A DNA stretch of 64,000 nt from an uncultured Schlesneria sp. (lineage in GTDB: Bacteria > Planctomycetota > Planctomycetia > Planctomycetales > Planctomycetaceae), in the NCBI GenBank assembly GCA_903904835.1, contig CAIVEI010000058.1, forward strand, positions 8,580-72,579, written 5' to 3'. The notes beneath the pieces were generated by a model. The model worked only from the letters and a program-made list of their open reading frames with translations, was not told where the DNA came from and did no database searches. Shown one piece after another: positions 1 through 64,000 of this stretch; within the stretch, counting starts at the first letter, position 1; each line of letters starts with the position of its first letter. The translations under genes were made by a program, and so were the position numbers.

Positions 1-1184
1 TGCTGATGCTGGGAGGAGGCAATCCTGCCGCTGTTCCTGCAATTCAAGCCCTTTGGCGCGGCAGAATGCAGGAGCTCGTGAATGCAGGAGGCTCGTTCGA
101 CCGGATGCTCGGAAACTATGATCCTCCTCAGGGAAACCCGCGTTTTATCCGGTCGTTGTCGGAACTGCTGCGACGGACATTCGGATGGGATGTCCATTCC
201 GAAAACATCGCCATAACGAATGGAGGGCAAAGTGCCTTCTTCTTTCTGTTTAATTTGCTCGCCGGACGATTCGAAGGGCGACGCAAGCGAAAAATCCTGC
301 TCCCGTTGACTCCGGAATATATTGGATATGCCGATCAGGGTATCGACGAATCCATGTTTGTCGCTTGTCGGCCAGAAATTACTTGGCCGAATGGGCCTGA
401 AAGTCAGATTTTTAAATACCGAATCGATTTTGCGGCGGTCGAAGCCACGCTCGCGGATCAGGATATTGCGGCAATCGCCGTGTCTCGTCCGACGAATCCG
501 ACCGGGAACGTCCTGACGGACGAGGAAATCCAGCGAATTGCGGATCTTGCCCTAGGTAGGGGAATTCCGTTGATCATTGATAACGCCTACGGCGCCCCGT
601 TTCCCGGAGTGATCTTCACCGAGGCGAAACCGTTCTGGGCACCGAATGTGATCATGACTCTGAGTCTTTCCAAGCTAGGTTTACCCGGCACTCGGACCGC
701 CGTTGTGATTGGACCTGAGCAAATTGCATCGGCGGTCGCGGCGATGACAGCCATCGCGGGTCTTGCCAACGGAACGATCGGGCAACAGCTAGTCCTTCCG
801 TTGGTCGAGTCTGGCGAAATCCTGGAGCTTGGTCCGCGGCACCTGGTTCCGTTTTATGCGGAAAAAAGCCAGAGAGCGCAAGAATGGATCCATCAATTCT
901 TTACTGCTGCAGGTTTGGACTGGGCACTTCACGCCAGTGAAGGAGCGTTTTTTCATTGGCTGTGGCTGCGAAATCTCGGGATCACAACCAAAGAGCTTTA
1001 TGCTCGCCTCAAGGCCCGCAACGTACTGATCGTCCCCGGCGAATACTTCTTCTTCGGGTTAGACGAGGACTGGTCGCATCGGCACGAGTGCCTTCGCCTG
1101 AACTTCTCGCAGCCCGCCGAGGTCGTCCGCGAAGGACTGCGAGTGATCGCCGACGAAGCCGCAAAAGCCCAGTTGCGCTCGTAG
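1..1184 (+). CDS. avtA: valine--pyruvate aminotransferase (class I/II PLP aminotransferase), 5' end cut by window edge
   Basis: ORF 6..1184 stays open to base 1. It is collinear with E. coli AvtA as I recall it: LGGGNPA, NYDPPQGN, ITNGGQSAFFFLFNLLAG, VSRPTNPTGNV, IDNAYGAPFPG, and the PLP-lysine context LSLSKLGLPG. Confidence 0.85.
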   Translation, partial: LMLGGGNPAAVPAIQALWRGRMQELVNAGGSFDRMLGNYDPPQGNPRFIRSLSELLRRTFGWDVHSENIAITNGGQSAFFFLFNLLAGRFEGRRKRKILLPLTPEYIGYADQGIDESMFVACRPEITWPNGPESQIFKYRIDFAAVEATLADQDIAAIAVSRPTNPTGNVLTDEEIQRIADLALGRGIPLIIDNAYGAPFPGVIFTEAKPFWAPNVIMTLSLSKLGLPGTRTAVVIGPEQIASAVAAMTAIAGLANGTIGQQLVLPLVESGEILELGPRHLVPFYAEKSQRAQEWIHQFFTAAGLDWALHASEGAFFHWLWLRNLGITTKELYARLKARNVLIVPGEYFFFGLDEDWSHRHECLRLNFSQPAEVVREGLRVIADEAAKAQLRS

Positions 1185-1337
1185 TTGGCTACGCAAAGTC
1201 TCAACTACCGGGAACTTGCAATCCAGAACGATTGACGACGGGTGTACCGCTCGCTAACAATGACAGATCATTTCCCCTAGCCGTCCGAAAACTTCGCTCC
1301 ACCTTGAACAATATATTTTGCGAATGTGAGAGGCTCC

Positions 1338-3032
1338 ATGTCTGAAGATTACATTAGAAGACTCGTTGATACCGGCGTGATCAGCGAAGATCAGCTCGCT
1401 GAAGCCGAAGGGATGGCGAGAAGCCTCGGGATCTCGGCCGCCGATGCATTGGTTCGACTTGGTTACGTCAGCAGCGGTGAAATGGGCCAGTTGCAGGCGG
1501 AGCAATATGGCCACGAATTCGTCAATATTGACGCCATGGAGATTCCGGCAAGTGTCATCGCTTTGATTCCAGAATCGGTCGCACGCGAGAACATTGTCAT
1601 CCCTCTGGGGCTCGATGACGAGCGTCTTCGAGTCGCAATGATGAACGCCAACGACCTGGATGTCATCGATAAGCTGCGCTTTATGGTCAATCGCGACATC
1701 GAGCCGGTCGGAGCACCAAGAGAATCGATTCAAAACGCAATTAACCGCTATTATGGTGGCTCTGAAACCGAGTCGGTTGATTCAATGCTGATGGAGTTTA
1801 CCGAGACAGCGATTGACTTTACGGAAACTGATGCACCTCAGTCCAAGGCCGAGAAGGATGAAGAAAGTTCTCCTGTCGTTCGGCTTTGTAATCTAATTGT
1901 GTCCGAAGCTGTCAGCATGCGGGCGAGCGATATTCATATCGAGCCGTTCGAAGATCGAATCCGCGTTCGGTATCGGATCGACGGTGTGCTGGTTGAACGC
2001 GACAGCCCTCCCAGGCGACTGTTGGCGGCGCTGACTTCACGTTTTAAGATCATGGCACGTATGGACATCGCTGAAAAACGCAGGCCTCAGGACGGTCGAA
2101 TTAAGACTCGAGCCGCCGGCAAAGACTTCGACTTACGCGTCAGCATCCTCCCGACCAGTCATGGTCAGGCGATCGTCATGCGAATTCTTGACCGCGACAA
2201 TATTAAGGTCGGTATCCGAAACCTGGGATTCAGTGAAGAAAACTATCGACGATTCCAGAACATCATTCGCCGCCCGAATGGAATCTTTCTTGTCACCGGG
2301 CCAACGGGAAGCGGTAAGACGACCACTCTTTATAGCGCTCTCGGTGAACTCAATCGGCCCGACCGAAAGATCATCACTGCCGAAGACCCGGTCGAGTACT
2401 ACCTCCCCGGGATCAACCAGGTTGAGGTCAAACATGATATCGGTCTCGACTTCTCGCGAATTATCCGTGCAATGCTTCGGCAGGCACCGAATGTGATCCT
2501 GGTCGGGGAAATTCGCGATGCCGAGACGGCTGAGATGGCAATTCAAGCTTCTCTGACTGGACACTTGGTTTTTAGTACGCTACATACGAACGATGCGCCC
2601 AGTTCTATTACACGCCTGATCGACATGGGGGTTGAGCCGTTCCTGGTTGCGTCCTCCGTAATGGCGATCATGGCACAGCGTTTGATCCGTGTCGTTTGTC
2701 CAAAATGTAAAGAAACTTACGTCCCGGATTCGAGCGAAATTCAGCACTTTGGTGTGACGCCAGACCAGATTGCGGAGGCCACGTTTATGCGAGGAAAAGG
2801 ATGTAACCACTGTCAGCACACAGGTTACCGTGGACGAAACGCCGTCTTTGAGCTGATGGTAATGAACTCAACGTTGCGAGAGATGACGTTCCGGAGTGAG
2901 CCGGCACAAAATATTCGCCGGCAGGCCCGGTTGTTCGGCATGAAGACGCTTGTGGAAGACGCCTTGTCCCGTGCATTACTCGGGAAGACCCCTCTGGTTG
3001 AAGTTTACCGATTGGATAAGGGAGGTCACTGA
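1338..3032 (+). CDS. pilB: GspE/PilB-family secretion/pilus assembly ATPase, copy 1
   Basis: Walker A GPTGSGKTTT, Asp/His boxes (ILVGEIRD, TGHLVFSTLHTND), tetracysteine CPKC...CNHC and an N-terminal T2SSE_N-like domain. ATG at 1338 follows gagagg; the track start at 1326 is a GTG. Confidence 0.88.
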   Translation: MSEDYIRRLVDTGVISEDQLAEAEGMARSLGISAADALVRLGYVSSGEMGQLQAEQYGHEFVNIDAMEIPASVIALIPESVARENIVIPLGLDDERLRVAMMNANDLDVIDKLRFMVNRDIEPVGAPRESIQNAINRYYGGSETESVDSMLMEFTETAIDFTETDAPQSKAEKDEESSPVVRLCNLIVSEAVSMRASDIHIEPFEDRIRVRYRIDGVLVERDSPPRRLLAALTSRFKIMARMDIAEKRRPQDGRIKTRAAGKDFDLRVSILPTSHGQAIVMRILDRDNIKVGIRNLGFSEENYRRFQNIIRRPNGIFLVTGPTGSGKTTTLYSALGELNRPDRKIITAEDPVEYYLPGINQVEVKHDIGLDFSRIIRAMLRQAPNVILVGEIRDAETAEMAIQASLTGHLVFSTLHTNDAPSSITRLIDMGVEPFLVASSVMAIMAQRLIRVVCPKCKETYVPDSSEIQHFGVTPDQIAEATFMRGKGCNHCQHTGYRGRNAVFELMVMNSTLREMTFRSEPAQNIRRQARLFGMKTLVEDALSRALLGKTPLVEVYRLDKGGH

Positions 3033-3256
3033 GTCGCCATTGATTTGAGAAACCGGGTTCGACTTGTAAGAATGTCACTGACAACATTTCTCAACTCGTT
3101 CTGAATTCGGTGCCAATCTTCGGCGGTTTTTTGCAGTTCGTTTTGCGATTGATCAATGAGTTGTTTGTGTGATTCCATGCTTTGGTCGTCAAAGTCAATG
3201 ATGTTAACCTGTGGCGGAAACTGAGTTGTATTGGACGAGTGTCGCGATTGTGACAC
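3026..3256 (-). CDS. hypothetical small hydrophilic protein (76 aa), antisense, filling the pilB1-pilT gap
   Basis: The only ORF spanning the 245-nt gap. No repeats and varied codons, but no recognisable motif or RBS. Confidence 0.2.
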   Translation of the reverse strand: MSQSRHSSNTTQFPPQVNIIDFDDQSMESHKQLIDQSQNELQKTAEDWHRIQNELRNVVSDILTSRTRFLKSMATQ

Positions 3257-3277
3257 AGAGCCGGTTGAAGGAAGTCA

Positions 3278-4405
3278 ATGGCTGCAACACTTCAGATCGA
3301 TAAGATGCTCGAAACCGTCGTGCGTGAGAAAGCAAGCGATTTGCATATCACGACGGGGCAGCCCCCTGTGTTACGGATGGGCGGGCATATGGTTCGCCTG
3401 GAAACCAAGACGCTAACTCCCGAAGACACCGTCGGGTTGATGAAAAGTATCTGCCCGGAACGAAATCAGCAGGAGTTGCAAGAAGTCGGGGGGACCGACT
3501 TCGGGTTTGCCTTCGGTGATAAGGCTCGATTCCGCGTTGCTGTTTTTAAGCAACGAGGTCACGTCGGGATGGTCTTGCGGCGGGTTCCCAACGAATTCCT
3601 GTCGTTCGAGCAACTCGGTCTTCCGATGGTCATTCGTGATCTCATCATGCGGCCTCGCGGTCTGTTTCTCGTGACGGGGCCGACCGGCAGCGGCAAGACG
3701 ACCAGTCTGGCCAGTATGATCAACTATCTGAACGATACGGTCGATCACCATATTATTACGCTCGAAGACCCGATTGAGTACTACCATCAACACAAGAAGT
3801 CGACGATCAATCAGCGCGAGATTGGTGTCGATGTTCCCGATTTTCCAGAAGCACTGCGTCGAGCGTTGCGTATGGACCCCGACGTGATTCTGGTCGGTGA
3901 AATGCGAGACTTGGCGACAATTTCCTCTGCAATCACCGCGGCAGAAACAGGGCACGTTGTGTTCGGTACGCTGCACACGACAGGTGCTCAAGGGACCGTC
4001 GACCGAATCATCGACGTGTTTCCAACCAATCAGCAGGAACAGATTCGAACCCAGTTGTCAGTGGCGATCATCGGAATTCTTTCTCAAGCATTGCTTTCGA
4101 GAAAGCCAAAAGGAGTTGTAGCAGCTTACGAGTTGCTGGTGGTGACCCCTGCTATCGCCAACTTGATTCGTGAAGCCAAAACCTACCGAATCAACTCGTC
4201 AATTCAGACCGGACGAAAGTTCGGTATGCAGCTACTTGATGATGCGTTGTTCAGTTTGTGGAAGAACAATATCTGTGAAGAAGATACGTGCGTCATTCGG
4301 TCGAACCAGCCAGGTGAACTGAAGGCGAGAATTGCCCGAGCGAAAAAAGGGCTGCTGGACGAAGAGGAAGAGGAAGAAGACGAAGATGGCGGCGAAAAGC
4401 ATTGA
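3278..4405 (+). CDS. pilT: type IV pilus retraction ATPase PilT
   Basis: PilT-sized (375 aa). N-terminus ...ASDLHITTGQPPVLRMGG, Walker A GPTGSGKTTS, ILVGEMRD, TGHVVFGTLHT. Has an unusual acidic tail. Confidence 0.9.
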   Translation: MAATLQIDKMLETVVREKASDLHITTGQPPVLRMGGHMVRLETKTLTPEDTVGLMKSICPERNQQELQEVGGTDFGFAFGDKARFRVAVFKQRGHVGMVLRRVPNEFLSFEQLGLPMVIRDLIMRPRGLFLVTGPTGSGKTTSLASMINYLNDTVDHHIITLEDPIEYYHQHKKSTINQREIGVDVPDFPEALRRALRMDPDVILVGEMRDLATISSAITAAETGHVVFGTLHTTGAQGTVDRIIDVFPTNQQEQIRTQLSVAIIGILSQALLSRKPKGVVAAYELLVVTPAIANLIREAKTYRINSSIQTGRKFGMQLLDDALFSLWKNNICEEDTCVIRSNQPGELKARIARAKKGLLDEEEEEEDEDGGEKH

Positions 4406-4443
4406 TCGGCGCGAACGGGGCTATTCGCAAGGATCGAGGGCTT

Positions 4444-4473
4444 GGGCGAGCCGGGCGGCCTAATCCCCCCGGG
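4444..4473. repeat. dispersed repeat family A (GGCGAGCCGGGCGGC...CCCCGG)
   Basis: gggcgagccgggcggcctaatccccccggg. Close copies at 6507-6536 and, reverse-complemented, at 46244-46261 and 46461-46491. Confidence 0.8.
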
Positions 4474-4724
4474 CCCGTCGGTGTTGTAATTGTTGTGGAG
4501 ATTGTCGGTTAGCAACGGGTCGGAGCCGAGTTGAGCGTTGATCGGGTGTCGTGGTTAATTCCTGCTGCCGATGGTTAATTAGTTTTTTTCGTGTGTTTCG
4601 TGTTAATAAGACTTTGTTAGTGGTTGGTGTGGTTGCATTTCTTTCGTGATTCATCAGTATTTCCCGGTTGGTCTAACCGGGCGGCGGCTTATCAATTTAG
4701 CCTCATTTATGAACGTGACCTAAA

Positions 4725-6428
4725 ATGGCTCATCGGCGGTTCGGTCAGATTCTTGTTGATCTTGGGTATCTCACAGAAGACCAGTTGTGGGATGTACTCG
4801 AGGCGAAGAAGCAGGGGCAGGGTGAACTTACCGGCCAGATCGCCATCGCAATGGGCTTCATTACCGAAGCTCAAGTCACCGAAGCACTGGCCGAGCAATG
4901 GGGGATGCCGGTCGTTAACCTCGCAGAGACCACGATTCCCGCCAAGGCACTTGAACTTGTTCCGCAGACGATGGCTGATGTCTATAAGATTATCCCCATC
5001 TCGCTGAAAGATAATGTTCTGACGGTAGCGATGGCGGACCCGCAGAATCTCGGAGCGCTTGACGATCTTCGGAGTATGCTGGGGGTTGATGTACGCGGTG
5101 CTGTTTCGAATGCCAGGGATGTCGAAGCGGCAATCGCTCGACAGTACGCAGGCCGCGAAGAGAGCATCGAAGATATTATTGCCAAGCTTGAAGAAGACGC
5201 TCCAGTGTCGAATGGCAAAAATGATCGAGTACATGATCTGTCTCCTGATGGGGATGAGGCACCGATCCGCAAGCTGCTGAATATGATCCTGTTGCTGGCC
5301 ATCAAGGATCAGGCGAGTGACATTCACTTTGAACCGTTCGAAGACGAATTCCGGGTCCGTATCAAAGCGGACGGAATGCTTTATGAGCTGGTGCCACCCC
5401 CGCGACATCTGGCGAATGCCATCGTCTCGCGTATTAAAATTATGTCCGAACTGGACATCGCTGAGCGTCGGTTGCCTCAGGACGGTCGTATTGAACTGAG
5501 TGTCGGTGGGCATCAGGTCGACTTGCGAGTCAGCGTGCTCCCTACACTGTTTGGCGAAGCAGTCGTTATGCGAGTGCTTGACCGAACCGTCGTGCAGCTC
5601 GACTTGAACAAGATCGGAATGGACGCCACGACGCTGACGAGGTTTCGTTCTGTCATTAAGCGTCCGAACGGAATCGTGCTCGTGACCGGGCCGACCGGTA
5701 GCGGTAAAACGACGACGCTTTACTCGGCACTCAACGAGCTGAACGATATTGAAACCAAGATCATCACGACCGAAGACCCGATCGAATATGAAATCGATGG
5801 ATTGATCCAGGTCCCTGTGAATCCCGATATTCAAGTCACATTCGCAACGGTCTTACGAGCCATCCTGCGGCACGATCCCGATACGATTCTGGTTGGTGAG
5901 ATTCGAGACTTTGAAACGGCTGAAGTGGCAATTCAAAGTGCGTTGACCGGGCACCTGGTCTTCAGCACGCTGCACACCAATGATGCACCCAGTACGATCA
6001 CTCGCCTTCGCGACATGGGGATCGAGCCCTTCCTGATCACGGCCACCGTCGAAGCAGTTCTCGCTCAACGACTTGTCCGAAAAATCTGTACGGAATGCCG
6101 AACGCAATTTGAACCCAGCGACGAGTTGTTAATGGAATTGCAGCTCCCGATCGCGCAGGCTCGTCAATATAAATTCTACTACGGTCGTGGTTGCCAGCGA
6201 TGTAATAACTCTGGCTACAAAGGCCGATGCGGGATTTATGAATTGCTGGACGTAACTGACGATATTCGAGACCTGGTTTCGTCGAACGCTAACGTGGATG
6301 AAATTCGAAACTTCGCTCGCGGGCAAGGCATGACCACGCTCCGCGAAGCTGGCTTGAAACTGATCTTCGACGGCATCACAACAATCGACGAAGTTGTTCG
6401 CGAAACCGTCATGGAAGACGCCGGCTGA
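4725..6428 (+). CDS. pilB: GspE/PilB-family secretion/pilus assembly ATPase, copy 2
   Basis: Walker A GPTGSGKTTT, ILVGEIRD, TGHLVFSTLHTND, CTEC...CQRC zinc motif. The N-terminus RFGQILVDLGYLTEDQLWDVLEAKKQ resembles the MshEN motif. Confidence 0.88.
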   Translation: MAHRRFGQILVDLGYLTEDQLWDVLEAKKQGQGELTGQIAIAMGFITEAQVTEALAEQWGMPVVNLAETTIPAKALELVPQTMADVYKIIPISLKDNVLTVAMADPQNLGALDDLRSMLGVDVRGAVSNARDVEAAIARQYAGREESIEDIIAKLEEDAPVSNGKNDRVHDLSPDGDEAPIRKLLNMILLLAIKDQASDIHFEPFEDEFRVRIKADGMLYELVPPPRHLANAIVSRIKIMSELDIAERRLPQDGRIELSVGGHQVDLRVSVLPTLFGEAVVMRVLDRTVVQLDLNKIGMDATTLTRFRSVIKRPNGIVLVTGPTGSGKTTTLYSALNELNDIETKIITTEDPIEYEIDGLIQVPVNPDIQVTFATVLRAILRHDPDTILVGEIRDFETAEVAIQSALTGHLVFSTLHTNDAPSTITRLRDMGIEPFLITATVEAVLAQRLVRKICTECRTQFEPSDELLMELQLPIAQARQYKFYYGRGCQRCNNSGYKGRCGIYELLDVTDDIRDLVSSNANVDEIRNFARGQGMTTLREAGLKLIFDGITTIDEVVRETVMEDAG

Positions 6429-6506
6429 CGCAGAAAGTAGTGGGTTGAAAGTAGAGAGTAGAGAGAAAGAGGCGCGAACGAAGACGTTCGTGTGATGAAG
6501 AAAATT

Positions 6507-6536
6507 CCAGGCGAGCCGGGCGGCGTTAGCCCCCGG
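6507..6536. repeat. dispersed repeat family A copy
   Basis: ccaggcgagccgggcggcgttagcccccgg. Matches 4444-4473 and the reverse complement of 46461-46491. Confidence 0.8.
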
Positions 6537-6825
6537 ACTCTTCGGATGGATAATAGTTGGTCTTCGAGCAATCTGGCTAGATTAATCGATAATTAACGAT
6601 AGTGGCACAAGTAATGTAATCAATAATTTCTAAGCCCGTCAGATTTGTTGCCGGTAGCCTTAGGAATCGTGGTTGTTGGATGTAGTAAAGGTCAAGTGGC
6701 ATAGAGTCAAAGTCGTAATGTGATTTCGCAGGATCGAGGCTGTAGGCGAACCAGCCGAGTGAATGCCAGACGATTTAAGAGTACTTATCTGCTGCAGTGC
6801 GAGTAAATTCGATCGGAGACGGGCA

Positions 6826-8115
<1,290 letters not shown>

Positions 8116-8232
8116 TCAGTCGTACGGACTGAAAAACATAACATTGCGAAGTCTGTCTGCTGCGGGCGTATCCTCACGGATTTCGGGTTGCTACACCCAG
8201 GTTACGCGCGGCATCAACATTAGGAACGAATC

Positions 8233-9159
8233 ATGGTGGGGTCTCGAACGCGGAAAACAGACGATTGTCGAAGCGGATTCACGTTAATTGAATTGATGGT
8301 CGTGATCGTGATCATCTCGATCCTGATGGCATTGATCCTCCCCGCGATCGGTGGGGCAATCAAGAACACGCGTATTGCGGGTGTTGTTAACGAAATCAAC
8401 CAGCTTGATTCGGCGATCGCCAGATTTAAGGCGGATCATGGAATCGAACCTCCTAGTAGTATTGTCCTTTGCGAAAAGTCCACTGATTGGACAAGTAACA
8501 CGTCAACCATTAACAGTGCGGCTCTGATTCGTCAGATCTGGCCGAGCTATGATTTCGGCAACCACGACATCAATGGCAATGGGACGACAACTGATATCAT
8601 CACCTTAAGCGTCGGCGAATGCCTGGTTTTCTTTCTCGGCGGAGTGAATGGCAATGACACTCCAGGTACGTCGGCTCAAAACAATATCGCAGGTCAGATC
8701 GGTCCATGCACTGGTTTCTCGAAGAATCCGGCGAGTCCGTTCGACCGGGGTGGGTCCAGTCGCGAAGCGCCATTGTTTGAGTTTGTTCCATCAAGATTCA
8801 CTGACATTAATAAGAACGGCTTTCCCGAATACAAAGACAATCTTCCCTCGCAAACGAATCCCTATCTCTATTACAGCGGTTACGACGGACAAGGGTACGC
8901 AACAGCGACGGAGTTTGGCGGGGGGGCATTGACCAGTCCTTACCTGCAGGGATCAACACTCACCAGCCAACCCTGGAAGCCCAACGGACATCAGATTATT
9001 TCCCCTGGCTACGATCGGGCTTATGGGTTCGGTGGGCCATATTTACCAAAGACAACCGATCCTCTTCCGGCAGCAAGTTCTGGTTCGCCGACGATCAAAG
9101 AACGACAGCCGGAATTAGACAATATTACCAACTTTTCGAATGGTCAACTGCAGCCATAG
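8233..9159 (+). CDS. prepilin-type N-terminal cleavage/methylation protein (pilin/pseudopilin, 308 aa)
   Basis: Short basic leader, then G|FTLIELMVVIVIISILMALILP with Glu+5. RBS aggaa lies upstream of the ATG. Confidence 0.8.
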   Translation: MVGSRTRKTDDCRSGFTLIELMVVIVIISILMALILPAIGGAIKNTRIAGVVNEINQLDSAIARFKADHGIEPPSSIVLCEKSTDWTSNTSTINSAALIRQIWPSYDFGNHDINGNGTTTDIITLSVGECLVFFLGGVNGNDTPGTSAQNNIAGQIGPCTGFSKNPASPFDRGGSSREAPLFEFVPSRFTDINKNGFPEYKDNLPSQTNPYLYYSGYDGQGYATATEFGGGALTSPYLQGSTLTSQPWKPNGHQIISPGYDRAYGFGGPYLPKTTDPLPAASSGSPTIKERQPELDNITNFSNGQLQP

Positions 9160-9217
9160 TTCCTTGTCGCTTAACGTTACGTGCCTTCGTTTGCTTTAGT
9201 TTCCAGGTGTTTCGAAC

Positions 9218-10486
9218 ATGTCCCGCAACACGAAAAATCGCCGTGACGGCTTTACGATGATCGAGTTGCTGGCCGCCATTGCGGTCATCGCGCTGATGAT
9301 GGCGTTGTTAACAACAGCTTCGTATCGATTTATTGTCAGCGCGCGGGAATCGGCCACTGCAACGACAGTGACAAAGGCCAGTGGGATCATCCAGGATCGC
9401 GTCCGGGCATTTCGTGAGTTTGATTTTTCCGACGCCGGTACATTTGGCGCCAACAACTGGAACGCGAATAACCCATCGGATCAGATGACACCCCAATTGG
9501 CTGAGGTGATCTTTCGAAAGACTCGATACAAAAAAGCGTTTCCACAAGCGTGGGCCGAATTGGACAAGACGCAGTTGTCACGTTTGTTTCCGGATTTCCC
9601 AATTTCGAACCCAACGTTTCCTCTGGATTCGTCAACGTTCCCTGCCACATACAAACCAAAATTTGAGTCGGGAATCATTCTTTACGCACTGCTGTTACGA
9701 GGCGAGACCTTTGGTGCGCCAACACCGACGGACGATGCGTTTACCGGGGCAGAAATCAAAACTTCGGCAGAAACGTTAGGACTTCCTTGTCTGGTCGATG
9801 CGTGGGGTGAGCCGATTCGATTCTACCGGTGGCCGACTCGATTGATCCGCTGTGGGGAACAGAATTTTTCCGGGGCATCTGGATCGTCAGCGTTTGACGA
9901 TATCAATCAAAATACGACGCAAGATCCGGCGGGATGGGTAGAAGCTTCTGGTAGTAATTCCGCAACGTTCAGCCCGGCAATTCGTCCGAATTCCCTTTTC
10001 CCTGGGGCGACCCCTGCTTCACTGTTAATTTCTAACATGCCACCGTTTGATCCTGCCAGTTCTTTTTCTAAAGGCCCTGACCTTAGTCCGGGGAATAGTG
10101 GTGGGTCACCGCCATTCTCGACTTTAGGTTTCCCTGATACTGACGACCCCGAGTCACTAAACATCGATCCCGATGATCCATCATTTCAACTCTCTGCTTG
10201 GCTGTTTGACCCGAACGCCACGACGGCGGTAACAGCCACGCGAAGAGCTCAGTTTGTTGTGGGCGTGCATGACTTTTTCACTTTCCATACGCCTTTGATC
10301 ATCTCGGCGGGTCCCGATAAACAGCTTGGTTTGTTTGAGCCAACCGATGTCCCTACGACAGCCAATCCGAACTCATTGAACTTCGGATATTTAGCCGCGC
10401 CAATCTTGACGCCGACAGCGAATAAAAGTTTGCAGGTGTTGTTTGACAATATTACGAACTTAAATCAGCGCGCGGGGGGTAAATAG
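9218..10486 (+). CDS. GspG-like pseudopilin, enlarged (422 aa)
   Basis: RDG|FTMIELLAAIAVIALMMA with Glu+5. VDAWGEPIRFYRWP resembles the GspG DPWGxPY motif. Confidence 0.75.
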   Translation: MSRNTKNRRDGFTMIELLAAIAVIALMMALLTTASYRFIVSARESATATTVTKASGIIQDRVRAFREFDFSDAGTFGANNWNANNPSDQMTPQLAEVIFRKTRYKKAFPQAWAELDKTQLSRLFPDFPISNPTFPLDSSTFPATYKPKFESGIILYALLLRGETFGAPTPTDDAFTGAEIKTSAETLGLPCLVDAWGEPIRFYRWPTRLIRCGEQNFSGASGSSAFDDINQNTTQDPAGWVEASGSNSATFSPAIRPNSLFPGATPASLLISNMPPFDPASSFSKGPDLSPGNSGGSPPFSTLGFPDTDDPESLNIDPDDPSFQLSAWLFDPNATTAVTATRRAQFVVGVHDFFTFHTPLIISAGPDKQLGLFEPTDVPTTANPNSLNFGYLAAPILTPTANKSLQVLFDNITNLNQRAGGK

Positions 10487-10488
10487 CC

Positions 10489-11568
10489 ATGCGGCGCTTT
10501 CGTCTAATACAGCACTCGCAAATGTTGTCGATGTCCAACCGACGTGCGTTCACGTTAGTTGAACTGTTGGTTGTGCTGGCAATCGTACTCATTCTGGCTG
10601 CTGTCACGATCTCTTCGGTGAATTTTTCCTATAACGCCGATCGGATGCGCGCTGGTGGCCGGCAGCTCCAGTCCTTCTTGATGGGTGCGCGAGACAAGGC
10701 AATCTATGCGAATGAAGTGCGTGGGGTCCGGTTACTATTAGATCCCAATGACAATCATGCGGTCAGTGCGGTTCAATATATCGGTGCACCACAGCGCGAG
10801 ACCGGGATGTTGACTTTTAATTTTGCGACGACGAGTGACTCGACCGGCAGAACAGTGAGTTTTATCTCAGGAACTCCTTGGGCCAGTCTTTCGCGGCGTG
10901 GCTTTTTACGCGTCGGAAATCGAATTCAAATTCCTCAGGATACAGGGGCGTGGTTTACAATCTCGGCCTTTAATGCGGGGTCGGGACTGATCTTGCTGAA
11001 TCGACCTAATCCTGATCTCGCGGGAACGGTCAATCCGATTTCGTTTGCACTCGAATTGGCATCGACCCCGCTGGGTGATGCTCAACCGGTTCAATTGCCA
11101 CGTGGAACAGTGATCGATCTGGATGGTTCGCAGGTGCCGAGTTCTTGGCGCCCATTTAGTTTGGCTGCGTCTTATTCGCCGCAAATGGACATTCTGTTTA
11201 CCCCGCGAGGGACTGTTATCGGCGATACTACGACGTTAGGAATAGTCCATCTGCTGGTCTCAGACGCCAGTGACGTCTTGAAATGGAAGACAACGGCATC
11301 GTTAAGTGGAACAACAAGCAATAATGTAAAGTATGGACGGAACTCGACGTACTACGTTCCGAGTTCGTTGCCGCTGGTTCCCGCTGAAAACACATCAGTG
11401 ACACCTCCCATCGTACCCAAAGACCGAATCATTGTGACGATTTCAACTCGTACCGGTAATGTCGCGGTCTATCCCATAAACCCTGTATCCCAGTCGAGCT
11501 CAGGTAATCCGAGCCTGGCTGCTGATGCTTTTCTTTTTGCTGAGTCGGGGCGGGTGGCAAACAAATGA
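10489..11568 (+). CDS. GspH/FimU-like minor pseudopilin (359 aa)
   Basis: RRA|FTLVELLVVLAIVLILAAV followed by ...RAGGRQLQSFLMGARDKAIY, the GspH/FimT-type helix. Confidence 0.7.
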   Translation: MRRFRLIQHSQMLSMSNRRAFTLVELLVVLAIVLILAAVTISSVNFSYNADRMRAGGRQLQSFLMGARDKAIYANEVRGVRLLLDPNDNHAVSAVQYIGAPQRETGMLTFNFATTSDSTGRTVSFISGTPWASLSRRGFLRVGNRIQIPQDTGAWFTISAFNAGSGLILLNRPNPDLAGTVNPISFALELASTPLGDAQPVQLPRGTVIDLDGSQVPSSWRPFSLAASYSPQMDILFTPRGTVIGDTTTLGIVHLLVSDASDVLKWKTTASLSGTTSNNVKYGRNSTYYVPSSLPLVPAENTSVTPPIVPKDRIIVTISTRTGNVAVYPINPVSQSSSGNPSLAADAFLFAESGRVANK

Positions 11569-12755
11569 AACGCAGACCTGAGCCAATTCATCAAATGTCA
11601 GCAAACCCACGACTTGGGGTGAGCCTCATCGAGGTCCTCGTGTCTGTGATGATCATGAGCATCGGCGTCGCGCTGCTTTCGACCCTGTTGCCCATTTCCA
11701 TTCTGCGCACGGCTCAAGCCACGCAGCTAACGCAGTCGGTCTTCTTAAGAAACAATGCCGAGGCATTGATTGAAGCCAATCCAAATATTTTGAACTCGGT
11801 TCCTGTTGGTTCCCTGGGCCTGATTGATCCTATGGGTGCGAGTATTAGTATGCCAAAAACGCTTTATGGAAATACTGGTGCAGGTTCCATCTCGCGGTTC
11901 CCCCTGCCGAACGCCAACGGTACTCCCAGCATTACGGCAGACGCTGCACAACAACTTGCGTCGCTTCCCGATTCGTGGACGGATTTATTCGAGACGAATG
12001 TGACCGATTACAAATCCTCTCCGTCCCAGGTCACTGTGGCCAAAATCCCGACAACGATCACACCCTGGAATTCCAATAACTTGAGCAACGCGAAATATCG
12101 AATGATCCTGGTCGACGTGACCGGTAAGATTGCCGTTATACGCAGTGTGCTTGGAGTCGACGGAACAGCATATACATTGGCTTGGACCGACGGCACGATC
12201 ACTGAGCCTGATTTGCCGTCAGGGTTCACTCCGATCAAGGCACGGGTCGAAGTGCAGTCGCGGCGATTTACCTGGCTGATGACTGTCTCAAAATCTTCGG
12301 TCCCCAAGTTTGCAGGCGATAATTTGAGTTGGGCGACCGAAATCGATGTAGCGGTTTTCTTTAACCGATCATTCAAGCTCGACGAAGAAAAACCTCTCGC
12401 TTTGAGCTTGGTTTCAAACGGGTTTGATGGCAAGCCAGGCGTGGCAGGTGTGGACGACGATGGGAATGGGACAGCAGACGATGCCAGTGAAACGGGTTGG
12501 CCCGGTTCCGATGACAATCGGACCGTTGATGTGACCGGCACGCCGTTTCTCAAAAAGGGGAGCTACATGCTTGAGGCGTCATTGCTCAAGTGGTATCGGA
12601 TCGTTGATTTCCCTGAAAACTCCACGACTAATCCTCGTATCTTATTAGATCGAGATCTTCGTACGTCTGTCGTGTCAGGAGTGACGTCGACAGGCGTTTT
12701 CATGAAAGGGATTGTCGAAGTCTATCCCATTGGCGTTCGTACCGGACAGAATTAG
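11565..12755 (+). CDS. GspI/PilV-like minor pseudopilin (396 aa)
   Basis: LG|VSLIEVLVSVMIMSIGVALL (PilV/GspI-type). Start overlaps the previous stop (ATGA). Confidence 0.7.
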   Translation: MKRRPEPIHQMSANPRLGVSLIEVLVSVMIMSIGVALLSTLLPISILRTAQATQLTQSVFLRNNAEALIEANPNILNSVPVGSLGLIDPMGASISMPKTLYGNTGAGSISRFPLPNANGTPSITADAAQQLASLPDSWTDLFETNVTDYKSSPSQVTVAKIPTTITPWNSNNLSNAKYRMILVDVTGKIAVIRSVLGVDGTAYTLAWTDGTITEPDLPSGFTPIKARVEVQSRRFTWLMTVSKSSVPKFAGDNLSWATEIDVAVFFNRSFKLDEEKPLALSLVSNGFDGKPGVAGVDDDGNGTADDASETGWPGSDDNRTVDVTGTPFLKKGSYMLEASLLKWYRIVDFPENSTTNPRILLDRDLRTSVVSGVTSTGVFMKGIVEVYPIGVRTGQN

Positions 12756-12919
12756 TTTCAAAGTATGTGTTATCGACGTTTGTCACGAAAACAAAACGTT
12801 GAAGTTTTAATAGTCAGTCAGCCTCGTTGAAATGGTTATTAAGTTTTCAGGCATCCCAGCAGCGGTAATAAAGTCTTTGGTGACATGTCGATAATGTGCA
12901 TTGTGTGCGGAGTCAAATC

Positions 12920-14686
12920 ATGAAGAAGGTCACTACAAACGTCGATCGCCGCAGACGGCACAGGAGTTCCGGCTTTACGCTGGTGGAATTGCTCGTGGTC
13001 GTTGGCCTCGTCTTGTTGATGATGTCGATGTTTGCCCAGATTTTTGTGATGGCGACCGACACCTTGTCACAGCAGCGCGGAATTGCCGAAAACGATCAGC
13101 GAGGCCGTTTATTGTCAATGACGATTCGCGGCGATCTGGATCGCCGGACCTTCCGTGATGTTTTGCCGTTTCGTGCCAACGAAGATACACGACAACTTGG
13201 GCACAGCCTGGCTCGTCGATCGGGATATTTTGAGATTGATGAAGGAAGTTCGAGCAGCGGTGAAGACGACGTTTTGCAGTTCACCGCGTCCGTCAATATT
13301 TCACTGCACGCGAGTAACAGTGCCCCGTTTGTGGGACGATCAGCCTCGCTGAGCGGGCAGACGATCCAAAGCCTGTCGAGTAATACCATCACGCTTTCTG
13401 GTGATTATACATCGGTGATTTCGCTTTCAAGTCCACTTTGGATTGCTGGTAGCACCTCATCCGCTGGTTACTCAAATAATGGTCGATATTTTCCCACTGC
13501 AGTGAGTTTCAGTAATAACGTCACGACAATCACGTTTCCGTCGAATAGCTTTAATACAAGGGCTCATGATTCATCCGTCGGTGCAACGGCCCCGTGGGGC
13601 GTACTATGCCTTTCCGAATCGGACCCCGATTTTGATGATGGGGTTTTCGGAAACGGCTCGACGATTTCATCGACTGCGGAGATCAGCTACTTCCTGCGCA
13701 ATGGTAACTTGTATCGCCGCGTTCTGTTGATCCGCGATACCACCAATGGTGGTGATGCCCAGCCGACCTGGTCTAACGGGACGCCGATCCTCTGGGGTGC
13801 GGCGACAGCCTCAACCGAAAATTATGGGAGCGTTAATACCGCCAATTCGTCGACGTTCTGGCGCGACTTCGATTTTTCTGCTTTTTACTACGGCGGAGTC
13901 AATACCTCGACTGGAGTGGTCATGAAGGGAATTCGACTTCATGATACCCGTGATTCAATGAGCAACAGCAGTCAGCCTGCTGTGATGCTTGTCGACGAAA
14001 CCAAAAGCCCGGTCACGTTGTTCCCTATCAGCTTGGGGATTCCCCATTTACGATTTGGACACAGCACGCGGACTGGTTTTCCTCAGGATATGGTTAACAT
14101 TCCGACTCGATTCGTGTTGCAGGAATGTGCGAATTCCGCATTTGGTTACCCGGGTAATATCGATGGAGGGAACAATCCGTTCGACACCCCAAATCTCACA
14201 TTGAATTCCAGTACTGCACTCTCCGATCCCGGTCTGGTTACGTCATTTTCCGGCCAGACGTTTCGACGGGGTGAAGATATTCTGATGACGAACGTGTTGA
14301 CATTTGACGTCAAGGTCCTTGATCCGAATTCGGGTTCTTTTGTGAACCTGGGTGATGATTATGCCCCGCTTGGGAGGGGTATGACCATTCCGACGTTTGG
14401 AAAGTCCTCCACTCATCGATTGAATACGACTTACTCACCAAACGATCATTACCGGTTTGATACCTGGCATCCCCTTGCCAGTGTGGGGACAGGTGTCAAT
14501 GATAACGAGCCTCCCTACGTTCCTTTCAGTTTTTCGTCGGGAAAGGCGGTCCCTCTTTCCGCCATTCAGATCACGATCAATTATCGCGATCCGTCGAGCA
14601 ACCAGGTTCGGCAGATGACCATCGTACAGTCGCTTGTTGATCGCTTGAAACCAGCCAGCGTTACGAACGAGGCTCCTGAAGAATAG
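12920..14686 (+). CDS. GspJ/PilW-like minor pseudopilin (588 aa)
   Basis: SSG|FTLVELLVVVGLVLLMMSMFAQIF. ATG 12920 follows ggag; the track start at 12896 is a GTG. Confidence 0.7.
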   Translation: MKKVTTNVDRRRRHRSSGFTLVELLVVVGLVLLMMSMFAQIFVMATDTLSQQRGIAENDQRGRLLSMTIRGDLDRRTFRDVLPFRANEDTRQLGHSLARRSGYFEIDEGSSSSGEDDVLQFTASVNISLHASNSAPFVGRSASLSGQTIQSLSSNTITLSGDYTSVISLSSPLWIAGSTSSAGYSNNGRYFPTAVSFSNNVTTITFPSNSFNTRAHDSSVGATAPWGVLCLSESDPDFDDGVFGNGSTISSTAEISYFLRNGNLYRRVLLIRDTTNGGDAQPTWSNGTPILWGAATASTENYGSVNTANSSTFWRDFDFSAFYYGGVNTSTGVVMKGIRLHDTRDSMSNSSQPAVMLVDETKSPVTLFPISLGIPHLRFGHSTRTGFPQDMVNIPTRFVLQECANSAFGYPGNIDGGNNPFDTPNLTLNSSTALSDPGLVTSFSGQTFRRGEDILMTNVLTFDVKVLDPNSGSFVNLGDDYAPLGRGMTIPTFGKSSTHRLNTTYSPNDHYRFDTWHPLASVGTGVNDNEPPYVPFSFSSGKAVPLSAIQITINYRDPSSNQVRQMTIVQSLVDRLKPASVTNEAPEE

Positions 14687-14800
14687 CGTTTTTGCTTGCA
14701 TCGCTCTGAAGTGGGCGTTGCTGGATCGAAACGTCGAAAAGTTAATGTCCCGTTGGCGACCGTTCGGGCAACGGTCATCGTCAGAAGTCAAAGGTCTGCT

Positions 14801-17800
14801 ATGAAACCAATTCCATTTGCTCGACAGAATCCCGCCCGGATCGAGACGCGGCGTGGATCAACCCTGATCATCGTCGTTGCTCTGCTTGGGATGCTCGCCT
14901 TCCTCGGTTTTGTGTTCTACACATTTGCCAAGCAGGAAAAGGCGAATGCCGCATCGTTCGCCAAAGGGGCTCAGATCCTGAAGGCTCCGTCGCTCGAGCC
15001 CGATTCGTTATTCGACTTCGCTCTCCAGCAGATCATCCTTGGTCCACCTGACGCGTACACACAGAGCATTCTCTGGGGCGGGCGGCATTCGCTGTTAGCG
15101 AATATGTTCGGTCGAGACGGGGTTCCCTGGAATGGCGAGGGAGTGAACCTGATTCAAGACCCGTCAGGTCAGCCGCATGTCGATATGAACTTTAACGGCC
15201 TTTACAATGATCCTAACGATAATCAGCTTTTGATAAATTTTGTTGATTCGCCAGCGGCGAATTCGGGAACTTGGAGCTCTGGTACATCGGATGCCGTTTG
15301 GGGTTATCAAGGTTCGACGAATTTTAAGATCTTTCGCGGAACCGGGAACACGAATACAAATTTGAATTTCTATATTCCCGAACCGGACGTGAACTATAAT
15401 TCACCGAATATCGACAGTCTGTTTCTGTCTTATGACGGAATTGCCTTGGATGGCACCGCAAACACGACAAATTCCAGGCGAGTGATCATTCCTTCATTTT
15501 TGCGGCCTCAGTACTTGCGACTTGCCGGTACTGTTCTGCTTGAAGACGTTAATCGAAACGGCATTCTTGATCCCGCGAATGGCAGTAACCCGGGTGAAGA
15601 TTCAAACGGAAACGGTCAACTCGACGACTGGTATCAGTTGCCTGCGTTTGCAAATCAGGTGATGCGGCCGCATCCAAATCATGTCTGCGTCGATGGAAAC
15701 GGGAATCCGATTTTCGCCGATTCCAATGGCAAAAACGTACTCGCCAGATACATCAATTCAATTCGGTATTACACCTTGAAGAACAGCGGCGTCTCCTTAC
15801 GGCGACCATTTACGTCGCTTGCGGCAAACGACGGTTCTACACCAGGGACATTCGCACCGCCCGAAAGCTCGCTTCCAACGCCGACAACGAATTCGAGTGC
15901 AACTGTCGCTTCTTCAACAACTCCTGGAAGTCTTGGTGTCTGGACTCCGGGTGCAGGCGCTTCCCCCAATAATGTTTCAGTTGGTGCCGGCGATATCGAC
16001 CTGGATGTCGATACGGATGGGGATGGAGTCATGGATGCGATCTTGATGGATCTTGGCTTTCCACCAGTTCGCCGGGGTGACGGCAAACTGGTTGTGCCTT
16101 TGTTCGCCATTAGCATTCGCGACTTGAACGGGTTGCTGAATGTCAACGCGACCGGCAATCTTTCAGGAAATCTGAATCTCACAGGGCCCGCTGGTTTGGG
16201 GGCGATTAACTCAGGCACGACCCCTCCTGCGGTACCACCAACCCAACTTGGATTTCGCCAGACCGGTGGAACCTATTCGAGTAATAAATGGACCGGCGTG
16301 GTATCGACACCTGATAACCTGTCGAAGTCGAATCTTGGGTTGAGTACCTACGAAATCAACATTCAGCGGGCGTTGACCGCGAACCCTGATCGCAATGCAG
16401 CGAACCTGGATAACTCACTTTTAGGGAGCGAAGCAGCGACGCAATTGAGTTATTTCCTGCAACAGTTTGATACGAGCATTAACACGTACACACTATCGCA
16501 GCCGGGACGGTCGATTACAGAACTTGCCAATCTGGAATGGTTGCTCTTGAATATCGGACGGCCAGGCTTTCAATTGGGTCTCGCGCATTCGGCGACTCAT
16601 CTTTATGGCGCGATCAACACGATTTATGCTGGCCGAATGGGCGATCCGACCCGTCTCTGGAATTTTGCCTCCTCACAGACGCTGACAGACATTCCCAAGC
16701 CTGGACTGTCGACAATCTGGGCCGGTGGGACAACAACGAACTGGCCGCTTGCTGCAAACTCCACTTTGCCGAACCCTGACGACAATAATAATGTGAACGA
16801 GGGTGAGGCCATCTTTAATACACGATGGGGCACCCCGCTCGATTTCCGTGGTTCAGGGCAGGCGTTCCAGCGATACACATTCGGGCCAGACGGAAAGCCG
16901 GGCTTTGCCAATCAGGATGATGACGCCAACGGGGTCATTGATGACATTTCTGAAGAGGGATGGAGCAATTCTGACGATGTCCTTGCCTATGGAAAATACC
17001 CCGAGTTTGCGCATTATTCTCCCAATCCGTCAGGAACCAGTGCGATTTATTCGCTGAATTACAAACCAGGAGGAAACCCAATCACGCCATGGCTCTCATG
17101 GCCAACTTATCAGGGGTATCACTCGTATAATGGCTCAACCGGCGGTGTTCGCTGGGGGGATCAGCAGACGACGGGCTATTATCAATGGTTGATGCCGGGT
17201 TCGCATTGGGATTCGTTGCTTGACGACCCTGCTGAAGCGATCATCGATCCCGTGTTGATGTCGCCAGCGTATCTGAACTTTGTGAATTATCTCTACAAAC
17301 TGACACAGGACTCGTCGTCATCGAACCCCATTCCGCCTGGATACCTGCCGCCGTCCCCTCTGCAGGGATTAACTTCCACCGCGACGGCGTCTTATTCAAA
17401 TTCCATCTCGAATGACGCCGTGTTTGGCCCGGAAGAAATGCTGTTTCTGCAGGGAAGTTCGGCGGACGGTCGTCTGACCGACTCACGATCGCGATTAGCG
17501 GATCTGATGCCAGGGAACCTGGTGGCCAGCCAGAATGCTCCCTCAATCCGTAAGCGTCTGACAACCGTCAGTCAGGATCGTCGCGAATTCGGGCTTGGCG
17601 TAGCGGATGTTGGCGGGGTGACGACATCGGGTGGCAATTCGACCTCCGGTGGTCTCCGTTCATGGGAAGTTCTGACATCCGGCTTTCCACCGTCACTCAC
17701 GAACGGTACGGCAAACCCGTATCGGCAGGAGCTGTATTCCTTTTTACAGCAGTCGAATACCAGCGGAGTTGTCTCACAGAAGCTGAACGTCAACCGCTGG

Positions 17801-20665
17801 CTCTATCTGGATGGTGCCACACAAACTCAATACGGGTTCGCCCCGCTGCCCGAACAGACATCACCATCAGACGCCAACGCGGCCATGGCACGGCAGCAGA
17901 TGGCTCGCGATATTTACACACTGCTTTACACTTTCTGTTCCGTGCAGACCAACGGGACAAGTGGTGATGTCGATTATCGGAACCTCACGACGGCACCCAC
18001 TGCGGCACAGACGAAAGAAATGGCCCAGTTTGCCGTCAACCTGGTCGACGCGTTGGACGCTGACAACATCGTCACCGCGTTTTACTACGACACGGATCTC
18101 TCACAAAACGGACACGGATGGCAGACAACTTCAACGAGTACGCAAGACTATATGTATGGTATTGACGGAATCGCAGGTAATGCCGATGACAATGTTGTCT
18201 ACGGTGTCGAACGTCAGTTGCTGACATTCTCGGAAGCAGCCGCATTCATCGTGCAGCGTGTGGCAACAGACAGCAATATGACGATTTTTGACGACTCACA
18301 GACGTCGGCTAATGGCCGGCCTTACATTTTCTTCGAATTACAAAACGTGTCACCGATCCCCGTGGCGCTCGCCTCATCGTCGAATATCACAGCGCAGACC
18401 GCCACGACCATGGCGGACTGGCGTGTCCGCATGGTATCCCCCACCGACGAAACCAAGACATATAGCACACTTTACTTTCTACCTGGTTTGACAACGTCGT
18501 CGGGCGCGACGCCAAGCAATTTTCTTTCGACAGATCCGACCGGTGGGGCAAATCCTGTTTTACTTCCTGGTGCCGTATTTTCAGTCGCTTCGCAGGATGG
18601 TACCGACACAGTGATGGGGGCCGCCCGGACAAGCGATTTTCGTGCTGACACGTCGTTGATGGGGTCCTCTTTTCCACTTGCGGTTCCTACGGCGAGTAAC
18701 ATTGCAGGTGGCTTGACTGATATGCCAATTACTCCGTCGACGAAGACAACCGATATGGTTCCAAGGTGCAATCTTGATCTCGTGTGGAGTTACCCAGATA
18801 ACAACAAGCGTTTTCTGGTGACAACGGGAACGAATGACACGGCAGCACCGACCCCCGGCGCTTTTGCTGTTCAGTTAGGTCAACTTGCTGCGGCAAATCC
18901 CAATAACACCGTCCGGTTGATACTGGAAAGACGGGCAGCCGCCGGTCCAGACGTACCGAACAATATCGTTTGGGCTGCTGTCGATAAGACGTCTTCGACG
19001 GCGACAGGTGCAGGTGCAGGTGCACCACCTGTGCCAGGCGGAACAAGCGATGTCGTTATCGGCAAGGTAACGCCGCCAGCGAATGCTGCGGGTGGAGGTG
19101 CAGTAACATCGGCGCTTCAAAATGTGAAGAGCTACCCTCGTTCGATTCCATTGCTCAGCGCAACAACATCGACGAACACAACCCTGGATAAGAACACCAT
19201 CAATGCTGCGAGCACCACGACGGCAAACACGAATCTCAATTCCGTCGCGTGGCAATTGCATAACGACCGTGACTTTGGCTCGCTGAGCGAACTGCTTCTA
19301 TTGCCGCTCTATGGTTCAGATAACCTGACTTCTGCGCTCGCAAACGTGATTGATACCAACACGGGGCATATCTCAACCAGCGAATTTTACGAAGCAAATC
19401 AAAAATACTACCCGACAATTGCGGCGGCTCGTTTCCTGCGTCCGGACAATCCTGATTACACGAAAAACGGAACAACGCCCAATTACGGGAATCGCTGGTA
19501 TCGCCTGTTTGATTTTCTGGAGGTTCAGAACCGAAGCCATCAGCATCCAGCGATTGTCGGTACTCCACCTTCCGGGGGGATTCTCAACAAAGGGAACGCG
19601 ACAAATTATGGCATTCCGATCACCTTTAACAATCCAGGGATGCCGGGTGTCACGTCGTATTACCCGACGGGCTATCCGACAACAGTGACACAAGGGGGAA
19701 ACCCACCCGATGGTCCCTTCCCGACAACGATGATGTTTTCAGCGCCGTTTGGATATCCACAGTATTTTGGCTGGCCTAAGACGCACGGGCTGTTGAATCT
19801 GAACACGATCCGCGACCCGCAGGTATTAGCGGCCTTGATTGATGACGATCAAGTGATTCAAGATCCCCGCGTTAATCTCAGTGGGTCAGCAGGGCCGTAT
19901 CTCGATTCCGCTGATCCGTCAGATGCCAACAGGAAGTGGTGGTTCGAATTCCTTAAAGCCCGAGATTCGCGATATGTAGCACCCGCAAACGGGACCGCAT
20001 ATGCCGTCGATCCCGTCACCAATCTGTTCGTTCCAGGCACGGCAAATTCGCGGCCATTCCGAAGTGTCGATACTGTCGGTCCACAGGCAGTGAGTATCGT
20101 GGCGGGGGCAAACCTCGATAGCCAGCTTGAAAATACGATTTTTCGGTCATTACCAATGGACTCAGGATCAATTACTAACAGCGTCAACGAGTCCCGTCGG
20201 CTGTTCGAAGTCGGTAACAACGGGACCGATCATATCGGGCCGATTGACACCGAAGCGAGCGGAAATCCTCTTCATCCATCGGCGCGCTTTCGGTTGATGT
20301 CCAAATTACTCAACAACACAACGACCCGCAGCAATTCTTTCGCGGTTTACATCACGGTTCAGTACTACGAAGCGGTGCAGGTTTCCGGGTTTGTTGGCAC
20401 AGGTCAGAATGCGACTCCGACCACCGCTGTGCAAATCGGCGGTCGGCTGGATGACGCACCGACGCATCGGGGATTTTTCATCGTGGATCGCACGGGTGCG
20501 ATCGAACAAATGAAAATTCTCGCGACGAACAACGGCGGTACGACCAGTGGTGTTAGCTCAAACAGCTATAGTTTCAATGCGAATACCGACAAAACGGGCC
20601 TGCTGGTTAATCTGAACGGGATCAGGTGGAAAGATCTGGTCCTTTACCGTCAAACGATGAACTGA
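14801..20665 (+). CDS. giant GspK/PilX-like pseudopilin-family protein (~1954 aa), putative pilus-tip adhesin
   Basis: RRGSTLIIVVALLGMLAFLGFVF is a pilin-like helix without Glu+5, as in GspK/PilX. The gene sits last in the G-H-I-J-K order. The C-terminal TRSNSFAVYITVQYYE...RGFFIVDRT resembles GspK C-termini. Acidic DxDxDG-type loops are present. ATG at 14801; the track start at 14696 is a TTG. Confidence 0.65.
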   Translation: MKPIPFARQNPARIETRRGSTLIIVVALLGMLAFLGFVFYTFAKQEKANAASFAKGAQILKAPSLEPDSLFDFALQQIILGPPDAYTQSILWGGRHSLLANMFGRDGVPWNGEGVNLIQDPSGQPHVDMNFNGLYNDPNDNQLLINFVDSPAANSGTWSSGTSDAVWGYQGSTNFKIFRGTGNTNTNLNFYIPEPDVNYNSPNIDSLFLSYDGIALDGTANTTNSRRVIIPSFLRPQYLRLAGTVLLEDVNRNGILDPANGSNPGEDSNGNGQLDDWYQLPAFANQVMRPHPNHVCVDGNGNPIFADSNGKNVLARYINSIRYYTLKNSGVSLRRPFTSLAANDGSTPGTFAPPESSLPTPTTNSSATVASSTTPGSLGVWTPGAGASPNNVSVGAGDIDLDVDTDGDGVMDAILMDLGFPPVRRGDGKLVVPLFAISIRDLNGLLNVNATGNLSGNLNLTGPAGLGAINSGTTPPAVPPTQLGFRQTGGTYSSNKWTGVVSTPDNLSKSNLGLSTYEINIQRALTANPDRNAANLDNSLLGSEAATQLSYFLQQFDTSINTYTLSQPGRSITELANLEWLLLNIGRPGFQLGLAHSATHLYGAINTIYAGRMGDPTRLWNFASSQTLTDIPKPGLSTIWAGGTTTNWPLAANSTLPNPDDNNNVNEGEAIFNTRWGTPLDFRGSGQAFQRYTFGPDGKPGFANQDDDANGVIDDISEEGWSNSDDVLAYGKYPEFAHYSPNPSGTSAIYSLNYKPGGNPITPWLSWPTYQGYHSYNGSTGGVRWGDQQTTGYYQWLMPGSHWDSLLDDPAEAIIDPVLMSPAYLNFVNYLYKLTQDSSSSNPIPPGYLPPSPLQGLTSTATASYSNSISNDAVFGPEEMLFLQGSSADGRLTDSRSRLADLMPGNLVASQNAPSIRKRLTTVSQDRREFGLGVADVGGVTTSGGNSTSGGLRSWEVLTSGFPPSLTNGTANPYRQELYSFLQQSNTSGVVSQKLNVNRWLYLDGATQTQYGFAPLPEQTSPSDANAAMARQQMARDIYTLLYTFCSVQTNGTSGDVDYRNLTTAPTAAQTKEMAQFAVNLVDALDADNIVTAFYYDTDLSQNGHGWQTTSTSTQDYMYGIDGIAGNADDNVVYGVERQLLTFSEAAAFIVQRVATDSNMTIFDDSQTSANGRPYIFFELQNVSPIPVALASSSNITAQTATTMADWRVRMVSPTDETKTYSTLYFLPGLTTSSGATPSNFLSTDPTGGANPVLLPGAVFSVASQDGTDTVMGAARTSDFRADTSLMGSSFPLAVPTASNIAGGLTDMPITPSTKTTDMVPRCNLDLVWSYPDNNKRFLVTTGTNDTAAPTPGAFAVQLGQLAAANPNNTVRLILERRAAAGPDVPNNIVWAAVDKTSSTATGAGAGAPPVPGGTSDVVIGKVTPPANAAGGGAVTSALQNVKSYPRSIPLLSATTSTNTTLDKNTINAASTTTANTNLNSVAWQLHNDRDFGSLSELLLLPLYGSDNLTSALANVIDTNTGHISTSEFYEANQKYYPTIAAARFLRPDNPDYTKNGTTPNYGNRWYRLFDFLEVQNRSHQHPAIVGTPPSGGILNKGNATNYGIPITFNNPGMPGVTSYYPTGYPTTVTQGGNPPDGPFPTTMMFSAPFGYPQYFGWPKTHGLLNLNTIRDPQVLAALIDDDQVIQDPRVNLSGSAGPYLDSADPSDANRKWWFEFLKARDSRYVAPANGTAYAVDPVTNLFVPGTANSRPFRSVDTVGPQAVSIVAGANLDSQLENTIFRSLPMDSGSITNSVNESRRLFEVGNNGTDHIGPIDTEASGNPLHPSARFRLMSKLLNNTTTRSNSFAVYITVQYYEAVQVSGFVGTGQNATPTTAVQIGGRLDDAPTHRGFFIVDRTGAIEQMKILATNNGGTTSGVSSNSYSFNANTDKTGLLVNLNGIRWKDLVLYRQTMN

Positions 20666-20955
20666 ATCGATGTCACCTTCGGAACGGTTCAATGTATACA
20701 GCAGCGTGAAAACGCGCTAGCGAGAGGAGGCTAACGACGCAAAATCTAACAAACAGTCCATATGGACGGAAAAGCTGTCAATCTCGGTAACTCGATATCC
20801 TGTAAAGACTAAAAAAAACATTGGAATTGCGGCTTCTGATTTGCTAAGTTGTTTATGCGGTTGCGCGTTGCAGTCGAATGGCGACTTCGACCAGAAGCGA
20901 ACTTTTAAAATTCTTGTTCGAAACCTGTCGCCCACATCTATTTGGAGAGTCTGTC

Positions 20956-22071
20956 ATGACACGTCTACGCCTTTCGACAAAACGCCAGCCGCGCCGCGGC
21001 TTCACCCTGATCGAGCTTCTCGTCGTGATCTCGATCATCGCCGTCCTAGCCTCGCTCATCGCCCCCGCAGTCCAATCAGCCCGCCGTGCCGCGAGAAAAA
21101 TGGAATGCTCGAGTAACATGCGACAAGTTGGCATGGCGATGATTAACTTCGCTTCGAGCAATAACGGAACGTTGCCAGCATTGACAACTACGATCAACAT
21201 CACAAACAACAATGGTAACGGAGTAATGGCTATTGGTTGGCCGATTTCGATTCTTCCGCTTCTCGACAATGCGGCCCTATTGAAGAACATCAAAAATGAT
21301 GCTTTTATCAATTCGGGGGTTGCTACAATTAACGGGCAGGATACCATCGATACGATTGATGATACCGGCTGGATCCAAGTGTTTAGCTGTCCGGAAGACA
21401 TTCATTCCTACCGACGTCCAGGTGGACTAAGTTATGTAGTCAATTCCGGATTTTGGTCTAGCTCAAATTGGGGTATCGGTGAGACTTCTACCAGCACTGC
21501 TACGTCCAGTGGATTTCAGCAAGTTGGTGCGGTAAGTTGGGACGGCGACAGCAATCTTTTTAGTACCACAGATGTGACTGTGCATGCTTCTACCGGCGTG
21601 ATTTGGCGGTCGACGAGTAATTTTCAATCGACGATTGACTTCGTTGCGACGGGTGATGGAAGTTCTACAACCATGTTGGTGTCGGAAAATCTTCAGGCTG
21701 GGAGATGGTTCGACATTGATGCGAACTCGCTCGGCTTTGGAATTCGAATTGTCACCAGTAGCAATCAGCCAACAGCAGCGGAGTTTGTGTTTAACAGCGG
21801 TGTCCCTACACTGCAAACAGAGACTACAACGTTCGCGACACCAGATCCTGCTACACGACCCGATAATTGGTTCATCAATCATAACCTCGGTGCTGTAGAG
21901 AAGACGTCTCCAAGACCTGCCTCAAATCATGCCGGTGGCGTTAATGCAATGATGTGTGACGGGTCGGTCAAGTTTCTCAATGAAAGTGTCGACAAAAATA
22001 TTTACGCGAAGCTCGTTACTTCGAACGGCGTCAACTTCGGCGAACGTTCATTGAATCAATCTGGCTTCTAA
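20956..22071 (+). CDS. DUF1559 / prepilin-type H-X9-DG protein
   Basis: RRG|[36 protein letters not shown]..., and C-terminal [12 protein letters not shown] (H-X9-DG). RBS ggagag before ATG 20956. Confidence 0.88.
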
Positions 22072-22104
22072 TGGCTTGCACGCCATGCGTGTTGTCAAGA
22101 ACCG

Positions 22105-22137
22105 CCCACCAAGTCTTTCGACTTGGTGGGTTTTATC
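22105..22137 (+). terminator. rho-independent terminator after the DUF1559 gene
   Basis: Perfect 11-bp stem cccaccaagtc/gacttggtggg, loop tttc, then ttttatc. Confidence 0.8.
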
Positions 22138-22251
22138 ATTGCTCAACATTGAAATTATTGGTCGCAATATCATGTTGGCCGTTTGTTTTGTTGTGGGAAA
22201 TTGCTGATTAATGCGCTTCAGCTCGTTGGTTTTCGACTTGAAAATTCCTGT

Positions 22252-24045
22252 TCAGGGGCCGTGTTTTGCGGCTCGCCTTCGGGTTCGCCAATCGATGAGC
22301 CAAGTCTGCATTCGCGCTAGCTCCTGAGGCTCGTACAAATGTCCGCATTCCTGGCCAAACAGTTCGCCTGCCTCTGCGCGAGTGAACAATGATCCTGGCC
22401 AAAGTTCTGATCCCCAATAGTCTTGACGGATCTCGGGCCAGTCTGGCTTAGCGAAGACGTCAGCATTGCGAAACCAGAAGAACGCACCACTGAAAAACCA
22501 GTGGTGCTTCGCGCCCCCTTCCCAAGGGGTTGTGCGAATAAAAGGGCCGGTCGTCGGATGATGGTCCAGCGACGCCTGGACATACGCCGCATCGTCCAGG
22601 CAAACCTCATAAAGCATTTCTGTCCAATCCCGAGTATGTGTCGGATCGTCGTATTTGACCCCTTTGGCGTGTCCGTAAAACGTGACCGAACCATCGTCTT
22701 TGGGCAGTGTCTCCAAAAGTTTTGCGAACGTCGCCACTTCGCCAAGCTGCGGGTCATTGGGAACGACGATCCAGTTGTCGATTCGAATTCCGTGAAAGGC
22801 GGCCTGAATCGTCTCCAACGATTCCGCCTCTTCGGACGTCGCAACACCGATCGACCGGATTCCGTCGAACTGGTTGATTCTTTGAAGTAGCTGATCGACA
22901 TTCCATTTCCAGACAGAAGTCGATTTCCGTGGCCAGATGTGGTAGATCAGATTTCGTTTCCTGGCTCGACGCGGAGGCCCGGGATCTTTGCTTACGTCGA
23001 TTTCGTTTCCGTTACCAATATCAAAAGATCCCTCGCTTGCGCGTCGGGCTGAGGTGATTTCAGCAAGTTGTTGTTCGGCTTCATCGGCACTGGCTGCGAC
23101 AATGTGTTCGAATCGAGTGAATTCCAGCGACTGCACGCAAGGCCACATCAGGGACGGATGGTACAGGCAGACGCAGGCTTTCCCTTCGCGAACCGCTTCG
23201 GGGATGACGGCCTTGAACCAGCCATGCAGTCCCTCTCGGGCATTTGGCGAGGCGATTGCCTGGCAGATGCCACGGTCCAGTCGGTGCTCGTTCTGCCAAT
23301 GACCGCGATGCCAGCCTCGCCTCTCTAACTCGATCGCAATCTCCATCGACGATTCGAGAAACACAGCAGGGATTGGTCGATTCTCCCAGGTTTGGTCGAC
23401 ATTCAAGACGTGTGCCGGGTCGACCCAGAACGTGGCAGAATTGGTGTTGCCGCTGATGTTCGAGGGGCCACCATCCTGACCAACCAGCCAGTTTGCAGGA
23501 CAGTAGATTTTCAGGTTGCCCGATTCGTGCAGTCGCCCGAGGTGATGATCGATATGTTCGCCATTTTGAAAAGGAACGGTGTTCAAGTGGCGATAGAGTT
23601 TTTCATAGCCTCGTTTGTGAACGGCAAAGCAATGGGTCCGGTTGACGTTGAAGGGAATGTAAACCTGGTCTGTGATCCGCTTCGGCGGATGCTGGACTTC
23701 GTGAAGCAATTGGCCGCCAAGATAGGCTTGTTCCCAATCATTGGGTAATTCGGCCAGAAAAGCGGACAATTGCTGTTCGAAGTCGGGGCGGAAGATGGCG
23801 TCGTCTTCGAAGACGACGTACGATTCGACTCCCGAGTTATAGCAGTGTTCCAGGATTTGCAGATGGCTGCGGTAACAGCCCCAGGCGCCTCGGCCAGAGT
23901 TCCACCAGTCAGGATGTAAAACCGTATCACCATGCACGGCAGGCCAGACGGTGACGGGCCCGACGCATTTGGGTACTGACACTTGAAATGTTGTCAATCG
24001 ATCGGATTTGAATGGGAGATTGATGACGAATGCTTTTGTGAACAT
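22252..24045 (-). CDS. multidomain glycosyltransferase; N-terminal GT25 (LPS/collagen galactosyltransferase family) domain plus about 400 aa of uncharacterised C-terminal domains
   Basis: MFTKAFVINLPFKSDRL...CYRSHLQILEHC...YVVFEDDAIF is the GT25 signature. ATG at 24045 is internal to track ORF 24168. Confidence 0.7.
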   Translation of the reverse strand: MFTKAFVINLPFKSDRLTTFQVSVPKCVGPVTVWPAVHGDTVLHPDWWNSGRGAWGCYRSHLQILEHCYNSGVESYVVFEDDAIFRPDFEQQLSAFLAELPNDWEQAYLGGQLLHEVQHPPKRITDQVYIPFNVNRTHCFAVHKRGYEKLYRHLNTVPFQNGEHIDHHLGRLHESGNLKIYCPANWLVGQDGGPSNISGNTNSATFWVDPAHVLNVDQTWENRPIPAVFLESSMEIAIELERRGWHRGHWQNEHRLDRGICQAIASPNAREGLHGWFKAVIPEAVREGKACVCLYHPSLMWPCVQSLEFTRFEHIVAASADEAEQQLAEITSARRASEGSFDIGNGNEIDVSKDPGPPRRARKRNLIYHIWPRKSTSVWKWNVDQLLQRINQFDGIRSIGVATSEEAESLETIQAAFHGIRIDNWIVVPNDPQLGEVATFAKLLETLPKDDGSVTFYGHAKGVKYDDPTHTRDWTEMLYEVCLDDAAYVQASLDHHPTTGPFIRTTPWEGGAKHHWFFSGAFFWFRNADVFAKPDWPEIRQDYWGSELWPGSLFTRAEAGELFGQECGHLYEPQELARMQTWLIDWRTRRRAAKHGP

Positions 24046-24089
24046 GTTTCTGGCCTGTGCAAATGGACTCACTACAAAAGAGTTTTGAC

Positions 24090-24114
24090 CACGAATCTCA
24101 CGAATGACACGAAT
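24090..24114. repeat. three CACGAAT (ATTCGTG on - strand) direct repeats at 9-bp spacing
   Basis: cacgaat at 24090, 24099 and 24108, 45-70 nt upstream of the GT25 start. Confidence 0.7.
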
Positions 24115-24220
24115 AAGAATTAGTAAAAAGTGTTTAAGAACGATAAGAAGTTGAAGAAGCTTAGCCACAGACGAAAACTGAGGAGGGATTCTGAATCTTT
24201 AGGGATTTAGAGCCGGGGAA

Positions 24221-24398
24221 TTGAACAGAAGGCAACGAAGGTAACGAAGGGGGAAAAGAAAACCGAAGACCGATCAGACAATGAATTCAAACTGGTCTAC
24301 GGGGTTTGGCGGGCGATGCTGCCGGGAGTGGACCAGGTTTGAGTAGACAGCTGGATTCTTCCAACTCTTCCTTCGTTGCCTTCGTTTCCTTCTGTTAA
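24221..24398. repeat. inverted pair of repeat family B (TTGAACAGAAGGnAACGAAGGTAACGAAGG)
   Basis: 24221-24250 (+) and 24367-24398 (reverse complement). Further copies at 46583-46619 and 46933-46968. Confidence 0.8.
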
Positions 24399-24499
24399 AA
24401 TGTTTTCTCTGTCGGTCTTGTGGTTGATCGATCAGTGCCTGGTTTATATACGAAGCTCACGTTTCATTAGCAGTTTATTAAGTCAGCGATTTATCGAAG

Positions 24500-24543
24500 C
24501 CAGGGCAAAGGCCCATAAACACATCCTTAGAGGGGAGTGGGGT
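24500..24543. repeat. repeat family G copy (CCAGGGCAAAGGCCC...GGGG.GTGGGG)
   Basis: ccagggcaaaggcccataaacacatccttagaggggagtgggg. Matches arm 2 of the inverted repeat at 28553-28590. Confidence 0.65.
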
Positions 24544-24555
24544 TTCGCTTCGTTG

Positions 24556-24867
24556 TCACTTGAGCCTCTGGACGTTCTCGACGAACAGACGGCTGGCCAG
24601 TTCGAGATCGGCGAGGGGAAAATTCATGGCGGTTCGGTCGAGGATCAGTTTGTCATGATCGACATGGAAGACGGCGATCAGCCATTTCCCGGCCTTACAG
24701 GCACGGTCCAGACTGGCGGCGACATCGGGTGGCATCTTGGTGACAATATTGTCCGCTGAATCGGTCAGTCGTGCCTTACCATCTGGTTCCGTCCCATCCG
24801 TCGCATGCGTCCCATCAGTCCCATGTGTTTTTGAAACTTTCTTGCAAGTTGCTTTTTTCATTTCCAT
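24556..24867 (-). CDS. hypothetical protein (103 aa), last gene of the phage-like operon
   Basis: Start overlaps the upstream stop (ATGGAAATGA), which suggests translational coupling. No recognisable motif. Confidence 0.5.
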   Translation of the reverse strand: MEMKKATCKKVSKTHGTDGTHATDGTEPDGKARLTDSADNIVTKMPPDVAASLDRACKAGKWLIAVFHVDHDKLILDRTAMNFPLADLELASRLFVENVQRLK

Positions 24868-25373
24868 TTTCCCAAAGGGCAGGCCTCGGTTGCCAGGGCC
24901 AGTTTGTTGATTAATTGGTTGGTTTCGACACAGGGGCAGCCACAGACCCGGCAGTGGTTGTCAACGAGGTGTGGGCATGCCTGGCAAATTGCCAGGCGTT
25001 CATCGATTTCCGCTTGAGTCCGTCGAGGCATCCCGGATGACGTCCATCGAAACATCGCACTGGCGAAGTTCACGCCACGAATGATGAGTGGTGGAACGGT
25101 GTTGTCTTCCGTCGATTGCGGGGTGTTTTTGAAATCATGATTTGTAATCAGAGCGCGTTGAAGGCGTGCGCGTTTTGCAATGTCTCCGGTCGACCCCAAC
25201 GGAAACGATTCAACGATGTCCAGCAGCTCCGCCGCTAATTCCGGTCTGCCAAAAATGCGGCAGCATTCGGCGAATTCAATAGCCCGTGAAAGAGACTGAA
25301 CTGAGTTTTCACACGGGTTTGTCCCTCGTATCGAAATAACAGCATCAACAATCACCTGACAGTTCTTCACCAT
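24858..25373 (-). CDS. hypothetical Cys-rich (putative zinc-binding) protein, 171 aa
   Basis: C-terminal ICQACPHLVDNHCRVCGCPC...EACPLGKW cysteine cluster. Start overlaps the upstream stop. Confidence 0.55.
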   Translation of the reverse strand: MVKNCQVIVDAVISIRGTNPCENSVQSLSRAIEFAECCRIFGRPELAAELLDIVESFPLGSTGDIAKRARLQRALITNHDFKNTPQSTEDNTVPPLIIRGVNFASAMFRWTSSGMPRRTQAEIDERLAICQACPHLVDNHCRVCGCPCVETNQLINKLALATEACPLGKWK

Positions 25374-25792
25374 GTTACCTTGATATTATATTTGTTGCAG
25401 CCTCCGGTCCCTGAAGTCGTAATTATCATGCCGTTTATTGGTGTTAACGAAGATCCAGTCGAGTCGCAAAACGCATCAATTACGTGGATTTGAAGTACAC
25501 AGCTGCTTATTCGGCAGACGAGCGCAAATGACTGTGTAAAGAATCCACTGGACGATGCCGTCCAAGAGTCGGTGCCCGGGTCATATGTCAATGTTTTTGA
25601 AGTTAATCCGCCATCGAAAATTGTCCCGGAAACAATCGTGAACATGACAATCGCAGTCAAAGGCGGGCATCCGCAGGTTATCGCGTTAACTGTTCCTGAC
25701 GAACTCGAACTACTGCTAGAGGACGACGATGAACCACAACAGGGGCAGCCCTTGAGAACGACGATGTCACCGGGATTTGGCATCAGCAGCAT
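25367..25792 (-). CDS. hypothetical poly-Ser/Cys protein (about 141 aa), possible fibre or receptor-binding component
   Basis: MLLMPNPGDIVVLKGCPCCG-S12-GTVNAITCGCPP. ATG at 25792 overlaps the stop of the upstream gene. Confidence 0.5.
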   Translation of the reverse strand: MLLMPNPGDIVVLKGCPCCGSSSSSSSSSSSSGTVNAITCGCPPLTAIVMFTIVSGTIFDGGLTSKTLTYDPGTDSWTASSSGFFTQSFALVCRISSCVLQIHVIDAFCDSTGSSLTPINGMIITTSGTGGCNKYNIKVTW

Positions 25793-26397
25793 CCTCTTGC
25801 CTGGCCGTAGGTGACGGTCAGTGAGCCACCCGCACAACTGACTCCAGTGACAACCGTGATACATCCGCAGGGGGCGGTGCTGCTGGATGAACCCGATACG
25901 GACTGAGACGACGTGTTTGAACTGGAACTACTACTGCTCGACGCCGAACTTGACGATGAGTTGCAGATTGACGTAGGGACACGCTCGAACGTTCGCAGAA
26001 ACATCGATCGTTTGGGAATGCCTCCGTTTTGACTGTGACCTTGAGCAAAAAATCCGACGGTATTACTGTTTCGTGTCAGCACCCACGATCCATCCGTCGG
26101 CCCCCATTCTTCACCGGGTGCGGGATCGCTGATCGTTGGATCGACCGACACGTAAATGAACTGGTCAAAATAGGCCAATCCTTTGGCACCGGAGGCAATC
26201 GAAATATTTCCCGTGACCATGATATTGCCTGGTTTGCCGCAACCGTACTGGCCGACATGTGTAAATGACGTTGCCTCATTGTTTGTCGTTGCGGCGATCG
26301 TTTCGACGGACAGCGCAACGACGATTGATCGGGGTGGAATGGTCATTCCCGAATCGTTCTGAATGACAACGCTGATGTTTGGGGCAAGTGCGGTCAT
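25783..26397 (-). CDS. hypothetical protein with C-terminal poly-Ser/Cys region (204 aa)
   Basis: ATGA overlap with the upstream gene. C-terminus ICNSSSSSASSSSSSSSNTSS...APCGCITVV...GCC. Confidence 0.55.
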   Translation of the reverse strand: MTALAPNISVVIQNDSGMTIPPRSIVVALSVETIAATTNNEATSFTHVGQYGCGKPGNIMVTGNISIASGAKGLAYFDQFIYVSVDPTISDPAPGEEWGPTDGSWVLTRNSNTVGFFAQGHSQNGGIPKRSMFLRTFERVPTSICNSSSSSASSSSSSSSNTSSQSVSGSSSSTAPCGCITVVTGVSCAGGSLTVTYGQARGCC

Positions 26398-28262
26398 GTA
26401 TTCACATTCCCCAGGTAAGCGTTACGTCTGGCCGATTCGTATTTGACGTATTGGATTTTCTCTGAGATTCCCTGCCGCGCCGTCATCTGCCGTCGTTCTT
26501 CATAGTCTGGCGTGATATAGCTGTGTTCTGTCCCCTGACTGGCGATTGTCGAGGCGCCACTTTTGTTGATCGAATACGTCACCTGACAAATTGCGCCATC
26601 CATGTCGATGGGGAAGAGGCCGATAAACGTGGCCCGCTCGCTCGTCACCGTCTGAAACTTCCTGGCGAGCGATTGCGCGTAGTATTGGCACTGATCGACG
26701 ACTTCACCGTAATTTGTGGTGTAGGCTGAGGGGAGTCCATTGAAATAGCTCTGAACAATAACGGTGGGCCGGATATCGTCTCGAATCACGGTGTAGGCAA
26801 AGTCCTTGTCGCTGCCGCTGCCGATCTGCATCAGAAATTCGTAACGAATCGGCTGCCATGTGTCCGGGTCGCGTACCTGAAATGCATTCGTGAATGCGAG
26901 ATTCGCTTCCACCCATTCAATCGAGCTCGTATTCCTGACGACCTTTCCCTCCACGACGGAGGTGTATGAAACCGTCGTCGGATTGATTTGCTGCAACAAC
27001 TTTGGTGATACGGAAATGATCGACCGGTCGGTATCAACCGGGTCGAGGCTTAACGAAAACGAGGCTCGTTCATCCTCGCCGGAATCAGATTTCGCCCCCT
27101 GTTTATCGATTCGCGTGCCGTTCGAGCAATTTGCCAACAGTCCCTCGCACTGTTTTCCGTAGAACGAGCCTGTGATATAGGCAGGCCGTTGATGCAGCGC
27201 GCCCAGATTGTCAGTCCACATCTGCGCGAGTTCATTTGACAGGATGATCTGTTTTCGCGTGACGGGCTTGTCGATCGTCGGGACGGGATAAACCCAGTTT
27301 CCGTTACTGTCTTGTGTCGCGCCCGGTGCGTTCTCAAATTCAATTCGATAGGAATTGAAAATGGTCTCTCTCGCAAGCTCCTGGATGCTGATTTTCGTTC
27401 CATCCGGCAGCAGAAATCGAGTTGAATCGAGCCAACGAAATTCAGCACAGTCGTTTTGCCCGAATCCTCCCGACGAAAACGTTTGCGGGGTGCCACTCGA
27501 TGCTTTGATGAGAATTTCGTACGAAAGAGGCGCGTACGACAACTGTCGAAGCGGCTTCCAGCTTAAATCGGTCTCCTTTCCGATGGCCCTCAGCGGCAGT
27601 TGCATTTGATACCTGACAGGTGCCGTCACGATTTTGATGAAGTCAGGAACCTCCTGGGGGTCGATTCCCTGGCCGACATCTTGCGAGGGAAAGTTTGGAA
27701 GATCGGCACCATCCCCGGTCACAACGATTCGCCAGCTCTGCGTTGAACGAACGGGAACGACTCGACAACCAAGATCATTGCACAGCTTGTCGAGTTCTTG
27801 CGACGCGCTGGTATGGTCCCAGTCACAATCCGGGCGTGCGTCGTTTGGCAGCGCGGTCACGTCAAACGTCGATTCGCCAAGGGCTTGAAACAGTAACGTT
27901 GCAAGCTGTTGCGGAGTCTGCTCGTGGGCGGGGTCAATCCAATTATTCGGCAGTCTGATGTTGTATCGGCCCGTGATAAATCGATGGACCCATTTCCAGC
28001 GGGAATCCATGAATCGGACATCGACAATCTGTCCGCCCCCGCCGACTTCGTATTGTACGGAATCGATATGAGCGGCCGGGATCGTAATCGTCTGATTATT
28101 GTAGGTCATGACGATATCGCCATCCTCATCGGGCAATCCGTATTGCGGGAAGACCTTCATTGTTCCAATCGCCGGCTGGACGCCGGAAATATCGGTGAAC
28201 TCAAACGACTCGACCGCGGTGATGCCGGGATAAGTCACATTTCCGTGGTTATAAAGCGACAT
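26394..28262 (-). CDS. phage tail tip/hub-position protein (about 622 aa)
   Basis: Large gene in the Tal/hub position, second gene downstream of the tape measure. RBS gaggag 5 nt before ATG 28262. No motif recognised. Confidence 0.5.
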   Translation of the reverse strand: MSLYNHGNVTYPGITAVESFEFTDISGVQPAIGTMKVFPQYGLPDEDGDIVMTYNNQTITIPAAHIDSVQYEVGGGGQIVDVRFMDSRWKWVHRFITGRYNIRLPNNWIDPAHEQTPQQLATLLFQALGESTFDVTALPNDARPDCDWDHTSASQELDKLCNDLGCRVVPVRSTQSWRIVVTGDGADLPNFPSQDVGQGIDPQEVPDFIKIVTAPVRYQMQLPLRAIGKETDLSWKPLRQLSYAPLSYEILIKASSGTPQTFSSGGFGQNDCAEFRWLDSTRFLLPDGTKISIQELARETIFNSYRIEFENAPGATQDSNGNWVYPVPTIDKPVTRKQIILSNELAQMWTDNLGALHQRPAYITGSFYGKQCEGLLANCSNGTRIDKQGAKSDSGEDERASFSLSLDPVDTDRSIISVSPKLLQQINPTTVSYTSVVEGKVVRNTSSIEWVEANLAFTNAFQVRDPDTWQPIRYEFLMQIGSGSDKDFAYTVIRDDIRPTVIVQSYFNGLPSAYTTNYGEVVDQCQYYAQSLARKFQTVTSERATFIGLFPIDMDGAICQVTYSINKSGASTIASQGTEHSYITPDYEERRQMTARQGISEKIQYVKYESARRNAYLGNVNT

Positions 28263-28463
28263 TTGCTCCTCACGTTCGTAACCGTTCACGGGCTGGGGAC
28301 TGACGCATTTTCATGGAGACAAACGGCGAGCCCCGATGAGCAAACGACATCGGATTCGTCGTTTGCCCGTCGAAGGGTTCTGTCCATGTGCATTGTTCCG
28401 TTGTCCAACGCCGTGAAGGAATTTGCGGTAAGATTCGCGGTGAATCAGGCGATCCGACGAAAC

Positions 28464-28590
28464 CCCACCGCCCCTGCGGCGGTGGTCACCGGGCCTTTGC
28501 ACCAGCTCGAACCATCATTCTCCGACTTAAGCTATTAGGTAAATTCCCAGGGCAAAGGCCCGTTAACCACCGCCTCAGGGGCGGTGGGGT
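28464..28590. repeat. 38-bp imperfect inverted repeat (family G) inside the tail operon
   Basis: Arm 1 is 28464-28501 (ccccaccgcccctgcggcggtggtcaccgggcctttgc). Arm 2 is 28553-28590, its reverse complement with 3 mismatches. Each arm also holds its own 8-bp GC hairpin. Confidence 0.85.
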
Positions 28591-28645
28591 CGGTGCTTTC
28601 ACGGCGTCGCCGCGTTGCCTCAGCCACACTTTTAAAAATCACAGG

Positions 28646-29386
28646 CTATCCCCTTGCATGAGCAAACCCGACGAGCGGGTCTATTGACCTGAATTTGTAA
28701 GACCAGTTAACCGTGTATTCGAGAGGAACTCCGCGTTCCATTTTCGGGCTTGAGTAGGTCACCTGATGACAGTCAGCGCTGCCGGAAAACGCCTGTGGAA
28801 AGATTGGCAATTCAGGAGACGGATTTGGCGTTCGCATGGTCAACGACCCCGATTGAGTCGCATAGAAAAACGAGTTCGTTGAGACCGCTTGCTGAATCGG
28901 CATGCCGCTCAATGGCAACCGTTCGATCATGATTGGCCCTCCGAAGTTATCGCTGAACGACAGTTGTTCGGAATAAGCCAGGAGCGTGTCGGGTGATGAG
29001 ATGAATGTATCCATCTGCAATCCGAACGTGTAATGCAGATATGTCACGGTTTCAGCCCCGCCCATTTCCCCGTGCGAGACCGGGTTTGTGACGATCACGC
29101 CGCCGATCGCATTTGCGGTGTTCAGCCAGAATGGAGTTTGAGAACCATTATTGTCGAGAAACCCGGCGGAATTACCGTTCACAGAATAGGCATTGCGGAT
29201 GGCTGCTAACGAACCGAGTACGGAGGCCTGGCTGTTCGGTCCCTGCTGGACGATTTTCCCTTTCATCGACCATGATTCACGGAAGATGTTGGCGCGTTGC
29301 GTCGGCGAATATTGAATCGTCCGCTGAATTCCAGCGAAGTTCACTTCTCCGTTCGGATGGGTATAGCCGCCGTAATTGAATTGCAT
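28646..29386 (-). CDS. distal tail protein-position gene (246 aa)
   Basis: Immediately downstream of the tape measure (8-nt gap). Assigned by position only. Confidence 0.45.
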   Translation of the reverse strand: MQFNYGGYTHPNGEVNFAGIQRTIQYSPTQRANIFRESWSMKGKIVQQGPNSQASVLGSLAAIRNAYSVNGNSAGFLDNNGSQTPFWLNTANAIGGVIVTNPVSHGEMGGAETVTYLHYTFGLQMDTFISSPDTLLAYSEQLSFSDNFGGPIMIERLPLSGMPIQQAVSTNSFFYATQSGSLTMRTPNPSPELPIFPQAFSGSADCHQVTYSSPKMERGVPLEYTVNWSYKFRSIDPLVGFAHARG

Positions 29387-29393
29387 CTGTTGC

Positions 29394-31508
29394 CTACTTG
29401 AACCAGTATGACATGGACTTGATGTTTTTCTCGAACGCTAACTGTTGTGACTTCAGTGTCGCTTCCAGTTGTGCAAAGAACTCGTCAGCGGCGAACGCTT
29501 TCTCCATCGCCTCAACAACCTTTTTCCCGACTTCTTCGTTCTTCTGACCGAGGTCCTTGATACGGCTAAGAAGTTCAGGCTCTTCCTTGTCCTGATTCTT
29601 TTGAGCTTCGTTGGCCTTTTCTTGACTCTTTTTCAGTTCGGGCTTAATCGTCCACAAACCTGGACCATCGCCGCGTCGTTCGGCTTCCTCCTTGCCGAAG
29701 TCGTGTTCCTCAGTCCCTTCAGGTGCGTTAGCAAGTCCCTCCATGTCGAATTGAGTGATTGCCGACCGAGGGAGCTTTCCCGCTTTCACGGATTGTACTT
29801 TGGCCGTTAATGCTCGAATGCGGGTTCGTTCGCCGGGTGTGGCAAACCCGACTGATCGTTTGATCCCTTTGATTTGTTCCTTATCAGCTTCCGCATTCCG
29901 TCGTGTTTCTGCGGTGATTGCGCGAAGGGAGTTAAGTCGCTCGGCTGCGGCCTGTGCTTGCTGCTGTCCGACAGCGACGTTTTCCTTGTTGATTTTCACT
30001 TGTTCCTGAAGTTGCCTGGCAACTTCCCCAGCTCGGCCCACCTCCATTTCTTTTAACTCACTCTGGACTGACTGATTTTTTTGTTGTCGCTGGGTTTCTG
30101 TGTCGTTGCCGAGTATCGATTGACCTATGGCATTTCGGGTGCGGTGGAAGTCGCCAGCAAGATCACTTGCCGTATCAACCAGCGAATTGCCGAACGATGT
30201 CCTGCCGAGCGTCGTTTTCGCATTTCGGTAAAGCCAGCCGGACATCGTTGGTCCGGCTGGAGGGGCAGGAGGGGTGGGCGGAGTTGGAGGACGAAGTTCT
30301 TTCTTTTTCGCTTCGACTTTTCGCTGATACGCTTCTTCAGATTTTTTTATATCCGCATTGAGCGTTGCTTGCGCTGCGGCGAGGTCCTTCGGCTTCTGGT
30401 TGACGTGTTCCATCACGTTTCGCGCAGCGTCGGCGCGTTCGAGCAGTTCCTGGTGCCTCTCGGCCCTTGATCTCACTTCCTGCTGCCTGCTGAAATCGTG
30501 TGGAGACTTCGCTTGCTCGCGTCGAATCTCGGCTTCGGTCGCTGATCGTCGGTGCTCGTTCAAAGAGACCTGTCTGATCTCACCGAAATCTGGTCTCTCG
30601 CGCATGAGCTGCATTGACTGATCAGCATGACGAACAACGGCCGCATTGGCGGCAGATTCTTCGAACGTTCGATACTTCGTCTGGTCAGCCCGTTGATCTT
30701 CTTCCAGCTTTTGCGCCCAGACATTCAAGTTTCGTAATGCGACCGCAGTGGCGACCGCCGCTGCTGCAACGGCCGTCCACGGATTGAGCAAAACCGAAGG
30801 GTTGAAATTCGGGATCGATGTGAATTCGGGACTGTTGGCGTGAGCTCCGGCAATCTGATGTGCGACATTTCCAGCGCCAGTCCCGAGCACGTTGATTGCC
30901 GGAAGCAGCTTCGTCAAAAGACCCGATGATTTAAACACCGATTCTCCGGCGTGCGTGGCGACGTTCGCTGCCTGGGACGCGGATGTTGCCGCTACGGTCG
31001 CGGCCGAAGACGACCCGCTGACAATACTTGCGATTTGCTTAAACATCGCACCAACCGTTGAAAAGGTCGATCTGATGCCGGACACAAGCGTGGACTGCGT
31101 CGCCGATGCTACCGACATTGCGGATTCGGTTGCCGACTGCTGGCTTGCAGGAGTGGGGACGGGATTTTGAAACGACGAGATTGAAGGAACGCTGGGAAGA
31201 GGGACAGCGGGATTTCTTTGGGCCGCTTTAAACTGTCCGGTTACCTGCAACATCGCCGCCGGGACGGCTTTGCTGACGGGGTTGGTTCGCTGGCTGTTCG
31301 AGGCGACGTTCGGAATGACTCCGTTGAGCAACGACGCTGATGCTAAGGATGAAACCCCTGCGTTCAAGGATTGTGCCGGCTGCACCGACGGGCCCGGGGT
31401 GGTCCGAAGCTTGTTAAGCTGGCTTTGCACCTGGTTGATCGACGACGTCACCGCATTGACGCCGCCAAGCGCGACGTTAATCACGATGTCCCTGACCGTG
31501 GCTGACAT
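29394..31508 (-). CDS. tail tape measure protein (704 aa)
   Basis: Follows the G/GT chaperone pair. Ala/Ser/Pro-rich N-terminus, long charged coiled-coil-like centre (EAEIRREQAK..., QRKVEAKKKELR), PPTPPTPPAPPAGP. Confidence 0.75.
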   Translation of the reverse strand: MSATVRDIVINVALGGVNAVTSSINQVQSQLNKLRTTPGPSVQPAQSLNAGVSSLASASLLNGVIPNVASNSQRTNPVSKAVPAAMLQVTGQFKAAQRNPAVPLPSVPSISSFQNPVPTPASQQSATESAMSVASATQSTLVSGIRSTFSTVGAMFKQIASIVSGSSSAATVAATSASQAANVATHAGESVFKSSGLLTKLLPAINVLGTGAGNVAHQIAGAHANSPEFTSIPNFNPSVLLNPWTAVAAAAVATAVALRNLNVWAQKLEEDQRADQTKYRTFEESAANAAVVRHADQSMQLMRERPDFGEIRQVSLNEHRRSATEAEIRREQAKSPHDFSRQQEVRSRAERHQELLERADAARNVMEHVNQKPKDLAAAQATLNADIKKSEEAYQRKVEAKKKELRPPTPPTPPAPPAGPTMSGWLYRNAKTTLGRTSFGNSLVDTASDLAGDFHRTRNAIGQSILGNDTETQRQQKNQSVQSELKEMEVGRAGEVARQLQEQVKINKENVAVGQQQAQAAAERLNSLRAITAETRRNAEADKEQIKGIKRSVGFATPGERTRIRALTAKVQSVKAGKLPRSAITQFDMEGLANAPEGTEEHDFGKEEAERRGDGPGLWTIKPELKKSQEKANEAQKNQDKEEPELLSRIKDLGQKNEEVGKKVVEAMEKAFAADEFFAQLEATLKSQQLAFEKNIKSMSYWFK

Positions 31509-31897
31509 TGTTTCTCAATCATCCTCAATAGAGTACTTTGAAACTCGACATCTCTTGTCCTGTTCACCGATTCAATCACGCTTCGAATAACGGCGGCGTT
31601 GCGTCGTACGACCGAGTCATCAGGAAACTGCCCGACGGCTTCACACTCCTGATAGTGCTCGTAGCAGAGTTCGTTCTCGGGACTCAGCGATTTTGGATTT
31701 TCCGGTGATCCCTTCGGACATCCCCGATCAGGGTCTCGACAGGGTGCCAGAAATGACGGTCCGCAATTCAGCAACCGCAATTCCGGCTTACCATCACGAC
31801 CTCGTTCGAATGTCCATGTGTCGTGATTGACCACGTACTTCTGGCAAAGGTCGCAGTCCATCTCAGCGATCCTGGGGTGCCTCAATCGAAGACGCAC
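31481..31897 (-). CDS. gpT-like extension of the tail assembly chaperone, probably expressed by -1 frameshift from 31906..32322
   Basis: The ORF is in the -1 frame relative to the upstream gene and is open from the slippery heptamer A_AAA_AAC (31915-31909). It overlaps the tape-measure start. Confidence 0.6.
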   Translation of the reverse strand: MRLRLRHPRIAEMDCDLCQKYVVNHDTWTFERGRDGKPELRLLNCGPSFLAPCRDPDRGCPKGSPENPKSLSPENELCYEHYQECEAVGQFPDDSVVRRNAAVIRSVIESVNRTRDVEFQSTLLRMIEKQCQPRSGTS

Positions 31898-31905
31898 CCC
31901 ATCTG

Positions 31906-32322
31906 CTAGTTTTTTACTTGTTCCGCATCGGTTGGTTTTGCGTCTTCATTCGGTTTTACGTCGCTCGCCAGCGTGCCGCGAAGAATCCCGTACAGCCGAG
32001 TAAACAGGTACGGGTGAATTCGTTCGCATGCGGCTGCCGTGACGGGAACGTCGTGAATACCAACATCTTTCAGGGTCCACGAGTCAATACGGGAAGCCAC
32101 GAACTTACAGGCAATCTGTTCGGCTCGCTCGGCACATTTCGGATCGAACTCTTTGTTCCGAACCGCGACGACAATTTCCGCATCAAGTCGAGTGACGTCC
32201 ATGCGGGTGGCCGGTCGGTAAGTAAATTCCAACTCGTCGTACAATCGCTCGCCAGACTCTTCCGGCACAGCCGCTGCGATGTAGCCAGTCCTTGTGTATC
32301 CGTCTGAAATATACGATCCCAT
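31906..32322 (-). CDS. tail assembly chaperone (gpG-like)
   Basis: Lies between the tail tube and tape measure genes, is acidic, and ends ...GTA AAA AAC TAG with a canonical slippery site. Confidence 0.65.
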   Translation of the reverse strand: MGSYISDGYTRTGYIAAAVPEESGERLYDELEFTYRPATRMDVTRLDAEIVVAVRNKEFDPKCAERAEQIACKFVASRIDSWTLKDVGIHDVPVTAAACERIHPYLFTRLYGILRGTLASDVKPNEDAKPTDAEQVKN

Positions 32323-32364
32323 CTTTCATTTCTTTCTTTAAAAGGGGTTGAGAAAACTCACGAA

Positions 32365-33270
32365 TCATGCAGGCAATGTCACGACCAGTTCTTTTGTCGA
32401 ACCGTTTGCATAGGCCTGGTACTCGACTGGCCATCTCAAATGTTGTCGACCAGGGACGACCACCGACTCCGAGGGAGCAAGTAGTTTTGCGAACGTCATC
32501 GAGAACGTGTTTGTTCCGTTTGTGAACGACAAGGAACCAGACGCGGCAGTTCCCGCCCGGTTTGCGTTGAACAGAGTTTGCTCCGTTGCCGTGTATTTTG
32601 TTTGCAGGCTGAGCTTGATCACTCGGTCGGTCGGTTCCAGGTCGGTGGCAATCTGTCCCTGCATGTAAGTCGGCTGGATCATGTGGTCGATCGTGACTTC
32701 GAACTTGTCGATCGAGTAAGCCGTTCCCGAGAGTGTCACGCCGCTGGCCAGGTCGTAGAACATGTACGGCCTGATGGTCGCGTCGATTGCCGGAACCGTA
32801 TTCGGAAATGACCCGGCGGCACCTTGTGTCATCGTCTTTCCGACACACGACAACGTCATTTTCAGTTTTTCACCGGGAGCCGATTCGAACTTGGCATGGT
32901 TGACTCGCAGAAGGTATGTGTTGACCTCAGAGACATTGTCGAGCATGACGTACATATCCGTCAGTGTGTCCGCTTCCGCATACGTTCCCCCGCTCGATGC
33001 GGTTCCGAGGATGAACGGCATGAAGACTTCCAGTTCTGCCGGAGTCGGAGTCAACACCAGATCACCAGCGACTTTGATGTTTCCTTGCGCGACGCGGCTG
33101 ATGTCCCGCGACCGACTACCCCGCAAACCATCGTCCGCGACGACTTCGATCGATTCCTTGATCGAGTGCGAAAGCAACTCAAACCGTACGGAAGAACTGT
33201 TGAACGCTGTTGTTCCACTGCCAAACGGATTCACTGCCGCCTGGCTTTTAAAACCCATTGATTCTGTCAT
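32365..33270 (-). CDS. major tail (tube) protein
   Basis: 301 aa, directly upstream of the chaperone pair. Beta-rich, Thr/Ser/Gly-rich sequence. Assigned by position. Confidence 0.6.
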   Translation of the reverse strand: MTESMGFKSQAAVNPFGSGTTAFNSSSVRFELLSHSIKESIEVVADDGLRGSRSRDISRVAQGNIKVAGDLVLTPTPAELEVFMPFILGTASSGGTYAEADTLTDMYVMLDNVSEVNTYLLRVNHAKFESAPGEKLKMTLSCVGKTMTQGAAGSFPNTVPAIDATIRPYMFYDLASGVTLSGTAYSIDKFEVTIDHMIQPTYMQGQIATDLEPTDRVIKLSLQTKYTATEQTLFNANRAGTAASGSLSFTNGTNTFSMTFAKLLAPSESVVVPGRQHLRWPVEYQAYANGSTKELVVTLPA

Positions 33271-33357
33271 GTTACTGACCTTTCGTTTCTTAGCCGGTTA
33301 GAAACCGGCGTTTGTGATTAATGTTGCACCTTATGAACGGAAAAGCGGCCGAAACTC

Positions 33358-33460
33358 GGGGTGGCACGGTTTTGGAGTCCTCGACAAGGCCGTGTCTTTC
33401 TGGTTCGATAACTTCTCCGAAGAGCACGGCCTTACCGAAGACGGTAAAACTGTGCCACCC
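33358..33460. repeat. 103-bp palindromic REP/MITE-like element (family H), copy 1
   Basis: Termini ggggtggcacggtttt...aaaactgtgccaccc are inverted, and the interior is an imperfect hairpin. About 85% identical by eye to the reverse complement of 40591-40694. Confidence 0.85.
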
Positions 33461-33581
33461 TTTTCGCGGATTTCTCTTACGAACGCTTTTCCTTATCAAC
33501 AACGCAAACATCCCATCCTCTGATCTGTTCATCGGGCCAGCCTCAACCTCCCGATGTGCTGCGAACAACGCTCGCGCCTGG

Positions 33582-33908
33582 TTATGTGGTCGCTTCTGTC
33601 GAATTCGACATTTCGGTCGTTGCCGCTTTCTGTTCGACGACCGGCGGGTTTTCCGCTGGCTGTTCGATCTGAACCGCGATGGATTCCGAGATCGTGTTCA
33701 CGACAATGGATGCTTCGTTGTCGACGTGCTGAGGGGCCTGTCTGGCCTCAGCGGGCGCTTCATTGTTCCAGGCGTGAGCCGCCGTGATCGCTTCCTGGAT
33801 TGTCTTGAACGGACCGCGAATCACTCCGTCTCGATTTACCGTCGTCAGAAATCCTTCGTCGGTTGTTTGTGATGGTTCTGGTACCACGTGACAGCCGTTG
33901 ATATCCAT
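33582..33908 (-). CDS. hypothetical protein (108 aa)
   Basis: Co-oriented ORF in the phage module, 12 nt after the upstream gene. No motif recognised. Confidence 0.45.
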   Translation of the reverse strand: MDINGCHVVPEPSQTTDEGFLTTVNRDGVIRGPFKTIQEAITAAHAWNNEAPAEARQAPQHVDNEASIVVNTISESIAVQIEQPAENPPVVEQKAATTEMSNSTEATT

Positions 33909-33919
33909 GATGAGTCTCC

Positions 33920-34477
33920 TTATCCAAAAAGATTGCCGTGACTGATTTGTTTAATTCGATCCCAAAGTGTTCGACTCGAAGACACGTTCTTCTCGACGAC
34001 CGCATCGCCGATGGCGTCTGCGATTGTGGAGGCGGTCGCCGCCGCCGTTGCGTCAGCAACTCGCGTCGCGAGTTGATCGAGCGTTGCGGTATTTATTCCG
34101 ATAACCGGCCTGGCTGGCACGAACTTTGTGCCCGTCTCATGAAACGTTGCGTAATCAATGCCCGTGCCATACACCAATTCATGTGATGTGATTTCGTCAA
34201 CGTTTTGTGCTCCGCCAACATCGATGAGTGATGCTCGTAATGCCCCGGTTCTTACGAGAATCGGACTGAGGCCCTTACGTGATTGGGTCGTCTTCGCAAG
34301 TGGAGCCCATGCATCGCCATCGGGCGTCGATTGATTCGCAAAAGCGGCTCCCATTTCTTTGGCAAGTTCGTGTTGAACGTCGTTTAATACCCGAGAGAAG
34401 TTGATCCCTTCGACAATCGAAGCGGCTTCGCCTGTCCCCTGGACCAGAATCGAGTCTGTATCGAGAGATTCCGTCAT
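33920..34477 (-). CDS. HK97 gp10 / Mu G-like virion morphogenesis (tail completion) protein
   Basis: ...PDGDAWAPL...ILVRTGALRASL...YGTGIDYATFHETGTKFVPARPVIGI matches the family pattern. ATGA overlap with the upstream gene. Confidence 0.7.
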   Translation of the reverse strand: MTESLDTDSILVQGTGEAASIVEGINFSRVLNDVQHELAKEMGAAFANQSTPDGDAWAPLAKTTQSRKGLSPILVRTGALRASLIDVGGAQNVDEITSHELVYGTGIDYATFHETGTKFVPARPVIGINTATLDQLATRVADATAAATASTIADAIGDAVVEKNVSSSRTLWDRIKQISHGNLFG

Positions 34478-34917
34478 GTTCGTGGCTCCTGAAAAAATGC
34501 CCGAACCACAAGTCCACTGACAAACGCATTGCGATCAAACCATGCACGTGGTTCGACGACGTTGCCTGGTTCGACCGTCAGTTGATAGTTCTGGCCGAGT
34601 CCCGCAATCGAATGATTGTTCAGCGTTCGTCGTAATGTCTGCCGCCATGCGAGCCGTGTTTCAAGCGAATTCACATCTGGTTTCGCGATGATCGCAACAA
34701 GAACGCCGTAGTAGGCTCCATCACGGTCATTCAATTCGTCCCCCAACTTTTCTGGCCCGTACGGCGAAATTGAAACGAACGGTAATGTTGTTGTTCCGTC
34801 CAGGTACGTTGAGACTTCCTGGATCAGCGTTCCGCCCGTCAGTCCCGACAGGGAGAGTCCATCGATAACGGATTTGATCGCGGTCAGCGTGTCAAAATGG
34901 TTCGAGAGTCCCGGCAT
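34474..34917 (-). CDS. phage neck / tail-terminator-position protein (147 aa)
   Basis: Lies between the head-closure and gp10-like genes, with 1-nt and 4-nt overlaps. Assigned by position. Confidence 0.45.
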   Translation of the reverse strand: MPGLSNHFDTLTAIKSVIDGLSLSGLTGGTLIQEVSTYLDGTTTLPFVSISPYGPEKLGDELNDRDGAYYGVLVAIIAKPDVNSLETRLAWRQTLRRTLNNHSIAGLGQNYQLTVEPGNVVEPRAWFDRNAFVSGLVVRAFFQEPRT

Positions 34918-35264
34918 CAGGCGATCTCCTTTCGGGCAACGCAGTGCCAGACCGTCCTGAGGGACATCAGGCGAGCTGATACGACACGGTAATTTGTCCC
35001 TCCAATTGTGATCTGATCCCGCGCCCGGATTTCGCGTCCGTTGCTGGTAGGATTCAATTCCGAATCAGGGATCTTGATGATGGTCTCGTCACCTTGCAGG
35101 TTTAGATGTCCGTATGCGGAAAGGTTCACGTCCAGGGGTTTGAGCCAGGCGTTGAATACGTTGACCGTGATTGGCGATGCGCTGTCGGGAAGGAGCGTTA
35201 ACACGGCAGCCAGTTTCCCTGGAACGAGACCCATAAGAGATTGTGCGATGAATTGATTCAGCAT
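34917..35264 (-). CDS. head closure / head-tail adaptor protein (115 aa)
   Basis: Size, position after the connector gene, and the ...DQITIGGTNYRVVS... pattern typical of head-closure proteins. Confidence 0.55.
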   Translation of the reverse strand: MLNQFIAQSLMGLVPGKLAAVLTLLPDSASPITVNVFNAWLKPLDVNLSAYGHLNLQGDETIIKIPDSELNPTSNGREIRARDQITIGGTNYRVVSARLMSLRTVWHCVARKEIA

Positions 35265-35272
35265 CTTGGTTC

Positions 35273-35932
35273 CTAAATGGGAATCGATCGAAAATGGGCT
35301 AAGGTTGATTCAATGCTGCCTAACAGAGTGGCTGCGTCGGCAGGGCTGAAGAAGCTGATGTGTGCGTCTTCGTAACCCATCTGTGACGCAGCACCGCCGA
35401 GCGATGCTTGTGAGGCTTGCTTGAGAACCAATGCATTAACCGCCATCGTGATTGCCGGCGGTATTACCGGGAATCCCGCCGTGTATTGAACTTGAATATT
35501 GCCGTTGGGGATTCCGGGCAGATTGCTGAGCACTCCGAAGGCTCGTGCCGGAGGTCGATGCCAGGTTGTGCCAATCCGCCGAAGGAATCCCGATGAACCT
35601 TGTCCATTTGCTCCTGACATCAAGGCGAAATCAATGCCCTCGACGAGATTCAAAGACGGAGCAAAGCCACCGGGAGCGGCACCAAAGTAGCCCAGGTCAT
35701 CGACGCAAACCAGTGACACCGCCGTGACAGGATATTGGTTTAACAATAACAACGGTGTGCCGTTTCCCGAGTAGTATTCAATGTAATTTGTCGATTCGAG
35801 ATCACGATTCAAGTGTTGTTTGACGATTGACGAGACTCCGTCGATTAACGACCGAAGTTGGCCATCGCGGCTGGTGTCACCCGCTGCGATGCCTCCCTGT
35901 GTCTTAACGGATGTCAGTGTTGTCAAAGCCAT
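35273..35932 (-). CDS. gp6-like head-tail connector protein
   Basis: N-terminus LTTLTSVKTQGGIAAGDTSRDGQLRSLIDGVSSIVKQHLNRDL resembles the gp6-like connector helix pair. Confidence 0.55.
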   Translation of the reverse strand: MALTTLTSVKTQGGIAAGDTSRDGQLRSLIDGVSSIVKQHLNRDLESTNYIEYYSGNGTPLLLLNQYPVTAVSLVCVDDLGYFGAAPGGFAPSLNLVEGIDFALMSGANGQGSSGFLRRIGTTWHRPPARAFGVLSNLPGIPNGNIQVQYTAGFPVIPPAITMAVNALVLKQASQASLGGAASQMGYEDAHISFFSPADAATLLGSIESTLAHFRSIPI

Positions 35933-36151
35933 GATGAACTCAAAAACAAGGTGTTAAATGGCGATTGAAAAAATTCGTTCGGGAGGGCGAAGCTCCCACC
36001 GAGCTGCGATGTCGATGGGCACACCAATTCTTCGCTCCATGTTCAAAACATTTCCCGTTCTGGGAATCAGGCGGCTCAGTAGGAGCATCGCCCTCCCGAA
36101 ATGCTGGGTAAAAAACTCATCGCAAGAACTCTGTCACATGCCCCCAATCGT

Positions 36152-36454
36152 TCAGTCAATTTGAGGTAGCGAGGCAGTGCTTGACGTTCCTGCGTCAGCG
36201 ACGGCTGCATCGAGCTGGTCGCCGCCGGTCGCGGAGTCGTCAGCAAACTCATTGCTGTCCGTTTCGTCGCCCGGATCATCGAGTGGATCTGGATTCAGGT
36301 GTTCGGGCAGAACTGCAAGTGCCACTGCCTGCGCAGCAGCTTCCCATGCCATGCGACCGACATGGGGCAGGGCGGTCCATCCAGGAAAAGAAGGTCCACC
36401 CGATTCGGCATGAATTCGAACGTAGGATTCATAGGCTGTAAAACCGTAGCTCAT
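36152..36454 (-). CDS. hypothetical acidic protein (100 aa)
   Basis: ATG at 36454 preceded by gaggg, 8 nt after the upstream stop. The longer track ORF overlaps the neighbouring gene. Confidence 0.4.
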   Translation of the reverse strand: MSYGFTAYESYVRIHAESGGPSFPGWTALPHVGRMAWEAAAQAVALAVLPEHLNPDPLDDPGDETDSNEFADDSATGGDQLDAAVADAGTSSTASLPQID

Positions 36455-36461
36455 GTCACCC

Positions 36462-36890
36462 TCACTTTGCTGACGCGAGTTGTTTGGCGCGATTGACGAC
36501 AGCGGGAAACAAGGCCCGCGCCTGATTAATTTCAGGCTTGCCCCAGCCGTACGGTTCGTAGAACTCGGCGCTTGGATGAGCGTCAAGATCGGCGAGTGCC
36601 GCCTGGACCTTGTGCAAGTTTCCCCACGCCCTGGACATCAAGTTGATGGGATGCGTCCGTTTGAGATTTGGTGCATAGGCCAAATCCAGCGGGTTAGTCT
36701 CTTCGACGAAGAGATCTGTGTTGCCAGATTGCACGTCGTGTGCTGCGGCGACGAATATTGTCGCATCTCGGAAGCAGTCGATCGCGAGTTGACGTGGATT
36801 GATTCCTGATTGCGACGAGCGTCCCTTAAAGAGTTCCAGAGCGATCAATGGAAGGCTGAGTTTTTCTGTCGATTTTTCAGAACCTGTCAT
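36462..36890 (-). CDS. hypothetical protein (142 aa)
   Basis: Co-oriented ORF in the head module. No motif recognised. Confidence 0.45.
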   Translation of the reverse strand: MTGSEKSTEKLSLPLIALELFKGRSSQSGINPRQLAIDCFRDATIFVAAAHDVQSGNTDLFVEETNPLDLAYAPNLKRTHPINLMSRAWGNLHKVQAALADLDAHPSAEFYEPYGWGKPEINQARALFPAVVNRAKQLASAK

Positions 36891-36980
36891 GTAGTCACCT
36901 TTGTTAATTGAAGAAAGAAATGAACGGTGAAATCGAACGATGGGACGTCATCATCCCGTCAATCAATTCGTTGCCCGGAT

Positions 36981-37484
36981 TCAGACCAGCTCGTTGGGGG
37001 TCGTGCTTTGTGCGTACTTGATGCCATAAGCGATATAGAACGCTGCACCGAGTTGTGGGTTAGTCCCGGTCATCGGGATCGATAGTTGGACAAAGTTGAA
37101 TCCGTTATTGAGATCGAGATCGGTCGGCTGCACTTCAACAGCGATGACGGCCGGTGATGCAGCGCTGGTGGGAGTGAACGTATTCGCTGCCGCCTGCGTT
37201 ATCATCGTCCATTGGGGAGTTGTTGCGATTGCGCCGATCTTGGTTCTGGCACGAGTGAATGTCAGCGGTTTTGCGTTCGCACCGGCATTACTTGTGGCTT
37301 GTTTCAAAGTCATCACGGGGTCATCACCCGTAGTGCCCGCTGCTTTCAACAGCACGCACAAAAGTCGGCCAATGTACTTTATGTCGACCCATTGTCCGCC
37401 GTTCGCGGCCGAATGAAGATCGACAGGAACGAATGCCGGAATGATGTCGGCAATCTCGAGAAATTCGTGATTAAAGTCGGTCAT
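36981..37484 (-). CDS. hypothetical protein (167 aa), possible capsid accessory/decoration protein
   Basis: First gene after the major capsid gene. Beta-rich, Ala/Thr-rich. Assigned by position only. Confidence 0.4.
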   Translation of the reverse strand: MTDFNHEFLEIADIIPAFVPVDLHSAANGGQWVDIKYIGRLLCVLLKAAGTTGDDPVMTLKQATSNAGANAKPLTFTRARTKIGAIATTPQWTMITQAAANTFTPTSAASPAVIAVEVQPTDLDLNNGFNFVQLSIPMTGTNPQLGAAFYIAYGIKYAQSTTPNELV

Positions 37485-37676
37485 TGAAATCTCCTGTATT
37501 GGAAAAAAGTCATAGGAATTGCGCGTCTTGGACGCAGTGTTCCAATCGTGAAAAAGTACGAGTTGACGAAGGACCAGGCGCGTACGCTCCTTGTCGTAAG
37601 CGATCGTTGTTGATCACTCACGCTTGTCGCTGGTACTTGGGACTGATGCGGCTTGGATCGCCTCGATTCACGCGGG

Positions 37677-38966
37677 CTATCGAGGTGCGATACAGACAAA
37701 GCTCGATTGAGTATTTGTCCCTTTGAACGGCGTAATCGGGCTGTTCTCCCACGGAGCGGCGTTCATTCGCATCGTGAATCGCAGAGCCAGTTGATCGGTC
37801 AGGAACTCGACATGCATCGAAATCGCCTGTGCAATGCCCCCCTTACTGATCGAGAGCACCTGACTCAAATCGGCCAGGACGATGTCCCCCTGCGATCCGA
37901 GCGTACCTGCGAATTCGATCGGCTTCAGTGGTCGACCACCAAGCGTACCGTATGGAGATGCCGACAGTCCCGTCGGTGGCATGTAGACGAGTTGCCCCGA
38001 ATAGGTCCCTGTTGCCAACGTCAATTGCATCAACTGTTGCAGACAATCCTGGTTGACGTACCAGTTGGCGTTGCTGAAATAAGGAGCGAAGAACCGGGTC
38101 TGAGATTTGATGATATTGGCTGCCACGATGGTTGCAGGCGACTGGCCTGTTTCCGCCGCGATTGCCAGCAAGCTGGGTGCGTTCAGGATCCCGAGCGGCT
38201 TTCCAACGCCGTCACCGTTGAACAAGGCATCGCCGATCATGAAGTTGAATTCATCAGATGCCTTACGTGTTACGTACTGTTCCAGAGCTTGAGCGCTGTC
38301 TGAGATCAGTTCGTCGGTGAGATAGACGACCACAGCCAGTTTCTGCAGCTTCATCTGGATTTCACGGACCGTCGGCTTGCTGGCGGTAATCGTCTGGCCT
38401 TCGCCAGTCCAGTATCCCCTCAAACCACCGTGTCGACTGCCGTTTGCTCGCGACGTTTCCGCATTTGCCAGAAACGTCATGTTGTTTCCACCGACCGTGT
38501 AATTGTCAGTAGAAGCAACCAGGTCATTCGAATAGACATGCTCGAAGATCTTGTGGTTGAACTCGGGCATGACGGTGAATCCCCCGTCTGATCCGATTGT
38601 CTCGGACATTCCTTGAATCGCCTTGAAGTGCGATTTACAGCGGTCATGGAAAGCAGCTCCCTGATGGCCGTCGAAACCGCTACGGACAAAGTCGCTGAGC
38701 GACTTGAATTCGCCCCAGGGTCGGTATCCTCGTCGAATCAGAGAGGCCATTGCGGACTGAGACTTCATTCGCCGGCCAGCTCGTGGTCCCTCAAGTTCAT
38801 CCCGACCGGTGACAATGGTCACCGATTCATCTGTTTCGGACCACTCGCCAGTGATCCGACCCTCGGTATCACGATGGATACCGCTGAAATCAGGCTTTTC
38901 AGACAGGCTTTTGACAGTCCCTGTCAATTCGGACACTTGTTTCGTCAGTTCTTCAATCGTCGGCAT
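37677..38966 (-). CDS. HK97-family major capsid protein
   Basis: 429 aa. N-terminal delta-like helix (TIEELTKQVSELTGTVKSL), then ...GSDGGFTVMPEF..., ...LAVVVYLTDELISDS..., ...NGDGVGKPLGILN..., ...GGRPL... in the order typical of HK97-type capsids. Confidence 0.85.
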   Translation of the reverse strand: MPTIEELTKQVSELTGTVKSLSEKPDFSGIHRDTEGRITGEWSETDESVTIVTGRDELEGPRAGRRMKSQSAMASLIRRGYRPWGEFKSLSDFVRSGFDGHQGAAFHDRCKSHFKAIQGMSETIGSDGGFTVMPEFNHKIFEHVYSNDLVASTDNYTVGGNNMTFLANAETSRANGSRHGGLRGYWTGEGQTITASKPTVREIQMKLQKLAVVVYLTDELISDSAQALEQYVTRKASDEFNFMIGDALFNGDGVGKPLGILNAPSLLAIAAETGQSPATIVAANIIKSQTRFFAPYFSNANWYVNQDCLQQLMQLTLATGTYSGQLVYMPPTGLSASPYGTLGGRPLKPIEFAGTLGSQGDIVLADLSQVLSISKGGIAQAISMHVEFLTDQLALRFTMRMNAAPWENSPITPFKGTNTQSSFVCIAPR

Positions 38967-39082
38967 GGAAAAATCTTTCTATTTCACAATTCGTAAATGT
39001 AAACTCAAATTTCATCGTTGATGTCACGAACACGTTAAACACATCGAAAAAACTGGCATAGAAAGCTGTGGGGTGCAGGTAC

Positions 39083-40369
39083 TCATTTTTTGATGCTACC
39101 GACCAATCCAGCCAGTTCGTGGATCGACGTTTCCAGCATGGCAAGCTTCGTTTTGTCGATATCGGCCTGATGAGATTTCGATTGCGACACCAATCGTGCC
39201 ATCTGTCTCGCGACACCGTTCAAGGTACGGCGCTGATCGGCGGTCAGGTTTCTTGCACTGACCATTCCCTTAAGTCGTGACCCCAATCCAAGGACTTGAA
39301 GCGAGGCGATTCGACCAGAGGCGAGGAAGGCCTTCATGGCATCGTCACCCTGATCACCATCGTCCTCGTCAGCTTTGAGTGCAGGTTGATCCGGGTAATT
39401 TGATGAGTGGATCCCTTCAAGTGCCGCCAGTTGCTCATGGAGTGATACGAGAATCTCACTCAATGCATCTTTCACAGCGGGGTTTTCAAGTGGCCCCATT
39501 GCGTCTTCAATATTGTGGCATGCGGCGGTCAACGAAGCATGAATCGCCGATACAACCGTTGAGCCGTATGGCTGGTCTCCCGTCCCGTCATCGTTGTCAT
39601 CCGAGTCGACCTGGCTATTATCGGCCACGGCATCTGTGTCATCGTCGTCTACTGGCTGAATTGAGTCTGTCATTCGTTTCTCCGTTGAAAATCCGATACC
39701 TGAACGTTTAAAGGGGGTTGCCACAGCGGTTAGAGACTTCATGATCGAAGGAGTAATCGGCTGTCCGCCGAGGCGATTACGATGCAGCATTTTCGCGACC
39801 GCATCGGGATTGACTCCGATCGCACACCACGACCATTCCTCAAGATCCCATTCTTCAACGATCAACACGTCCCCCTCGACCGGGTCGTGCCGCAGGCGGG
39901 ACTTGATCGGCGTCTCACGAACCGATGTCGCCCTGACGATTCCCTCGTCGATCAGCTCGAAGATCTGAGCCGCTTCGAGTGAGGACTGAGAAAACCACGA
40001 CGTTGCCTGAACGTCGTCGTCGGAAACCGTCACAGCCACCTGGCCATTCGCATCTCGCGAAGTGCCGATCGGCTGTCCGATTCCTTCCAGCCCGTGCGCC
40101 CACATGACGACGGGGTTCTTCGAATAGTTTTCCAAACGGCAGCCACGAGGGATCAGCAGGTCACCCACTCGATCGATCGTGGCCGTCGAAATCACTGCTC
40201 GTGCCGACATCGCCTTCCGGTCGACATCGGGTTGTCCGGAAAACTCAATTGCCAGCGATCGTCCTGTCGGCGCCAGCTTATAGTGACTGCCGGGTCGACG
40301 CGGTGTGTTAACAAGACTGTTAATCACCCGTGCGTCAGTGCGTCTGTTGTTGGTGTGTCGTGTTGTCAT
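39083..40369 (-). CDS. HK97-family prohead serine protease with long acidic/helical C-terminal (scaffold-like) extension
   Basis: VISTATIDRVGDLLIPRGCRLENYSKNPVVMWAHG and EEWSWCAIGVNPDA match the S78 pattern. Directly upstream of the capsid gene. ATG at 40369; the track start is a TTG. Confidence 0.75.
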   Translation of the reverse strand: MTTRHTNNRRTDARVINSLVNTPRRPGSHYKLAPTGRSLAIEFSGQPDVDRKAMSARAVISTATIDRVGDLLIPRGCRLENYSKNPVVMWAHGLEGIGQPIGTSRDANGQVAVTVSDDDVQATSWFSQSSLEAAQIFELIDEGIVRATSVRETPIKSRLRHDPVEGDVLIVEEWDLEEWSWCAIGVNPDAVAKMLHRNRLGGQPITPSIMKSLTAVATPFKRSGIGFSTEKRMTDSIQPVDDDDTDAVADNSQVDSDDNDDGTGDQPYGSTVVSAIHASLTAACHNIEDAMGPLENPAVKDALSEILVSLHEQLAALEGIHSSNYPDQPALKADEDDGDQGDDAMKAFLASGRIASLQVLGLGSRLKGMVSARNLTADQRRTLNGVARQMARLVSQSKSHQADIDKTKLAMLETSIHELAGLVGSIKK

Positions 40370-40590
40370 GGTGCGTATTAAACACAAGTGACGACAAAAC
40401 AACAATAAGAAAACACATGTAGTTTCTTAACGTTTGGAAGATGCTCATGAGAAATGAGAAAAAACGATGTTTGTGGCGACTTCAAAAAACGTCAAAACCC
40501 GGAGGGGATGGGGGTTAGGTTCAAAGTCCCTGTTTCGGGGATTTTCCCCGTTTGGGCGACGCCGAGATGATGTTTCCAAAAAACCGATCT

Positions 40591-40694
40591 GGGGTGCCAC
40601 GACTTGACCGTCTTCGGTAAGGCGTTAGTCTTCAAAGACGTTATCGAACCAGGAAGCCGCGGCCTTGTCGAAGACTCCAAAACCGTGGCACCCC
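40591..40694. repeat. 104-bp palindromic REP/MITE-like element (family H), copy 2, opposite orientation
   Basis: ggggtgccacgacttgacc...ccaaaaccgtggcacccc. Its reverse complement aligns with 33358-33460. Confidence 0.85.
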
Positions 40695-40811
40695 TGTTTT
40701 CCGACCGTCATGACACCGATCAGGCGTAACCGTGTTACCCGACCGGACCGGAGATTGGATGCTTCGTCAGCGCAGGGCGTGGCTCGCGATGCGAACTCTT
40801 CGCGACGTGGC

Positions 40812-43316
40812 TTAGGGGACAATCGCTTCCATTGCGATTTTGTTATAGATTTCGCGGGCTTTGTCGTAGGCGGCCTTTGCCGCAGGACGCTCTGATTCGC
40901 GGATGGCTCGTTGTTTGGAGTTCCAGCAAACATCAACCGCTTTTGCACACCATTCGGCGCTTTGTCGACTTGCACGAATTGGCTTTCCTTCCACTTCGAC
41001 AAAGATGGGATTCGTATGACAGGACGGCAGAATTCGCAGTGCAACCCAACTGGAATGTTTGATATCGATTTCAAATTCCAGGTGCTGCAAAGAGCCATCT
41101 GCGGCAATAGTTTTGGCCGCTGCAACCTCGCCATTAACGATCAACTCGACAGCGACCGTTCGCGTATCACCGATCCGACATCTTTCGAGATGCCAGTACG
41201 GCTTTTCGTCAAGTCGTTTCGACCGGATTGCTTCAGTCTCTGGCGTCGGTTTCTCTGCCAGCAAAGCTGCGGAATCACATGTGAAACGGACCTTTCCCGG
41301 CTTCGAAAGATCGAGTTGACTCGCTCGCCCGTTAACACCGATTTCACCCAACTCACAACGCGAAGACGACTCACCTATTTTAGACCCATCTTGCGACGCG
41401 CGTGAACCGGCTGTGCTGGCGGCGAGCGAAAAGAGATGGCTTAGGCCGTCTCCGCAGTAGCTACGGCCGTCTTTGAGGCCTTGGACCCAGTCGTCGTAGT
41501 TGAGTGGTTTATCTGTGGGCAGCTTTACATAGATGCGACCCAAGCCGACTTTGTCGCCATAAATACAGGGGAAATCGGTTTCTCCGCTGATCCGGGTTTT
41601 CATCCCGCAGTTCAGCGTGTGATACCAGATGTTGAGTTCCCAGATGGCCGGAGTATCGACCGCCGAGATAAAGTCGCAGGCACCGTGGGCGGTGGTCACG
41701 ATGAACTCGTTTGCTCCGATCCCATCGAAGCGAGGCATGGCGAGATCGGGCAGTTTGTCGGCGGCTCGTCCCTGCCAGCCGGTTGCAGCACCACCCCAGG
41801 GTCGGTCGGCAAATTTGCGAGAACCGTCAGGCATCACATCGGGCAGGGCGAGTCCCCAGCCACTGTGGCTGTACCCGACAACTCCCCCTTGTTTCTTACC
41901 CCATTCGAGGACGGGTTGAGTCCACGTCGGCCATTCTTCGAGCAACGTTGTTCCCGGATAGTCATCCTCAATCAGTTTGAGCAGACACAGGTGCCCTGCA
42001 TGTGATGAGGGGAATCCAGAAACTTCCACGTCGTAACGCATCAGGTAATTCGGTCGCGATAATGCGGATGTCTTCCCTTCAAAATATCGCTTCTGCGTGT
42101 ACCAGCAGGGACCCCAAGAGAGGACGCAGCCGACATTCAAATCTTCGCCCAGGATATGTCGCATCATGTCACCGGGTGTGACACCTTCGGTCGGGCTGTC
42201 GTAATGAGCACAGCCAGCCGCATGGACATGATGATCGCCCGAGAACCAGCCGCGTTTGGCCGCATGAATCCAGCGCCGAAGCTGAAAATCGAGACGCTGG
42301 CTGACACGTTCGGCCGACACATTAAACTTGTGAGTATCGACGTGATACTCGGGTCCGCGCTGAACAACGGCCGTGTATGCGCCGGGCGGAAGCATGACCG
42401 ATTCGCCATCAGCTCGATAGATTTGTTCGTGAAAGAAGAAATCGGGAGCCAGTCGACGAGCTGGATTGGGATAGACTCGACCATACGAATCACGAATCGT
42501 CAATGCAGCAAACGTCGGCGTTCCATCGAAATCCTTGATGCCAAGCACGACTTCGATTGCCGGAACACAATCGAAAAGCACAGGAAACGAGTTTCGAAAG
42601 CCGAGATCCTGCGTCCCCTGGCCGACATGAAAGCCAATCTGAGCTTCCCGTTTTCCGACATCGCGGCTGAAGAGTTGGATCACTCGATATTCAAGTTCTA
42701 AACCCGATAGGCCAGGTTTCAGCGGTTGCTTGTCGAACATCTGAGCGTCGAGAAACCGATTCGGAACATCGGCAGGTTGGACCAATTTTTCGTCGGTCAT
42801 CGGCTTTTCGCGGGAATTTTTCGTTCCCCGCTGATAAACAGGAAGCATGTTGACGCTCTCGGGAACCAGTGGTGCCGTCACCCCCGCCTCGTTTTGAACC
42901 TTGACCAGAAACGTCCGCCAACCTTGTTGTACCAACTGCTTCTGAGCAGGGCCTTCAATCACCGAAACCCGGCTTTCAGCGTTAATGGTGACCGCAACCA
43001 GACACCGTGGATCAAGCACGCGTTGAACAGCAGTTGTGGCATCCGCCTCGTCCGTCAGTTTCAGTGCCTCATCCAGTTTTTTCCGACTATCGACATCCAA
43101 CGGAGAACCAACGAATTCAAGTGCCTGAACCAGGCGTTCGGTCGCAGCGGTCAACGGTTGGCGTTCCACACGAGCCACCATTGGCCACTTCCCATCAGCT
43201 GCCAGCACAGCAGTGGTGTGATTGGCACAAAACACGAAGCCAATTAATAAAGGAACCCACGTCAGGATCGCGCGTCGTGCTGAAACACGAATCAGAATGC
43301 AAGACAGGTCGCGCAT
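40812..43316 (-). CDS. secreted CehA/McbA-family (PHP-like) metallohydrolase
   Basis: Signal peptide, ...WFSGDHHVHAAGCAHYDSPTEG..., ...GYSHSGWG..., ...GIGANEF... Confidence 0.65.
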   Translation of the reverse strand: MRDLSCILIRVSARRAILTWVPLLIGFVFCANHTTAVLAADGKWPMVARVERQPLTAATERLVQALEFVGSPLDVDSRKKLDEALKLTDEADATTAVQRVLDPRCLVAVTINAESRVSVIEGPAQKQLVQQGWRTFLVKVQNEAGVTAPLVPESVNMLPVYQRGTKNSREKPMTDEKLVQPADVPNRFLDAQMFDKQPLKPGLSGLELEYRVIQLFSRDVGKREAQIGFHVGQGTQDLGFRNSFPVLFDCVPAIEVVLGIKDFDGTPTFAALTIRDSYGRVYPNPARRLAPDFFFHEQIYRADGESVMLPPGAYTAVVQRGPEYHVDTHKFNVSAERVSQRLDFQLRRWIHAAKRGWFSGDHHVHAAGCAHYDSPTEGVTPGDMMRHILGEDLNVGCVLSWGPCWYTQKRYFEGKTSALSRPNYLMRYDVEVSGFPSSHAGHLCLLKLIEDDYPGTTLLEEWPTWTQPVLEWGKKQGGVVGYSHSGWGLALPDVMPDGSRKFADRPWGGAATGWQGRAADKLPDLAMPRFDGIGANEFIVTTAHGACDFISAVDTPAIWELNIWYHTLNCGMKTRISGETDFPCIYGDKVGLGRIYVKLPTDKPLNYDDWVQGLKDGRSYCGDGLSHLFSLAASTAGSRASQDGSKIGESSSRCELGEIGVNGRASQLDLSKPGKVRFTCDSAALLAEKPTPETEAIRSKRLDEKPYWHLERCRIGDTRTVAVELIVNGEVAAAKTIAADGSLQHLEFEIDIKHSSWVALRILPSCHTNPIFVEVEGKPIRASRQSAEWCAKAVDVCWNSKQRAIRESERPAAKAAYDKAREIYNKIAMEAIVP

Positions 43317-43452
43317 GAAAACTCTCCGAATCGATGATCAATCGCGGGAATCGACGAATTATCATGGAATTCGGAAAGAGAAGAGTCAATCAGCGACATC
43401 GAAAACTGTCGGTAACGAATCCAACAAATGTTCCAGCGCGGGTTTCGCCAAT

Positions 43453-45393
43453 TCATGGCGCCGATTCACTGTTGGGAGCGAATCGATAAATGCACTGCCC
43501 CACGGCGCTGTTTCTCATAAAATGAATCTCGCCGTTCTGGTCTTCGCCAAAGGCAAAAACTGGTAATCCTTTTTCGACAACTTGTTCGTTTCGAGTCGCT
43601 TTGCCTGTCCTTGCGTTGTAGGTCAGTGCCCAAATGCTGCCGCTGATGTAATCTGCATAAAGATATTTGCCCTTCAATTCCGGAATTCGGTCCAGATTGT
43701 AGACTCGGCCACCTGTGATCGATTTCCCTGTCGAATGATCGTACTCCCACACCGGATCAATTGGTTCCGATACCCCATCAACCGGCGGTCGGTTACCGAA
43801 TGGATGAGTTCCTTCCCGATTGCTCCATCCATAGTTTCCTCCCTTCACGATCACGTTAACTTCTTCAAAGATCTCTTGCCCGACATCACCACACCAAAGT
43901 CGACCGGTTGCCTTGTCAAACGAGATTCGCCAGGGATTTCGCAAGCCATGCGCATAGATTTCGGGTCTGGCCCCCTTGATTCCCACAAACGGATTGTCGC
44001 GAGGGATACCATATCGCACCCCGTCGGTTCGAGAATTCACATCAATCCGAATGATGGAGCCGAGCAATTGCCCTCGATTCTGCCCGTTTGCTTTCGGGTC
44101 GTAGCCCGAGCCGCCATCCCCGAATCCAACGTAGAGATAGCCGTCCGGACCAAATTCCATCGAACCGCCGTTGTGATTCTGATAAGGATGGTCGATGTCC
44201 AAAAGGACTTCTTCCGATTGAGGGTCGATTTTGTTCCGACCATCTTTGTCCAAACGATATCGAGCAATGATGCAATGATCGTTTTCTCGTTTCGTGTAGC
44301 AGACGAACAGTTGGCCATTGTTCTTGAAATCGGGGTGGACCGCTAATCCGAGCAAACCTTCTTCTTCCCGTCCGTTATCACTCCAGCGATTCACCTTGTT
44401 CTGAAGGTCGAGGATTAACGAAGCCTGTTCCACATCCGGTTTGTTTTCAAACGCAAAGACCCAGCCTCGTTGTTCGATCGCAAAAAGTCGATTTGAGTCA
44501 TCTTTGGCTGGCGTCAATTCCAATATTCTGAGCGGTTTATTGACAATCCCGCTTTCGCTTTCTTCTTCCCATCCCTCCCATTTGAGTTTCGGAAAAGCAG
44601 GTACAACCTTCACGTCGATTTTGCCGTCAATCGGTTGCGGGATGCTCCCGTCAGCAGGGAGTTCGCGAATCTTGATGTTTCGGAAAGAAACCTGATCGCC
44701 GTGATCTTGCAAGCAGAGATATCCCTCGACCATCTTTGCAAATTCTGGATATTTGGCGAACTTGCTCTTTCGAACCCTTTCGTTCCAATCGTTGTTACCA
44801 ACGTCGAATCGATAGTAGAGCACGCCATTCAGAGAAACCTCGCACTGATTACGGCCGACACGCAGGAATAGTTGGTTCCATTGTCCCACAGGTCGAGTTG
44901 CCTGGAGTTTGCTTCCTTCTTTTAACCAACCCGGCAGAATCGGTTCATACAGTTGATAGAGCGTCCCCGATGTCTGGGGATCGGTTCCTGCGACATTGTC
45001 CTGGATCTGGATCTCAGGGCCACTTTGCCAGGGACTGGGATTGTCTTCCGTCACACGAAACATTAATCCGCTATTGCCCCCTTTGGAGATTTGATACTCC
45101 AGCAGCAGATCAAAGTACTTATACTTTTTCTTCGTGATCAGATCTCCAGCCCCTTTGCCGACCCGAGTCAGCACTCCATCACGGACCTTCCAACCGTCCG
45201 AGACATTTTCTTTTTTGTAATTGCGCCAGCCGTCGGTCGATTGACCATCAAATAGCAGTTGCCATCCGCCGAGGCTTTCAGATTTCGACAACTGATTCGC
45301 AGGTAATTCCGCGTTAACCGGTCGAGAGACGCTCACGCAAACTGTGACGAATAAGAGATTGAAAAAAAGAGCCGTCGACCGGGTACAACGCAT
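43453..45393 (-). CDS. DUF1080 (3-keto-disaccharide hydrolase-like) domain fused to PQQ-dependent sugar/sorbosone dehydrogenase beta-propeller
   Basis: GWQLLFDGQSTDGWRNY...GNSGLMFRV...EIQIQD...LCLQDHGDQVSFRNIKIREL, then HNGGSMEFGPDGYLYVGFGDGG...HGLRNPWRISFD...GGNYGW. Signal peptide runs from the ATG at 45393. Confidence 0.8.
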   Translation of the reverse strand: MRCTRSTALFFNLLFVTVCVSVSRPVNAELPANQLSKSESLGGWQLLFDGQSTDGWRNYKKENVSDGWKVRDGVLTRVGKGAGDLITKKKYKYFDLLLEYQISKGGNSGLMFRVTEDNPSPWQSGPEIQIQDNVAGTDPQTSGTLYQLYEPILPGWLKEGSKLQATRPVGQWNQLFLRVGRNQCEVSLNGVLYYRFDVGNNDWNERVRKSKFAKYPEFAKMVEGYLCLQDHGDQVSFRNIKIRELPADGSIPQPIDGKIDVKVVPAFPKLKWEGWEEESESGIVNKPLRILELTPAKDDSNRLFAIEQRGWVFAFENKPDVEQASLILDLQNKVNRWSDNGREEEGLLGLAVHPDFKNNGQLFVCYTKRENDHCIIARYRLDKDGRNKIDPQSEEVLLDIDHPYQNHNGGSMEFGPDGYLYVGFGDGGSGYDPKANGQNRGQLLGSIIRIDVNSRTDGVRYGIPRDNPFVGIKGARPEIYAHGLRNPWRISFDKATGRLWCGDVGQEIFEEVNVIVKGGNYGWSNREGTHPFGNRPPVDGVSEPIDPVWEYDHSTGKSITGGRVYNLDRIPELKGKYLYADYISGSIWALTYNARTGKATRNEQVVEKGLPVFAFGEDQNGEIHFMRNSAVGQCIYRFAPNSESAP

Positions 45394-45696
45394 CGCAAAA
45401 TTCCTCCGTGAAGATTCCAACGACATCGGCCGAGTTGCTCTTCGACGGTAACCATCCTCCACCAGTCGTGGCAGGAAGTGTAATCGCGGACGGCAACAAT
45501 CACGAGTATCAATCTCACCATGAAGGACGAAATGTTGCCAGTCATCAGGACATCATAAGTCATTCCGATTTTTCGGTTCCTCGCACCTTATTCCTGTCTT
45601 TTCTACCCCCGGCCTTCGCGTCAGGGATGTGAAGGCCGACGTGCCGGACTGAGCGAATGCTTAGCCCGGCGCAGTTCGGAATCGGAATGTATTCCC

Positions 45697-45878
45697 ACGC
45701 GAGTGAACCAAGCCTCGACAAAAAAGGCGATGAAAGCCCTGCAAAAATCTATCGTTCGAGGCCACCCGTTCGGCTCAGAGTCATGGCAAGAGGCAACCAC
45801 CAAACAACTCGGACTCGAATTCCCATTTGGCCCTCGAAGGCCGCCCGAAAACGATGCTCGACGACGTATACTTTCGTG
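45697..45878 (+). pseudogene. C-terminal remnant of a COG1943 / IS200-like Y1 (REP-associated-type) transposase
   Basis: Frame reads ...TRVNQASTKKAMKALQKSIVRGHPFGSESWQEATTKQLGLEFPFGPRRPPEN. This matches the ...RVNEP...L..LR.SV.RG.PFG...W...TA..LGLESTLRPRGRP tail I recall for planctomycete members. The catalytic N-terminal part is absent. Confidence 0.45.
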
Positions 45879-45918
45879 ATCGCTTTCCAAATGTTAAGAA
45901 ACAGTGTTCATTTTTCTG

Positions 45919-45947
45919 TTGACGTGCGACAAAAATTTTTGTAATAT
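45919..45947 (+). promoter_or_regulatory. near-consensus sigma70-type promoter with no obvious downstream ORF
   Basis: TTGACG (45919-45924), a 17-nt spacer, then TAATAT (45942-45947). Confidence 0.35.
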
Positions 45948-46239
45948 AGTATTGGATTCTTGTTTTAGTGGATAGCCATGGTTGTATGGCAAGGGGAATC
46001 AAGAATAGCAGGTTGACATCCACGGCTCGCCTGGGTTTCCTGAGATCTATTACCTGACGACGACAACAATTGATCCTTGACATCTCGGAAATAAATTTTA
46101 CGCGGCTTACTGCGTCGTTCGTATGGGGCGGCGAAGCGCCGAGAGAGTTGACAGTAGTAAGTAGTGAGTGGAAACATCGGGTCATCGAATTCTTTTCTTG
46201 GCCTGGTCTACCCCATTCTCCTCGTCAACTTTCTGCCGC

Positions 46240-47030
46240 TTCGGCTGCCCGGCTCGCCTGGGAGGAATGATGGGATTCAAACTTGATCGAAGTCGATCGA
46301 ACTGCGTCGAAGTCGATCGAACTCGAATACCCCCAAAAAGCGGTGAAACAATCGCCAAAACCCTGTGCATTATGGGGAATGGTCGAAGTCGGTCGAACTC
46401 GATCGAACTTTGACACCAAAATACGAGGCGGGATTACAGCGGAAGGGAAGACAATAAAGCGTCCGAGGGCTTACGCCGCCCGGCTCACCAGGAAGGATGA
46501 TGGGATTCGAAGTCGGTCGAACTTGATCGAACTTTTGCACCAAATTTCGTGGCGGGGTTACGGCGGAACGGAAGAGAAGATTTTGAACAGAAGGACGCGA
46601 AGGTAACGAAGTGAAGAAGATTAGATGAGACCTTCGGTCGGTTGTGCGGGGTCAGGAGACCACTCGCACACAACAGAGGCGGGGTCGGGAGACCGCTCTC
46701 GCAACTGGGGAGTCGGATCGAACTCTATCGAACTCTGTCGAACTCTGTCGAACTCTGTCGAACTCAGGTGAAGTCGCGCGAACTCTGGTGAACTTTTTAC
46801 CGACAGAAACTGGGATGATGATCGCCAAAACCCTATGAATTATGAGGAATGGTCGAAGTCGCGCGAACTCTCGCGAACTTTTCGATCGAATTTCTCGGCG
46901 GTTCAATTTCAGTGGAATACGGTAAAGAATTCTTGAACAGAAGTTAACGAAGGTAACGAAGCGAAGAAATTACATGAGACCTTCGGCCGGTCGTTTGTGC
47001 GGGGTCGGGAGACCACTCGCACAACGGGAC
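46240..47030. repeat. mosaic of degenerate tandem/dispersed repeats (families A, B, C, D)
   Basis: At least three copies of ...TCGAACT(C/T).(A/G)TCGAACTTT.....GGCGG... units. Family B+C composites at 46583-46672 and 46933-47025. Five tandem 10-mers (A/G)TCGAACTCT at 46717-46766. ORFs here are repeat translations. Confidence 0.8.
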
Positions 47031-47145
47031 AAGGAAGACGGCTCGGGATGGAACTTTGCCCTCCCGAAGAGAATGCAGGCCGCTGGTGGGCCTCGGAGAC
47101 TCGACCGCACGCTACAGGTCACTCGACTTTCCAATTTGGTTCGTC

Positions 47146-47590
47146 CATTGTTGCGCAAACTTTTTCAGATCCCTGAAAACATCGAAAACACCGGTCATCC
47201 GCCAATGTTGCGCAAATGTTGTCATCGTCTCACATACCTTGTCCTTAGGGTTGGGTTACTCGAATCCGCCGCCGGGTTCTCGCCATAGTTGCGCAAACTT
47301 TCAGATCGCTGAAAACATCGAAAAAACCTGTTTTCTGCCATAGTTGCGCAAATGTTGTCGTCGTCTCAAATGCCTTGTCATTCGAGATCGGTGACTCGGA
47401 ACTTCCGCCAGGGTCTCTTCATAGTTGCTCAAACTTTACGACCACAGAATCATCGAAAAACACCGGTCATCTGCCAATGTTGCGCAAAAAGCTCCGAGAG
47501 TTGTGCGCCATCGTCGTGCAAACTGATATCCCAAGGAAAAGCTCGATAAACCGGCCAATGTTGCGCAAATAATTCCATAGTCGCGCAAAG
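47146..47590. repeat. three ~137-bp tandem units carrying eight CCA(A/T)(T/A)G-TTGCGCAA-A boxes
   Basis: Perfect palindrome TTGCGCAA at 47151, 47208, 47289, 47344, 47480 and 47561. Degenerate boxes at 47424 (TTGCTCAA) and 47581 (TCGCGCAA). Spacing between box starts runs 57, 81, 55, 80, 56, 81, 20 bp. Confidence 0.85.
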
Positions 47591-47790
47591 TTCTCAAATA
47601 AACGTTTTCGATCAGTTGCATCAGGAAACCGAAGCGGGTCGGGGAAAGTCCTTCGTAGCGGACGAAGGTGCTTATTGCGCGGAGAATTCCGTAAACTTTT
47701 GGCCGCTTGGCAGAGAAATCCAAACATCCAGGGTTTACACTCTGTCTGTTCGGTGATCGCCACACAAAAACTGCCAGGAATACCGTTTCT

Positions 47791-49629
47791 ATGACCACAT
47801 TGGTTTTTCCGCAAACTTGGGATCTTGCTTCGCTCGCACCGGCTCCGTTAACGCCTTCGTTTCGCGAACAACTTGATCAATTCAAACAGCGGTTAAAGAA
47901 CCTGGCTGCGGCCACGAACGCGCTGCCACCGGTGGATGCCCGGGCTGAAAACGTTTCTCGCTGGGTGACATTGATTACCGAGTACGAACTCGTTGATGCG
48001 ACGGGTGCGGACTATCGAGCACTGGCGGACTGCTATGCGGCGGCGGATGCCGAAAATAAATCATACCGACAGTTGCAGGCGGAACTTGCAGCGATCACTC
48101 CGGATCGGGAACAGATTGCGACGAATGTTGAGTTCGCATTACGGGATGCGACTGAGGCGGATTTTACGGCGTTTGTGGAAGCTGATCCCGTCTTGAAACG
48201 GAATCGGTATTTTCTGGTGACTCGGCGACGGAACGCGGAATTGCGGTTGCCGAAATCTCAGGAGCTTCTGGCATCGGACCTGGCGGTCGACGGGCTGTTT
48301 GGCTGGGGACGTCTCTACGATCGCATTTCGTCGTCACTCAAAGTCCAGGTTCAAGAGAAAGGGGCTCTGGTCACTCGGTCGCCAGGTCAGGTTCAGTTCG
48401 ATTCGCCTCAACGGACCGTTCGCGAAAATAACTTTTATGCTCTTGATGGAGCGTGGGCGACGATTGCCGACGCGTGTGCTGATGCCATCAATCACATTGC
48501 GGGAACTCGGCTGACAACCTATCGGCATGTCGGGCTGAGGGATCATCTGGAAGCACCATTGCGAGCCAACCGGATGACTCGTGAAACGCTCGACACCATG
48601 TGGTCGACGATTTCGGCGAATAAGAGTGTGCTGAATGATTACCTGGCCAAGAAAGCGCAGTTAATTGGTGTTGATCGGCTGGCCTGGTTTGATCAATGGG
48701 CACCTCTCCCGCAGTTGCCGGGTGTAGGAAACGTCGATGACATTTCTTACGACCAGGCCTGCGAATGGATTGTCGATGCGTTTCAGACGTTTAGTCCAGA
48801 TTTGGGTGACTTTGCCAGGATGTCACTTGCCGACCGCTGGGTTGAGGCTGAAAACCGTTCGGGCAAACAACAGGGGGGATTCTGTACGGGATTTCCGACG
48901 GCTAGACAGTCTCGCATCTTCATGACGTACACAAACAGTGCGGACAGCATGAGCACTTTGGCTCATGAGTTAGGGCATGCTTATCACTCGTGGGTCTTGC
49001 GGAATGAGCCGGTGTTCCTGCAGGACTATCCGATGAATCTGGCGGAAACGGCTTCGACATTTGCCGAGGCGGTGCTTGGCGAGCAACGATTGAAACGTGT
49101 TTCTTCTGATTATGAGCGTCTGCAGATTCTCGATGGGATGCTTGGTGACGCCGTGGCGTTCTTGATGAACATTCACGCTCGATTTCTGTTTGAGGACGAA
49201 TTCCACAAACAAAGAGCTTCGAGCGAACTGACGGCTGATCAGTTAAACAAGATTATGGAAGAGTCTCAGCGAAAGGCGTATTTGAACGCGCTGGCCGAGG
49301 ATGGCTGGAATCCGCGATTCTGGGTTTCGAAGCTGCATTTCTACATTACTTCCGTGCCGTTTTATAACTTCCCGTACACGTTTGGCTATTTGCTTTCGCT
49401 GGGTGTGTATGCGATCGGGAAAGAGTCCGGTAAGGATTTTCCAGACTCGTACCGAAAGCTGTTGTTGGCGACCGGGTGTCAGGATGCCGAAGACGCGGTC
49501 CTGTCGACGATGGGTTTTGATCTAAGAAAGCCAGACTTCTGGCAGAAGAGCCTGACGATTGTCGCTGATCGGGTGAAACAGTTCGTCGAGTTGGCGGACC
49601 AGATCCTGGCCAAGACCAAAACAGTGTGA
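47791..49629 (+). CDS. pepF: M3B-family oligoendopeptidase F
   Basis: HELGHAYH zinc motif, about 610 aa, and typical PepF C-terminal helices. ATG at 47791 is internal to track ORF 47707. Confidence 0.8.
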   Translation: MTTLVFPQTWDLASLAPAPLTPSFREQLDQFKQRLKNLAAATNALPPVDARAENVSRWVTLITEYELVDATGADYRALADCYAAADAENKSYRQLQAELAAITPDREQIATNVEFALRDATEADFTAFVEADPVLKRNRYFLVTRRRNAELRLPKSQELLASDLAVDGLFGWGRLYDRISSSLKVQVQEKGALVTRSPGQVQFDSPQRTVRENNFYALDGAWATIADACADAINHIAGTRLTTYRHVGLRDHLEAPLRANRMTRETLDTMWSTISANKSVLNDYLAKKAQLIGVDRLAWFDQWAPLPQLPGVGNVDDISYDQACEWIVDAFQTFSPDLGDFARMSLADRWVEAENRSGKQQGGFCTGFPTARQSRIFMTYTNSADSMSTLAHELGHAYHSWVLRNEPVFLQDYPMNLAETASTFAEAVLGEQRLKRVSSDYERLQILDGMLGDAVAFLMNIHARFLFEDEFHKQRASSELTADQLNKIMEESQRKAYLNALAEDGWNPRFWVSKLHFYITSVPFYNFPYTFGYLLSLGVYAIGKESGKDFPDSYRKLLLATGCQDAEDAVLSTMGFDLRKPDFWQKSLTIVADRVKQFVELADQILAKTKTV

Positions 49630-49645
49630 CAGTCTGTTGACCAAG

Positions 49646-49665
49646 GAACGGGCTGAAGCCCGTTC
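49646..49665. terminator. hairpin between convergent pepF and the dsbD-like gene
   Basis: gaacgggc-tgaa-gcccgttc, a perfect 8-bp stem. No clear T-tract on either strand. Confidence 0.45.
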
Positions 49666-49675
49666 TACAAACGAT

Positions 49676-52165
49676 TTACTTCAATGCCTGCCATTTGATC
49701 CAGCCTTCGTCAAGGAATTTGGCGAAGTCACCGTCTCGTTTTTCGAGTCCGAAGAAGCTTGAAAGAACCGTTTTTCCGTCAGGTGTCACGACCGCGTAGG
49801 CTGGAAGGGTGACGTCACCAAACCAGTTTTCTTGCAGCGAGACGTTACGAGCCAGCAATCGAGCTGCTTCCTCTTTGTCGTCGATATTGGGAACTCGGTC
49901 TGTGTAGATCTGTGCTTGGACAAACTGTTCCAGCCGACGGTGGTTCTTTGGTCTTGCCATGCGGATTTCCATCAATCGACAGTTCGTACAAAACACGCCT
50001 GTAAAGTCGATAAATAGCGGCCGGTTTTGGGCAGTTGCCGTGAGGACGGCCTTGTCGAAATCCTTTTCGTATTCAATTTTATCAACCCGTGCGGGTGCGA
50101 AGGCGATCAATTGATTGACGAACCAGGTTTCTCGATCCGGCTGAATCAGGCCGATGCCGAATAATCCGCTGAGCATGAGAAAGCCAATCGCGAGTAAGAT
50201 TCGGATTGGCGATAAGCCTTGAACCGGACTGTCGTGCGACAAACGAAATTGTCCGAGCAAATACAAACCTGTACAGAACGAGATCACGGCCCAGAGCGTC
50301 ATGACGTTAGTGAAGTCGAATAGCCAGGGAACGGAGTACCATTGCTGGTCGACGATACTGATGTATTTGACCGCGACACCCAGTTCGACAAAACCCATGA
50401 CGACCTTCACGGCGTTCAGCCAGCCGCCGCTCTTGGGGAGCGATTTTAACGTTCCTGGCATTAACGCTAGCACAAAGAATGGAGCCGCGAATGTTGTTCC
50501 AAATGCGAGCATTCCGAGCACTGGCCAGTAGTATTCTCCCTGGGCTGCTGCTGCGAGCAATGAGCCGACGAACGCGAAAGTACAACTGAACGACGTTAGT
50601 ACGAATGTCAGTGCCATGAAAATCACACCAACGTAACCGCCGGTTTGTTCGCCAGTTGCTGTGAAACTTACCAGCCACGACGGAACTTGAATTTCGAAGA
50701 GTCCCAGCATGTTGAGGGCAAATGTAAAGAAGATCGAAGCGAGGAACAGGTTTAATATCCAGTTGTTGGCAAGTTCATTTGGCTTCGTTGCCCCAAAGAT
50801 CGCTGCGATACCGACTCCGATGAGTACGAATGAAATGACGATGGCAGCGGAGAAAACTGTGGCGAGGACGATTGGACGTCCACCCTGACGTTCGTTCTGT
50901 TTCAGGAAAAAGCTGACGGTGATTGGCACCATGGGAAAGACACAGGGTGTCAGCAACGCCACGAGTGCCGCTCCGACTGCGGTAATCAAGAAAACAAACA
51001 GTCCTTTATCCTGCGGTCGGGCACCGTGCTTTTGTTCAACCTCAACAGCCGCTGGTTCCTGAAAGAAGTCGATGTGCGCCGGGGGTTCAATGTCATCGCT
51101 GGTGACGCCAAGGGTAAACGATTCCTTGCGCGGTGGCAGGCAACTGTCTTTGCAGGTTTGATAGGTAATCGATCCTTCGACACCAAATGCACGCGGACGG
51201 GTATCGGGTAATACCTCAAATTCCTGAACCCAGCTTACTTCTTGATGATAGACTTCTTGCCGAAGTATCCGCGTTCCTTCGTCAATTTCTTTGATTTCGG
51301 GTGGGCGATCGGGAACGAGGCCTTTACCAATTGTCTTTAGTCCATAAACCTTGTCCAAAACAATTTCTGTCGCTGTTCCCCCTTCACCTTCGAACGTAGT
51401 CGAGAACGTATGCCACTCAGGATCGAGAGCCACGGTGATTCTTAGCTTGACCGTTTTGCCAGCAGATGACTTTGTAGGAGCCAATTGAAAACGCAACTCG
51501 ACCGGGTTCGTCTTTCCTTTCTTCGGACGTTTCGTGAACTTGTACGGAACCGCTGGGACTTCCGCTTTGTTTGCTACCGTACCGTTCGAAACAAGGGTGG
51601 CATGCAGCTTCGCTGCGGGTTTGATCAAATGGCATTCACCACCCGGTCCTTCAGAACAATACTGTCCTTCAAGCTCCAGATCGATGACGACTTTTTCGAT
51701 CTCAGCGGTTGGCTCGATACGAAACTTTTTTGTCCATGATACGTCGCCGTGAAACTTGGAAAGCTTTTGATTGAAATCAGGGTCATGTTTGGTCTCGGGT
51801 GGTCGATCTGACTGGTATTCAGAATCAACCGCCTCTAGACCCACAGATTTCACTGTCGCGATTTGAGTCCGTCCGCCAAAGTCACCGGTGGTGGCGTAGA
51901 TATAGGTTCCAGGTGGCAGCTTCGCAGTGATTGTCAGGAGGACTTCGTCCCCTGGCTTTGCATCTGATGGCGTTAAGGTCGCGTTGAAGACCGGCTTCTC
52001 AAATGACTTTGGAGCAAGTGAGCCACCCAGGAGATCTTCGAACTGCGACGATTGTGCATCGACAGAGCCAACTAGTCCCCAAGTGACGATCAACAGAGAC
52101 GCTAGCCGACTTACGGAGTTATACCGAATGTGGAAATCCTTCGACGAACAGACCATCGTTTGCAT
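49676..52165 (-). CDS. DsbD-family thiol:disulfide interchange protein (two DsbD-N-like domains, CcdA-type TM core, C-terminal thioredoxin fold)
   Basis: LTPCVFPMVPITVSFF (CcdA/DsbD TM1 motif), C-terminal FIDFTGVFCTNCRLME (CxxC), N-terminal ...CSEGPGGECHLIKP and ...CKDSCLPP motifs. Signal peptide follows the ATG at 52165 or 52156. Confidence 0.75.
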   Translation of the reverse strand: MQTMVCSSKDFHIRYNSVSRLASLLIVTWGLVGSVDAQSSQFEDLLGGSLAPKSFEKPVFNATLTPSDAKPGDEVLLTITAKLPPGTYIYATTGDFGGRTQIATVKSVGLEAVDSEYQSDRPPETKHDPDFNQKLSKFHGDVSWTKKFRIEPTAEIEKVVIDLELEGQYCSEGPGGECHLIKPAAKLHATLVSNGTVANKAEVPAVPYKFTKRPKKGKTNPVELRFQLAPTKSSAGKTVKLRITVALDPEWHTFSTTFEGEGGTATEIVLDKVYGLKTIGKGLVPDRPPEIKEIDEGTRILRQEVYHQEVSWVQEFEVLPDTRPRAFGVEGSITYQTCKDSCLPPRKESFTLGVTSDDIEPPAHIDFFQEPAAVEVEQKHGARPQDKGLFVFLITAVGAALVALLTPCVFPMVPITVSFFLKQNERQGGRPIVLATVFSAAIVISFVLIGVGIAAIFGATKPNELANNWILNLFLASIFFTFALNMLGLFEIQVPSWLVSFTATGEQTGGYVGVIFMALTFVLTSFSCTFAFVGSLLAAAAQGEYYWPVLGMLAFGTTFAAPFFVLALMPGTLKSLPKSGGWLNAVKVVMGFVELGVAVKYISIVDQQWYSVPWLFDFTNVMTLWAVISFCTGLYLLGQFRLSHDSPVQGLSPIRILLAIGFLMLSGLFGIGLIQPDRETWFVNQLIAFAPARVDKIEYEKDFDKAVLTATAQNRPLFIDFTGVFCTNCRLMEIRMARPKNHRRLEQFVQAQIYTDRVPNIDDKEEAARLLARNVSLQENWFGDVTLPAYAVVTPDGKTVLSSFFGLEKRDGDFAKFLDEGWIKWQALK

Positions 52166-52385
52166 CCTGCGAAACTTTGTAAACAGAAACGTAGGCCGAA
52201 ATCTCGGTAGAGACATTACGACTAAATGCTTGTAACCGTTGGTTCGCATCTTAACCGCAGGTCGGTCTTTGCCCAACGTGAGTTTGATCGCTGGCTGCCA
52301 AAATTCAATATTGGCGAAAAATCCAACATAAGGTATGCGACTTACGTAAGTTCGTGAATGTCGAAAGCGCAATCAAGTACCACAT

Positions 52386-55300
52386 TCAAATCCACGTTTC
52401 GGGCTTCTTCCATGCCGTAAACACCGTGCTGACAATAAATAGAACAAAGCTGGCGGCATTTAGTGGAGCGGGCAAGATGCAAAACCCGAGAACTCCAAGC
52501 ACTGCTGTGACAATTGGCAAAAGGTGAACCAACCGACGAATCCCTGACGTATGGCGAAGCGAGAACAGTATCGTAGTTCCGACCAATAGCCACGCCGCTG
52601 TCCAGGCAAGACCCATCGCCCAGCGGATCGACTCTCGTGGTCGAATGTCGAGTGCAAGTTTCGGGTCGCCTCCGGCTTTTGTGAAGACGAGCTTACGACC
52701 TGAAACCGGCAGGTTGATCCCTAGAGATAGGCCACCCGGCTGTTTCCATGCTGGTGCAGCGTTGGCGCCAAGATTGCTGTTTTGGATTTCTCCACCCAGA
52801 GAAATACCGTGTTCAGCCGTCTGACGATTGTCTTGAGCAAGTTGTCCGGCCGGCGTACCCCATGGCGCATTTGGGGGAACTTGAAAGCTAAAACGAGAGG
52901 AAGACGTAATCGGGGCAGGTGACGAATCGGCTCGTGGTTGATTCAGAGTCCCTGAATTATCCCGAACATATCGATACCCAATTCCAGCCCCCGATCCAGG
53001 CATGGGTGAACGACCCATGCCACCTCCGCCCCCACCCATGGCTCCATTTCGTGTGGAGCTATTACCGACATAGTCAGATTCAAAACTCAGTGCTGGATTC
53101 GATGACTGCGGGGCGGCCGATGGGCTATCACGATTCCATAGCGTGCCGTTCCCGAAGTTTTCAGTTAAGTTCATGGTGTTCGATGATCCGTCACCATTAT
53201 TCATGTAGCCTCCGAAAAGGTTGCCCTGTTGCCCAGGCTGTACCACCTGTTGGGGTATCACTCGGTTTTGTCGAAGAGTGTTATTGTTTGTGACGGTCGT
53301 ATTCAATTCATCGATATTGATTCCGTTCGACATACGGAGTTGCGCTCGGTTTCCTTTATTGTTACCTGCTTCATTCGATGGTTTTGACGATTTTGAATTA
53401 TCGGCCAGTGAATCCTTTCTGCCTGAAGTCTGTGATCTACCCTCTTTTTTCGATTCGGCGACCGGTTCACCATCCTGAATGCCCAAGCCGAAATTGAAGT
53501 TTCCGTCAGACAACGAATCGTCGGCTATGGAAATGAGTTGTCCACCGTTGGAATTAAACACCGCCAACTGTTGATCGTTGACGATCGCAGCACCTTCCGC
53601 CAGACCCTCAGTCTGAATGTAGTTTAATCCTTGCGTAGCTGCGGGATTATTCGTTTTCGATAGATATTCGTTTGTCTTCTGGCTTTCTTCACGGGCAAGC
53701 CTTTCCACTTCCGACAGCCGCTTCATTACCTCGGCTTTGTTCTTGGCAAATTCGGCACCGCTTGAACTGTCGCTATAGATTTGCAGAGCCTTGCTTAACT
53801 GATTCAAGTTGTCTGCCGCGACTCCAAGTTGTTTCAGGTTATTCCGCGTTTGAAGTCGACGATTGCTTTCGCGGATTTGTTCGAAGAATCCCAACAGTTC
53901 ACCCGCCTCTTGAAGTACCGCATTCCCGTACAGACTGTCCGAGCCATCCGATAGTGACAAATTGTGTTTGGCGGTCGAATGGGCCGCCTGTGCATCAAGA
54001 TCCTCGGGCAGATAAACCGTCCAGCGGGTTCTGGCGACGGGGATACCATAATCGGCATCCTCCTGTTGGCTGATAATTTGAGGTGCAGGAACAGAAAATT
54101 CTTCACGGGTCAGTGGTACAGATTCCGGTAATGGACCGGAAAGTCGGCCGCGCCAGACGATTTTGACGAGAAACGATAGGCTGGCAGCACTGGTCTTGGG
54201 TAGTGCAATCAAGTGTGCGGAGGCCCCATTCAGCGAGGGGAGTTTGGTTGTGACGGCTCGGGAGGGTTGACCGGCGACAAACACCGACAGCAATTCGGTC
54301 CCTTCCGGCATCTTCAACGCCAGGAACTGTCGAGATCGGTTCTTGATCGTGTAAAGGGCCTGAGCCTGGTATGTCCCGTCGCGACTGAGGACCGTCGTCA
54401 GATCGGCGATGTTGACCGATGCGGGGGCACTCGCCTGTTGAGCGAATGTATGCAGCGACCATCTGGGGGCTGTGAGAAGCGATTTGACTCGAACGAGCTC
54501 TGTGGCTTGATCAACAAACTCTTGCCCGATAATCACAGGAAGGTCTTCACGCTGGACGGATTCCACCAGCGAGGGATCGACGGACGAAAGTTGGCCGAGC
54601 GACGAATTGATCAGAAGAACGTACTGCCGCTGTGATTCCACCGCTTTTTGTTCGTGCTCAAATACGATCGCCGGGGCGAGGACTTCGGTTGTTGCAGGAG
54701 GAAGTGTTGTCGTTGCCGTCGCAAAGTACTTGCCGCTAACGGGCGATCGCAGATGGATCGTCCAGCGCGTTCGGTTGTTCCCCGCATCAATATGCGTTGC
54801 TTCGCGGATTCCTGTCCCCTGAAAGTCGAGCTTTCCCGCGAGCCAATCGGGGGTCGTCAATGTCAACGTGTCTGTCTTTGCCACATCGATCTGCCACTGA
54901 AGTGCCAGCATATAAATGACAGCAACATCAGTCGCGGTGACCATTGACAAGCCGTTTGCCGAAAGCATCGGGGTTGCCTGAGTCAGATTCAGTGCGATCA
55001 CTGCCGGAGTCGTGCTATTGGACGAGAATGCAAATTGTGCTGGTTGAGCAGAGCGAATCGCACGAACTTCACCACTGACTTGCGTCGCATCCACTTGGCG
55101 CCATCCCTCAAATGACTCAAGCGTTCCTTTAAAACCTTCGTCTAACCAGACCGTTGCTTCGGAATCGAGTCGAGTTGCATCAAGTGGTTGTGGAAACTCA
55201 ATCGATGCTTTTGCATTATTGCGTTGCGTAAACCCGCCCAACACGACTTCCATTAATCCCAGTCGAGGCCCCTTCAGTTCAATCGTCAAGATCGTGCTGT

Positions 55301-58300
55301 CATCTGTTTTGGCAACGTAATAGTCGCGCAACGCCGTGGCCTGAACATCCAGCAACACGAAGTTTTCTGGTAAAGAGACGGACAGCGACGAGCGTGGTGC
55401 TCCCGTCAGGTTGTAACGAAAACGAGTCGTCAATTGCTGTTTGCGAAGCGAGACGAATGCCGCCTGTTGTGACGTGATATGTGTCTGCGACTCCAGTCGA
55501 GTCGCTCTCAGGTTTAATGTGAATGGTCGCTTCGAAAATCGATACGCCAACTGAGGTGCCACATTGGGACGGCTGATTGGAATCTGCGTCGCAAACTTAT
55601 CGCCATCAATTTGTGACAGTGACTCAACCTGCTCCGCCCGGATCGAGAATTGATTCCCGGCGAAGACTGCGATCTGACCAATTTCATTGGTGATTTCCAG
55701 CGGAGCGATCTGAGGAATAGCGATTACCTGCGGATCGGTGCCAACTTTGACATCAAGAAATGTTTCAATGGTCAGTCGAGTCTGATCGGTGACATTACGT
55801 CGGAAGATAACTCGTAACTTGCGTGCCGCTCCCTCGCCCTGTAGTTCCCAGCCACCGACGTCCGGCCCGTTAACTGCTTGTAATCGCAGGGTGTCGGGCA
55901 GCGTGAAAGAGGTATCCGCGATCCCACCCTGGCGAACGCGGTATGAGAATCCATGACTGACTGATGTTCCTGCATCAGTTAAAGTAATCGCTTCAACAGA
56001 ATCAACGTGAATGACGGCAGTCGCTGCGCCTTGGGCTTGCGGCGGTTGCCATGCGACGGCCACGTCACCACCTTTGTCGATTGAGAATTCCACTGACTGC
56101 AATTCGTTCTGACTCACACGACGAAAAATCGTTGACGAACCATTCACCCTCACGGACAAATTTTTGCCTGGAAGTTCAAACACCAGCTTACCTGCAGGAA
56201 CAGGCAACAGTGGAAGTGAGAATGAACCTGTCGTTCCGGACAGCTTGGCGGGGACGCCGAAAATGAAGTCGATGACGTGCAAGCCGGGTTTTGTAATCGC
56301 GACCTTAAAACAACCCGCGTTGGTGATCAATGCTGATGTTTGGCCGTTAAGCTTGACTTCACGCGCAGCGACCTGGCCAACGGGCAGGTCGACGAGCAAT
56401 TGACCGTCCACAAAGCTTTTGACAGCATAACGAGCGGTGACTTCGATCATCGCTCCTTCGGGATTTTTTTCGTTCGCGACAAGTTTTACCGCATACATCG
56501 CTTCAAAAATCCCGCCGGCTTGTGGTGCGGGTTGTTTCGAAACCTTATCGGGGTTGGCGAGTCGATAGAGTTGCAGAAATTGCTCATGTGAAAGGAAAAC
56601 CCGCTCAGACGCGAGTGGTTCGGTTCCCGCATCAAACGGGACGATCAGTGTCGTGGTCGGCTTCAGTTCGGCAACCGCTTGTCCGTTCGCATTTGATTTT
56701 TCCGTATTCGGTTTTTCTCCCTGGGCATATGCGGTATGCGAGATGAGAAACATCATCGCCAACGCCGTCGTTGTTGTTGGGAGTTTTAGCCCTACCAGGC
56801 GCGGGCAGCGGTACGCACAGCAATGAACACAGCCACAAATTAGCCAAGAAACGATTGATATCAGGGTTCCAACGAACAGGCCATCCAGGTTCGGTTGCCA
56901 GCTCATGGGAGCAAACGGCAACAGAGCGATTGGAATGATCAGCCCCATTGTGGCGAATCCCACCTTGGTTGCGGTCGAAGCCCGTCGCAGAAACCAACCG
57001 ATCGTTCCAATCAGTGCGATGACAAAGATTCGCAGTGCTCCCCCGGAATTCCGGTCAATGTAGTCGACTTCCAATGGAATACCGTTCGTCGATGTATCGG
57101 CACCAACATAATGAAAATTCTTGACTCGGCTTCCCGCTGGCGGAACGAAATCGATCGCCAGCGAAAGAAGTCCTAAGTCTCGAGTATTTTTCGTTCCCTT
57201 CAAGTTCTGGCCTTGATCGATGTTGAGACTTAGTTGCTGTTCAAAAGGGGCTACTTCACCTTCTTCTGCCGCCGGTTGTTGGGCAACATCCATGTGATCC
57301 ATTAACCCATCTACTGGTCCGTTTATGTCTCTTGGATTTCCATTGAGTTGCATGTTCATGACACCAGGTCCAGGTCCGTCAACCATCGGTCCAGGCCGAT
57401 TCATCATCGCAGCAGGCGGAGGCATCACTGACCCAAAAGGTGCGGTTGCTAACGGTGCTTCTGGAGCCATCGGATGATTCCGAACCGTATGTGATTTCAG
57501 CGCAACATTGTCCTGCAATCCTTCCAACTTCCGCGACTCATCTGTCGCTGGTGCGGGGGACTTTTTCGAAAGTGCTTGCATTCTCTTCAGTCGCTGGAAG
57601 TTCGTTTTTTCATCGCGGTCCATGATCGGGGATTTGTCATATCGCTCCAAGACGGAATCTTCGTCGAGATAATAGTGCTCTGGAAGAGTTGAGGTTGTTT
57701 CCCCGTCGCCCCGATTCGCCCGCTCAAGCTCCCTCATTTTCATATCGTTTTTGAGCTGAGTCCGACGTGAGGACTCTCTCGCTTGCTGCACTGCTGGAAG
57801 CATTAGCGGAACGATCATGGCGAAGATCAGGATCATGACGAACAGAGTCACCACCACCTGCTTTTTTCGATAACTGTAAGTTAACAGTGCGATTACACCG
57901 ATCGTTATGATCACTGCCAATAACTGCCAACCAAGATCGACCAGCGTCGGAACTCGCAGATCCGAATTCCATGTTGACAAGAAGCTTGTTCGATCAAGTG
58001 GTTGTCGCGGTTCCAACGGGCTGTGACTGCCAATCAATCGAGTTTCTGCAGGATAATGAAGATCCCATTTTTGCTCCAGAACTTCGACCGGCAAAGCCGT
58101 TCGCTGGCCTGATTCGACCGTCAACGAGGGAGGGGTCTGCTTCACTGTACCAAGCTGCGAATTGGTCGCGACTGCGGATCGATAGAACAATTGCAATGTT
58201 CGCAAGCCACCAGCAGTCTGCGGCGAAGGTGTATCTGTCGCCGGCAATGGGATGAGGTAGACGTCGCCACTTCGCCGAATTTCCACCGGATGGCCATCAA

Positions 58301-60788
58301 CCAGAGTTGCCCACAGCGTTGAGCCGTTTGGTAGCGTCACATGCAGTCCCTGAACGCCAACAATGCTTAGCTGAAACGTTGCGCGATGCTGAAGTTCGCC
58401 GGTCCCACCAAGGATTGTCGATATTTCCAGTAACGGACAGATGGCTGTCGGAACGGGAAGCTTTTCGAATTTCTGCTCGCTCAGCGTCAGAACGGCACCG
58501 GGTGACGGAGCACGGTGTACCGCGACGATTCGTTCTTTTGGTTGGTAAAAGACGTTTGGCAGGTCGAGTGGATCGACTTCAGGAAGAGCAGTTCCACCCG
58601 CATCCGTCGCTGTAATCGTTAATCGTTGTTCGCCCCCCGCCTCAACTGCCAGGTATCCATTCTGGCGTTCCGCATCGATAAACCGACACTGTGTTACGAT
58701 GAAATCTTTCGACTCGCCACGTGGTAATTCAATATCGCAGACAACCAAAGCCTGCCCTCGCAATCGCTGTTCGAAATGCAACGTCCAGACCCGTTCACCA
58801 TTCTGTGGGGCTGCCGCTTTCTGTTCGATGATCCGAGGGCTGGGGCATTCGAATCGCAGTGCCGAGCCTGCTGATTCCGGCAGCGCGACGTTGATCGTTC
58901 GGATTCCGCCACCCTGAACTTCGATCACGCTTTGTATGAACGTGTGAAACGTCTGCGGATCAATTCGCCCAAACGTCACGGTTTGTGCCGCAATTCTTGA
59001 CGGCTTGCGAGTGATCTTCAGCTTGCCTGAATACCGTGTATCCTGTGATTGAAACCGCAATCGCTCGAACGCCGCTTTCAATGGTTGTGGGTCCAGACCC
59101 GTCAGATCGAACGCTTCGAGGTCAAGGTCGTCGTCACCACGAATCACAAACGCTCCTTCCGAGAGACTCGATTGCGGCAAGAACAATTCAGGCAGGTTGA
59201 CGGTGATCGGTTCCGCTTCCACGGGCCAGCCTTCGACGTCACGCCGCAAGGCCAGACGGATCTGGCCGCTGGTCTCTGCTGCCAGTGGTGGATCCAGCAG
59301 AATCCGTAATTGATTTGTACCCGGCTGATCCAGGCTGACCATCTGCCACTTCAGTGGTTGATTGTCCCTCAGAATCGTCAGCACCTGCCACTCAGCGGGC
59401 AAGCGAATGTCGAGTTCAAACAGAGAGGCGAAATGAGTCTCGATCGTGAGGGCTGCCTGTAGCTCAAGTCCAGTCGTGTTGACGTCCAATACAGCAGCGA
59501 CCGCCGATTGAACTTCGCGTTCTTTAGGTTGCGTCGTCAATCGCAAGTAGAAGTCAGATTGCCAGATATCAAACCGAAGTGATTCGGATGCATTTACCTG
59601 GGACACGTCATCAGGCATATCCGCAGCAGGCTTTTGTTCTTGAGTGGCCCGACGCACCCCGGCTGATTCATCGACACGCACACGAACGCCCGCTGGATAC
59701 TGGATGACAACTTGGCCGATGTGTGAAGTCACTCCTACGATCTGCAGCGGCGGGACCGTCCAGGCCGCTCCGCTTTCAACGGCCATGACTCCTTTGAACG
59801 AGATTTTTCTCGCTCCGTCGAATGCCTGCCCGAACGTCAGCGAGATATTTGTTCGCTGCGTGTCATTCGGGTCATCTGACAATTCCCAACTTTCCAGCCC
59901 GGTTGATTCCACGTCCGCAATTTCAAGGTATCTGGGCACTGAAAACGATAGCCGATCGACCGGCTTGCCAAAGATTTGCAAAGTTGTCAGCGCGTGCCAC
60001 GTCACCTCGCCGGGAGCAACATGTAGGCCGTATCCGGTTGAAGCGAACGTCAGCGAATCGGCTGCATTTTCAGCGGCGCGGTCGGTAATACGTAATTGGA
60101 TTCCGCCGGTCCCGCCAATGGCAATTTTATAATCGGCGACTTGATCAAGCGGAGCCGGGCGTTCCAGTTGTAAATTGCCGATCAACAAGCGTTTCCCGGC
60201 GGGCAACGATAACGTCAGCGTTCCGCTGGGTGCTCGTAGTAACGAGAATGCGGCAACCTGATCGCTCCCTAGCGCATTGAGTTCGGTCGAGAGCTGCAGC
60301 TTGAGAGAATGTTTTCCCCGCGTGTCCGTAAACAGAGAGACCGATCCATCCGTATGCCGCCCGACAAGCGCCGGAGCGTCGTCAACGAGAACCTGTTCCA
60401 GTGACAGCCGCTGCAAGGCAAATCGCGACTCACGCCATTCGTCGTCGAACTGAGTCAACTCGGCAGTCACCGAAAGCAGCAACTGGTCGCCGACGATTTG
60501 TGCGGCGTAATCGGCACTCGTTAAAACGACGGCAATCCCGGCAGGAACGGCGTTCTTTTCGGCATTCGCCTTCGCTTGTGTCAGCAACACATCAAACTTG
60601 GCTCGGGGCAGCAACACCCCTTGTTTGTCCCGTTCGATGATCACATCAAGATCTTCAACCGGAACAAAGACCCGCCGTGCTTCGGTCAGGTCGGTCACCA
60701 GATCACGTAATTGAGCCTGTGCGAGCATCGGTGATGCGGACGCGAAAAGCAGCACCGCCATCAGCCATCGAGAATATTGTGTGTTCAT
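52386..60788 (-). CDS. giant (2800 aa) membrane-anchored protein made of two tandem 'ectodomain + multi-TM anchor' modules
   Basis: Signal peptide MNTQYSRWLMAVLLFASASPMLAQAQ. TM clusters near residues 940-1000, 1230-1320 and 2700-2790. No motif from a characterised family recognised. Confidence 0.75.
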   Translation of the reverse strand: MNTQYSRWLMAVLLFASASPMLAQAQLRDLVTDLTEARRVFVPVEDLDVIIERDKQGVLLPRAKFDVLLTQAKANAEKNAVPAGIAVVLTSADYAAQIVGDQLLLSVTAELTQFDDEWRESRFALQRLSLEQVLVDDAPALVGRHTDGSVSLFTDTRGKHSLKLQLSTELNALGSDQVAAFSLLRAPSGTLTLSLPAGKRLLIGNLQLERPAPLDQVADYKIAIGGTGGIQLRITDRAAENAADSLTFASTGYGLHVAPGEVTWHALTTLQIFGKPVDRLSFSVPRYLEIADVESTGLESWELSDDPNDTQRTNISLTFGQAFDGARKISFKGVMAVESGAAWTVPPLQIVGVTSHIGQVVIQYPAGVRVRVDESAGVRRATQEQKPAADMPDDVSQVNASESLRFDIWQSDFYLRLTTQPKEREVQSAVAAVLDVNTTGLELQAALTIETHFASLFELDIRLPAEWQVLTILRDNQPLKWQMVSLDQPGTNQLRILLDPPLAAETSGQIRLALRRDVEGWPVEAEPITVNLPELFLPQSSLSEGAFVIRGDDDLDLEAFDLTGLDPQPLKAAFERLRFQSQDTRYSGKLKITRKPSRIAAQTVTFGRIDPQTFHTFIQSVIEVQGGGIRTINVALPESAGSALRFECPSPRIIEQKAAAPQNGERVWTLHFEQRLRGQALVVCDIELPRGESKDFIVTQCRFIDAERQNGYLAVEAGGEQRLTITATDAGGTALPEVDPLDLPNVFYQPKERIVAVHRAPSPGAVLTLSEQKFEKLPVPTAICPLLEISTILGGTGELQHRATFQLSIVGVQGLHVTLPNGSTLWATLVDGHPVEIRRSGDVYLIPLPATDTPSPQTAGGLRTLQLFYRSAVATNSQLGTVKQTPPSLTVESGQRTALPVEVLEQKWDLHYPAETRLIGSHSPLEPRQPLDRTSFLSTWNSDLRVPTLVDLGWQLLAVIITIGVIALLTYSYRKKQVVVTLFVMILIFAMIVPLMLPAVQQARESSRRTQLKNDMKMRELERANRGDGETTSTLPEHYYLDEDSVLERYDKSPIMDRDEKTNFQRLKRMQALSKKSPAPATDESRKLEGLQDNVALKSHTVRNHPMAPEAPLATAPFGSVMPPPAAMMNRPGPMVDGPGPGVMNMQLNGNPRDINGPVDGLMDHMDVAQQPAAEEGEVAPFEQQLSLNIDQGQNLKGTKNTRDLGLLSLAIDFVPPAGSRVKNFHYVGADTSTNGIPLEVDYIDRNSGGALRIFVIALIGTIGWFLRRASTATKVGFATMGLIIPIALLPFAPMSWQPNLDGLFVGTLISIVSWLICGCVHCCAYRCPRLVGLKLPTTTTALAMMFLISHTAYAQGEKPNTEKSNANGQAVAELKPTTTLIVPFDAGTEPLASERVFLSHEQFLQLYRLANPDKVSKQPAPQAGGIFEAMYAVKLVANEKNPEGAMIEVTARYAVKSFVDGQLLVDLPVGQVAAREVKLNGQTSALITNAGCFKVAITKPGLHVIDFIFGVPAKLSGTTGSFSLPLLPVPAGKLVFELPGKNLSVRVNGSSTIFRRVSQNELQSVEFSIDKGGDVAVAWQPPQAQGAATAVIHVDSVEAITLTDAGTSVSHGFSYRVRQGGIADTSFTLPDTLRLQAVNGPDVGGWELQGEGAARKLRVIFRRNVTDQTRLTIETFLDVKVGTDPQVIAIPQIAPLEITNEIGQIAVFAGNQFSIRAEQVESLSQIDGDKFATQIPISRPNVAPQLAYRFSKRPFTLNLRATRLESQTHITSQQAAFVSLRKQQLTTRFRYNLTGAPRSSLSVSLPENFVLLDVQATALRDYYVAKTDDSTILTIELKGPRLGLMEVVLGGFTQRNNAKASIEFPQPLDATRLDSEATVWLDEGFKGTLESFEGWRQVDATQVSGEVRAIRSAQPAQFAFSSNSTTPAVIALNLTQATPMLSANGLSMVTATDVAVIYMLALQWQIDVAKTDTLTLTTPDWLAGKLDFQGTGIREATHIDAGNNRTRWTIHLRSPVSGKYFATATTTLPPATTEVLAPAIVFEHEQKAVESQRQYVLLINSSLGQLSSVDPSLVESVQREDLPVIIGQEFVDQATELVRVKSLLTAPRWSLHTFAQQASAPASVNIADLTTVLSRDGTYQAQALYTIKNRSRQFLALKMPEGTELLSVFVAGQPSRAVTTKLPSLNGASAHLIALPKTSAASLSFLVKIVWRGRLSGPLPESVPLTREEFSVPAPQIISQQEDADYGIPVARTRWTVYLPEDLDAQAAHSTAKHNLSLSDGSDSLYGNAVLQEAGELLGFFEQIRESNRRLQTRNNLKQLGVAADNLNQLSKALQIYSDSSSGAEFAKNKAEVMKRLSEVERLAREESQKTNEYLSKTNNPAATQGLNYIQTEGLAEGAAIVNDQQLAVFNSNGGQLISIADDSLSDGNFNFGLGIQDGEPVAESKKEGRSQTSGRKDSLADNSKSSKPSNEAGNNKGNRAQLRMSNGINIDELNTTVTNNNTLRQNRVIPQQVVQPGQQGNLFGGYMNNGDGSSNTMNLTENFGNGTLWNRDSPSAAPQSSNPALSFESDYVGNSSTRNGAMGGGGGGMGRSPMPGSGAGIGYRYVRDNSGTLNQPRADSSPAPITSSSRFSFQVPPNAPWGTPAGQLAQDNRQTAEHGISLGGEIQNSNLGANAAPAWKQPGGLSLGINLPVSGRKLVFTKAGGDPKLALDIRPRESIRWAMGLAWTAAWLLVGTTILFSLRHTSGIRRLVHLLPIVTAVLGVLGFCILPAPLNAASFVLFIVSTVFTAWKKPETWI

Positions 60789-60834
60789 AAGAAACCTCGT
60801 AGCCGAGGAATGGTGTTCGTTGAGTTGATCGATG

Positions 60835-63800
60835 TTACGAGGGTGTGGCGACTGCCGGTGGCGGTTCCGCTGGGGGCGGTGTCGTCGTCGGCGGCTCGAC
60901 CGTCGAAACGAGCGAGGGCTTCAAACTCAATAAGCCATGAATTAACCAGATCGCGATGAGTGCTCCCAGCCCGTACGAGGCGACCTGCAGGCCATTAAGA
61001 ATCAGGTCGTAATCCTTCAGGGCATAGGCACAGGCAGTAAAAAGCCCAAGGATGACCAGCGTCAACTTGTTGTCCCATGACGTGTTTCGCAGGATCAGGG
61101 CAATCAAAACCAGGGCACCGCTGACGATCCATGTATAAAACGGCAGATGCCACCAGCCGACTTCGATCTGCTTACTTCCACCAAGGTTCATGTACTGAAA
61201 CCATTTTCCTTCCGTCGGAAAATCAAAGATTCCGCCGGTGTCATGTCCGATCCAGGCGTCGAGATTCTGTTCGCCAAACGTTGAACTGGATCGACCCAGA
61301 ATGGATTCACGCAGACTTGTCCTTGTCTGGACACTGAAATTCTGCTGAATCCGGTTTCCTTCCTTAATGGTCGGAGTGCCGATAAGCGAATACTCAGGTG
61401 GGACCCAGATTTTGGTGTAGAGCTGTTGCACCGCGACACCAGCGTTTCCATCACCTCCAATGACTGGCAGGCGGGCGAGTAGCTTTCCGCCTGCATTGGC
61501 GAAGGGAGCGGGATTGAATGAATGGCGGAAGACGAGAGACAGCGTAAATGGTTCGTCAGAAGACTTCGTACGTGCGACACTGATGAAGTACGAGATCCAG
61601 CCCTTATCCCCCTTGATATCTGCTTTTTCGAGTGCGGTCTGTTTACGGTCAACAAACACTCCAAGCACATCCACGTTCTCTGGAAGATCAATCCGAAGTC
61701 GCTGACGTTCGCTTGACTTCAGCACGTACCTGCAGCGGTAAATGCCGACACCCGCACGATCCAGGACCATTTCGACCAGGGCCTTGCTGACAACTGTTTC
61801 AATCACGCCCTGGATATCGTATTTGCTCGATGAGAGGTCAATTTTCGCCGGTTGCTTGAAGTACCGGAATGCGACGAATCCGTCCTGAGCGAGGTTCTGT
61901 AATTCCCGAACATCAATCGGTTCGACATCGCCACCGCTCGCCGTGGCCGAAACGGACAATGCTCGATCCTTGAGCACCGTGATTTCGCCGATTGTCCGCG
62001 ATAATCTGATGTCCCGTTTTCCCTGAGGACCGTCGGTCTTGTCATACGGATCGATGGCCTGGATCGCTTCAATCGTGGCAGACTCTTTATTAACTCCCTC
62101 GCCCGCAGTCGGCATAAGGTCATACTTGATTTCAAACGACTGCGTTCCAAGAACATCGCGCGGCATCACGACCGTACATGTCACCCAGCCATCAACTGCC
62201 AGACTCTTTTTGATCGGAGGCGACGACCCGTCGGTGGTTGATGTGAGTTGCAGTCGATCAGCAACCGCTTCCGGAGCCAAGAATCGAAAGGTATCGATCC
62301 CTGCGTATTCAATGATGTAGGTCAGTTGAGTCGTGACTTGAACTTGCCCCTGTTTGACATTCGCTCGGGTTCCCGCCACTGCGGTCAGTCGAGTCGATTT
62401 GCGAACGGTTCGAACGGGAATCTCGATCGGTCGTCGGTTAAACAACCACGACGAAACCAGCCGTGCATTCGGGACAACTTCGGGTTGAGGTGCGGGGTCA
62501 CGTTGAACTGAAACAAGCTTTTCGTCATCAGTGTTCACTTCAATCGCTTCCGGAGCGTAAATCTGAACTTTGCCATTCTCAAGTTCGGTCCCAAATGGTT
62601 CCAGCAGCGGCAATAACTGGTCTGTCTTCTCGGCGGCGGGGTCCAGAGTACGGGTCGAAGTGACCACCAGCGACAGCGTGCCTGATGTCTTTTCCCGCAG
62701 GCTGACTGTCAGCAATGTTTTGTCGGATGAGACATAGAATTGCTTCATCTTGTCGCAAACGACGTTCTCGATCGTCAGCTCTTCCGGCAGTTTGAACTTC
62801 AATTCGAACACTCCGGCACGGTCGATCGTATAATTTAAAATCGACCTGAGTCGAAGCTGATCGTCTCGAAAGACCAGTTGCGATGCATGGTCGACGATCA
62901 AGCGTGGTTCGACCGGCTTCGAAAGGAGTTTTAAGCGAAGCGAGGGATTGTAATAGTTGTAATACAAGGCTCCAGGACGTCTGATTTTTGGATCGATATC
63001 ACCTTCCGCCACTCGTAGAAGCCCACGTTGTTCTTCAACGGTTAAAGTCAACTCACTTCCCGCCTTCACCGCGATTTGGCCGCTTTCACGAATGACATCC
63101 ATCGCATGAATGCCGAACGCAGTCGCTCCATCTTGACCGGCAACATCAAATGCCTCAACCGGTGCCGCCCGTTCTGTATGAACGCCAAGTTGAACTTTGC
63201 CATCGGCACGACTGAGAAGCTCGACAGTGACAATCTGCTGATTCTCTTCGTCAACGGCCTTCCACTCTTTGACCTTTGCGTCGGAGGTGACGTCAAGAAT
63301 CCGATGCCCTTTCGGAACGGCAAGTTTGAACTTTTCCAATTGACCTCGAAGGATTTCGTATGTCAACCAGGTATCCGTGTGAATCAGCCCGTCTTCCACG
63401 GTCACCAGCGTGTGGTTTGTGACGCTGGCGAGCAATTCCATATCGGGCTTCGTTCCGACCCGAGGATGCCAGCGGACCGAGATTTTTTCGGTCGAACCGA
63501 TGGTTGCTTTAATTTTCGATTCTTTTGCCGCAACTTCCACCGGCTGAGTGGCCAGTTTTGGTTTCAACTCCATCGTCTGGTCGGCTTCAGGAACCAGCAG
63601 CTCAAAATCAGTGATTCCAACCGCGGGGACGTCCAGTTCCAGACTTTTCCCCTCAGGAGCGGTCCGGACGCGCGCGGTCAATTCGAGCGAAATCTTGTGC
63701 TCGCCAGCAGTTGGCAAAAGTAATGAATAAGTTCCGTTTCCCGTACCACGCAGCAGGACTTTTCCCGTATCGGATGTCAGCTTGCCGATCGCGGCTTCGC

Positions 63801-64000
63801 CGAATTTGACCGGAATCTCAGCCCACCCTTTTTCCAGAACCTGAACGACAAACGTCGCCGAGATTTGAGCGACATCTTTTTCCACCTTCCCTGAGTAGCT
63901 GGCTGAAGAAATCAACCCAGAAACGGGTGGGTGATCCGGTTTCCGTAGGCCGTCTCCGAACGCCTTCTCCCAAAGCTTGATGTAATCCGCATAGGGGACA
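60835..64000 (-). CDS. large membrane-anchored protein paralogous to the modules of the 2800-aa gene; 5' end outside the window
   Basis: The frame stays open from the track start (TTG 63915) to base 64000. C-terminal 3-TM anchor and a PPTTTPPPAEPPPA tail. A 46-nt gap and a gagg RBS precede the downstream giant gene. Confidence 0.75.
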   Translation of the reverse strand, partial: VPYADYIKLWEKAFGDGLRKPDHPPVSGLISSASYSGKVEKDVAQISATFVVQVLEKGWAEIPVKFGEAAIGKLTSDTGKVLLRGTGNGTYSLLLPTAGEHKISLELTARVRTAPEGKSLELDVPAVGITDFELLVPEADQTMELKPKLATQPVEVAAKESKIKATIGSTEKISVRWHPRVGTKPDMELLASVTNHTLVTVEDGLIHTDTWLTYEILRGQLEKFKLAVPKGHRILDVTSDAKVKEWKAVDEENQQIVTVELLSRADGKVQLGVHTERAAPVEAFDVAGQDGATAFGIHAMDVIRESGQIAVKAGSELTLTVEEQRGLLRVAEGDIDPKIRRPGALYYNYYNPSLRLKLLSKPVEPRLIVDHASQLVFRDDQLRLRSILNYTIDRAGVFELKFKLPEELTIENVVCDKMKQFYVSSDKTLLTVSLREKTSGTLSLVVTSTRTLDPAAEKTDQLLPLLEPFGTELENGKVQIYAPEAIEVNTDDEKLVSVQRDPAPQPEVVPNARLVSSWLFNRRPIEIPVRTVRKSTRLTAVAGTRANVKQGQVQVTTQLTYIIEYAGIDTFRFLAPEAVADRLQLTSTTDGSSPPIKKSLAVDGWVTCTVVMPRDVLGTQSFEIKYDLMPTAGEGVNKESATIEAIQAIDPYDKTDGPQGKRDIRLSRTIGEITVLKDRALSVSATASGGDVEPIDVRELQNLAQDGFVAFRYFKQPAKIDLSSSKYDIQGVIETVVSKALVEMVLDRAGVGIYRCRYVLKSSERQRLRIDLPENVDVLGVFVDRKQTALEKADIKGDKGWISYFISVARTKSSDEPFTLSLVFRHSFNPAPFANAGGKLLARLPVIGGDGNAGVAVQQLYTKIWVPPEYSLIGTPTIKEGNRIQQNFSVQTRTSLRESILGRSSSTFGEQNLDAWIGHDTGGIFDFPTEGKWFQYMNLGGSKQIEVGWWHLPFYTWIVSGALVLIALILRNTSWDNKLTLVILGLFTACAYALKDYDLILNGLQVASYGLGALIAIWLIHGLLSLKPSLVSTVEPPTTTPPPAEPPPAVATPS

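Follow-up and report, generated by a model that had tools for sequence, protein, structure and literature searches.

A 1,954-residue planctomycetal protein as a probable GspK-type apical pilus subunit enlarged by several insertions

The window, by which we mean the whole 64,000-nucleotide stretch of uncultured Schlesneria sp. DNA that was analysed, contains a giant gene at the end of an operon for pilus-type machinery. We judge, with a probability of roughly 70%, that its product belongs to the GspK/PilK class and sits at the apex of a planctomycetal type IV pilus-like filament, at least four insertions having made it about six times as large as a usual GspK. The best explanation of its layout is a retained scaffold consisting of a non-Glu5 α1 helix, a pilin β-sheet, an α-domain and a C-terminal strand, and its most likely role is to form the tip of a planctomycetal pilus that can retract. 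The gene is the following:

14801..20665, + strand: predicted giant GspK-type subunit, stop codon included; start backed by homologue N-termini

The 1,954-amino-acid frame runs on the + strand from an ATG at 14801 to a stop codon at 20663-20665. The mechanical open reading frame begins at a TTG at 14696, and the later ATG is supported as the start because close homologues begin at MKPIPFARQ. The original prediction described a GspK/PilX-like protein of about 1950 residues rich in T, S, N, G and A, and both size and composition hold (T 9.5%, G 9.2%, S 8.8%, A 8.6% and N 8.3%). The genes around it are:

1326..8115, + strand: machine genes of the operon, by sequence-profile matches
1326-3032, + strand: PilB/GspE-like ATPase with an MshEN domain
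3278-4405, + strand: PilT-family retraction ATPase
4725-6428, + strand: second PilB/GspE-like ATPase
6763-8115, + strand: PilC/GspF platform protein
8233..14686, + strand: five oversized Glu5 prepilins (308, 422, 359, 396 and 596 aa) directly upstream of the giant gene, by N_methyl matches, N-termini and conserved synteny
20878..22071, + strand: DUF1559/HX9DG prepilin immediately downstream, by domain matches

The operon thus reads PilB, PilT, PilB, PilC, five Glu5 prepilins and, last, the giant gene, an order that is kept, with four or five prepilins, in Gimesia chilikensis and two distant metagenomic lineages (loci L002, L003 and L004); the downstream DUF1559/HX9DG prepilin recurs in Gimesia and at locus L004. 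Being last of the minor-pilin set, alongside ATPase and platform genes, is the position of the GspK/PilK class. Genes for a secretin, PilMNOP or a prepilin peptidase were not identified among the scanned window ORFs. The upstream pilins show weak N-terminal matches to Verru_Chthon cassette proteins C and D and to HpsB/C.

These neighbours also bear on the type of machine. The giant protein could instead cap the short periplasmic pseudopilus of a type II secretion system, its large body acting in the enlarged periplasm, for instance in substrate handling, and not as an adhesin. Such a reading draws on the homology presented below, which is specifically to the type II secretion protein GspK, α-domain motifs included, on a platform protein that scores slightly higher with GspF than with PilC models, and on operon ATPases whose scores with PilB and GspE models are almost equal. 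Against it stands the PilT-family retraction ATPase of the operon, the score of which exceeds the curated cut-off; type II secretion systems are not known to have an ATPase of this family. Furthermore, no GspC, GspL or GspM genes were present in the window scan, the pilins are oversized, and long pili-like fibres have been reported for Planctomycetes (PMC5394234). We consider the pseudopilus cap unlikely.

The apical-subunit reading starts from the N-terminus, which comprises two elements:

14801..14857, + strand: basic leader ending in RRG (residues 1-19), with a putative prepilin-peptidase site after G19, from sequence
14858..14980, + strand: hydrophobic α1 helix (residues 20-60) that has Ile in place of Glu at +5, from an AlphaFold helix at 20-58 and HHalign

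The pilin-like sequence is MKPIPFARQNPARIETRRG followed, across the putative cleavage site, by STLIIVVALLGMLAFLGFVFY (RRG↓STLIIVV...), so that Ile occupies +5 and Glu is absent. The motif RRG↓(S/V)xL is kept across 94 homologues of the giant protein, AlphaFold places a 39-residue helix at residues 20-58, and HHalign pairs residues 12-39 with GspK residues 1-27. A class III signal-peptide-like N-terminus followed by a hydrophobic helix without Glu5 is characteristic of the GspK/PilK class. All six neighbouring prepilins, the five upstream and the DUF1559 prepilin downstream, possess Glu5, which leaves the giant protein as the sole non-Glu5 pilin-like protein of the operon and bears out the non-Glu5 helix originally claimed.

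Standard analyses do not recover a relation to GspK. The whole protein was scanned with Pfam and NCBIfam, as were eight of its segments with Pfam and six with NCBIfam; Pfam was also applied to 27 family members. Neither the full-length protein nor these members matched anything, and the sole Pfam match from any segment was to T2SSK (PF03934), at an NLNT motif, with 13.6 bits against a cut-off of 24.2; the PilY1 model PF05567 gave no match. With NCBIfam the whole protein found no family at E ≤ 0.1, nor did the segments at E ≤ 10, barring two chance-level matches. Searches of PDB sequences by phmmer with the protein and by hmmsearch with the family profile gave zero matches at E ≤ 10, and HHalign at default settings, run with the family or only its last 475 residues against an alignment of 34 GspK sequences, gave a probability of at most 12%. 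Structure was predicted as two 1,200-residue AlphaFold half-models, residues 1-1200 (pLDDT 64.4, pTM 0.56) and 755-1954 (pLDDT 73.7, pTM 0.80), neither of which holds the whole pilin fold; the order of secondary structure is compatible with GspK. Foldseek found no GspK match in the PDB for either half-model, each of which lacks part of the pilin fold while the insertions break local structural alignment, and nothing below E=1, only Ig-like sandwiches at noise level.

Even so, the weak local matches that default HHalign does give to GspK, five in number, follow one another colinearly. When gap extension is made cheap, a non-standard and custom regime, a single colinear chain covers GspK columns 1-315 of 334 with a score of 150 and spans the N-terminal helix, four internal motifs, the C-terminal sheet and the last strand of GspK. 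A rerun on 322 core GspK columns scored 144, compared with 68.4±4.5 for column-shuffled, 88.2±6.7 (maximum 105.5) for block-shuffled and 63.7 for reversed profiles. Removing the N-terminal helix left a score of 111 (shuffled 64±6.6 and 78±6.5), and an independent, distant subfamily sharing 22-24% identity with the window protein reached 163 (shuffled 67±6.8 and 82±6.1). Under the same relaxed gaps, unrelated real families scored 64-98 and GspK reduced to four sequences 121-130. The chain thus scores above all 148 shuffles in three analyses, above reversed profiles and above unrelated families. The order of the motifs matters, since block shuffles retain the motifs and yet score much lower. Nominal probabilities from this regime were discarded, because the unrelated PilB reaches 97%, and only the empirical controls carry weight. 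As no threshold, default or fold search gave a match, the homology claim rests on the custom gap regime. The colinear alignment over the whole of GspK supports, at the level of sequence, the giant protein being a GspK homologue that four or more separate insertions have enlarged. The proposed GspK/PilX-class cap is thus favoured by an alignment above its controls, by the position as sole non-Glu5 and last gene and by the match of the C-terminal strand, and is not corroborated by standard analyses.

The same controls weigh on a more sceptical reading, by which the protein is a giant of the cell surface or periplasm, anchored in the membrane, whose gene just happens to lie with the pilus operon and whose resemblance to GspK reflects convergence or an artefact of motif chaining. 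The uniformly negative standard homology and fold searches would fit, as would the inflation of nominal probabilities that relaxed gaps also produce for unrelated families. Against this, the chain outscores all 148 shuffles, the reversed profiles and the unrelated families, with replication in an independent subfamily, motif-keeping block shuffles score much lower, the gene position is strictly conserved and the N-terminus is of GspK type. We regard mere co-occurrence as quite improbable.

With the GspK scaffold as a guide, the remainder of the chain can be divided as follows:

15143..16102, + strand: insertion 1 relative to GspK (residues ~115-434), with the acidic loops 249-276 and 398-419 both inside; modelled at low confidence
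15992-16057, + strand: DxDxDxDGDGxxD motif (residues 398-419), by family conservation
16103..16150, + strand: FAISIRDLNGLLNVNA (residues 435-450), equivalent to a GspK strand plus NLN motif (E. coli GspK 93-108), by alignment
16151..17701, + strand: insertion 2 (residues ~451-967), by alignment and AlphaFold
17702..18220, + strand: first part of the GspK α-domain (residues ~968-1140), by alignment
18221..19129, + strand: insertion 3 (residues ~1141-1443), β-rich Ig-like sandwich module(s), AlphaFold strands mostly at pLDDT 80-93
19130..19525, + strand: continuation of the α-domain (residues 1444-1575), by alignment
19526..19777, + strand: insertion 4 (residues 1576-1659), disordered, P/G/T-rich and lineage-specific, by occupancy and pLDDT below 50
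19778..20293, + strand: second, helix-hairpin-helix-like α-domain part (residues 1660-1831), by alignment
20294..20518, + strand: C-terminal pilin-fold β-meander and following helix (residues 1832-1906), against GspK 274-310, by AlphaFold and alignment
20633..20662, + strand: extreme C-terminal strand DLVLYRQTMN, aligned with GspK SAQIYRRTL, by an AlphaFold strand at 1947-1953 and alignment

The original prediction envisaged a cap with one giant insert of about 1800 residues between the termini. This architecture is wrong, since the insertions are several and the GspK α-domain is retained: GspK-equivalent motifs are scattered over six sites (residues 435-450, 975-1089, 1489-1509, 1567-1575, 1660-1685 and 1715-1724), which calls for at least four separate insertions. 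Conservation follows the same division, at 0.58 for GspK-aligned residues versus 0.34 for the inserts. Within the scaffold, N447 is invariant across the family. The first α-domain part holds MARDIYTLLY, AQFAVNLVDALDAD (the DYIDVDD motif of GspK) and YGVERQ, with two long helices at pLDDT 87-95, and fifteen positions between residues 1031 and 1145 are invariant in the family. The continuation of the domain carries DRDFGSLSELLLLPLYG (GspK 179-199) and YRLFDFLEV (GspK 200-208), and its second part GLLNLNTIRDPQVLAALIDD (GspK 211-230; positions 1-17 of Pfam T2SSK) and WWFEFLKARD. In the second insert, AlphaFold shows a compact α/β unit (~520-630) and a helical bundle (817-917), separated by a stretch that is predicted poorly (637-808); none of it is matched significantly by Pfam, NCBIfam, a PDB sequence search or Foldseek. 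Insertion 3 drew weak Ig-like Foldseek matches (lamin, UNC119; E>1), and insertion 4 has an occupancy of 0.57 at residues 1576-1600 and about 0.25 at 1601-1650.

The GspK-like β segment claimed for the C-terminus is present. The stretch SNSFAVYITVQYYE...RGFFIVDRT (residues 1844-1898) is among the best conserved of the family, D1896 and R1897 being invariant, and is predicted as a β-meander with strands at 1846-1853, 1856-1865, 1872-1882 and 1889-1896. Beyond it, the chain ends in a predicted β-strand (1947-1953), as a GspK does, with a motif common to the giant family and GspKs. In a published model of tip complexes, GspK and CpaL each provide this strand from their own chain, in cis, whereas PilY1 provides it in trans (PMC13533445).

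All three acidic motifs claimed for the insert are found, at residues 249-276, 398-419 and 706-715. Only the second is conserved family-wide (occupancy 1.0), with D402, D404, D406, G409 and D417 invariant or nearly so; the first is a lineage-specific insertion (occupancy 0.13), and the third has an occupancy of 0.42. GspK carries two canonical calcium sites (PMC6211770), and the giant protein may likewise bind calcium.

Acidic loops of the DxDxDG type, together with the large size, the adjoining minor pilins and the terminal β-strand, could also point to a PilY1/PilC-family tip adhesin that acquired a pilin-like anchor, a true PilX-PilY1 gene fusion. We find this highly improbable: neither PF05567 nor another Pfam family matches, Foldseek gave no β-propeller or vWA match for either half-model, and the GspK motifs extend along the whole length instead of being limited to an N-terminal module. 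PilY1 homology was therefore rejected. As for the suggestion that PilX and PilY1 roles are combined in one polypeptide, homology to PilY1 is not supported, and the functional idea does fit the published model (PMC13533445).

Taken as an enlarged GspK, the giant protein would act as follows. The basic leader and hydrophobic helix, a motif that is present and presumably cleaved, would anchor it in the inner membrane. Some 1,900 periplasmic residues would be exported and folded, after which the DLVLYRQTMN strand, by analogy with GspK and CpaL, would close the pilin β-sheet in cis. Subunits of the GspK/PilK class form a tip trimer with GspI/PilI-like and GspJ/PilJ-like minor pilins; here the completed fold may be recognised by the putatively GspI/J-like Glu5 pilins encoded upstream, forming an initiation complex beneath which PilB would polymerise pilins; because the giant subunit lacks Glu5, it could presumably only sit on top. 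The inserted modules would come to lie at the tip, where together they would form a large body for ligand binding or adhesion; retraction of the filament would fall to PilT. Location at the tip and adhesion are thus what we infer from this architecture, and through this protein the pilus probably bears a bulky binding body at its tip.

Planctomycetes are reported to bear long pili-like fibres that emerge from crateriform structures and bind dextran (PMC5394234). A further and rather unlikely proposal is that the family forms the tip protein of these molecularly undefined fibres, its variable modules capturing polysaccharides or surfaces. Retraction by PilT would pull the cargo in towards the enlarged periplasm, and closure by the C-terminal strand might serve as a quality check, such that only a fully exported 200-kDa tip licenses assembly.

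The family comprises at least 4,000 clusters at 50% identity. All full-length members seen have about 1,500–2,200 residues, every source-named member is called 'hypothetical', neither Pfam nor NCBIfam has a model for the family, and a literature search found no paper describing it. Among the 150 matches listed from a profile search of 1.84 billion representatives there were only giant members or fragments. A word-indexed profile search for normal-sized GspK bridges gave 16 proteins, mostly short, on short contigs and named only 'hypothetical protein'. The 828-aa P0356 was not counted as an intermediate because it is probably part of a frameshift-split giant gene, being preceded by genes for 601 and 445 aa on a contig labelled 4x; for P0350, no contig location was found.

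The analysis thus assigns a probable role to a very large family that is unannotated by any source and invisible to standard homology and fold searches. At 1,500-2,200 residues, its members would far exceed in size any pilin-type subunit described. As a natural equivalent, in one chain, of PilK plus PilY1, the giant protein would make the 2026 model, in which a C-terminal strand licenses assembly of the tip complex, testable in a new phylum, and genetic tools exist for the related planctomycete Planctopirus limnophila (PMC11958385). It is also a concrete candidate for the unknown proteins with which planctomycetes build fibres and capture macromolecules.

Verru_Chthon cassette protein A (TIGR02600) and cyanobacterial HpsA are giant proteins encoded beside pseudopilin genes. 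The giant protein shares with them a very large, uncharacterised chain adjoining a prepilin-like gene set, but has no NCBIfam match to either, whole or segmented. A close likeness is to the T2SS minor pseudopilin GspK/XcpX (PF21687 T2SSK_1st and PF03934 T2SSK; structures 3CI0 and XcpVWX), which shares the RG↓(V/S)xL non-Glu5 N-terminus, the last gene position after Glu5 pseudopilins and, on the alignment, an α-domain inserted in the pilin sheet. Colinear motifs comprise a strand with D-x-x-x-x-NLNA, DxxDxD, sEL..(v/P).G and NLNT...L.aL, followed by an S.(Y/F)F.v β-meander and a final φ-x-φ-φ-(Y/R)-R strand. The giant protein differs in being six times longer (1,954 versus ~330 aa), in carrying four or more additional insertions, each some 85 to 520 residues long, in falling below Pfam and NCBIfam thresholds, and in an operon with PilT and without GspC/L/M.

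Modular pilins such as S. sanguinis PilB (vWA), Thermus ComZ (β-solenoid inserted in the sheet) and ETEC CofB likewise display functional modules, on or in a pilin fold, at the filament tip (PMC8179133). The most extreme example singled out by that survey has 860 aa (PMC8179133), whereas the giant protein is far larger, uses several insertion sites and has modules that match no known domain. CpaL, a Caulobacter type IVc minor-pilin-like protein with an adhesin domain, is similar in architecture: its pilin-like module is followed by a large middle, and the strand at its very C-terminus returns to the sheet in cis (PMC13533445). Its middle is one region of ~470 residues, compared with several insertions totalling ~1,600 residues and a retained GspK α-domain in the giant protein. 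Finally, the type IVa tip complex of PilK/PilX and PilY1/PilC also joins a non-Glu5 apical minor pilin to a very large tip body and, in the published model, a sheet-completing C-terminal β-strand (PMC13533445), on a filament made retractile by PilT. PilY1/PilC has a Sec-type signal peptide without a pilin-like helix, in contrast to the pilin-like N-terminus of the giant protein, which shows no detected homology to the β-propeller or vWA domains and would do both jobs in a single polypeptide, with the strand in cis.

The giant protein is encoded by a single long open reading frame (14696-20665, +) whose first ATG lies at 14801; translation from there yields 1,954 aa opening MKPIPFARQNPARIETRRGSTLIIVVALLGMLAFLGFVFYTF, with the same start Met as the closest homologues. 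What the original prediction had noted in the sequence could be located in this translation: the ORF itself, its composition (abundant T, G, S, A and N), three acidic motifs and the C-terminal segment (residues 1844-1898). The gene follows ATPase, platform and five prepilin-like genes in a co-directional block:

1326-3032, +, PilB/GspE-like ATPase with an MshEN domain
3278-4405, +, PilT/PilU-family ATPase (score 431.8 bits, cut-off 319.1)
4725-6428, +, second PilB/GspE-like ATPase
6763-8115, +, PilC/GspF platform protein
8233-14686, +, five prepilin-like proteins (308, 422, 359, 396 and 596 aa), directly before the giant ORF
after the giant ORF, DUF1559/HX9DG prepilin

The signature G/A-(F/V)(T/S)(L/M)(I/V)E, with Glu5, is present in 6/6 neighbouring prepilins, beside which the giant protein (N-terminus RRG-STLII, Ile5) is the sole non-Glu5 case. 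The five Glu5 prepilins at 8233-14686 are 2-4 times the canonical pseudopilin size and match known families through the N-terminal helix only. Gimesia chilikensis CP036266 and two distant metagenomic lineages keep this gene order, with 4 or 5 prepilins preceding the giant gene. The PilT gene makes a retractile pilus a likelier product of this operon than a secretion pseudopilus. At 1326-6428 (+) this gene is flanked by paralogous PilB/GspE-like ATPases, both with a c-di-GMP-binding MshEN N-domain; the PilB-PilT-PilB triplet is complete in one comparison locus (L003) and partial in the two others (L002 and L004), where it lies at the locus edges.

The original prediction assigned the protein to the GspK/PilX class, which standard searches did not recover. 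The whole protein had no match in Pfam or NCBIfam, nor did 27 family members in Pfam; segment searches gave a sole match, to Pfam T2SSK at LNLNTIRDPQVLAAL, at 13.6 bits (below the 24.2 cut-off). PDB sequence and profile searches returned zero matches, and Foldseek found no GspK match for two AlphaFold half-models. Default HHalign against a GspK alignment of 34 sequences (E. coli K-12 GspK and homologues) gave a probability of at most 12%; five of its six alternative local alignments were strictly colinear:

match 1, N-helix of the giant protein against GspK
match 2, FAISIRDLNGLLNVNA against GspK VKWQLRDAQHCFNLNA
match 3, LVDALDADN against GspK IADYIDVDD
match 4, DRDFGSLSELLLLPLYG against GspK NQMLFLTGELRQIKG
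match 5, GLLNLNTIRDPQVLAAL against GspK LSINLNMLTENDIPLF

Because huge insertions defeat normal gap penalties, HHalign was rerun with near-zero gap extension, and since nominal probabilities are meaningless at relaxed gaps (97% for the unrelated PilB), the scores were calibrated empirically. The resulting chain spans GspK columns 1-315 of 334, gaining the C-terminal meander (RSNSFAVYITVQYYE against GspK YSRYFTLSTESISDE) as well as the final strand, in which DLVLYRQTM is paired with GspK SAQIYRRTL.

Relaxed-gap HHalign scores and controls, all at the same settings
Family against GspK core columns: real 144.2; column-shuffled 68.4±4.5 (max 77.5); block-shuffled 88.2±6.7 (max 105.5); reversed 63.7
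Both N-helices removed: real 111.1; column-shuffled 64.0±6.6; block-shuffled 78.2±6.5 (max 88.3); reversed 60.5
Independent subfamily (22-24% identical): real 163.3; column-shuffled 66.9±6.8; block-shuffled 81.5±6.1; reversed 59.4
GspK thinned to four sequences: 121-130
Unrelated PilC: 64-73
Unrelated PilB (569 columns): 81-98
First pilin of the operon (likewise as an unrelated family): 82-86

Since block shuffling leaves the motifs intact and scrambles their order, real scores higher than the block-shuffled ones demonstrate colinearity. From real scores above the shuffled, reversed and unrelated-family controls, together with this colinearity, we conclude that, as judged by profile comparison, the giant family is homologous to GspK along the whole GspK length.

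A single 1,800-residue insert between two termini had been envisaged. This picture is not right, since GspK-aligned pieces occur throughout the protein, interspersed among at least four insertions relative to E. coli GspK (boundaries approximate):

residues 115-434, insertion 1, low-confidence model
residues 451-967, insertion 2, compact alpha/beta unit at about 520-630 and helical bundle at 817-917
residues 1141-1443, insertion 3, beta-rich Ig-like sandwiches, pLDDT mostly 80-93
residues 1576-1659, insertion 4, disordered, lineage-specific

Further, smaller insertions lie nearer the C-terminus, and the GspK alpha-domain is kept as pieces (968-1140, 1444-1575 and 1660-1831). AlphaFold predicts a 39-residue helix at the N-terminus and, at the C-terminus, a four-strand meander (1846-1896), then a helix and a last strand (1947-1953). 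The 288 GspK-aligned residues exceed the remainder in both conservation (0.58 vs 0.34) and occupancy (0.98 vs 0.73), and 15 of the 39 invariant positions fall within residues 1031-1145.

The acidic motifs lie at residues 249-276, 398-419 and 706-715. The second (DxDxDxDGDGxxD) immediately precedes the first GspK-equivalent strand and is conserved across the family; the first is a lineage-specific insertion (occupancy 0.13), the third occurs in under half of the members, and DxDxNGxxD-like repeats are located elsewhere in other members. Calcium binding is known for GspK and XcpX (PMC6211770). Tandem acidic D-x-D/N-x-N/D-G-x-x-D loops, such as NEDRNGNGTLDPDEDVNGNGALDTGEDTNSNGILDKGEDDNGNGLIDRND, were seen at differing positions per member, namely in the C-terminal regions of the homologues P0090, P0058 and P0053 and at window 15545-15628, a pattern as though the mini-motif had been gained repeatedly. 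Kinship with PilY1 was rejected: neither the sequence nor the models of the giant protein gave any PF05567, vWA or propeller signal, and it is not a PilY1 family member.

A first search returned 94 homologues, all of 1,324-2,207 aa, from Schlesneria, Gimesia, Thalassoroseus, Rubinisphaera, Rhodopirellula and many metagenomes, the closest being from a Schlesneria MAG (92% identity), which places the window in a member of the Planctomycetaceae. They align along the full length of the giant protein and contain no Pfam domains, and where a source names them the name is 'hypothetical'. When 1.84 billion representatives were searched with a profile made from the last 475 residues, hits fell in at least 4,000 clusters at 50% identity (3,515 of them at E<=1e-10). 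The 150 best hits are either 1,500-2,000 aa long or shorter and then probably truncated. From this wide family of similar length and the conserved gene order it follows that a large clade inherited the giant size from its ancestor and that no local fusion produced it. At the giant gene's expected place on a further contig (L005, 5750-11487, labelled 4x) lie adjacent genes of 601, 445 and 828 aa, the last bearing the C-terminal module; the trio is probably a frameshift-split copy of the giant gene, not a short family member.

Elsewhere, the window holds a prophage-like block at 32365-38966 (-), possibly 24858-40405:

32365-33270, -, tail tube PF18906
33920-34477, -, Phage_tail_S
37677-38966, -, HK97-type capsid PF05065

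Several adjoining ORFs (25367-31508, 39083-40405) have no family match. Two other very large ORFs, 52386-60788 (-, 2,800 aa) and 60835-63915 (-, 1,026 aa), have no Pfam match at E<=1e-3, the latter no NCBIfam match either, and 49676-52372 (-) encodes an 898-aa DsbD-like thiol:disulfide reductase whose N-terminus is extended. Cysteines number just three in the giant protein.

A 2026 study proposed that completing the sheet of PilK/GspK (non-Glu5) by a final beta-strand licenses tip-complex assembly; PilY1/PilC gives this strand in trans in type IVa pili, whereas GspK provides its own in cis, as does the pilin-like CpaL, whose middle region is large (PMC13533445). With the cis class the giant protein agrees well. 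Its helix and sheet are of GspK type, and it shares with GspK a conserved extreme C-terminal strand. It would be cleaved by prepilin peptidase, its C-terminal strand would dock, and it may partner with the upstream pilins; about 1,600 inserted residues would be placed at the filament tip, where they could bind ligands. According to a 2025 review, the players of planctomycetal macromolecule uptake are still unknown, and pili from crateriform structures are discussed there as possible contributors (PMC12673574); fibres of these structures bind dextran (PMC5394234). No paper describing the giant family was found in the literature. Its inserted residues on a filament tip would match the concept of modular pilins (PMC8179133), and apical non-Glu5 minor pilins that carry grafted modules are a known type of component; what is new is the scale, the insertion architecture at multiple sites and the phylum-wide family.

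Follow-up and report, generated by a model that had tools for sequence, protein, structure and literature searches.

Head and connector genes of the cluster

The window, that is, the whole 64-kb stretch of DNA analysed, carries a cluster of 20 co-oriented phage head and tail ORFs of Schlesneria at positions 24556-40369. All features described below lie on the minus strand. An earlier sequence-only reading had assigned functions to most of these genes. HMM matches supported four genes, encoding the HK97 major capsid, head-tail adaptor, tail completion and tail tube proteins, and the labels 'TMP', 'distal tail', 'neck' and 'gp10-like' were without HMM support. The number of start/stop overlaps in the cluster, judged from ORF coordinates, was at least six, against five counted previously.

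The first gene (39083..40369) probably encodes a prohead protease, the N-terminal ~230 aa of which are fused to an acidic, coiled-coil, scaffold-like C-terminus, as suggested by phrog_11321 and by position. The match of this candidate S78 protease to TIGR01543 was weak (E=0.0065, below the cut-off), there was no sequence match in the PDB, and a single-sequence model reached a pLDDT of only 36. His39, Ser96 and Ser127 were invariant in an alignment of 14 sequences, the position of the gene matched that in intact prophages, and its dN/dS was 0.08-0.10. The most likely start is 40369 rather than 40405, the start proposed before. The next gene encodes the HK97-fold major capsid protein (MCP; 37677..38966; PF05065, 2e-37, above the gathering score; phrog_10), as expected of an HK97-like morphogenetic module; it is 97% identical in amino acids across group A (dN/dS 0.012-0.03).

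The capsid gene is followed by genes for two conserved head-module proteins, one of 167 aa (36981..37484; syntenic in all relatives, dN/dS 0.05-0.09) and one of 142 aa (36462..36890; dN/dS 0.06-0.16), and by a called gene for a 100-aa protein under weaker constraint than its neighbours (36152..36454; dN/dS 0.16-0.47). A head-tail adaptor (35273..35932; phrog_442, 1e-19; dN/dS 0.06-0.18) precedes a protein of probable head-tail joining (head closure) function (34917..35264; dN/dS ~0.1), with weak matches to PF05354 (4e-4, below the cut-off) and NF049848. The 147-aa neck-region protein encoded next (34474..34917) matched no HMM and is under strong constraint (dN/dS 0.01-0.05). The tail completion, or virion morphogenesis, protein (33920..34477; PF05069, 7e-10; phrog_26; dN/dS 0.2-0.34) and a 108-aa protein (33582..33908; dN/dS 0.2-0.35) complete this part of the cluster.

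Tail genes and the programmed frameshift

The tail tube gene (32365..33270; PF18906, 4e-18; phrog_290; dN/dS 0.03-0.08) is followed by tail assembly chaperone gene G, assigned by position (31906..32322; dN/dS 0.014-0.03). Directly before the G stop codon (31906-31908) lies the -1 slippery heptamer A_AAA_AAC (31909..31915), from which the -1 frame runs continuously into the T extension of the G-T product (31481..31897; dN/dS 0.06-0.09). Every group-A allele keeps the heptamer, as does most of the wider family, in agreement with the preserved slippery site noted earlier, and the tube and G/GT chaperones with their programmed -1 frameshift are a further hallmark of an HK97-like module.

The 704-aa product of the next gene (29394..31508) is probably the tape measure protein, judging from position and size; it measures 584-890 aa in relatives, and L008 and L009 carry a different allele. 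A distal-tail (Dit-like) protein follows (28646..29386), assigned by position and family-wide synteny (dN/dS 0.07-0.10). Relatives hold a ~417-aa Thr/Gly-rich gene where the window has a gap (28290..28645); tblastn of the 417-420-aa proteins against the window gave no match, and the gene is also missing in L008. The large distal tail protein of ~622 aa encoded after the gap (26394..28262; 91% identical in amino acids to its L053 homologue, dN/dS 0.08) matched no HMM or PDB entry and is probably hub- or tip-like. The cluster ends with four small genes, encoding a 204-aa protein containing a poly-Ser linker and rich in Cys at one end (25783..26397; syntenic in L051 and L053, dN/dS 0.05), a 165-aa Ser/Cys-rich protein with homologues in L051 (25367..25864; dN/dS 0.15), a 171-aa helical protein whose C-terminal part is a Cys4 (DUF6171-like) domain (24858..25373; PF19668, 1.5e-5, below the cut-off; phrog_13558) and a 103-aa protein (24556..24867; syntenic in L051 and L053, dN/dS 0.27). 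The Cys4 protein has 115 homologues (dN/dS 0.23), and its model (pLDDT 80) gave no informative fold match. On balance, we favour a non-contractile tail, encoded alongside the protease/scaffold, HK97 capsid and connectors. The glycosyltransferase that had been noted downstream of the cluster is of the GT25 family.

A conserved promoter-like region upstream of the protease gene

The gap upstream of the cluster, previously described as a repeat-containing 400 nt, is ~440 nt long and contains an inverted repeat (40591..40694) with 33-nt arms (40591-40623 and 40662-40694; fold -63 kcal/mol, z=-3.4), followed by a U-run (GGUUUUUUGG). This repeat probably terminates transcription of the cellular gene upstream and would shield the cluster from read-through. 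The 834-aa product of that gene, read earlier as a metallohydrolase, matched no family in HMM searches.

Closer to the protease ATG lies a nearly invariant region of ~85 nt (40373..40456), conserved at near 100% as compared with ~85% for coding DNA. It includes an operator-like palindrome at 40424-40439 (coding strand TTCCAAACGTTAAGAA) and the hexamer TTTAAT at 40377-40382, 7 nt before the ATG. The palindrome is perfect (TTCCAAACGTTTGGAA) in L011 and L022. The intact prophage L004 also has it, in the spacer that separates the 66-aa gene from the protease gene. This region is a putative promoter and regulator site, from which the protease transcript would possibly be a leaderless mRNA. It is also the only lead to what may be host regulatory control of particle production.

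A fixed locus under purifying selection

In at least eight lineages (L006-L010, L049, L051, L053, L054), the cluster, which we call arm 2, is flanked by the same cellular genes: DsbD, an M3 peptidase and the 834-aa gene on one side, and GT25, DUF1559 and a giant gene on the other. It is present in all close lineages with its ORFs intact, and its dN/dS values of 0.01-0.2 at dS 0.4-1.0 are comparable to those of flanking housekeeping genes (0.02-0.08 at dS 0.5-0.85). Synteny and purifying selection in relatives, which the sequence-only reading had named as checks, were thus both found, and the shared locus, intact ORFs and host-like dN/dS favour its suggestion of a domesticated, GTA-like element over simple decay. 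The dN/dS values for the second locus described below, arm 1, were 0.03-0.23. Both arms are under purifying selection on a par with the neighbouring cellular genes, although part of the lowness of dN/dS between alleles could come from selection within a shared, recombining gene pool.

Some erosion was seen. L007 and L010 have lost the tail-completion gene and L049 has a copy truncated at its 5' end, this gene being dispensable in some lineages; MuF is missing from the split form; and the arm-1 stretch between the 91-aa gene and TerL is variable or fragmented. Gene loss amounts to only 1-2 genes per lineage.

The portal and terminase genes lie at a second locus in relatives

HMMs, together with tblastn using the family's own TerL and portal, found neither gene in the 64-kb window, and thus no portal or large terminase beside the head genes. 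HMMs detected no integrase or replication genes in either arm, and no packaging-redirection or excision genes in the cluster. There is no tRNA in the window, no direct repeat of at least 10 nt is common to both cluster borders, and no att site was detected. These results agree with the absences reported earlier for the module. The apparent lack of portal and terminase is an effect of the 64-kb window, as both are encoded at a second locus in relatives.

In close Schlesneria relatives, this arm 1 ends in TerL, a ~980-aa portal and a small gene homologous to the 66-aa gene that lies just before the protease in intact related prophages. The portal locus is separate and ends beside cellular genes. 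Arm 1 also encodes fibre-like proteins and small membrane/lipoprotein genes, which may serve lysis; none of the HMMs identified a TerS, holin or endolysin. Both arms occur, divergent and ~58 kb apart, on one 227-kb scaffold of a sister lineage (ENA scaffold_37, with the arm records at 26.7-49.7 kb and 97.6-118.8 kb), and in L022 and L011 they lie side by side in divergent orientation. TerL and portal genes, for which the earlier reading had advised a search elsewhere in the genome, were found in relatives, and an arm-1 contig was recovered from the window's own sample (ERZ27313085); together with the sister-lineage scaffold, the shared sample ties arm 1 indirectly to the window's own genome. 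The assembly of Schlesneria paludicola DSM 18645 contains arm 1, and a MAG assigned to the same species contains arm 2.

A related intact counterpart is a prophage of Schlesneria sp. T3-172 (CP172346.1, about 1.215-1.237 Mb; L004/L015), with the order TerL-portal-MuF-74aa-66aa-protease-MCP. Homologous to the proteins of arm 2 are its protease (65% over the N-terminal domain), its MCP (77%) and its adaptor, tube and G/T proteins. It shares the slippery site and the palindrome ahead of the protease gene, and its portal is ~56-57% identical to that of arm 1. However, the prophage is colinear and has MuF, whereas in the window element the break separates the protease from the 66-aa gene and MuF is absent. 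Both arms would derive from one siphovirus-like prophage of the order TerL-portal-MuF-x-66aa-protease-capsid, which would have been split within the intergenic gap directly ahead of the protease promoter. Since the second locus of relatives comes from the same ancestral phage, portal and terminase would be supplied in trans by the element's own other half and not by a helper phage. The idea that they act in trans is therefore supported, and borrowing from a helper is improbable, as the element's own second locus encodes both.

Whole-allele exchange at arm 2

Two near-identical strains have flanks that are 94-100% identical, yet their arm 2 differs by ~15% throughout, which indicates that whole arm-2 alleles are exchanged between chromosomes. 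As this conspecific divergence reaches the end portions of the cellular genes in the flanks, the exchange proceeds from chromosome to chromosome. The arm phylogeny also conflicts with that of the flanks. Such within-species allele replacement hints at frequency-dependent selection on particle specificity.

A proposed split particle system and its alternatives

We consider it somewhat more probable than not that 24556-40456 is one of two arms of a particle system of phage origin that has become fixed in the Schlesneria (Planctomycetaceae) chromosome. With similar, modest preference, we read the two arms as a split, selectively maintained, GTA-like or PBSX-like domesticated system, which would be kept for a host-level benefit. 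The two arms would be co-expressed and assemble DNA-filled tailed particles. A dispersed particle genome could not be self-packaged, so the particles would package host DNA, which in turn would make their behaviour GTA-like (or PBSX-like). Two features of GTAs were found, namely a phage-derived structural set kept under purifying selection, though its alleles recombine between lineages, and no sign of self-propagation, with no match to replication or integration genes, the arms ~58 kb apart and hence too scattered for packaging as one unit, and many arm-1 genes without assigned function.

More tentatively, the system may be an independently evolved two-locus GTA of Planctomycetota. In that case, the TerL-portal-fibre-lysis arm and the capsid-tail arm would be co-expressed from conserved operator-controlled promoters, and the released tailed particles, filled with host DNA, would carry genes between strains, including the particle genes' own alleles, as in the exchange observed among conspecific genomes.

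It is rather unlikely that the arms encode a killing particle, a PBSX-like defective phage or phibacin that would adsorb to and damage non-kin cells of rival Schlesneria strains, any packaged DNA being incidental. The allele divergence between the near-identical strains and the conflict of the arm and flank trees are typical of frequency-dependent selection, and the distal tail and fibre genes vary, with the 417-aa beta-helix-like gene present or absent and the fibre-like genes of arm 1 differing from lineage to lineage. However, the divergence extends beyond specificity genes to head genes, no toxin or immunity gene was recognised, and capsid, TerL and portal, which a pure killer would not need, are under purifying selection, though PBSX retains all three.

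Less likely still is an ordinary defective prophage remnant that a rearrangement has split and that decays slowly, serving no function in the host, in which the apparent constraint would come from repeated recombination with active relatives. The loss of three genes (tail-completion, MuF and 417-aa) fits such a remnant, as do the active-looking relatives (MCP 85% identical) with a colinear MuF-66-protease-MCP order (L026) and the intact related prophage co-resident in T3-172. Against it, ~20 arm-2 and ~8 arm-1 genes have stayed open at the dS and dN/dS given above, the flanks are shared by the lineages named, and the regulatory element is conserved. Moreover, the recombination tracts end within flanking cellular genes, so the donors would be chromosomes with the same split locus and not phages. 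The usual marks of an integrated prophage in decay were not found: there was no integrase HMM match, tRNA or border repeat, the cluster is present in all close lineages, and gene loss per lineage is low.

A helper-dependent, satellite-like element that relies for portal and terminase on an intact prophage in the same cell is improbable: T3-172 would suit it, with arm 2 (L010), no arm-1-type portal among the portal matches and an intact prophage with TerL, portal and MuF, but group-A genomes carry their own arm 1, the prophage portal is just 57% identical to that of arm 1, integrase, replication, excision and packaging-redirection genes are all missing, and the locus is fixed with no att sites seen. 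For the same missing integrase, replication and redirection genes and fixed chromosomal position, a phage satellite of the PICI or cf-PICI type was rejected.

Comparison with known particle systems

Like RcGTA of Rhodobacter capsulatus and other alphaproteobacterial GTAs, the arms are a chromosome-fixed phage head-tail set at more than one locus, without integrase or replication genes, under purifying selection at host-like rates, and with an HK97-fold capsid, a G/GT frameshift and a siphovirus-type tail. In contrast to RcGTA, in which TerS, TerL and portal head the capsid cluster, TerL and portal of Schlesneria lie apart from protease and capsid. The arms are of independent origin, their nearest relatives being planctomycete prophages; the best cultured-phage MCP match to arm 2 is 36% identical, and no alphaproteobacterial GTA was among the MCP matches. 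Arm 2 further differs in its whole-allele replacement between conspecific strains. Membership in the RcGTA sequence family, defined by g1-g15 orthology and TerS-TerL-portal-protease-MCP in one cluster, was rejected, as TerL and portal are not in the cluster.

PBSX of Bacillus subtilis shares with the arms a complete set of head, tail, terminase and portal genes without replication genes, chromosomal fixation and strain-specific variants. However, its genes form a single contiguous unit of 28 kb, for which a repressor and a lysis cassette are known, whereas the Schlesneria arms form two loci, in which no regulator or lysis enzyme was identified. F-type tailocins resemble arm 2 in their fixed non-contractile tail module, conserved locus and allelic diversity between strains; as tailocins are tail modules without capsid or packaging genes, this class was rejected for arm 2, where capsid, protease and connectors are present and among the most constrained genes. 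The portal and terminase genes that tailocins also lack are present in arm 1 and likewise strongly constrained.

Planctomycetota have unusual cell envelopes and few genetic tools. In keeping with the earlier statement that no GTA is known in this phylum, no GTA or comparable domesticated phage-particle system in Planctomycetota was described in the literature searched. The particle kit is a candidate route of horizontal gene transfer in Planctomycetota and a possible DNA-delivery tool. It would be a further independent phage domestication, and the separation of portal and terminase from capsid and tail indicates which genes need not stay linked. A cultured type strain, DSM 18645, has at least one half of the kit, arm 1.

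Gene Content of the Head–Tail Cluster

The window lies on a 178.8 kb Schlesneria (Planctomycetaceae) metagenome contig (ENA ERZ27313085 k141_87927). An identical capsid protein sequence recurs on contigs from several other samples, and the closest loci among GTDB genomes are all from Schlesneria. The head–tail cluster, hereafter arm 2, comprises 20 ORFs at 24556-40369, all co-oriented on the minus strand, and has the GC content of its surroundings. Four of the 20 had HMM support: the HK97 major capsid protein (MCP, 37677-38966; PF05065, 2e-37), a head–tail adaptor (phrog_442), a tail-completion protein (PF05069 and phrog_26), and the tail tube (PF18906). The putative protease gave a weak TIGR01543 match that was below the cut-off (E = 0.0065), but it has invariant His and Ser residues, an acidic coiled-coil at the C-terminus, and the same position as in intact relatives. 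A PDB sequence search with it, as a single sequence and as a 14-sequence profile, gave no match, and its single-sequence model (pLDDT 36) was too low in quality for use. The slippery site that had been read from the sequence alone is indeed preserved: the heptamer A_AAA_AAC lies directly 5' of the stop codon of the tail assembly chaperone gene G, opens the T frame, and is kept in every close allele.

The tape measure, Dit-like, and hub-like labels were assigned from position and size. The putative tape measure (29394-31508) and its homologues in close relatives have lengths of 432-890 aa, and at two loci (L008 and L009) a different allele with about 46% amino acid identity is surrounded by genes that are 85-99% identical, suggesting different tail lengths and local recombination. 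The large distal tail gene that follows the Dit-like gene (g631) had no meaningful match in PDB, and a metagenome scan with it returned one short locus only. The predicted structure of a 171-aa cluster protein (pLDDT 80) had no match at E <= 0.001 in Foldseek searches of PDB and BFVD, the best hits being uncharacterised phage proteins. An Rfam search of the window from 22 to 48 kb gave no match.

Portal and Terminase Genes at a Second Locus

The sequence-only reading had described a module devoid of portal, terminase, and integrase genes, of tRNA, and of att-like repeats, and this description holds for the whole 64 kb. Pfam, PHROGs, and NCBIfam searches of every cluster ORF and all large window ORFs detected no portal or terminase, and tblastn of the window with TerL, portal, and MuF from two homologous loci (L004 and L023) found none; these scans together rule out a hidden portal or terminase in the window. 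No integrase or tRNA gene occurs anywhere in the 64 kb, and no direct repeat of at least 10 nt is common to both cluster borders.

Capsid homologues grade from 97% to 55% identity. One with 77% identity is part of a seemingly intact prophage of Schlesneria sp. T3-172, which has the order TerL, portal (976 aa), MuF, 74-aa gene, 66-aa gene, protease, and MCP (CP172346.1, ~1.215-1.237 Mb). The portal of this prophage carries a C-terminal InPase domain (PF18823); other portals of the phage family carry topoisomerase IB or further domains as fusions, and C-terminal extensions of about 500 aa are typical. A related phage region on contig CAYOYT010000001.1, labelled uncultured Dongia sp. (MCP 63%), has MuF, the 66-aa gene, and the protease, and the 7 kb upstream contains small genes and an acetyltransferase only, with no TerL or portal. 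This region could be a further case of rearrangement, or the contig could be planctomycete DNA that was mis-binned.

A search with the T3-172 prophage portal retrieved a close-knit family of portals, 940-1000 aa long and sharing 56-57% identity with it in the portal domain, from a locus of a different type. In this locus, hereafter arm 1, about eight co-oriented genes without assigned function precede TerL and portal, immediately beyond which the cellular genes begin, as in S. paludicola DSM 18645 and the contigs L023 and L045. Thus, looking for TerL and portal elsewhere, as had been advised, located them in Schlesneria relatives, including a contig from the same sample as the window (L023). 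None of the portal search matches was an arm-1-type portal from T3-172, despite the presence of arm 2 in that strain. As a homologue of the 66-aa gene comes 3' of the arm-1 portal, the break in the ancestral phage fell between this gene and the protease.

Both arms can occur on one contig. They are adjacent and divergent on L022 and L011, and a 227 kb ENA contig, scaffold_37, carries arm 1 at 26.7-49.7 kb, reading leftward, and arm 2 at 97.6-118.8 kb, reading rightward, with about 58 kb of cellular DNA between the first arm-1 gene and the protease. Its arm 2 has the flanks seen in the window (DsbD, M3 peptidase, an 826-aa gene), and clustering at 90% groups its MCP with that of the window. By this geometry, arm 1 of the window genome would lie about 58 kb past the protease end, outside the 64 kb.

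Two small arm-1 products, of 155 and 91 aa, have transmembrane helices, one of 109 aa is a lipoprotein, and others measure 343 and 441 aa. Just 5' of TerL lie genes for a beta-helix-like protein of 367 aa and for a fibre-like protein of 457 aa that contains long repeats and whose C-terminus matches phrog_1084. The small membrane and lipoprotein genes and the beta-helix and fibre-like genes could serve in lysis and as fibres, respectively; no HMM match, and no PDB match with the 343-, 367-, and 457-aa queries, pointed to such roles.

Putative Control Region Upstream of the Protease

About 85 nt 5' of the protease ATG are nearly invariant, whereas coding DNA is about 85% identical. This region contains an operator-like palindrome, the perfect form of which is TTCCAAACGTTTGGAA. 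The intact prophage has this palindrome as well, in the gap that separates its 66-aa gene from its protease, so the break left arm 2 its native, putative control region. A hairpin with a U-run just upstream is probably the terminator of the neighbouring cellular gene. A sigma-70 promoter scan of the cluster returned fewer sites than expected by chance and is thus uninformative. An inverted second copy of the operator-like motif, at 45874-45947 (+), has 29-nt arms with 79% complementarity to 40422-40450. The sequence TTGACG-17 nt-TAATAT comes next, and the copy faces outward from the cluster, into non-coding DNA rich in repeats; it is kept in four other loci (L007, L008, L049, and L054).

Conservation, Selection, and Allele Exchange

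The same cellular genes bracket arm 2 in L006-L009, L010 (T3-172), L049, L051, L053, and L054: DsbD and M3 peptidase, in some lineages also GSDH and an 834-aa gene, upstream, and GT25, DUF1559, and a giant gene downstream. We calculated pairwise Nei–Gojobori dN/dS between the window and five lineages, at dS 0.4-1.0 for arm 2 and 0.5-0.85 for flanking genes. The ratios were about 0.02 for MCP, 0.015-0.03 for G, 0.03-0.08 for the tube, 0.08-0.10 for the protease, 0.07-0.10 for the Dit-like gene, 0.06-0.18 for the adaptor, 0.16 for the tape measure, and 0.05-0.27 for the four small terminal genes, compared with 0.02-0.08 for flanking genes. Those of arm-1 genes were 0.03-0.23 (TerL 0.19, portal 0.17). 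No frameshifts or stops were seen in the genes of either arm used here. The proposed check for synteny and purifying selection therefore gave the same flanks across lineages and low dN/dS.

Several observations count against full function. The tail-completion gene and a 108-aa gene are less constrained (dN/dS 0.2-0.35), and L007 and L010 have lost the former, of which L049 has a 5'-truncated copy. A Thr/Gly-rich gene of about 417 aa between the Dit-like gene and g631, present in L010, L051, L053, and L054, is missing from the window and L008. In addition, the split form lacks MuF, and the arm-1 stretch 5' of TerL varies between lineages.

The contigs L053 and L054 represent a strain conspecific with that of the window: the giant gene is 99.6-100%, GSDH 98%, and M3 peptidase about 94% identical. 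In contrast, identity across arm 2 averages just about 85% (range 77-92%), and identity falls within the 834-aa gene, at its 3' end, and within GT25, at its 5' end. The arm-2 allele of L054 is nearer to those of L049 and L006 than to that of the window, while the relationships of the flanks are the opposite. This pattern indicates either that Schlesneria chromosomes swap arm-2 alleles through recombination in the flanks or that old haplotypes persist under balancing selection. As the tracts end in cellular genes, the donors were chromosomes with the same locus, not phages. An assembly chimera was rejected as the cause, because both alleles recur on many independent assemblies. Allele exchange makes strictly vertical inheritance less likely but leaves the argument for function untouched. 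Beside the cluster, the DUF1559/N-terminal-methylation (pilin-like) gene at 20878-22071 (+) is a separately hypervariable gene, with about 62% nucleotide identity to its counterpart in a strain in which the adjoining 1989-aa gene is 100% identical.

Interpretation of the Split Element

Together, the two arms encode a full head, packaging, and tail set, and both are under selection. No replication, integration, or immunity genes were detectable in either arm, and the arms are too far apart for joint packaging. The evidence best supports a domesticated element that would form particles, of the gene transfer agent (GTA) kind or of the kind of PBSX, the defective Bacillus subtilis prophage particle. 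The earlier proposal of domestication is supported by synteny and selection, whereas portal and terminase proved not to be truly missing, but to reside in arm 1. Our confidence in the production of GTA-like particles is moderate. The main rival is a PBSX-like killing role, with which the diversity of alleles fits. Simple decay, to which the lost and less constrained genes might be ascribed, and dependence on a helper for portal and terminase are both less likely, given low dN/dS and arm 1, respectively.

The element is not a member of the sequence family of the Rhodobacter capsulatus GTA, and the best match of its capsid among cultured phages is 36% identical. In agreement with what had been stated, the literature searched describes no GTA for Planctomycetes/Planctomycetota; Schlesneria prophages are likewise not described in it. 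The element is a candidate for a new, independently derived member of the domesticated phage-particle systems, with an unusual split.

Other Genes and Repeats around the Cluster

A large type IV pilus/type II secretion-like cluster occupies 1326-20665 (+), with three T2SSE ATPases, one T2SSF protein, five prepilin-type N-methyl proteins, and a 1989-aa protein without a Pfam match. Two very large ORFs (2800 and 1026 aa) at 52386-63915 (-) had no Pfam match at all. The 834-aa gene at 40812-43316 (-), previously read as a metallohydrolase, has a signal-peptide-like N-terminus and an HHVH motif, but no Pfam or PHROG match; it is missing at the orthologous site in T3-172, and GSDH (43453-45462) is missing from L049.

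The dispersed motif GAACAGAAGG...CGAAGGTAACGAAG has only four copies in 64 kb, where chance would give 0. Two of them form an inverted pair at the cluster's downstream border (24223-24249 and 24371-24397, the latter inverted), and the other two lie in the repeat region past the upstream flank (46585-46611 and 46935-46961). The motif is no obvious att site, since the similarity ends at about 40 nt. The stretch at 46230-47600 is non-coding and repeat-dense, comprising a TCGAACTNNG array (10-nt period, 13 copies in register), two units of about 350 nt, and six occurrences of GTTGCGCAAA with the palindromic core TTGCGCAA. It looks like arrays of protein-binding sites, and close strains have very different numbers of its repeats (6 versus 1 in L054).

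Follow-up and report, generated by a model that had tools for sequence, protein, structure and literature searches.

Two adjacent minus-strand genes in the window, the 64,000-nt stretch of Schlesneria sp. DNA that was analysed, carry three anciently diverged copies of a single module, which consists of a Sec signal, some 900 residues of ectodomain, a hairpin and a three-helix anchor. With a probability of about one half, the products form a three-armed periplasmic scaffold at the inner membrane, and the gene 2 precursor is cut at an internal signal peptide. All peptide strings quoted in a sequence-only reading of this DNA are found in two ORFs, 60835-63999 and 52386-60788. BLASTP, hhalign, hmmsearch and hydropathy agree with its proposal of three paralogous modules (ectodomain, pre-anchor motif and three TM helices), two of them within the single 2800-aa ORF at 52386-60788. 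The pair consists of a one-module gene of ~1100 aa and a two-module gene in the ~2600-3100-aa range, with homologous hairpins and three-TM anchors.

Single-sequence BLASTP aligns module 1 with module 2 at E 1.8e-13 over 831 collinear columns and with module 3 at E 3.6e-9; the match between modules 2 and 3 is only marginal. When orthologue alignments are compared profile to profile with hhalign, three of three ectodomain pairs reach 100% probability (E 1.1e-40 for ectodomains 1 and 2, 4.7e-45 for 1 and 3, 1.5e-39 for 2 and 3), each collinear over 820-841 columns. The pre-anchor motifs and anchors match more weakly than the ectodomains, at 75-95% probability. A profile built solely from single-module proteins of several phyla matches both halves of the 2800-aa ORF by hmmsearch (5.6e-80; 1.7e-76 plus 3.2e-22), and no further ORF of the window. 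Hydropathy places three helices behind every pre-anchor motif and reveals an additional helix pair in module 2 (residues 946-1004) that the sequence-only reading had not listed.

Gene 1 (60835-64000, minus strand) is cut at its 5' end by the window edge, and 1054 codons are visible. Its orthologues measure 1104-1180 aa and start with a signal peptide; by comparison, the window lacks some 60 codons from the beginning of gene 1, those of the signal peptide among them. Ectodomain 1 (61255-63999) is modelled by AF2 as an all-beta string of sandwich domains with ~58 strands, in line with Foldseek. It is followed by pre-anchor motif 1 (GGIFDFPTEG...IEVGWW; 61150-61254), a predicted beta-hairpin abutting the first TM helix: AF2 strands 932-939 and 944-951 lead directly into helix 952-972, and the segment can be aligned with its counterparts in modules 2 and 3. 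Anchor 1 (60907-61149) contains three TM helices by hydropathy, modelled at 952-972, 975-995 and 997-1024 and predicted to run N-out, C-in. Behind it the product ends in a Pro-rich cytoplasmic tail (60838-60906).

Gene 2 (52386-60788, minus strand) starts 46 nt past the gene 1 stop and fuses modules 2 and 3; its orthologues are 2586-3129 aa long. Module 2 begins with a predicted N-terminal signal peptide (60717-60788; ...SPMLA before QAQ at the cut) that is kept in orthologues. Ectodomain 2 (57954-60716) is supported by hhalign against the other two ectodomains and by the 5.6e-80 profile match. The module-2-specific helix pair forms a putative TM hairpin (57777-57953) with a cytoplasmic loop, YSYRKKQ, assigned from its charge. 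A low-complexity periplasmic linker rich in Pro, Met and Gly follows (57180-57776), and its length varies among orthologues. Pre-anchor motif 2 (LSLAIDFVPPAGSRVKNFHYVG...LEVDYI; 57048-57179) is defined by alignment with motifs 1 and 3, and anchor 2 (56811-57047) has three TM helices by hydropathy, with loop charges of +3, 0 and +3 that fit an N-out, C-in course. At its cytoplasmic end lies a Cys cluster, WLICGCVHCCAYRCP (56805-56843), kept in many but not all orthologues. Ectodomain 3 (54003-56723) is also modelled as all-beta, gives the same Foldseek hit set as module 1 and is related to the other two by hhalign. The region behind it (52743-54002) reads as a helical, probably coiled-coil segment succeeded by a low-complexity linker rich in Gly, Asn and Ser. 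Pre-anchor motif 3 (LSLGINLPVSGRKLVFTKAGGDPKLALDI) and anchor 3, with three TM helices and a predicted cytoplasmic C-terminus, complete the protein (52413-52742; hydropathy, alignment and loop charge).

The junction between modules 2 and 3 had been read as a signal-peptide-like relic, ...TTALAMMFLISHTAYA before QG. Its conservation argues otherwise, and the segment is better described as a conserved Sec-type signal sequence. A basic n-region, RCPRLVGLKLP (56778-56810), precedes the putative internal signal sequence (TTTTALAMMFLISHTAYA before QG; 56724-56777), and the whole has the tripartite shape of RCPRLVGLKLP, a short hydrophobic core (TTTTALAMMFLI) and a polar c-region, SHTAYA, ahead of Q. 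It thus has the sequence features of a cleavable Sec-type signal peptide (n-region, core of ~7-15 residues, small residues at -3 and -1). Among 55 orthologues, position -1 is Ala in 51, Gly in three and Ser in one; position -3 is A, V, T, G or S in 50, with L in three, P in one and C in one; position +1 is Gln in 34. The small residues and the Gln are kept from Planctomycetia to Phycisphaerae and Omnitrophota, and the same pattern is seen in Gimesia. In Planctopirus limnophila the site reads LLA before QEEVQ. The conserved A-x-A could also be retained for other reasons. The position of the segment fits a positive-inside topology: all loops placed on the cytoplasmic side have a K/R charge of +3, and the periplasmic loop has none. 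Counting helices as 2+3+1 places ectodomain 3 outside, so that the internal signal sequence is needed for a periplasmic ectodomain 3.

Signal peptidase I probably cleaves at this internal signal peptide. It is possible, though rather unlikely, that the segment stays uncleaved as a sixth TM helix, and that gene 2 yields one polypeptide of ~300 kDa with 9-10 TM helices and two arms. The junction segment of the 2800-aa protein (P0001) falls below the 19-residue TM hydropathy threshold. Those of several orthologues (P0193, P0200 and P0225) lie above it, as a membrane span would, and the fusion is retained at 41 of 45 readable loci, so a covalent linkage could matter. However, a pure span is not expected to keep Ala at -1 in 51 of 55 sequences, a small residue at -3 and a polar c-region with D or E at -4/-5, and splitting exactly at the junction has been tolerated at least three times. 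A passage of PMC2120157 also indicates that short hydrophobic cores favour cleavage over anchoring.

The fusion of modules 2 and 3 is old and is the usual form of gene 2. The intact fused gene is present in 41 of 80 related species loci; where the junction can be read (45 loci), 41 are fused and four are split. S. paludicola, Planctopirus limnophila, Phycisphaerae and Omnitrophota all have a one-module gene adjoining a two-module gene. In P. limnophila DSM 3776, a genetically tractable strain, these are Plim_4045 and its neighbour. Modules 1, 2 and 3 each form a clade across Planctomycetia and Phycisphaerae in a module tree, and the modules diverged before these lineages separated. The gene fusion proposed earlier is neither a local nor a recent event. 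In four genomes the orthologues are split into three genes, exactly at the junction and by REP-like insertions; the fused form is the rule. Comparison of a fused locus (L059) with split ones (L060, L050 and L051) shows REP-like inserts of 290-370 nt in the cytoplasmic loop. The downstream gene of L060 begins with MRWLPTLSSLCLFAFLVANSAFA before QAPQ, clearly a normal signal peptide at the N-terminus; in L059 this segment is internal. Schlesneria sp. GFS_11651 has an independent split, in which the spacer contains a perfect inverted repeat of 34 nt. These rare three-gene forms are secondary splits by inserted palindromic elements, nested among fused relatives.

It is highly improbable, and largely refuted, that a recent, local fusion or an assembly error accounts for the 2800-aa ORF and that module 3 is made from an internal start. 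Two in-frame ATG codons (ATG ATG) do lie inside the junction helix, and three-gene forms do exist elsewhere. Yet 41 species genomes carry the fused gene, which also occurs in further classes and phyla, the three-gene forms bear inserted repeats and nest among fused relatives, and P0218 was rejected as a short form, its start being mis-called inside a 2631-aa ORF. A second apparent short form, P0221, is a genuine split. The reading frame at the junction was re-checked in contigs of four metagenome runs; these contain no stop and no frameshift, and the junction DNA is identical; a search for sequencing runs located these four, all lake-water DNA and none RNA, which come from one study and are not fully independent. 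No internal Met is conserved among orthologues, and a start there would leave a core of ~7 residues without a charged n-region, which makes the internal start proposed earlier unlikely.

We propose that each module would be targeted by its Sec signal and held in the cytoplasmic membrane by its three-helix anchor (N-out, C-in), with a short beta-hairpin beneath a stacked beta-sandwich ectodomain of ~900 residues, and that all three ectodomains would face the periplasm. Modules 2 and 3 would be translated as a single 2800-aa precursor. Past anchor 2 the chain would be cytoplasmic, and the internal signal sequence would re-engage Sec and thread ectodomain 3 outwards. A cut by signal peptidase I after AYA(1355) would then give three separate membrane-anchored arms in a fixed 1:1:1 proportion. 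Contacts between anchors and hairpins may join the arms into a periplasmic scaffold, in which arm 2 would carry a membrane-tethered, non-cleavable pilin-like (DUF1559) element, reduced here to its first helix. Scaffold is the default reading of a non-enzymatic beta-sandwich array. One similar case is the FbcH cytochrome b/c1 precursor of Bradyrhizobium japonicum, a bacterial membrane polyprotein with an internal signal peptide behind a multi-helix domain; in the work of Thony-Meyer and colleagues (about 1989-1991) this peptide is reported to direct export of the following domain and to be cleaved, so that two subunits of a single complex arise in fixed proportion. However, the proteins and their function are unrelated, and cleavage is demonstrated in FbcH but predicted for gene 2.

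Module 2 retains a vestige of an embedded DUF1559 pilin-like domain, without the prepilin cleavage motif. The assignment of this segment (LMLPAVQQARESSRRTQLKN; 57729-57806) comes from PF07596 matches of orthologues. P0126, an orthologue with 87% identity, matches the model at positions 1-46 (E 5.7e-12); the distant orthologue P0229, in which the domain is complete, matches it at positions 1-192 (E 2.9e-56). The 2800-aa protein itself has no match to the 268-position model at E <= 0.1. The helix and the string LPAVQQARE..RR.Q.KN past TM2 of module 2 correspond to the N-terminus of the DUF1559, or 'H-X9-DG', proteins of Planctomycetes and Verrucomicrobia. Unlike in those proteins, the element lies 1000 residues inside a giant protein, is tethered by the preceding TM helix and retains ~25 residues. 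A further DUF1559-like string, RESNRRLQTRNNLKQLG (53799-53873), lies within the helical and linker region of module 3. A regular-expression scan found no prepilin motif (G-F-T-L-x-E, cut after G) in P0001 or 16 relatives; P0229 has G-C-A-I-N-L-V-Q at this site, with Gln in place of Glu5.

This element raises the question of whether the pair is a dedicated anchor or assembly platform of a type II secretion or type IV pilus-like system for the expanded DUF1559 proteins of PVC bacteria, with the pilin-like module of arm 2 docking into or priming a pseudopilus. We regard this as quite unlikely. Several observations are consistent with such a role: distant orthologues of giant size have the full domain past TM2, close ones retain positions 1-46 of it, verrucomicrobial and other two-module relatives bear automatic PulG/GspG annotations, which have the same cause, and N_methyl or DUF1559 genes occur close to the pair in P. 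limnophila and in Phycisphaerae. However, Schlesneria has the element in decayed form and S. paludicola and P. limnophila lack it, so the core function does not require it, and it has no prepilin peptidase site and no Glu5. Given the great number of DUF1559 genes in these genomes, their proximity carries little weight, and no T2SS or T4P gene is consistently adjacent to the pair.

The three-module pair belongs to no described family, in line with the sequence-only reading, which recognised none. Searches of Pfam-A 2025 and NCBIfam 20.0 gave no match above cut-off for either window protein (P0001 and P0002), no Pfam family was matched in more than one of 40 diverse single-module members at E <= 1, and PDB sequence searches with a single protein or a profile returned only noise (PsaE at E 0.01). 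A literature search on Plim_4044 to Plim_4047 and on giant genes of this kind found nothing relevant. The CxEQ thioester motif is absent from both window proteins and the ectodomains contain few Cys; together with the empty Pfam and NCBIfam searches, this leaves no enzyme signature.

AF2 models of modules 1 and 3 (pLDDT 83.6 and 84.6) show all-beta arms, with the hairpin and three helices in module 1; how the domains are arranged relative to one another is uncertain (pTM 0.43-0.45). For module 1, Foldseek gives its best E-value (8e-10) to Ost1/ribophorin I (PDB entries 6ezn_A, 6s7o_E and 8pn9_E), which is also among the top matches for module 3. These proteins are likewise membrane-anchored, non-enzymatic tandem beta-sandwiches on the non-cytoplasmic side. 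However, TM-scores are 0.23-0.34 over ~440-590 columns with 8-13% identity, and Ost1 has two sandwiches and one TM helix, whereas the modules combine some seven or eight sandwiches with a hairpin and a three-helix anchor. The top match for module 3 (8.4e-10) is to the integrin alpha legs (thigh, calf-1 and calf-2; PDB entries 3fcs_A, 8t2v_A and 7nxd_A), which are likewise long beta-sandwich stalks that terminate in a membrane anchor. The integrin anchor is one TM helix, the modules lack the beta-propeller head and FG-GAP repeats, and the TM-score is ~0.15. On these models the integrin likeness is one of fold class only and the Ost1/ribophorin I likeness is generic.

The same matches, which include Ost1/ribophorin I, CD109, A2M and C3, bear on whether the arms bind or trap other molecules instead of serving as a passive scaffold. 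They might be protease traps like alpha-2-macroglobulin, adhesins, or ribophorin-like subunits that hold substrates for glycosylation or biogenesis machinery. We consider such a role very unlikely: TM-scores do not exceed 0.34 and reflect generic sandwich strings, there is no thioester motif, the 40 diverse members have no Pfam A2M, ribophorin or BatD match even at E = 1, and no glycosyltransferase is linked to the pair in the loci examined. Membership in the ribophorin I/Ost1 family was rejected (no Pfam match, local fold similarity with TMt <= 0.34, a three-helix anchor, no OST partners nearby), as was alpha-2-macroglobulin or thioester membership (no C.EQ, no Pfam match, Foldseek probability 0.25-0.54, TM-score < 0.1). 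BatD-type membership was also rejected, with no BatD Pfam match at E <= 1 and no consistent MoxR-DUF58-VWA operon; a MoxR-DUF58 operon adjoins the pair solely in the Omnitrophota locus, divergently oriented.

The genomic neighbourhood, read from two close relatives (L008 and L029), contains no conserved gene hinting at a pathway, only clade-specific, divergently oriented genes (TPR, DUF6677 and an unknown gene). Upstream of the pair, L029 has an unannotated 278-aa ORF, IDH and LpxK, and S. paludicola a pseudouridine synthase. A functional link to the downstream DsbD-like gene, suggested earlier, is judged coincidental, because that gene is missing there in S. paludicola, P. limnophila, Phycisphaerae and Omnitrophota and the ectodomains are very Cys-poor. 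The module profile matches 6357 representative clusters (50% identity) at E <= 1e-3 and 1703 at E <= 1e-30, with relatives also in Verrucomicrobiota and Lentisphaerota. Nearly all members are named "hypothetical protein" in their source, and a few bear automatic names such as PulG/GspG or YwqK-family antitoxin.

The two-gene, three-module unit is fixed from Planctomycetia to Phycisphaerae and Omnitrophota, in a family that no curated model covers. The PVC envelope is unusual in its crateriform structures and in a periplasm that is both enlarged and convoluted; to our knowledge few of its structural components have been described. A conserved, abundant-looking, three-armed complex facing the periplasm would be an obvious candidate for such a component. 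More speculatively, and in our view unlikely, it may be a heterotrimeric inner-membrane machine spread across PVC bacteria and Omnitrophota, its giant arms spanning the wide periplasm, two of them derived from a signal-peptidase-cut polyprotein and one holding a captive, non-extractable pseudopilin; it would then be the missing platform or anchor for DUF1559 pseudopilins, or an envelope ruler. The internal signal peptide, if cleaved, would make gene 2 a rare bacterial membrane polyprotein processed by signal peptidase, and the natural split and fused pairs make this processing directly testable.

Gene 1 (60835-63999; 1054 codons), whose 5' end lies beyond the window edge, encodes module 1. The giant gene 2 (52386-60788; 2800 aa, protein P0001) encodes modules 2 and 3 and starts 46 nt past the gene 1 stop in the same orientation, on the minus strand. 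The window belongs to a Schlesneria-like planctomycete whose genome was assembled from metagenomes of lake water. All peptides quoted in the sequence-only reading, which proposed three paralogous modules, are found in these two ORFs. In single-sequence BLASTP, module 1 matches module 2 over 831 collinear columns (E 1.8e-13) and also matches module 3 (E 3.6e-9); modules 2 and 3 match each other only marginally. Run on orthologue alignments, hhalign assigns 100% probability to each of the three ectodomain pairs (E 1.1e-40, 4.7e-45 and 1.5e-39), collinear across 820-841 columns in each, and 75-95% to the pre-anchor motif and anchor segments. A profile built from one-module proteins only, taken from several phyla, matches the giant ORF in each of its halves (5.6e-80; 1.7e-76 plus 3.2e-22) and nothing further in the window. 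The three-module observation is genuine and well outside what chance would give. There are also off-diagonal hhalign matches within the ectodomains, so each ectodomain is itself made of repeated domains.

Hydropathy, loop charges and an AF2 model of module 1 define a plan common to all the modules, in which a signal peptide leads to an all-β ectodomain, then a two-stranded hairpin and finally three TM helices running out-in, in-out and out-in. The hairpin is the pre-anchor motif already noted ahead of about three TM helices. Each loop assigned to the cytoplasm carries +3 K/R, and the periplasmic loop carries none. Two additions separate ectodomain from hairpin in module 2: a further TM hairpin (residues 946-1004), whose cytoplasmic loop reads YSYRKKQ, and ~200 residues of low-complexity linker. 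The additions in module 3 are a helical segment and ~400 residues of linker rich in Gly, Asn and Ser. The arms are modelled as all-β with mean pLDDT of 83.6 for module 1 and 84.6 for module 3, and their domain arrangement is uncertain because pTM is 0.43-0.45. Modules 1 and 3 share one set of Foldseek matches in the PDB: Ost1/ribophorin I, integrin α legs, the N-terminal β domains of M1 aminopeptidases and LTA4H and, more weakly, CD109, A2M and C3. With TM-scores of ≤0.34 and identities of 6-14%, these matches show fold-class resemblance only. The two proteins contain few cysteines and no thioester motif. Consistent with the earlier statement that the family is not a characterised one, Pfam and NCBIfam models do not match the window proteins, no Pfam family recurs among 40 diverse members scanned at E ≤ 1, and PDB sequence searches find no relative.

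Past anchor 2, where a Cys cluster and RCPRLVGLKLP lie, the chain is placed in the cytoplasm, so a periplasmic ectodomain 3 requires the hydrophobic segment that follows to cross outwards. The cluster, CGCVHCCAYRCP (56805-56843, P0001 residues 1316-1328), lies where anchor 2 ends on the cytoplasmic side, immediately ahead of the internal signal sequence (56724-56777). Many Planctomycetaceae orthologues are rich in Cys here, reaching CCxxCCxW, and others lack the cluster, which might serve metal binding or acylation.

The junction had been described as a signal-peptide-like relic, pointing to a gene fusion or an internal start. Among 55 aligned orthologues, 51 place Ala at -1 relative to the proposed cut, three Gly and one Ser; position -3 is A/V/T/G/S in 50 (the remainder being L in three, P in one and C in one), and 34 have Gln at +1. 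A basic n-region leads into a short hydrophobic core, which is followed by a polar c-region, often with D/E at -4 or -5; in P0001 the segment falls below the 19-residue TM hydropathy threshold. Short cores tell signal peptides from signal anchors (PMC2120157). The A-x-A↓Q/E pattern is common to orthologues from Gimesia, Phycisphaerae (ARA↓QEPP) and Omnitrophota (LRA↓EETK). Together these features are those of a cleavable Sec signal peptide, not of a relic or a plain membrane span. An internal start for module 3 would draw on the in-frame Met residues at the junction, but these are not conserved among orthologues, which makes it unlikely. The junction DNA is identical, free of any stop or frameshift, in contigs of four metagenome runs, which belong to a single study and so are not wholly independent.

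The fused form is widespread. Among 80 species-level loci gathered with the module 1 profile, 41 have an intact downstream ORF of 2500-3130 aa, and four have three genes instead, with the break falling precisely at the junction. The 1+2 arrangement occurs in S. paludicola (1113 + 2586 aa), Planctopirus limnophila (Plim_4045, 1173 aa, and the next gene, 2843 aa in the Logan gene call and 2660 aa in the NCBI annotation), a Phycisphaerae lineage (1178 + 2595 aa, 8-nt overlap) and Omnitrophota (1087 + 2644 aa). In Schlesneria sp. GFS_11651 the proteins are 1150, 1351 and 1570 aa; module 2 stops just past the Cys cluster, and the 220-nt spacer (locus L007, 9783-10000; L021, about 12090-12206) carries a perfect 34-nt inverted repeat with a 27-nt loop and a second, imperfect 43-nt one. 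In a Planctomyces-like clade, two different REP-like inserts of 290-370 nt, GC-rich and palindromic (CCCAGGG...CCCTGGG type), occupy the same point, the cytoplasmic loop ahead of the internal signal peptide, in loci L060 (about 17830-18120) and L050 (about 8667-8960) and in L051 (about 17866-18240). This site looks like a hotspot for REP-like elements. The downstream gene of L060 starts with MRWLPTLSSLCLFAFLVANSAFA↓QAPQ, and the same segment is internal in the close relative L059, which is fused and free of the insert. Counting the GFS_11651 split and the two inserts, the junction has withstood splitting at least three times, in keeping with two chains that function separately. The seemingly short form P0218 is a mis-called start. 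Frameshifts in the giant genes of L045 and L018 reflect either decay or MAG errors; in L045 (13188-20884, Planctomycetaceae MAG STL-PLA41) the gene lies in at least five frame segments, the result of pseudogenisation or of faulty assembly. The module 1 gene of L077 has no giant gene behind it.

A maximum-likelihood tree built from 35 ectodomains unites the m1 modules in a single clade (support 96/91), and Planctomycetia m2 and m3 each join the Phycisphaerae copy on starred branches. Omnitrophota m1 and m2 fall with their own types, and Omnitrophota m3 is a long, unplaced branch. Since each module groups across classes, the triplication predates the Planctomycetia/Phycisphaerae split, as the m2-m3 fusion probably does. 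The two modules of a Limisphaerales protein (L088 10001-18058, 2685 aa, with no adjoining one-module gene) are mutual sisters, suggesting a separate duplication or concerted evolution. The module profile matches 6357 representative clusters at E ≤ 1e-3 and, at the stricter cut-off of E ≤ 1e-30, still 1703, with named members in Planctomycetota, Verrucomicrobiota (Limisphaerales, Pedosphaera), Lentisphaerota and Omnitrophota, nearly always called "hypothetical protein". A distant two-module relative, P0240, has an N-terminal Laminin_G_3 (concanavalin-like lectin) domain at residues 89-248 (E 4.6e-24), which hints at carbohydrate binding by some members.

Directly downstream of the giant gene lies a DsbD-like gene (49676-52372, minus strand) with two DsbD_N-like domains, a DsbD_TM core and a thioredoxin-like end. 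It is missing at this position in the S. paludicola, P. limnophila, Phycisphaerae and Omnitrophota loci; it is therefore not a conserved partner and functional linkage is improbable. Across these and the other loci scanned, flanking genes are not conserved past sub-clades, and the pair behaves as a self-contained unit; no inositol-monophosphatase gene neighbours it in this clade. At one Omnitrophota locus (L089 5360-9671, minus strand) a divergent MoxR-DUF58-transglutaminase operon adjoins the pair; none is seen beside it in planctomycete loci.

The giant gene is an ancient fusion with a live internal signal sequence, and the earlier reading of the junction as a relic or internal start needs revision. 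Most likely, the arms form a three-armed, inner-membrane-anchored periplasmic complex. Arms 2 and 3 would be translated together as a polyprotein, the internal signal sequence would carry ectodomain 3 across the membrane into the periplasm, and signal peptidase I would separate the two arms.

The string LPAVQQARESSRRTQLKN (57729-57806, P0001 residues 995-1020; pattern LPAVQQARE..RR.Q.KN), which follows helix two of the module 2 TM hairpin, is the start of a DUF1559 pilin-like domain, namely its first helix in decayed form. The 87%-identical orthologue P0126 matches PF07596 positions 1-46 (E 5.7e-12), and P0229, a 27%-identical giant orthologue, has the whole domain (E 2.9e-56). This element is why verrucomicrobial relatives, among others, carry the automatic names PulG or GspG; no prepilin cleavage motif is found in P0001 or in the 16 relatives scanned. 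A similar string in module 3, RESNRRLQTRNNLKQLG (53799-53873, residues 2306-2330), at the start of the helical segment with no hydrophobic helix ahead, may represent another decayed pilin-like element, or the likeness may be due to chance. The DUF1559 element, which S. paludicola and P. limnophila have lost, is an accessory of arm 2 that is both old and dispensable, and it is the sole functional hint at hand for the family.
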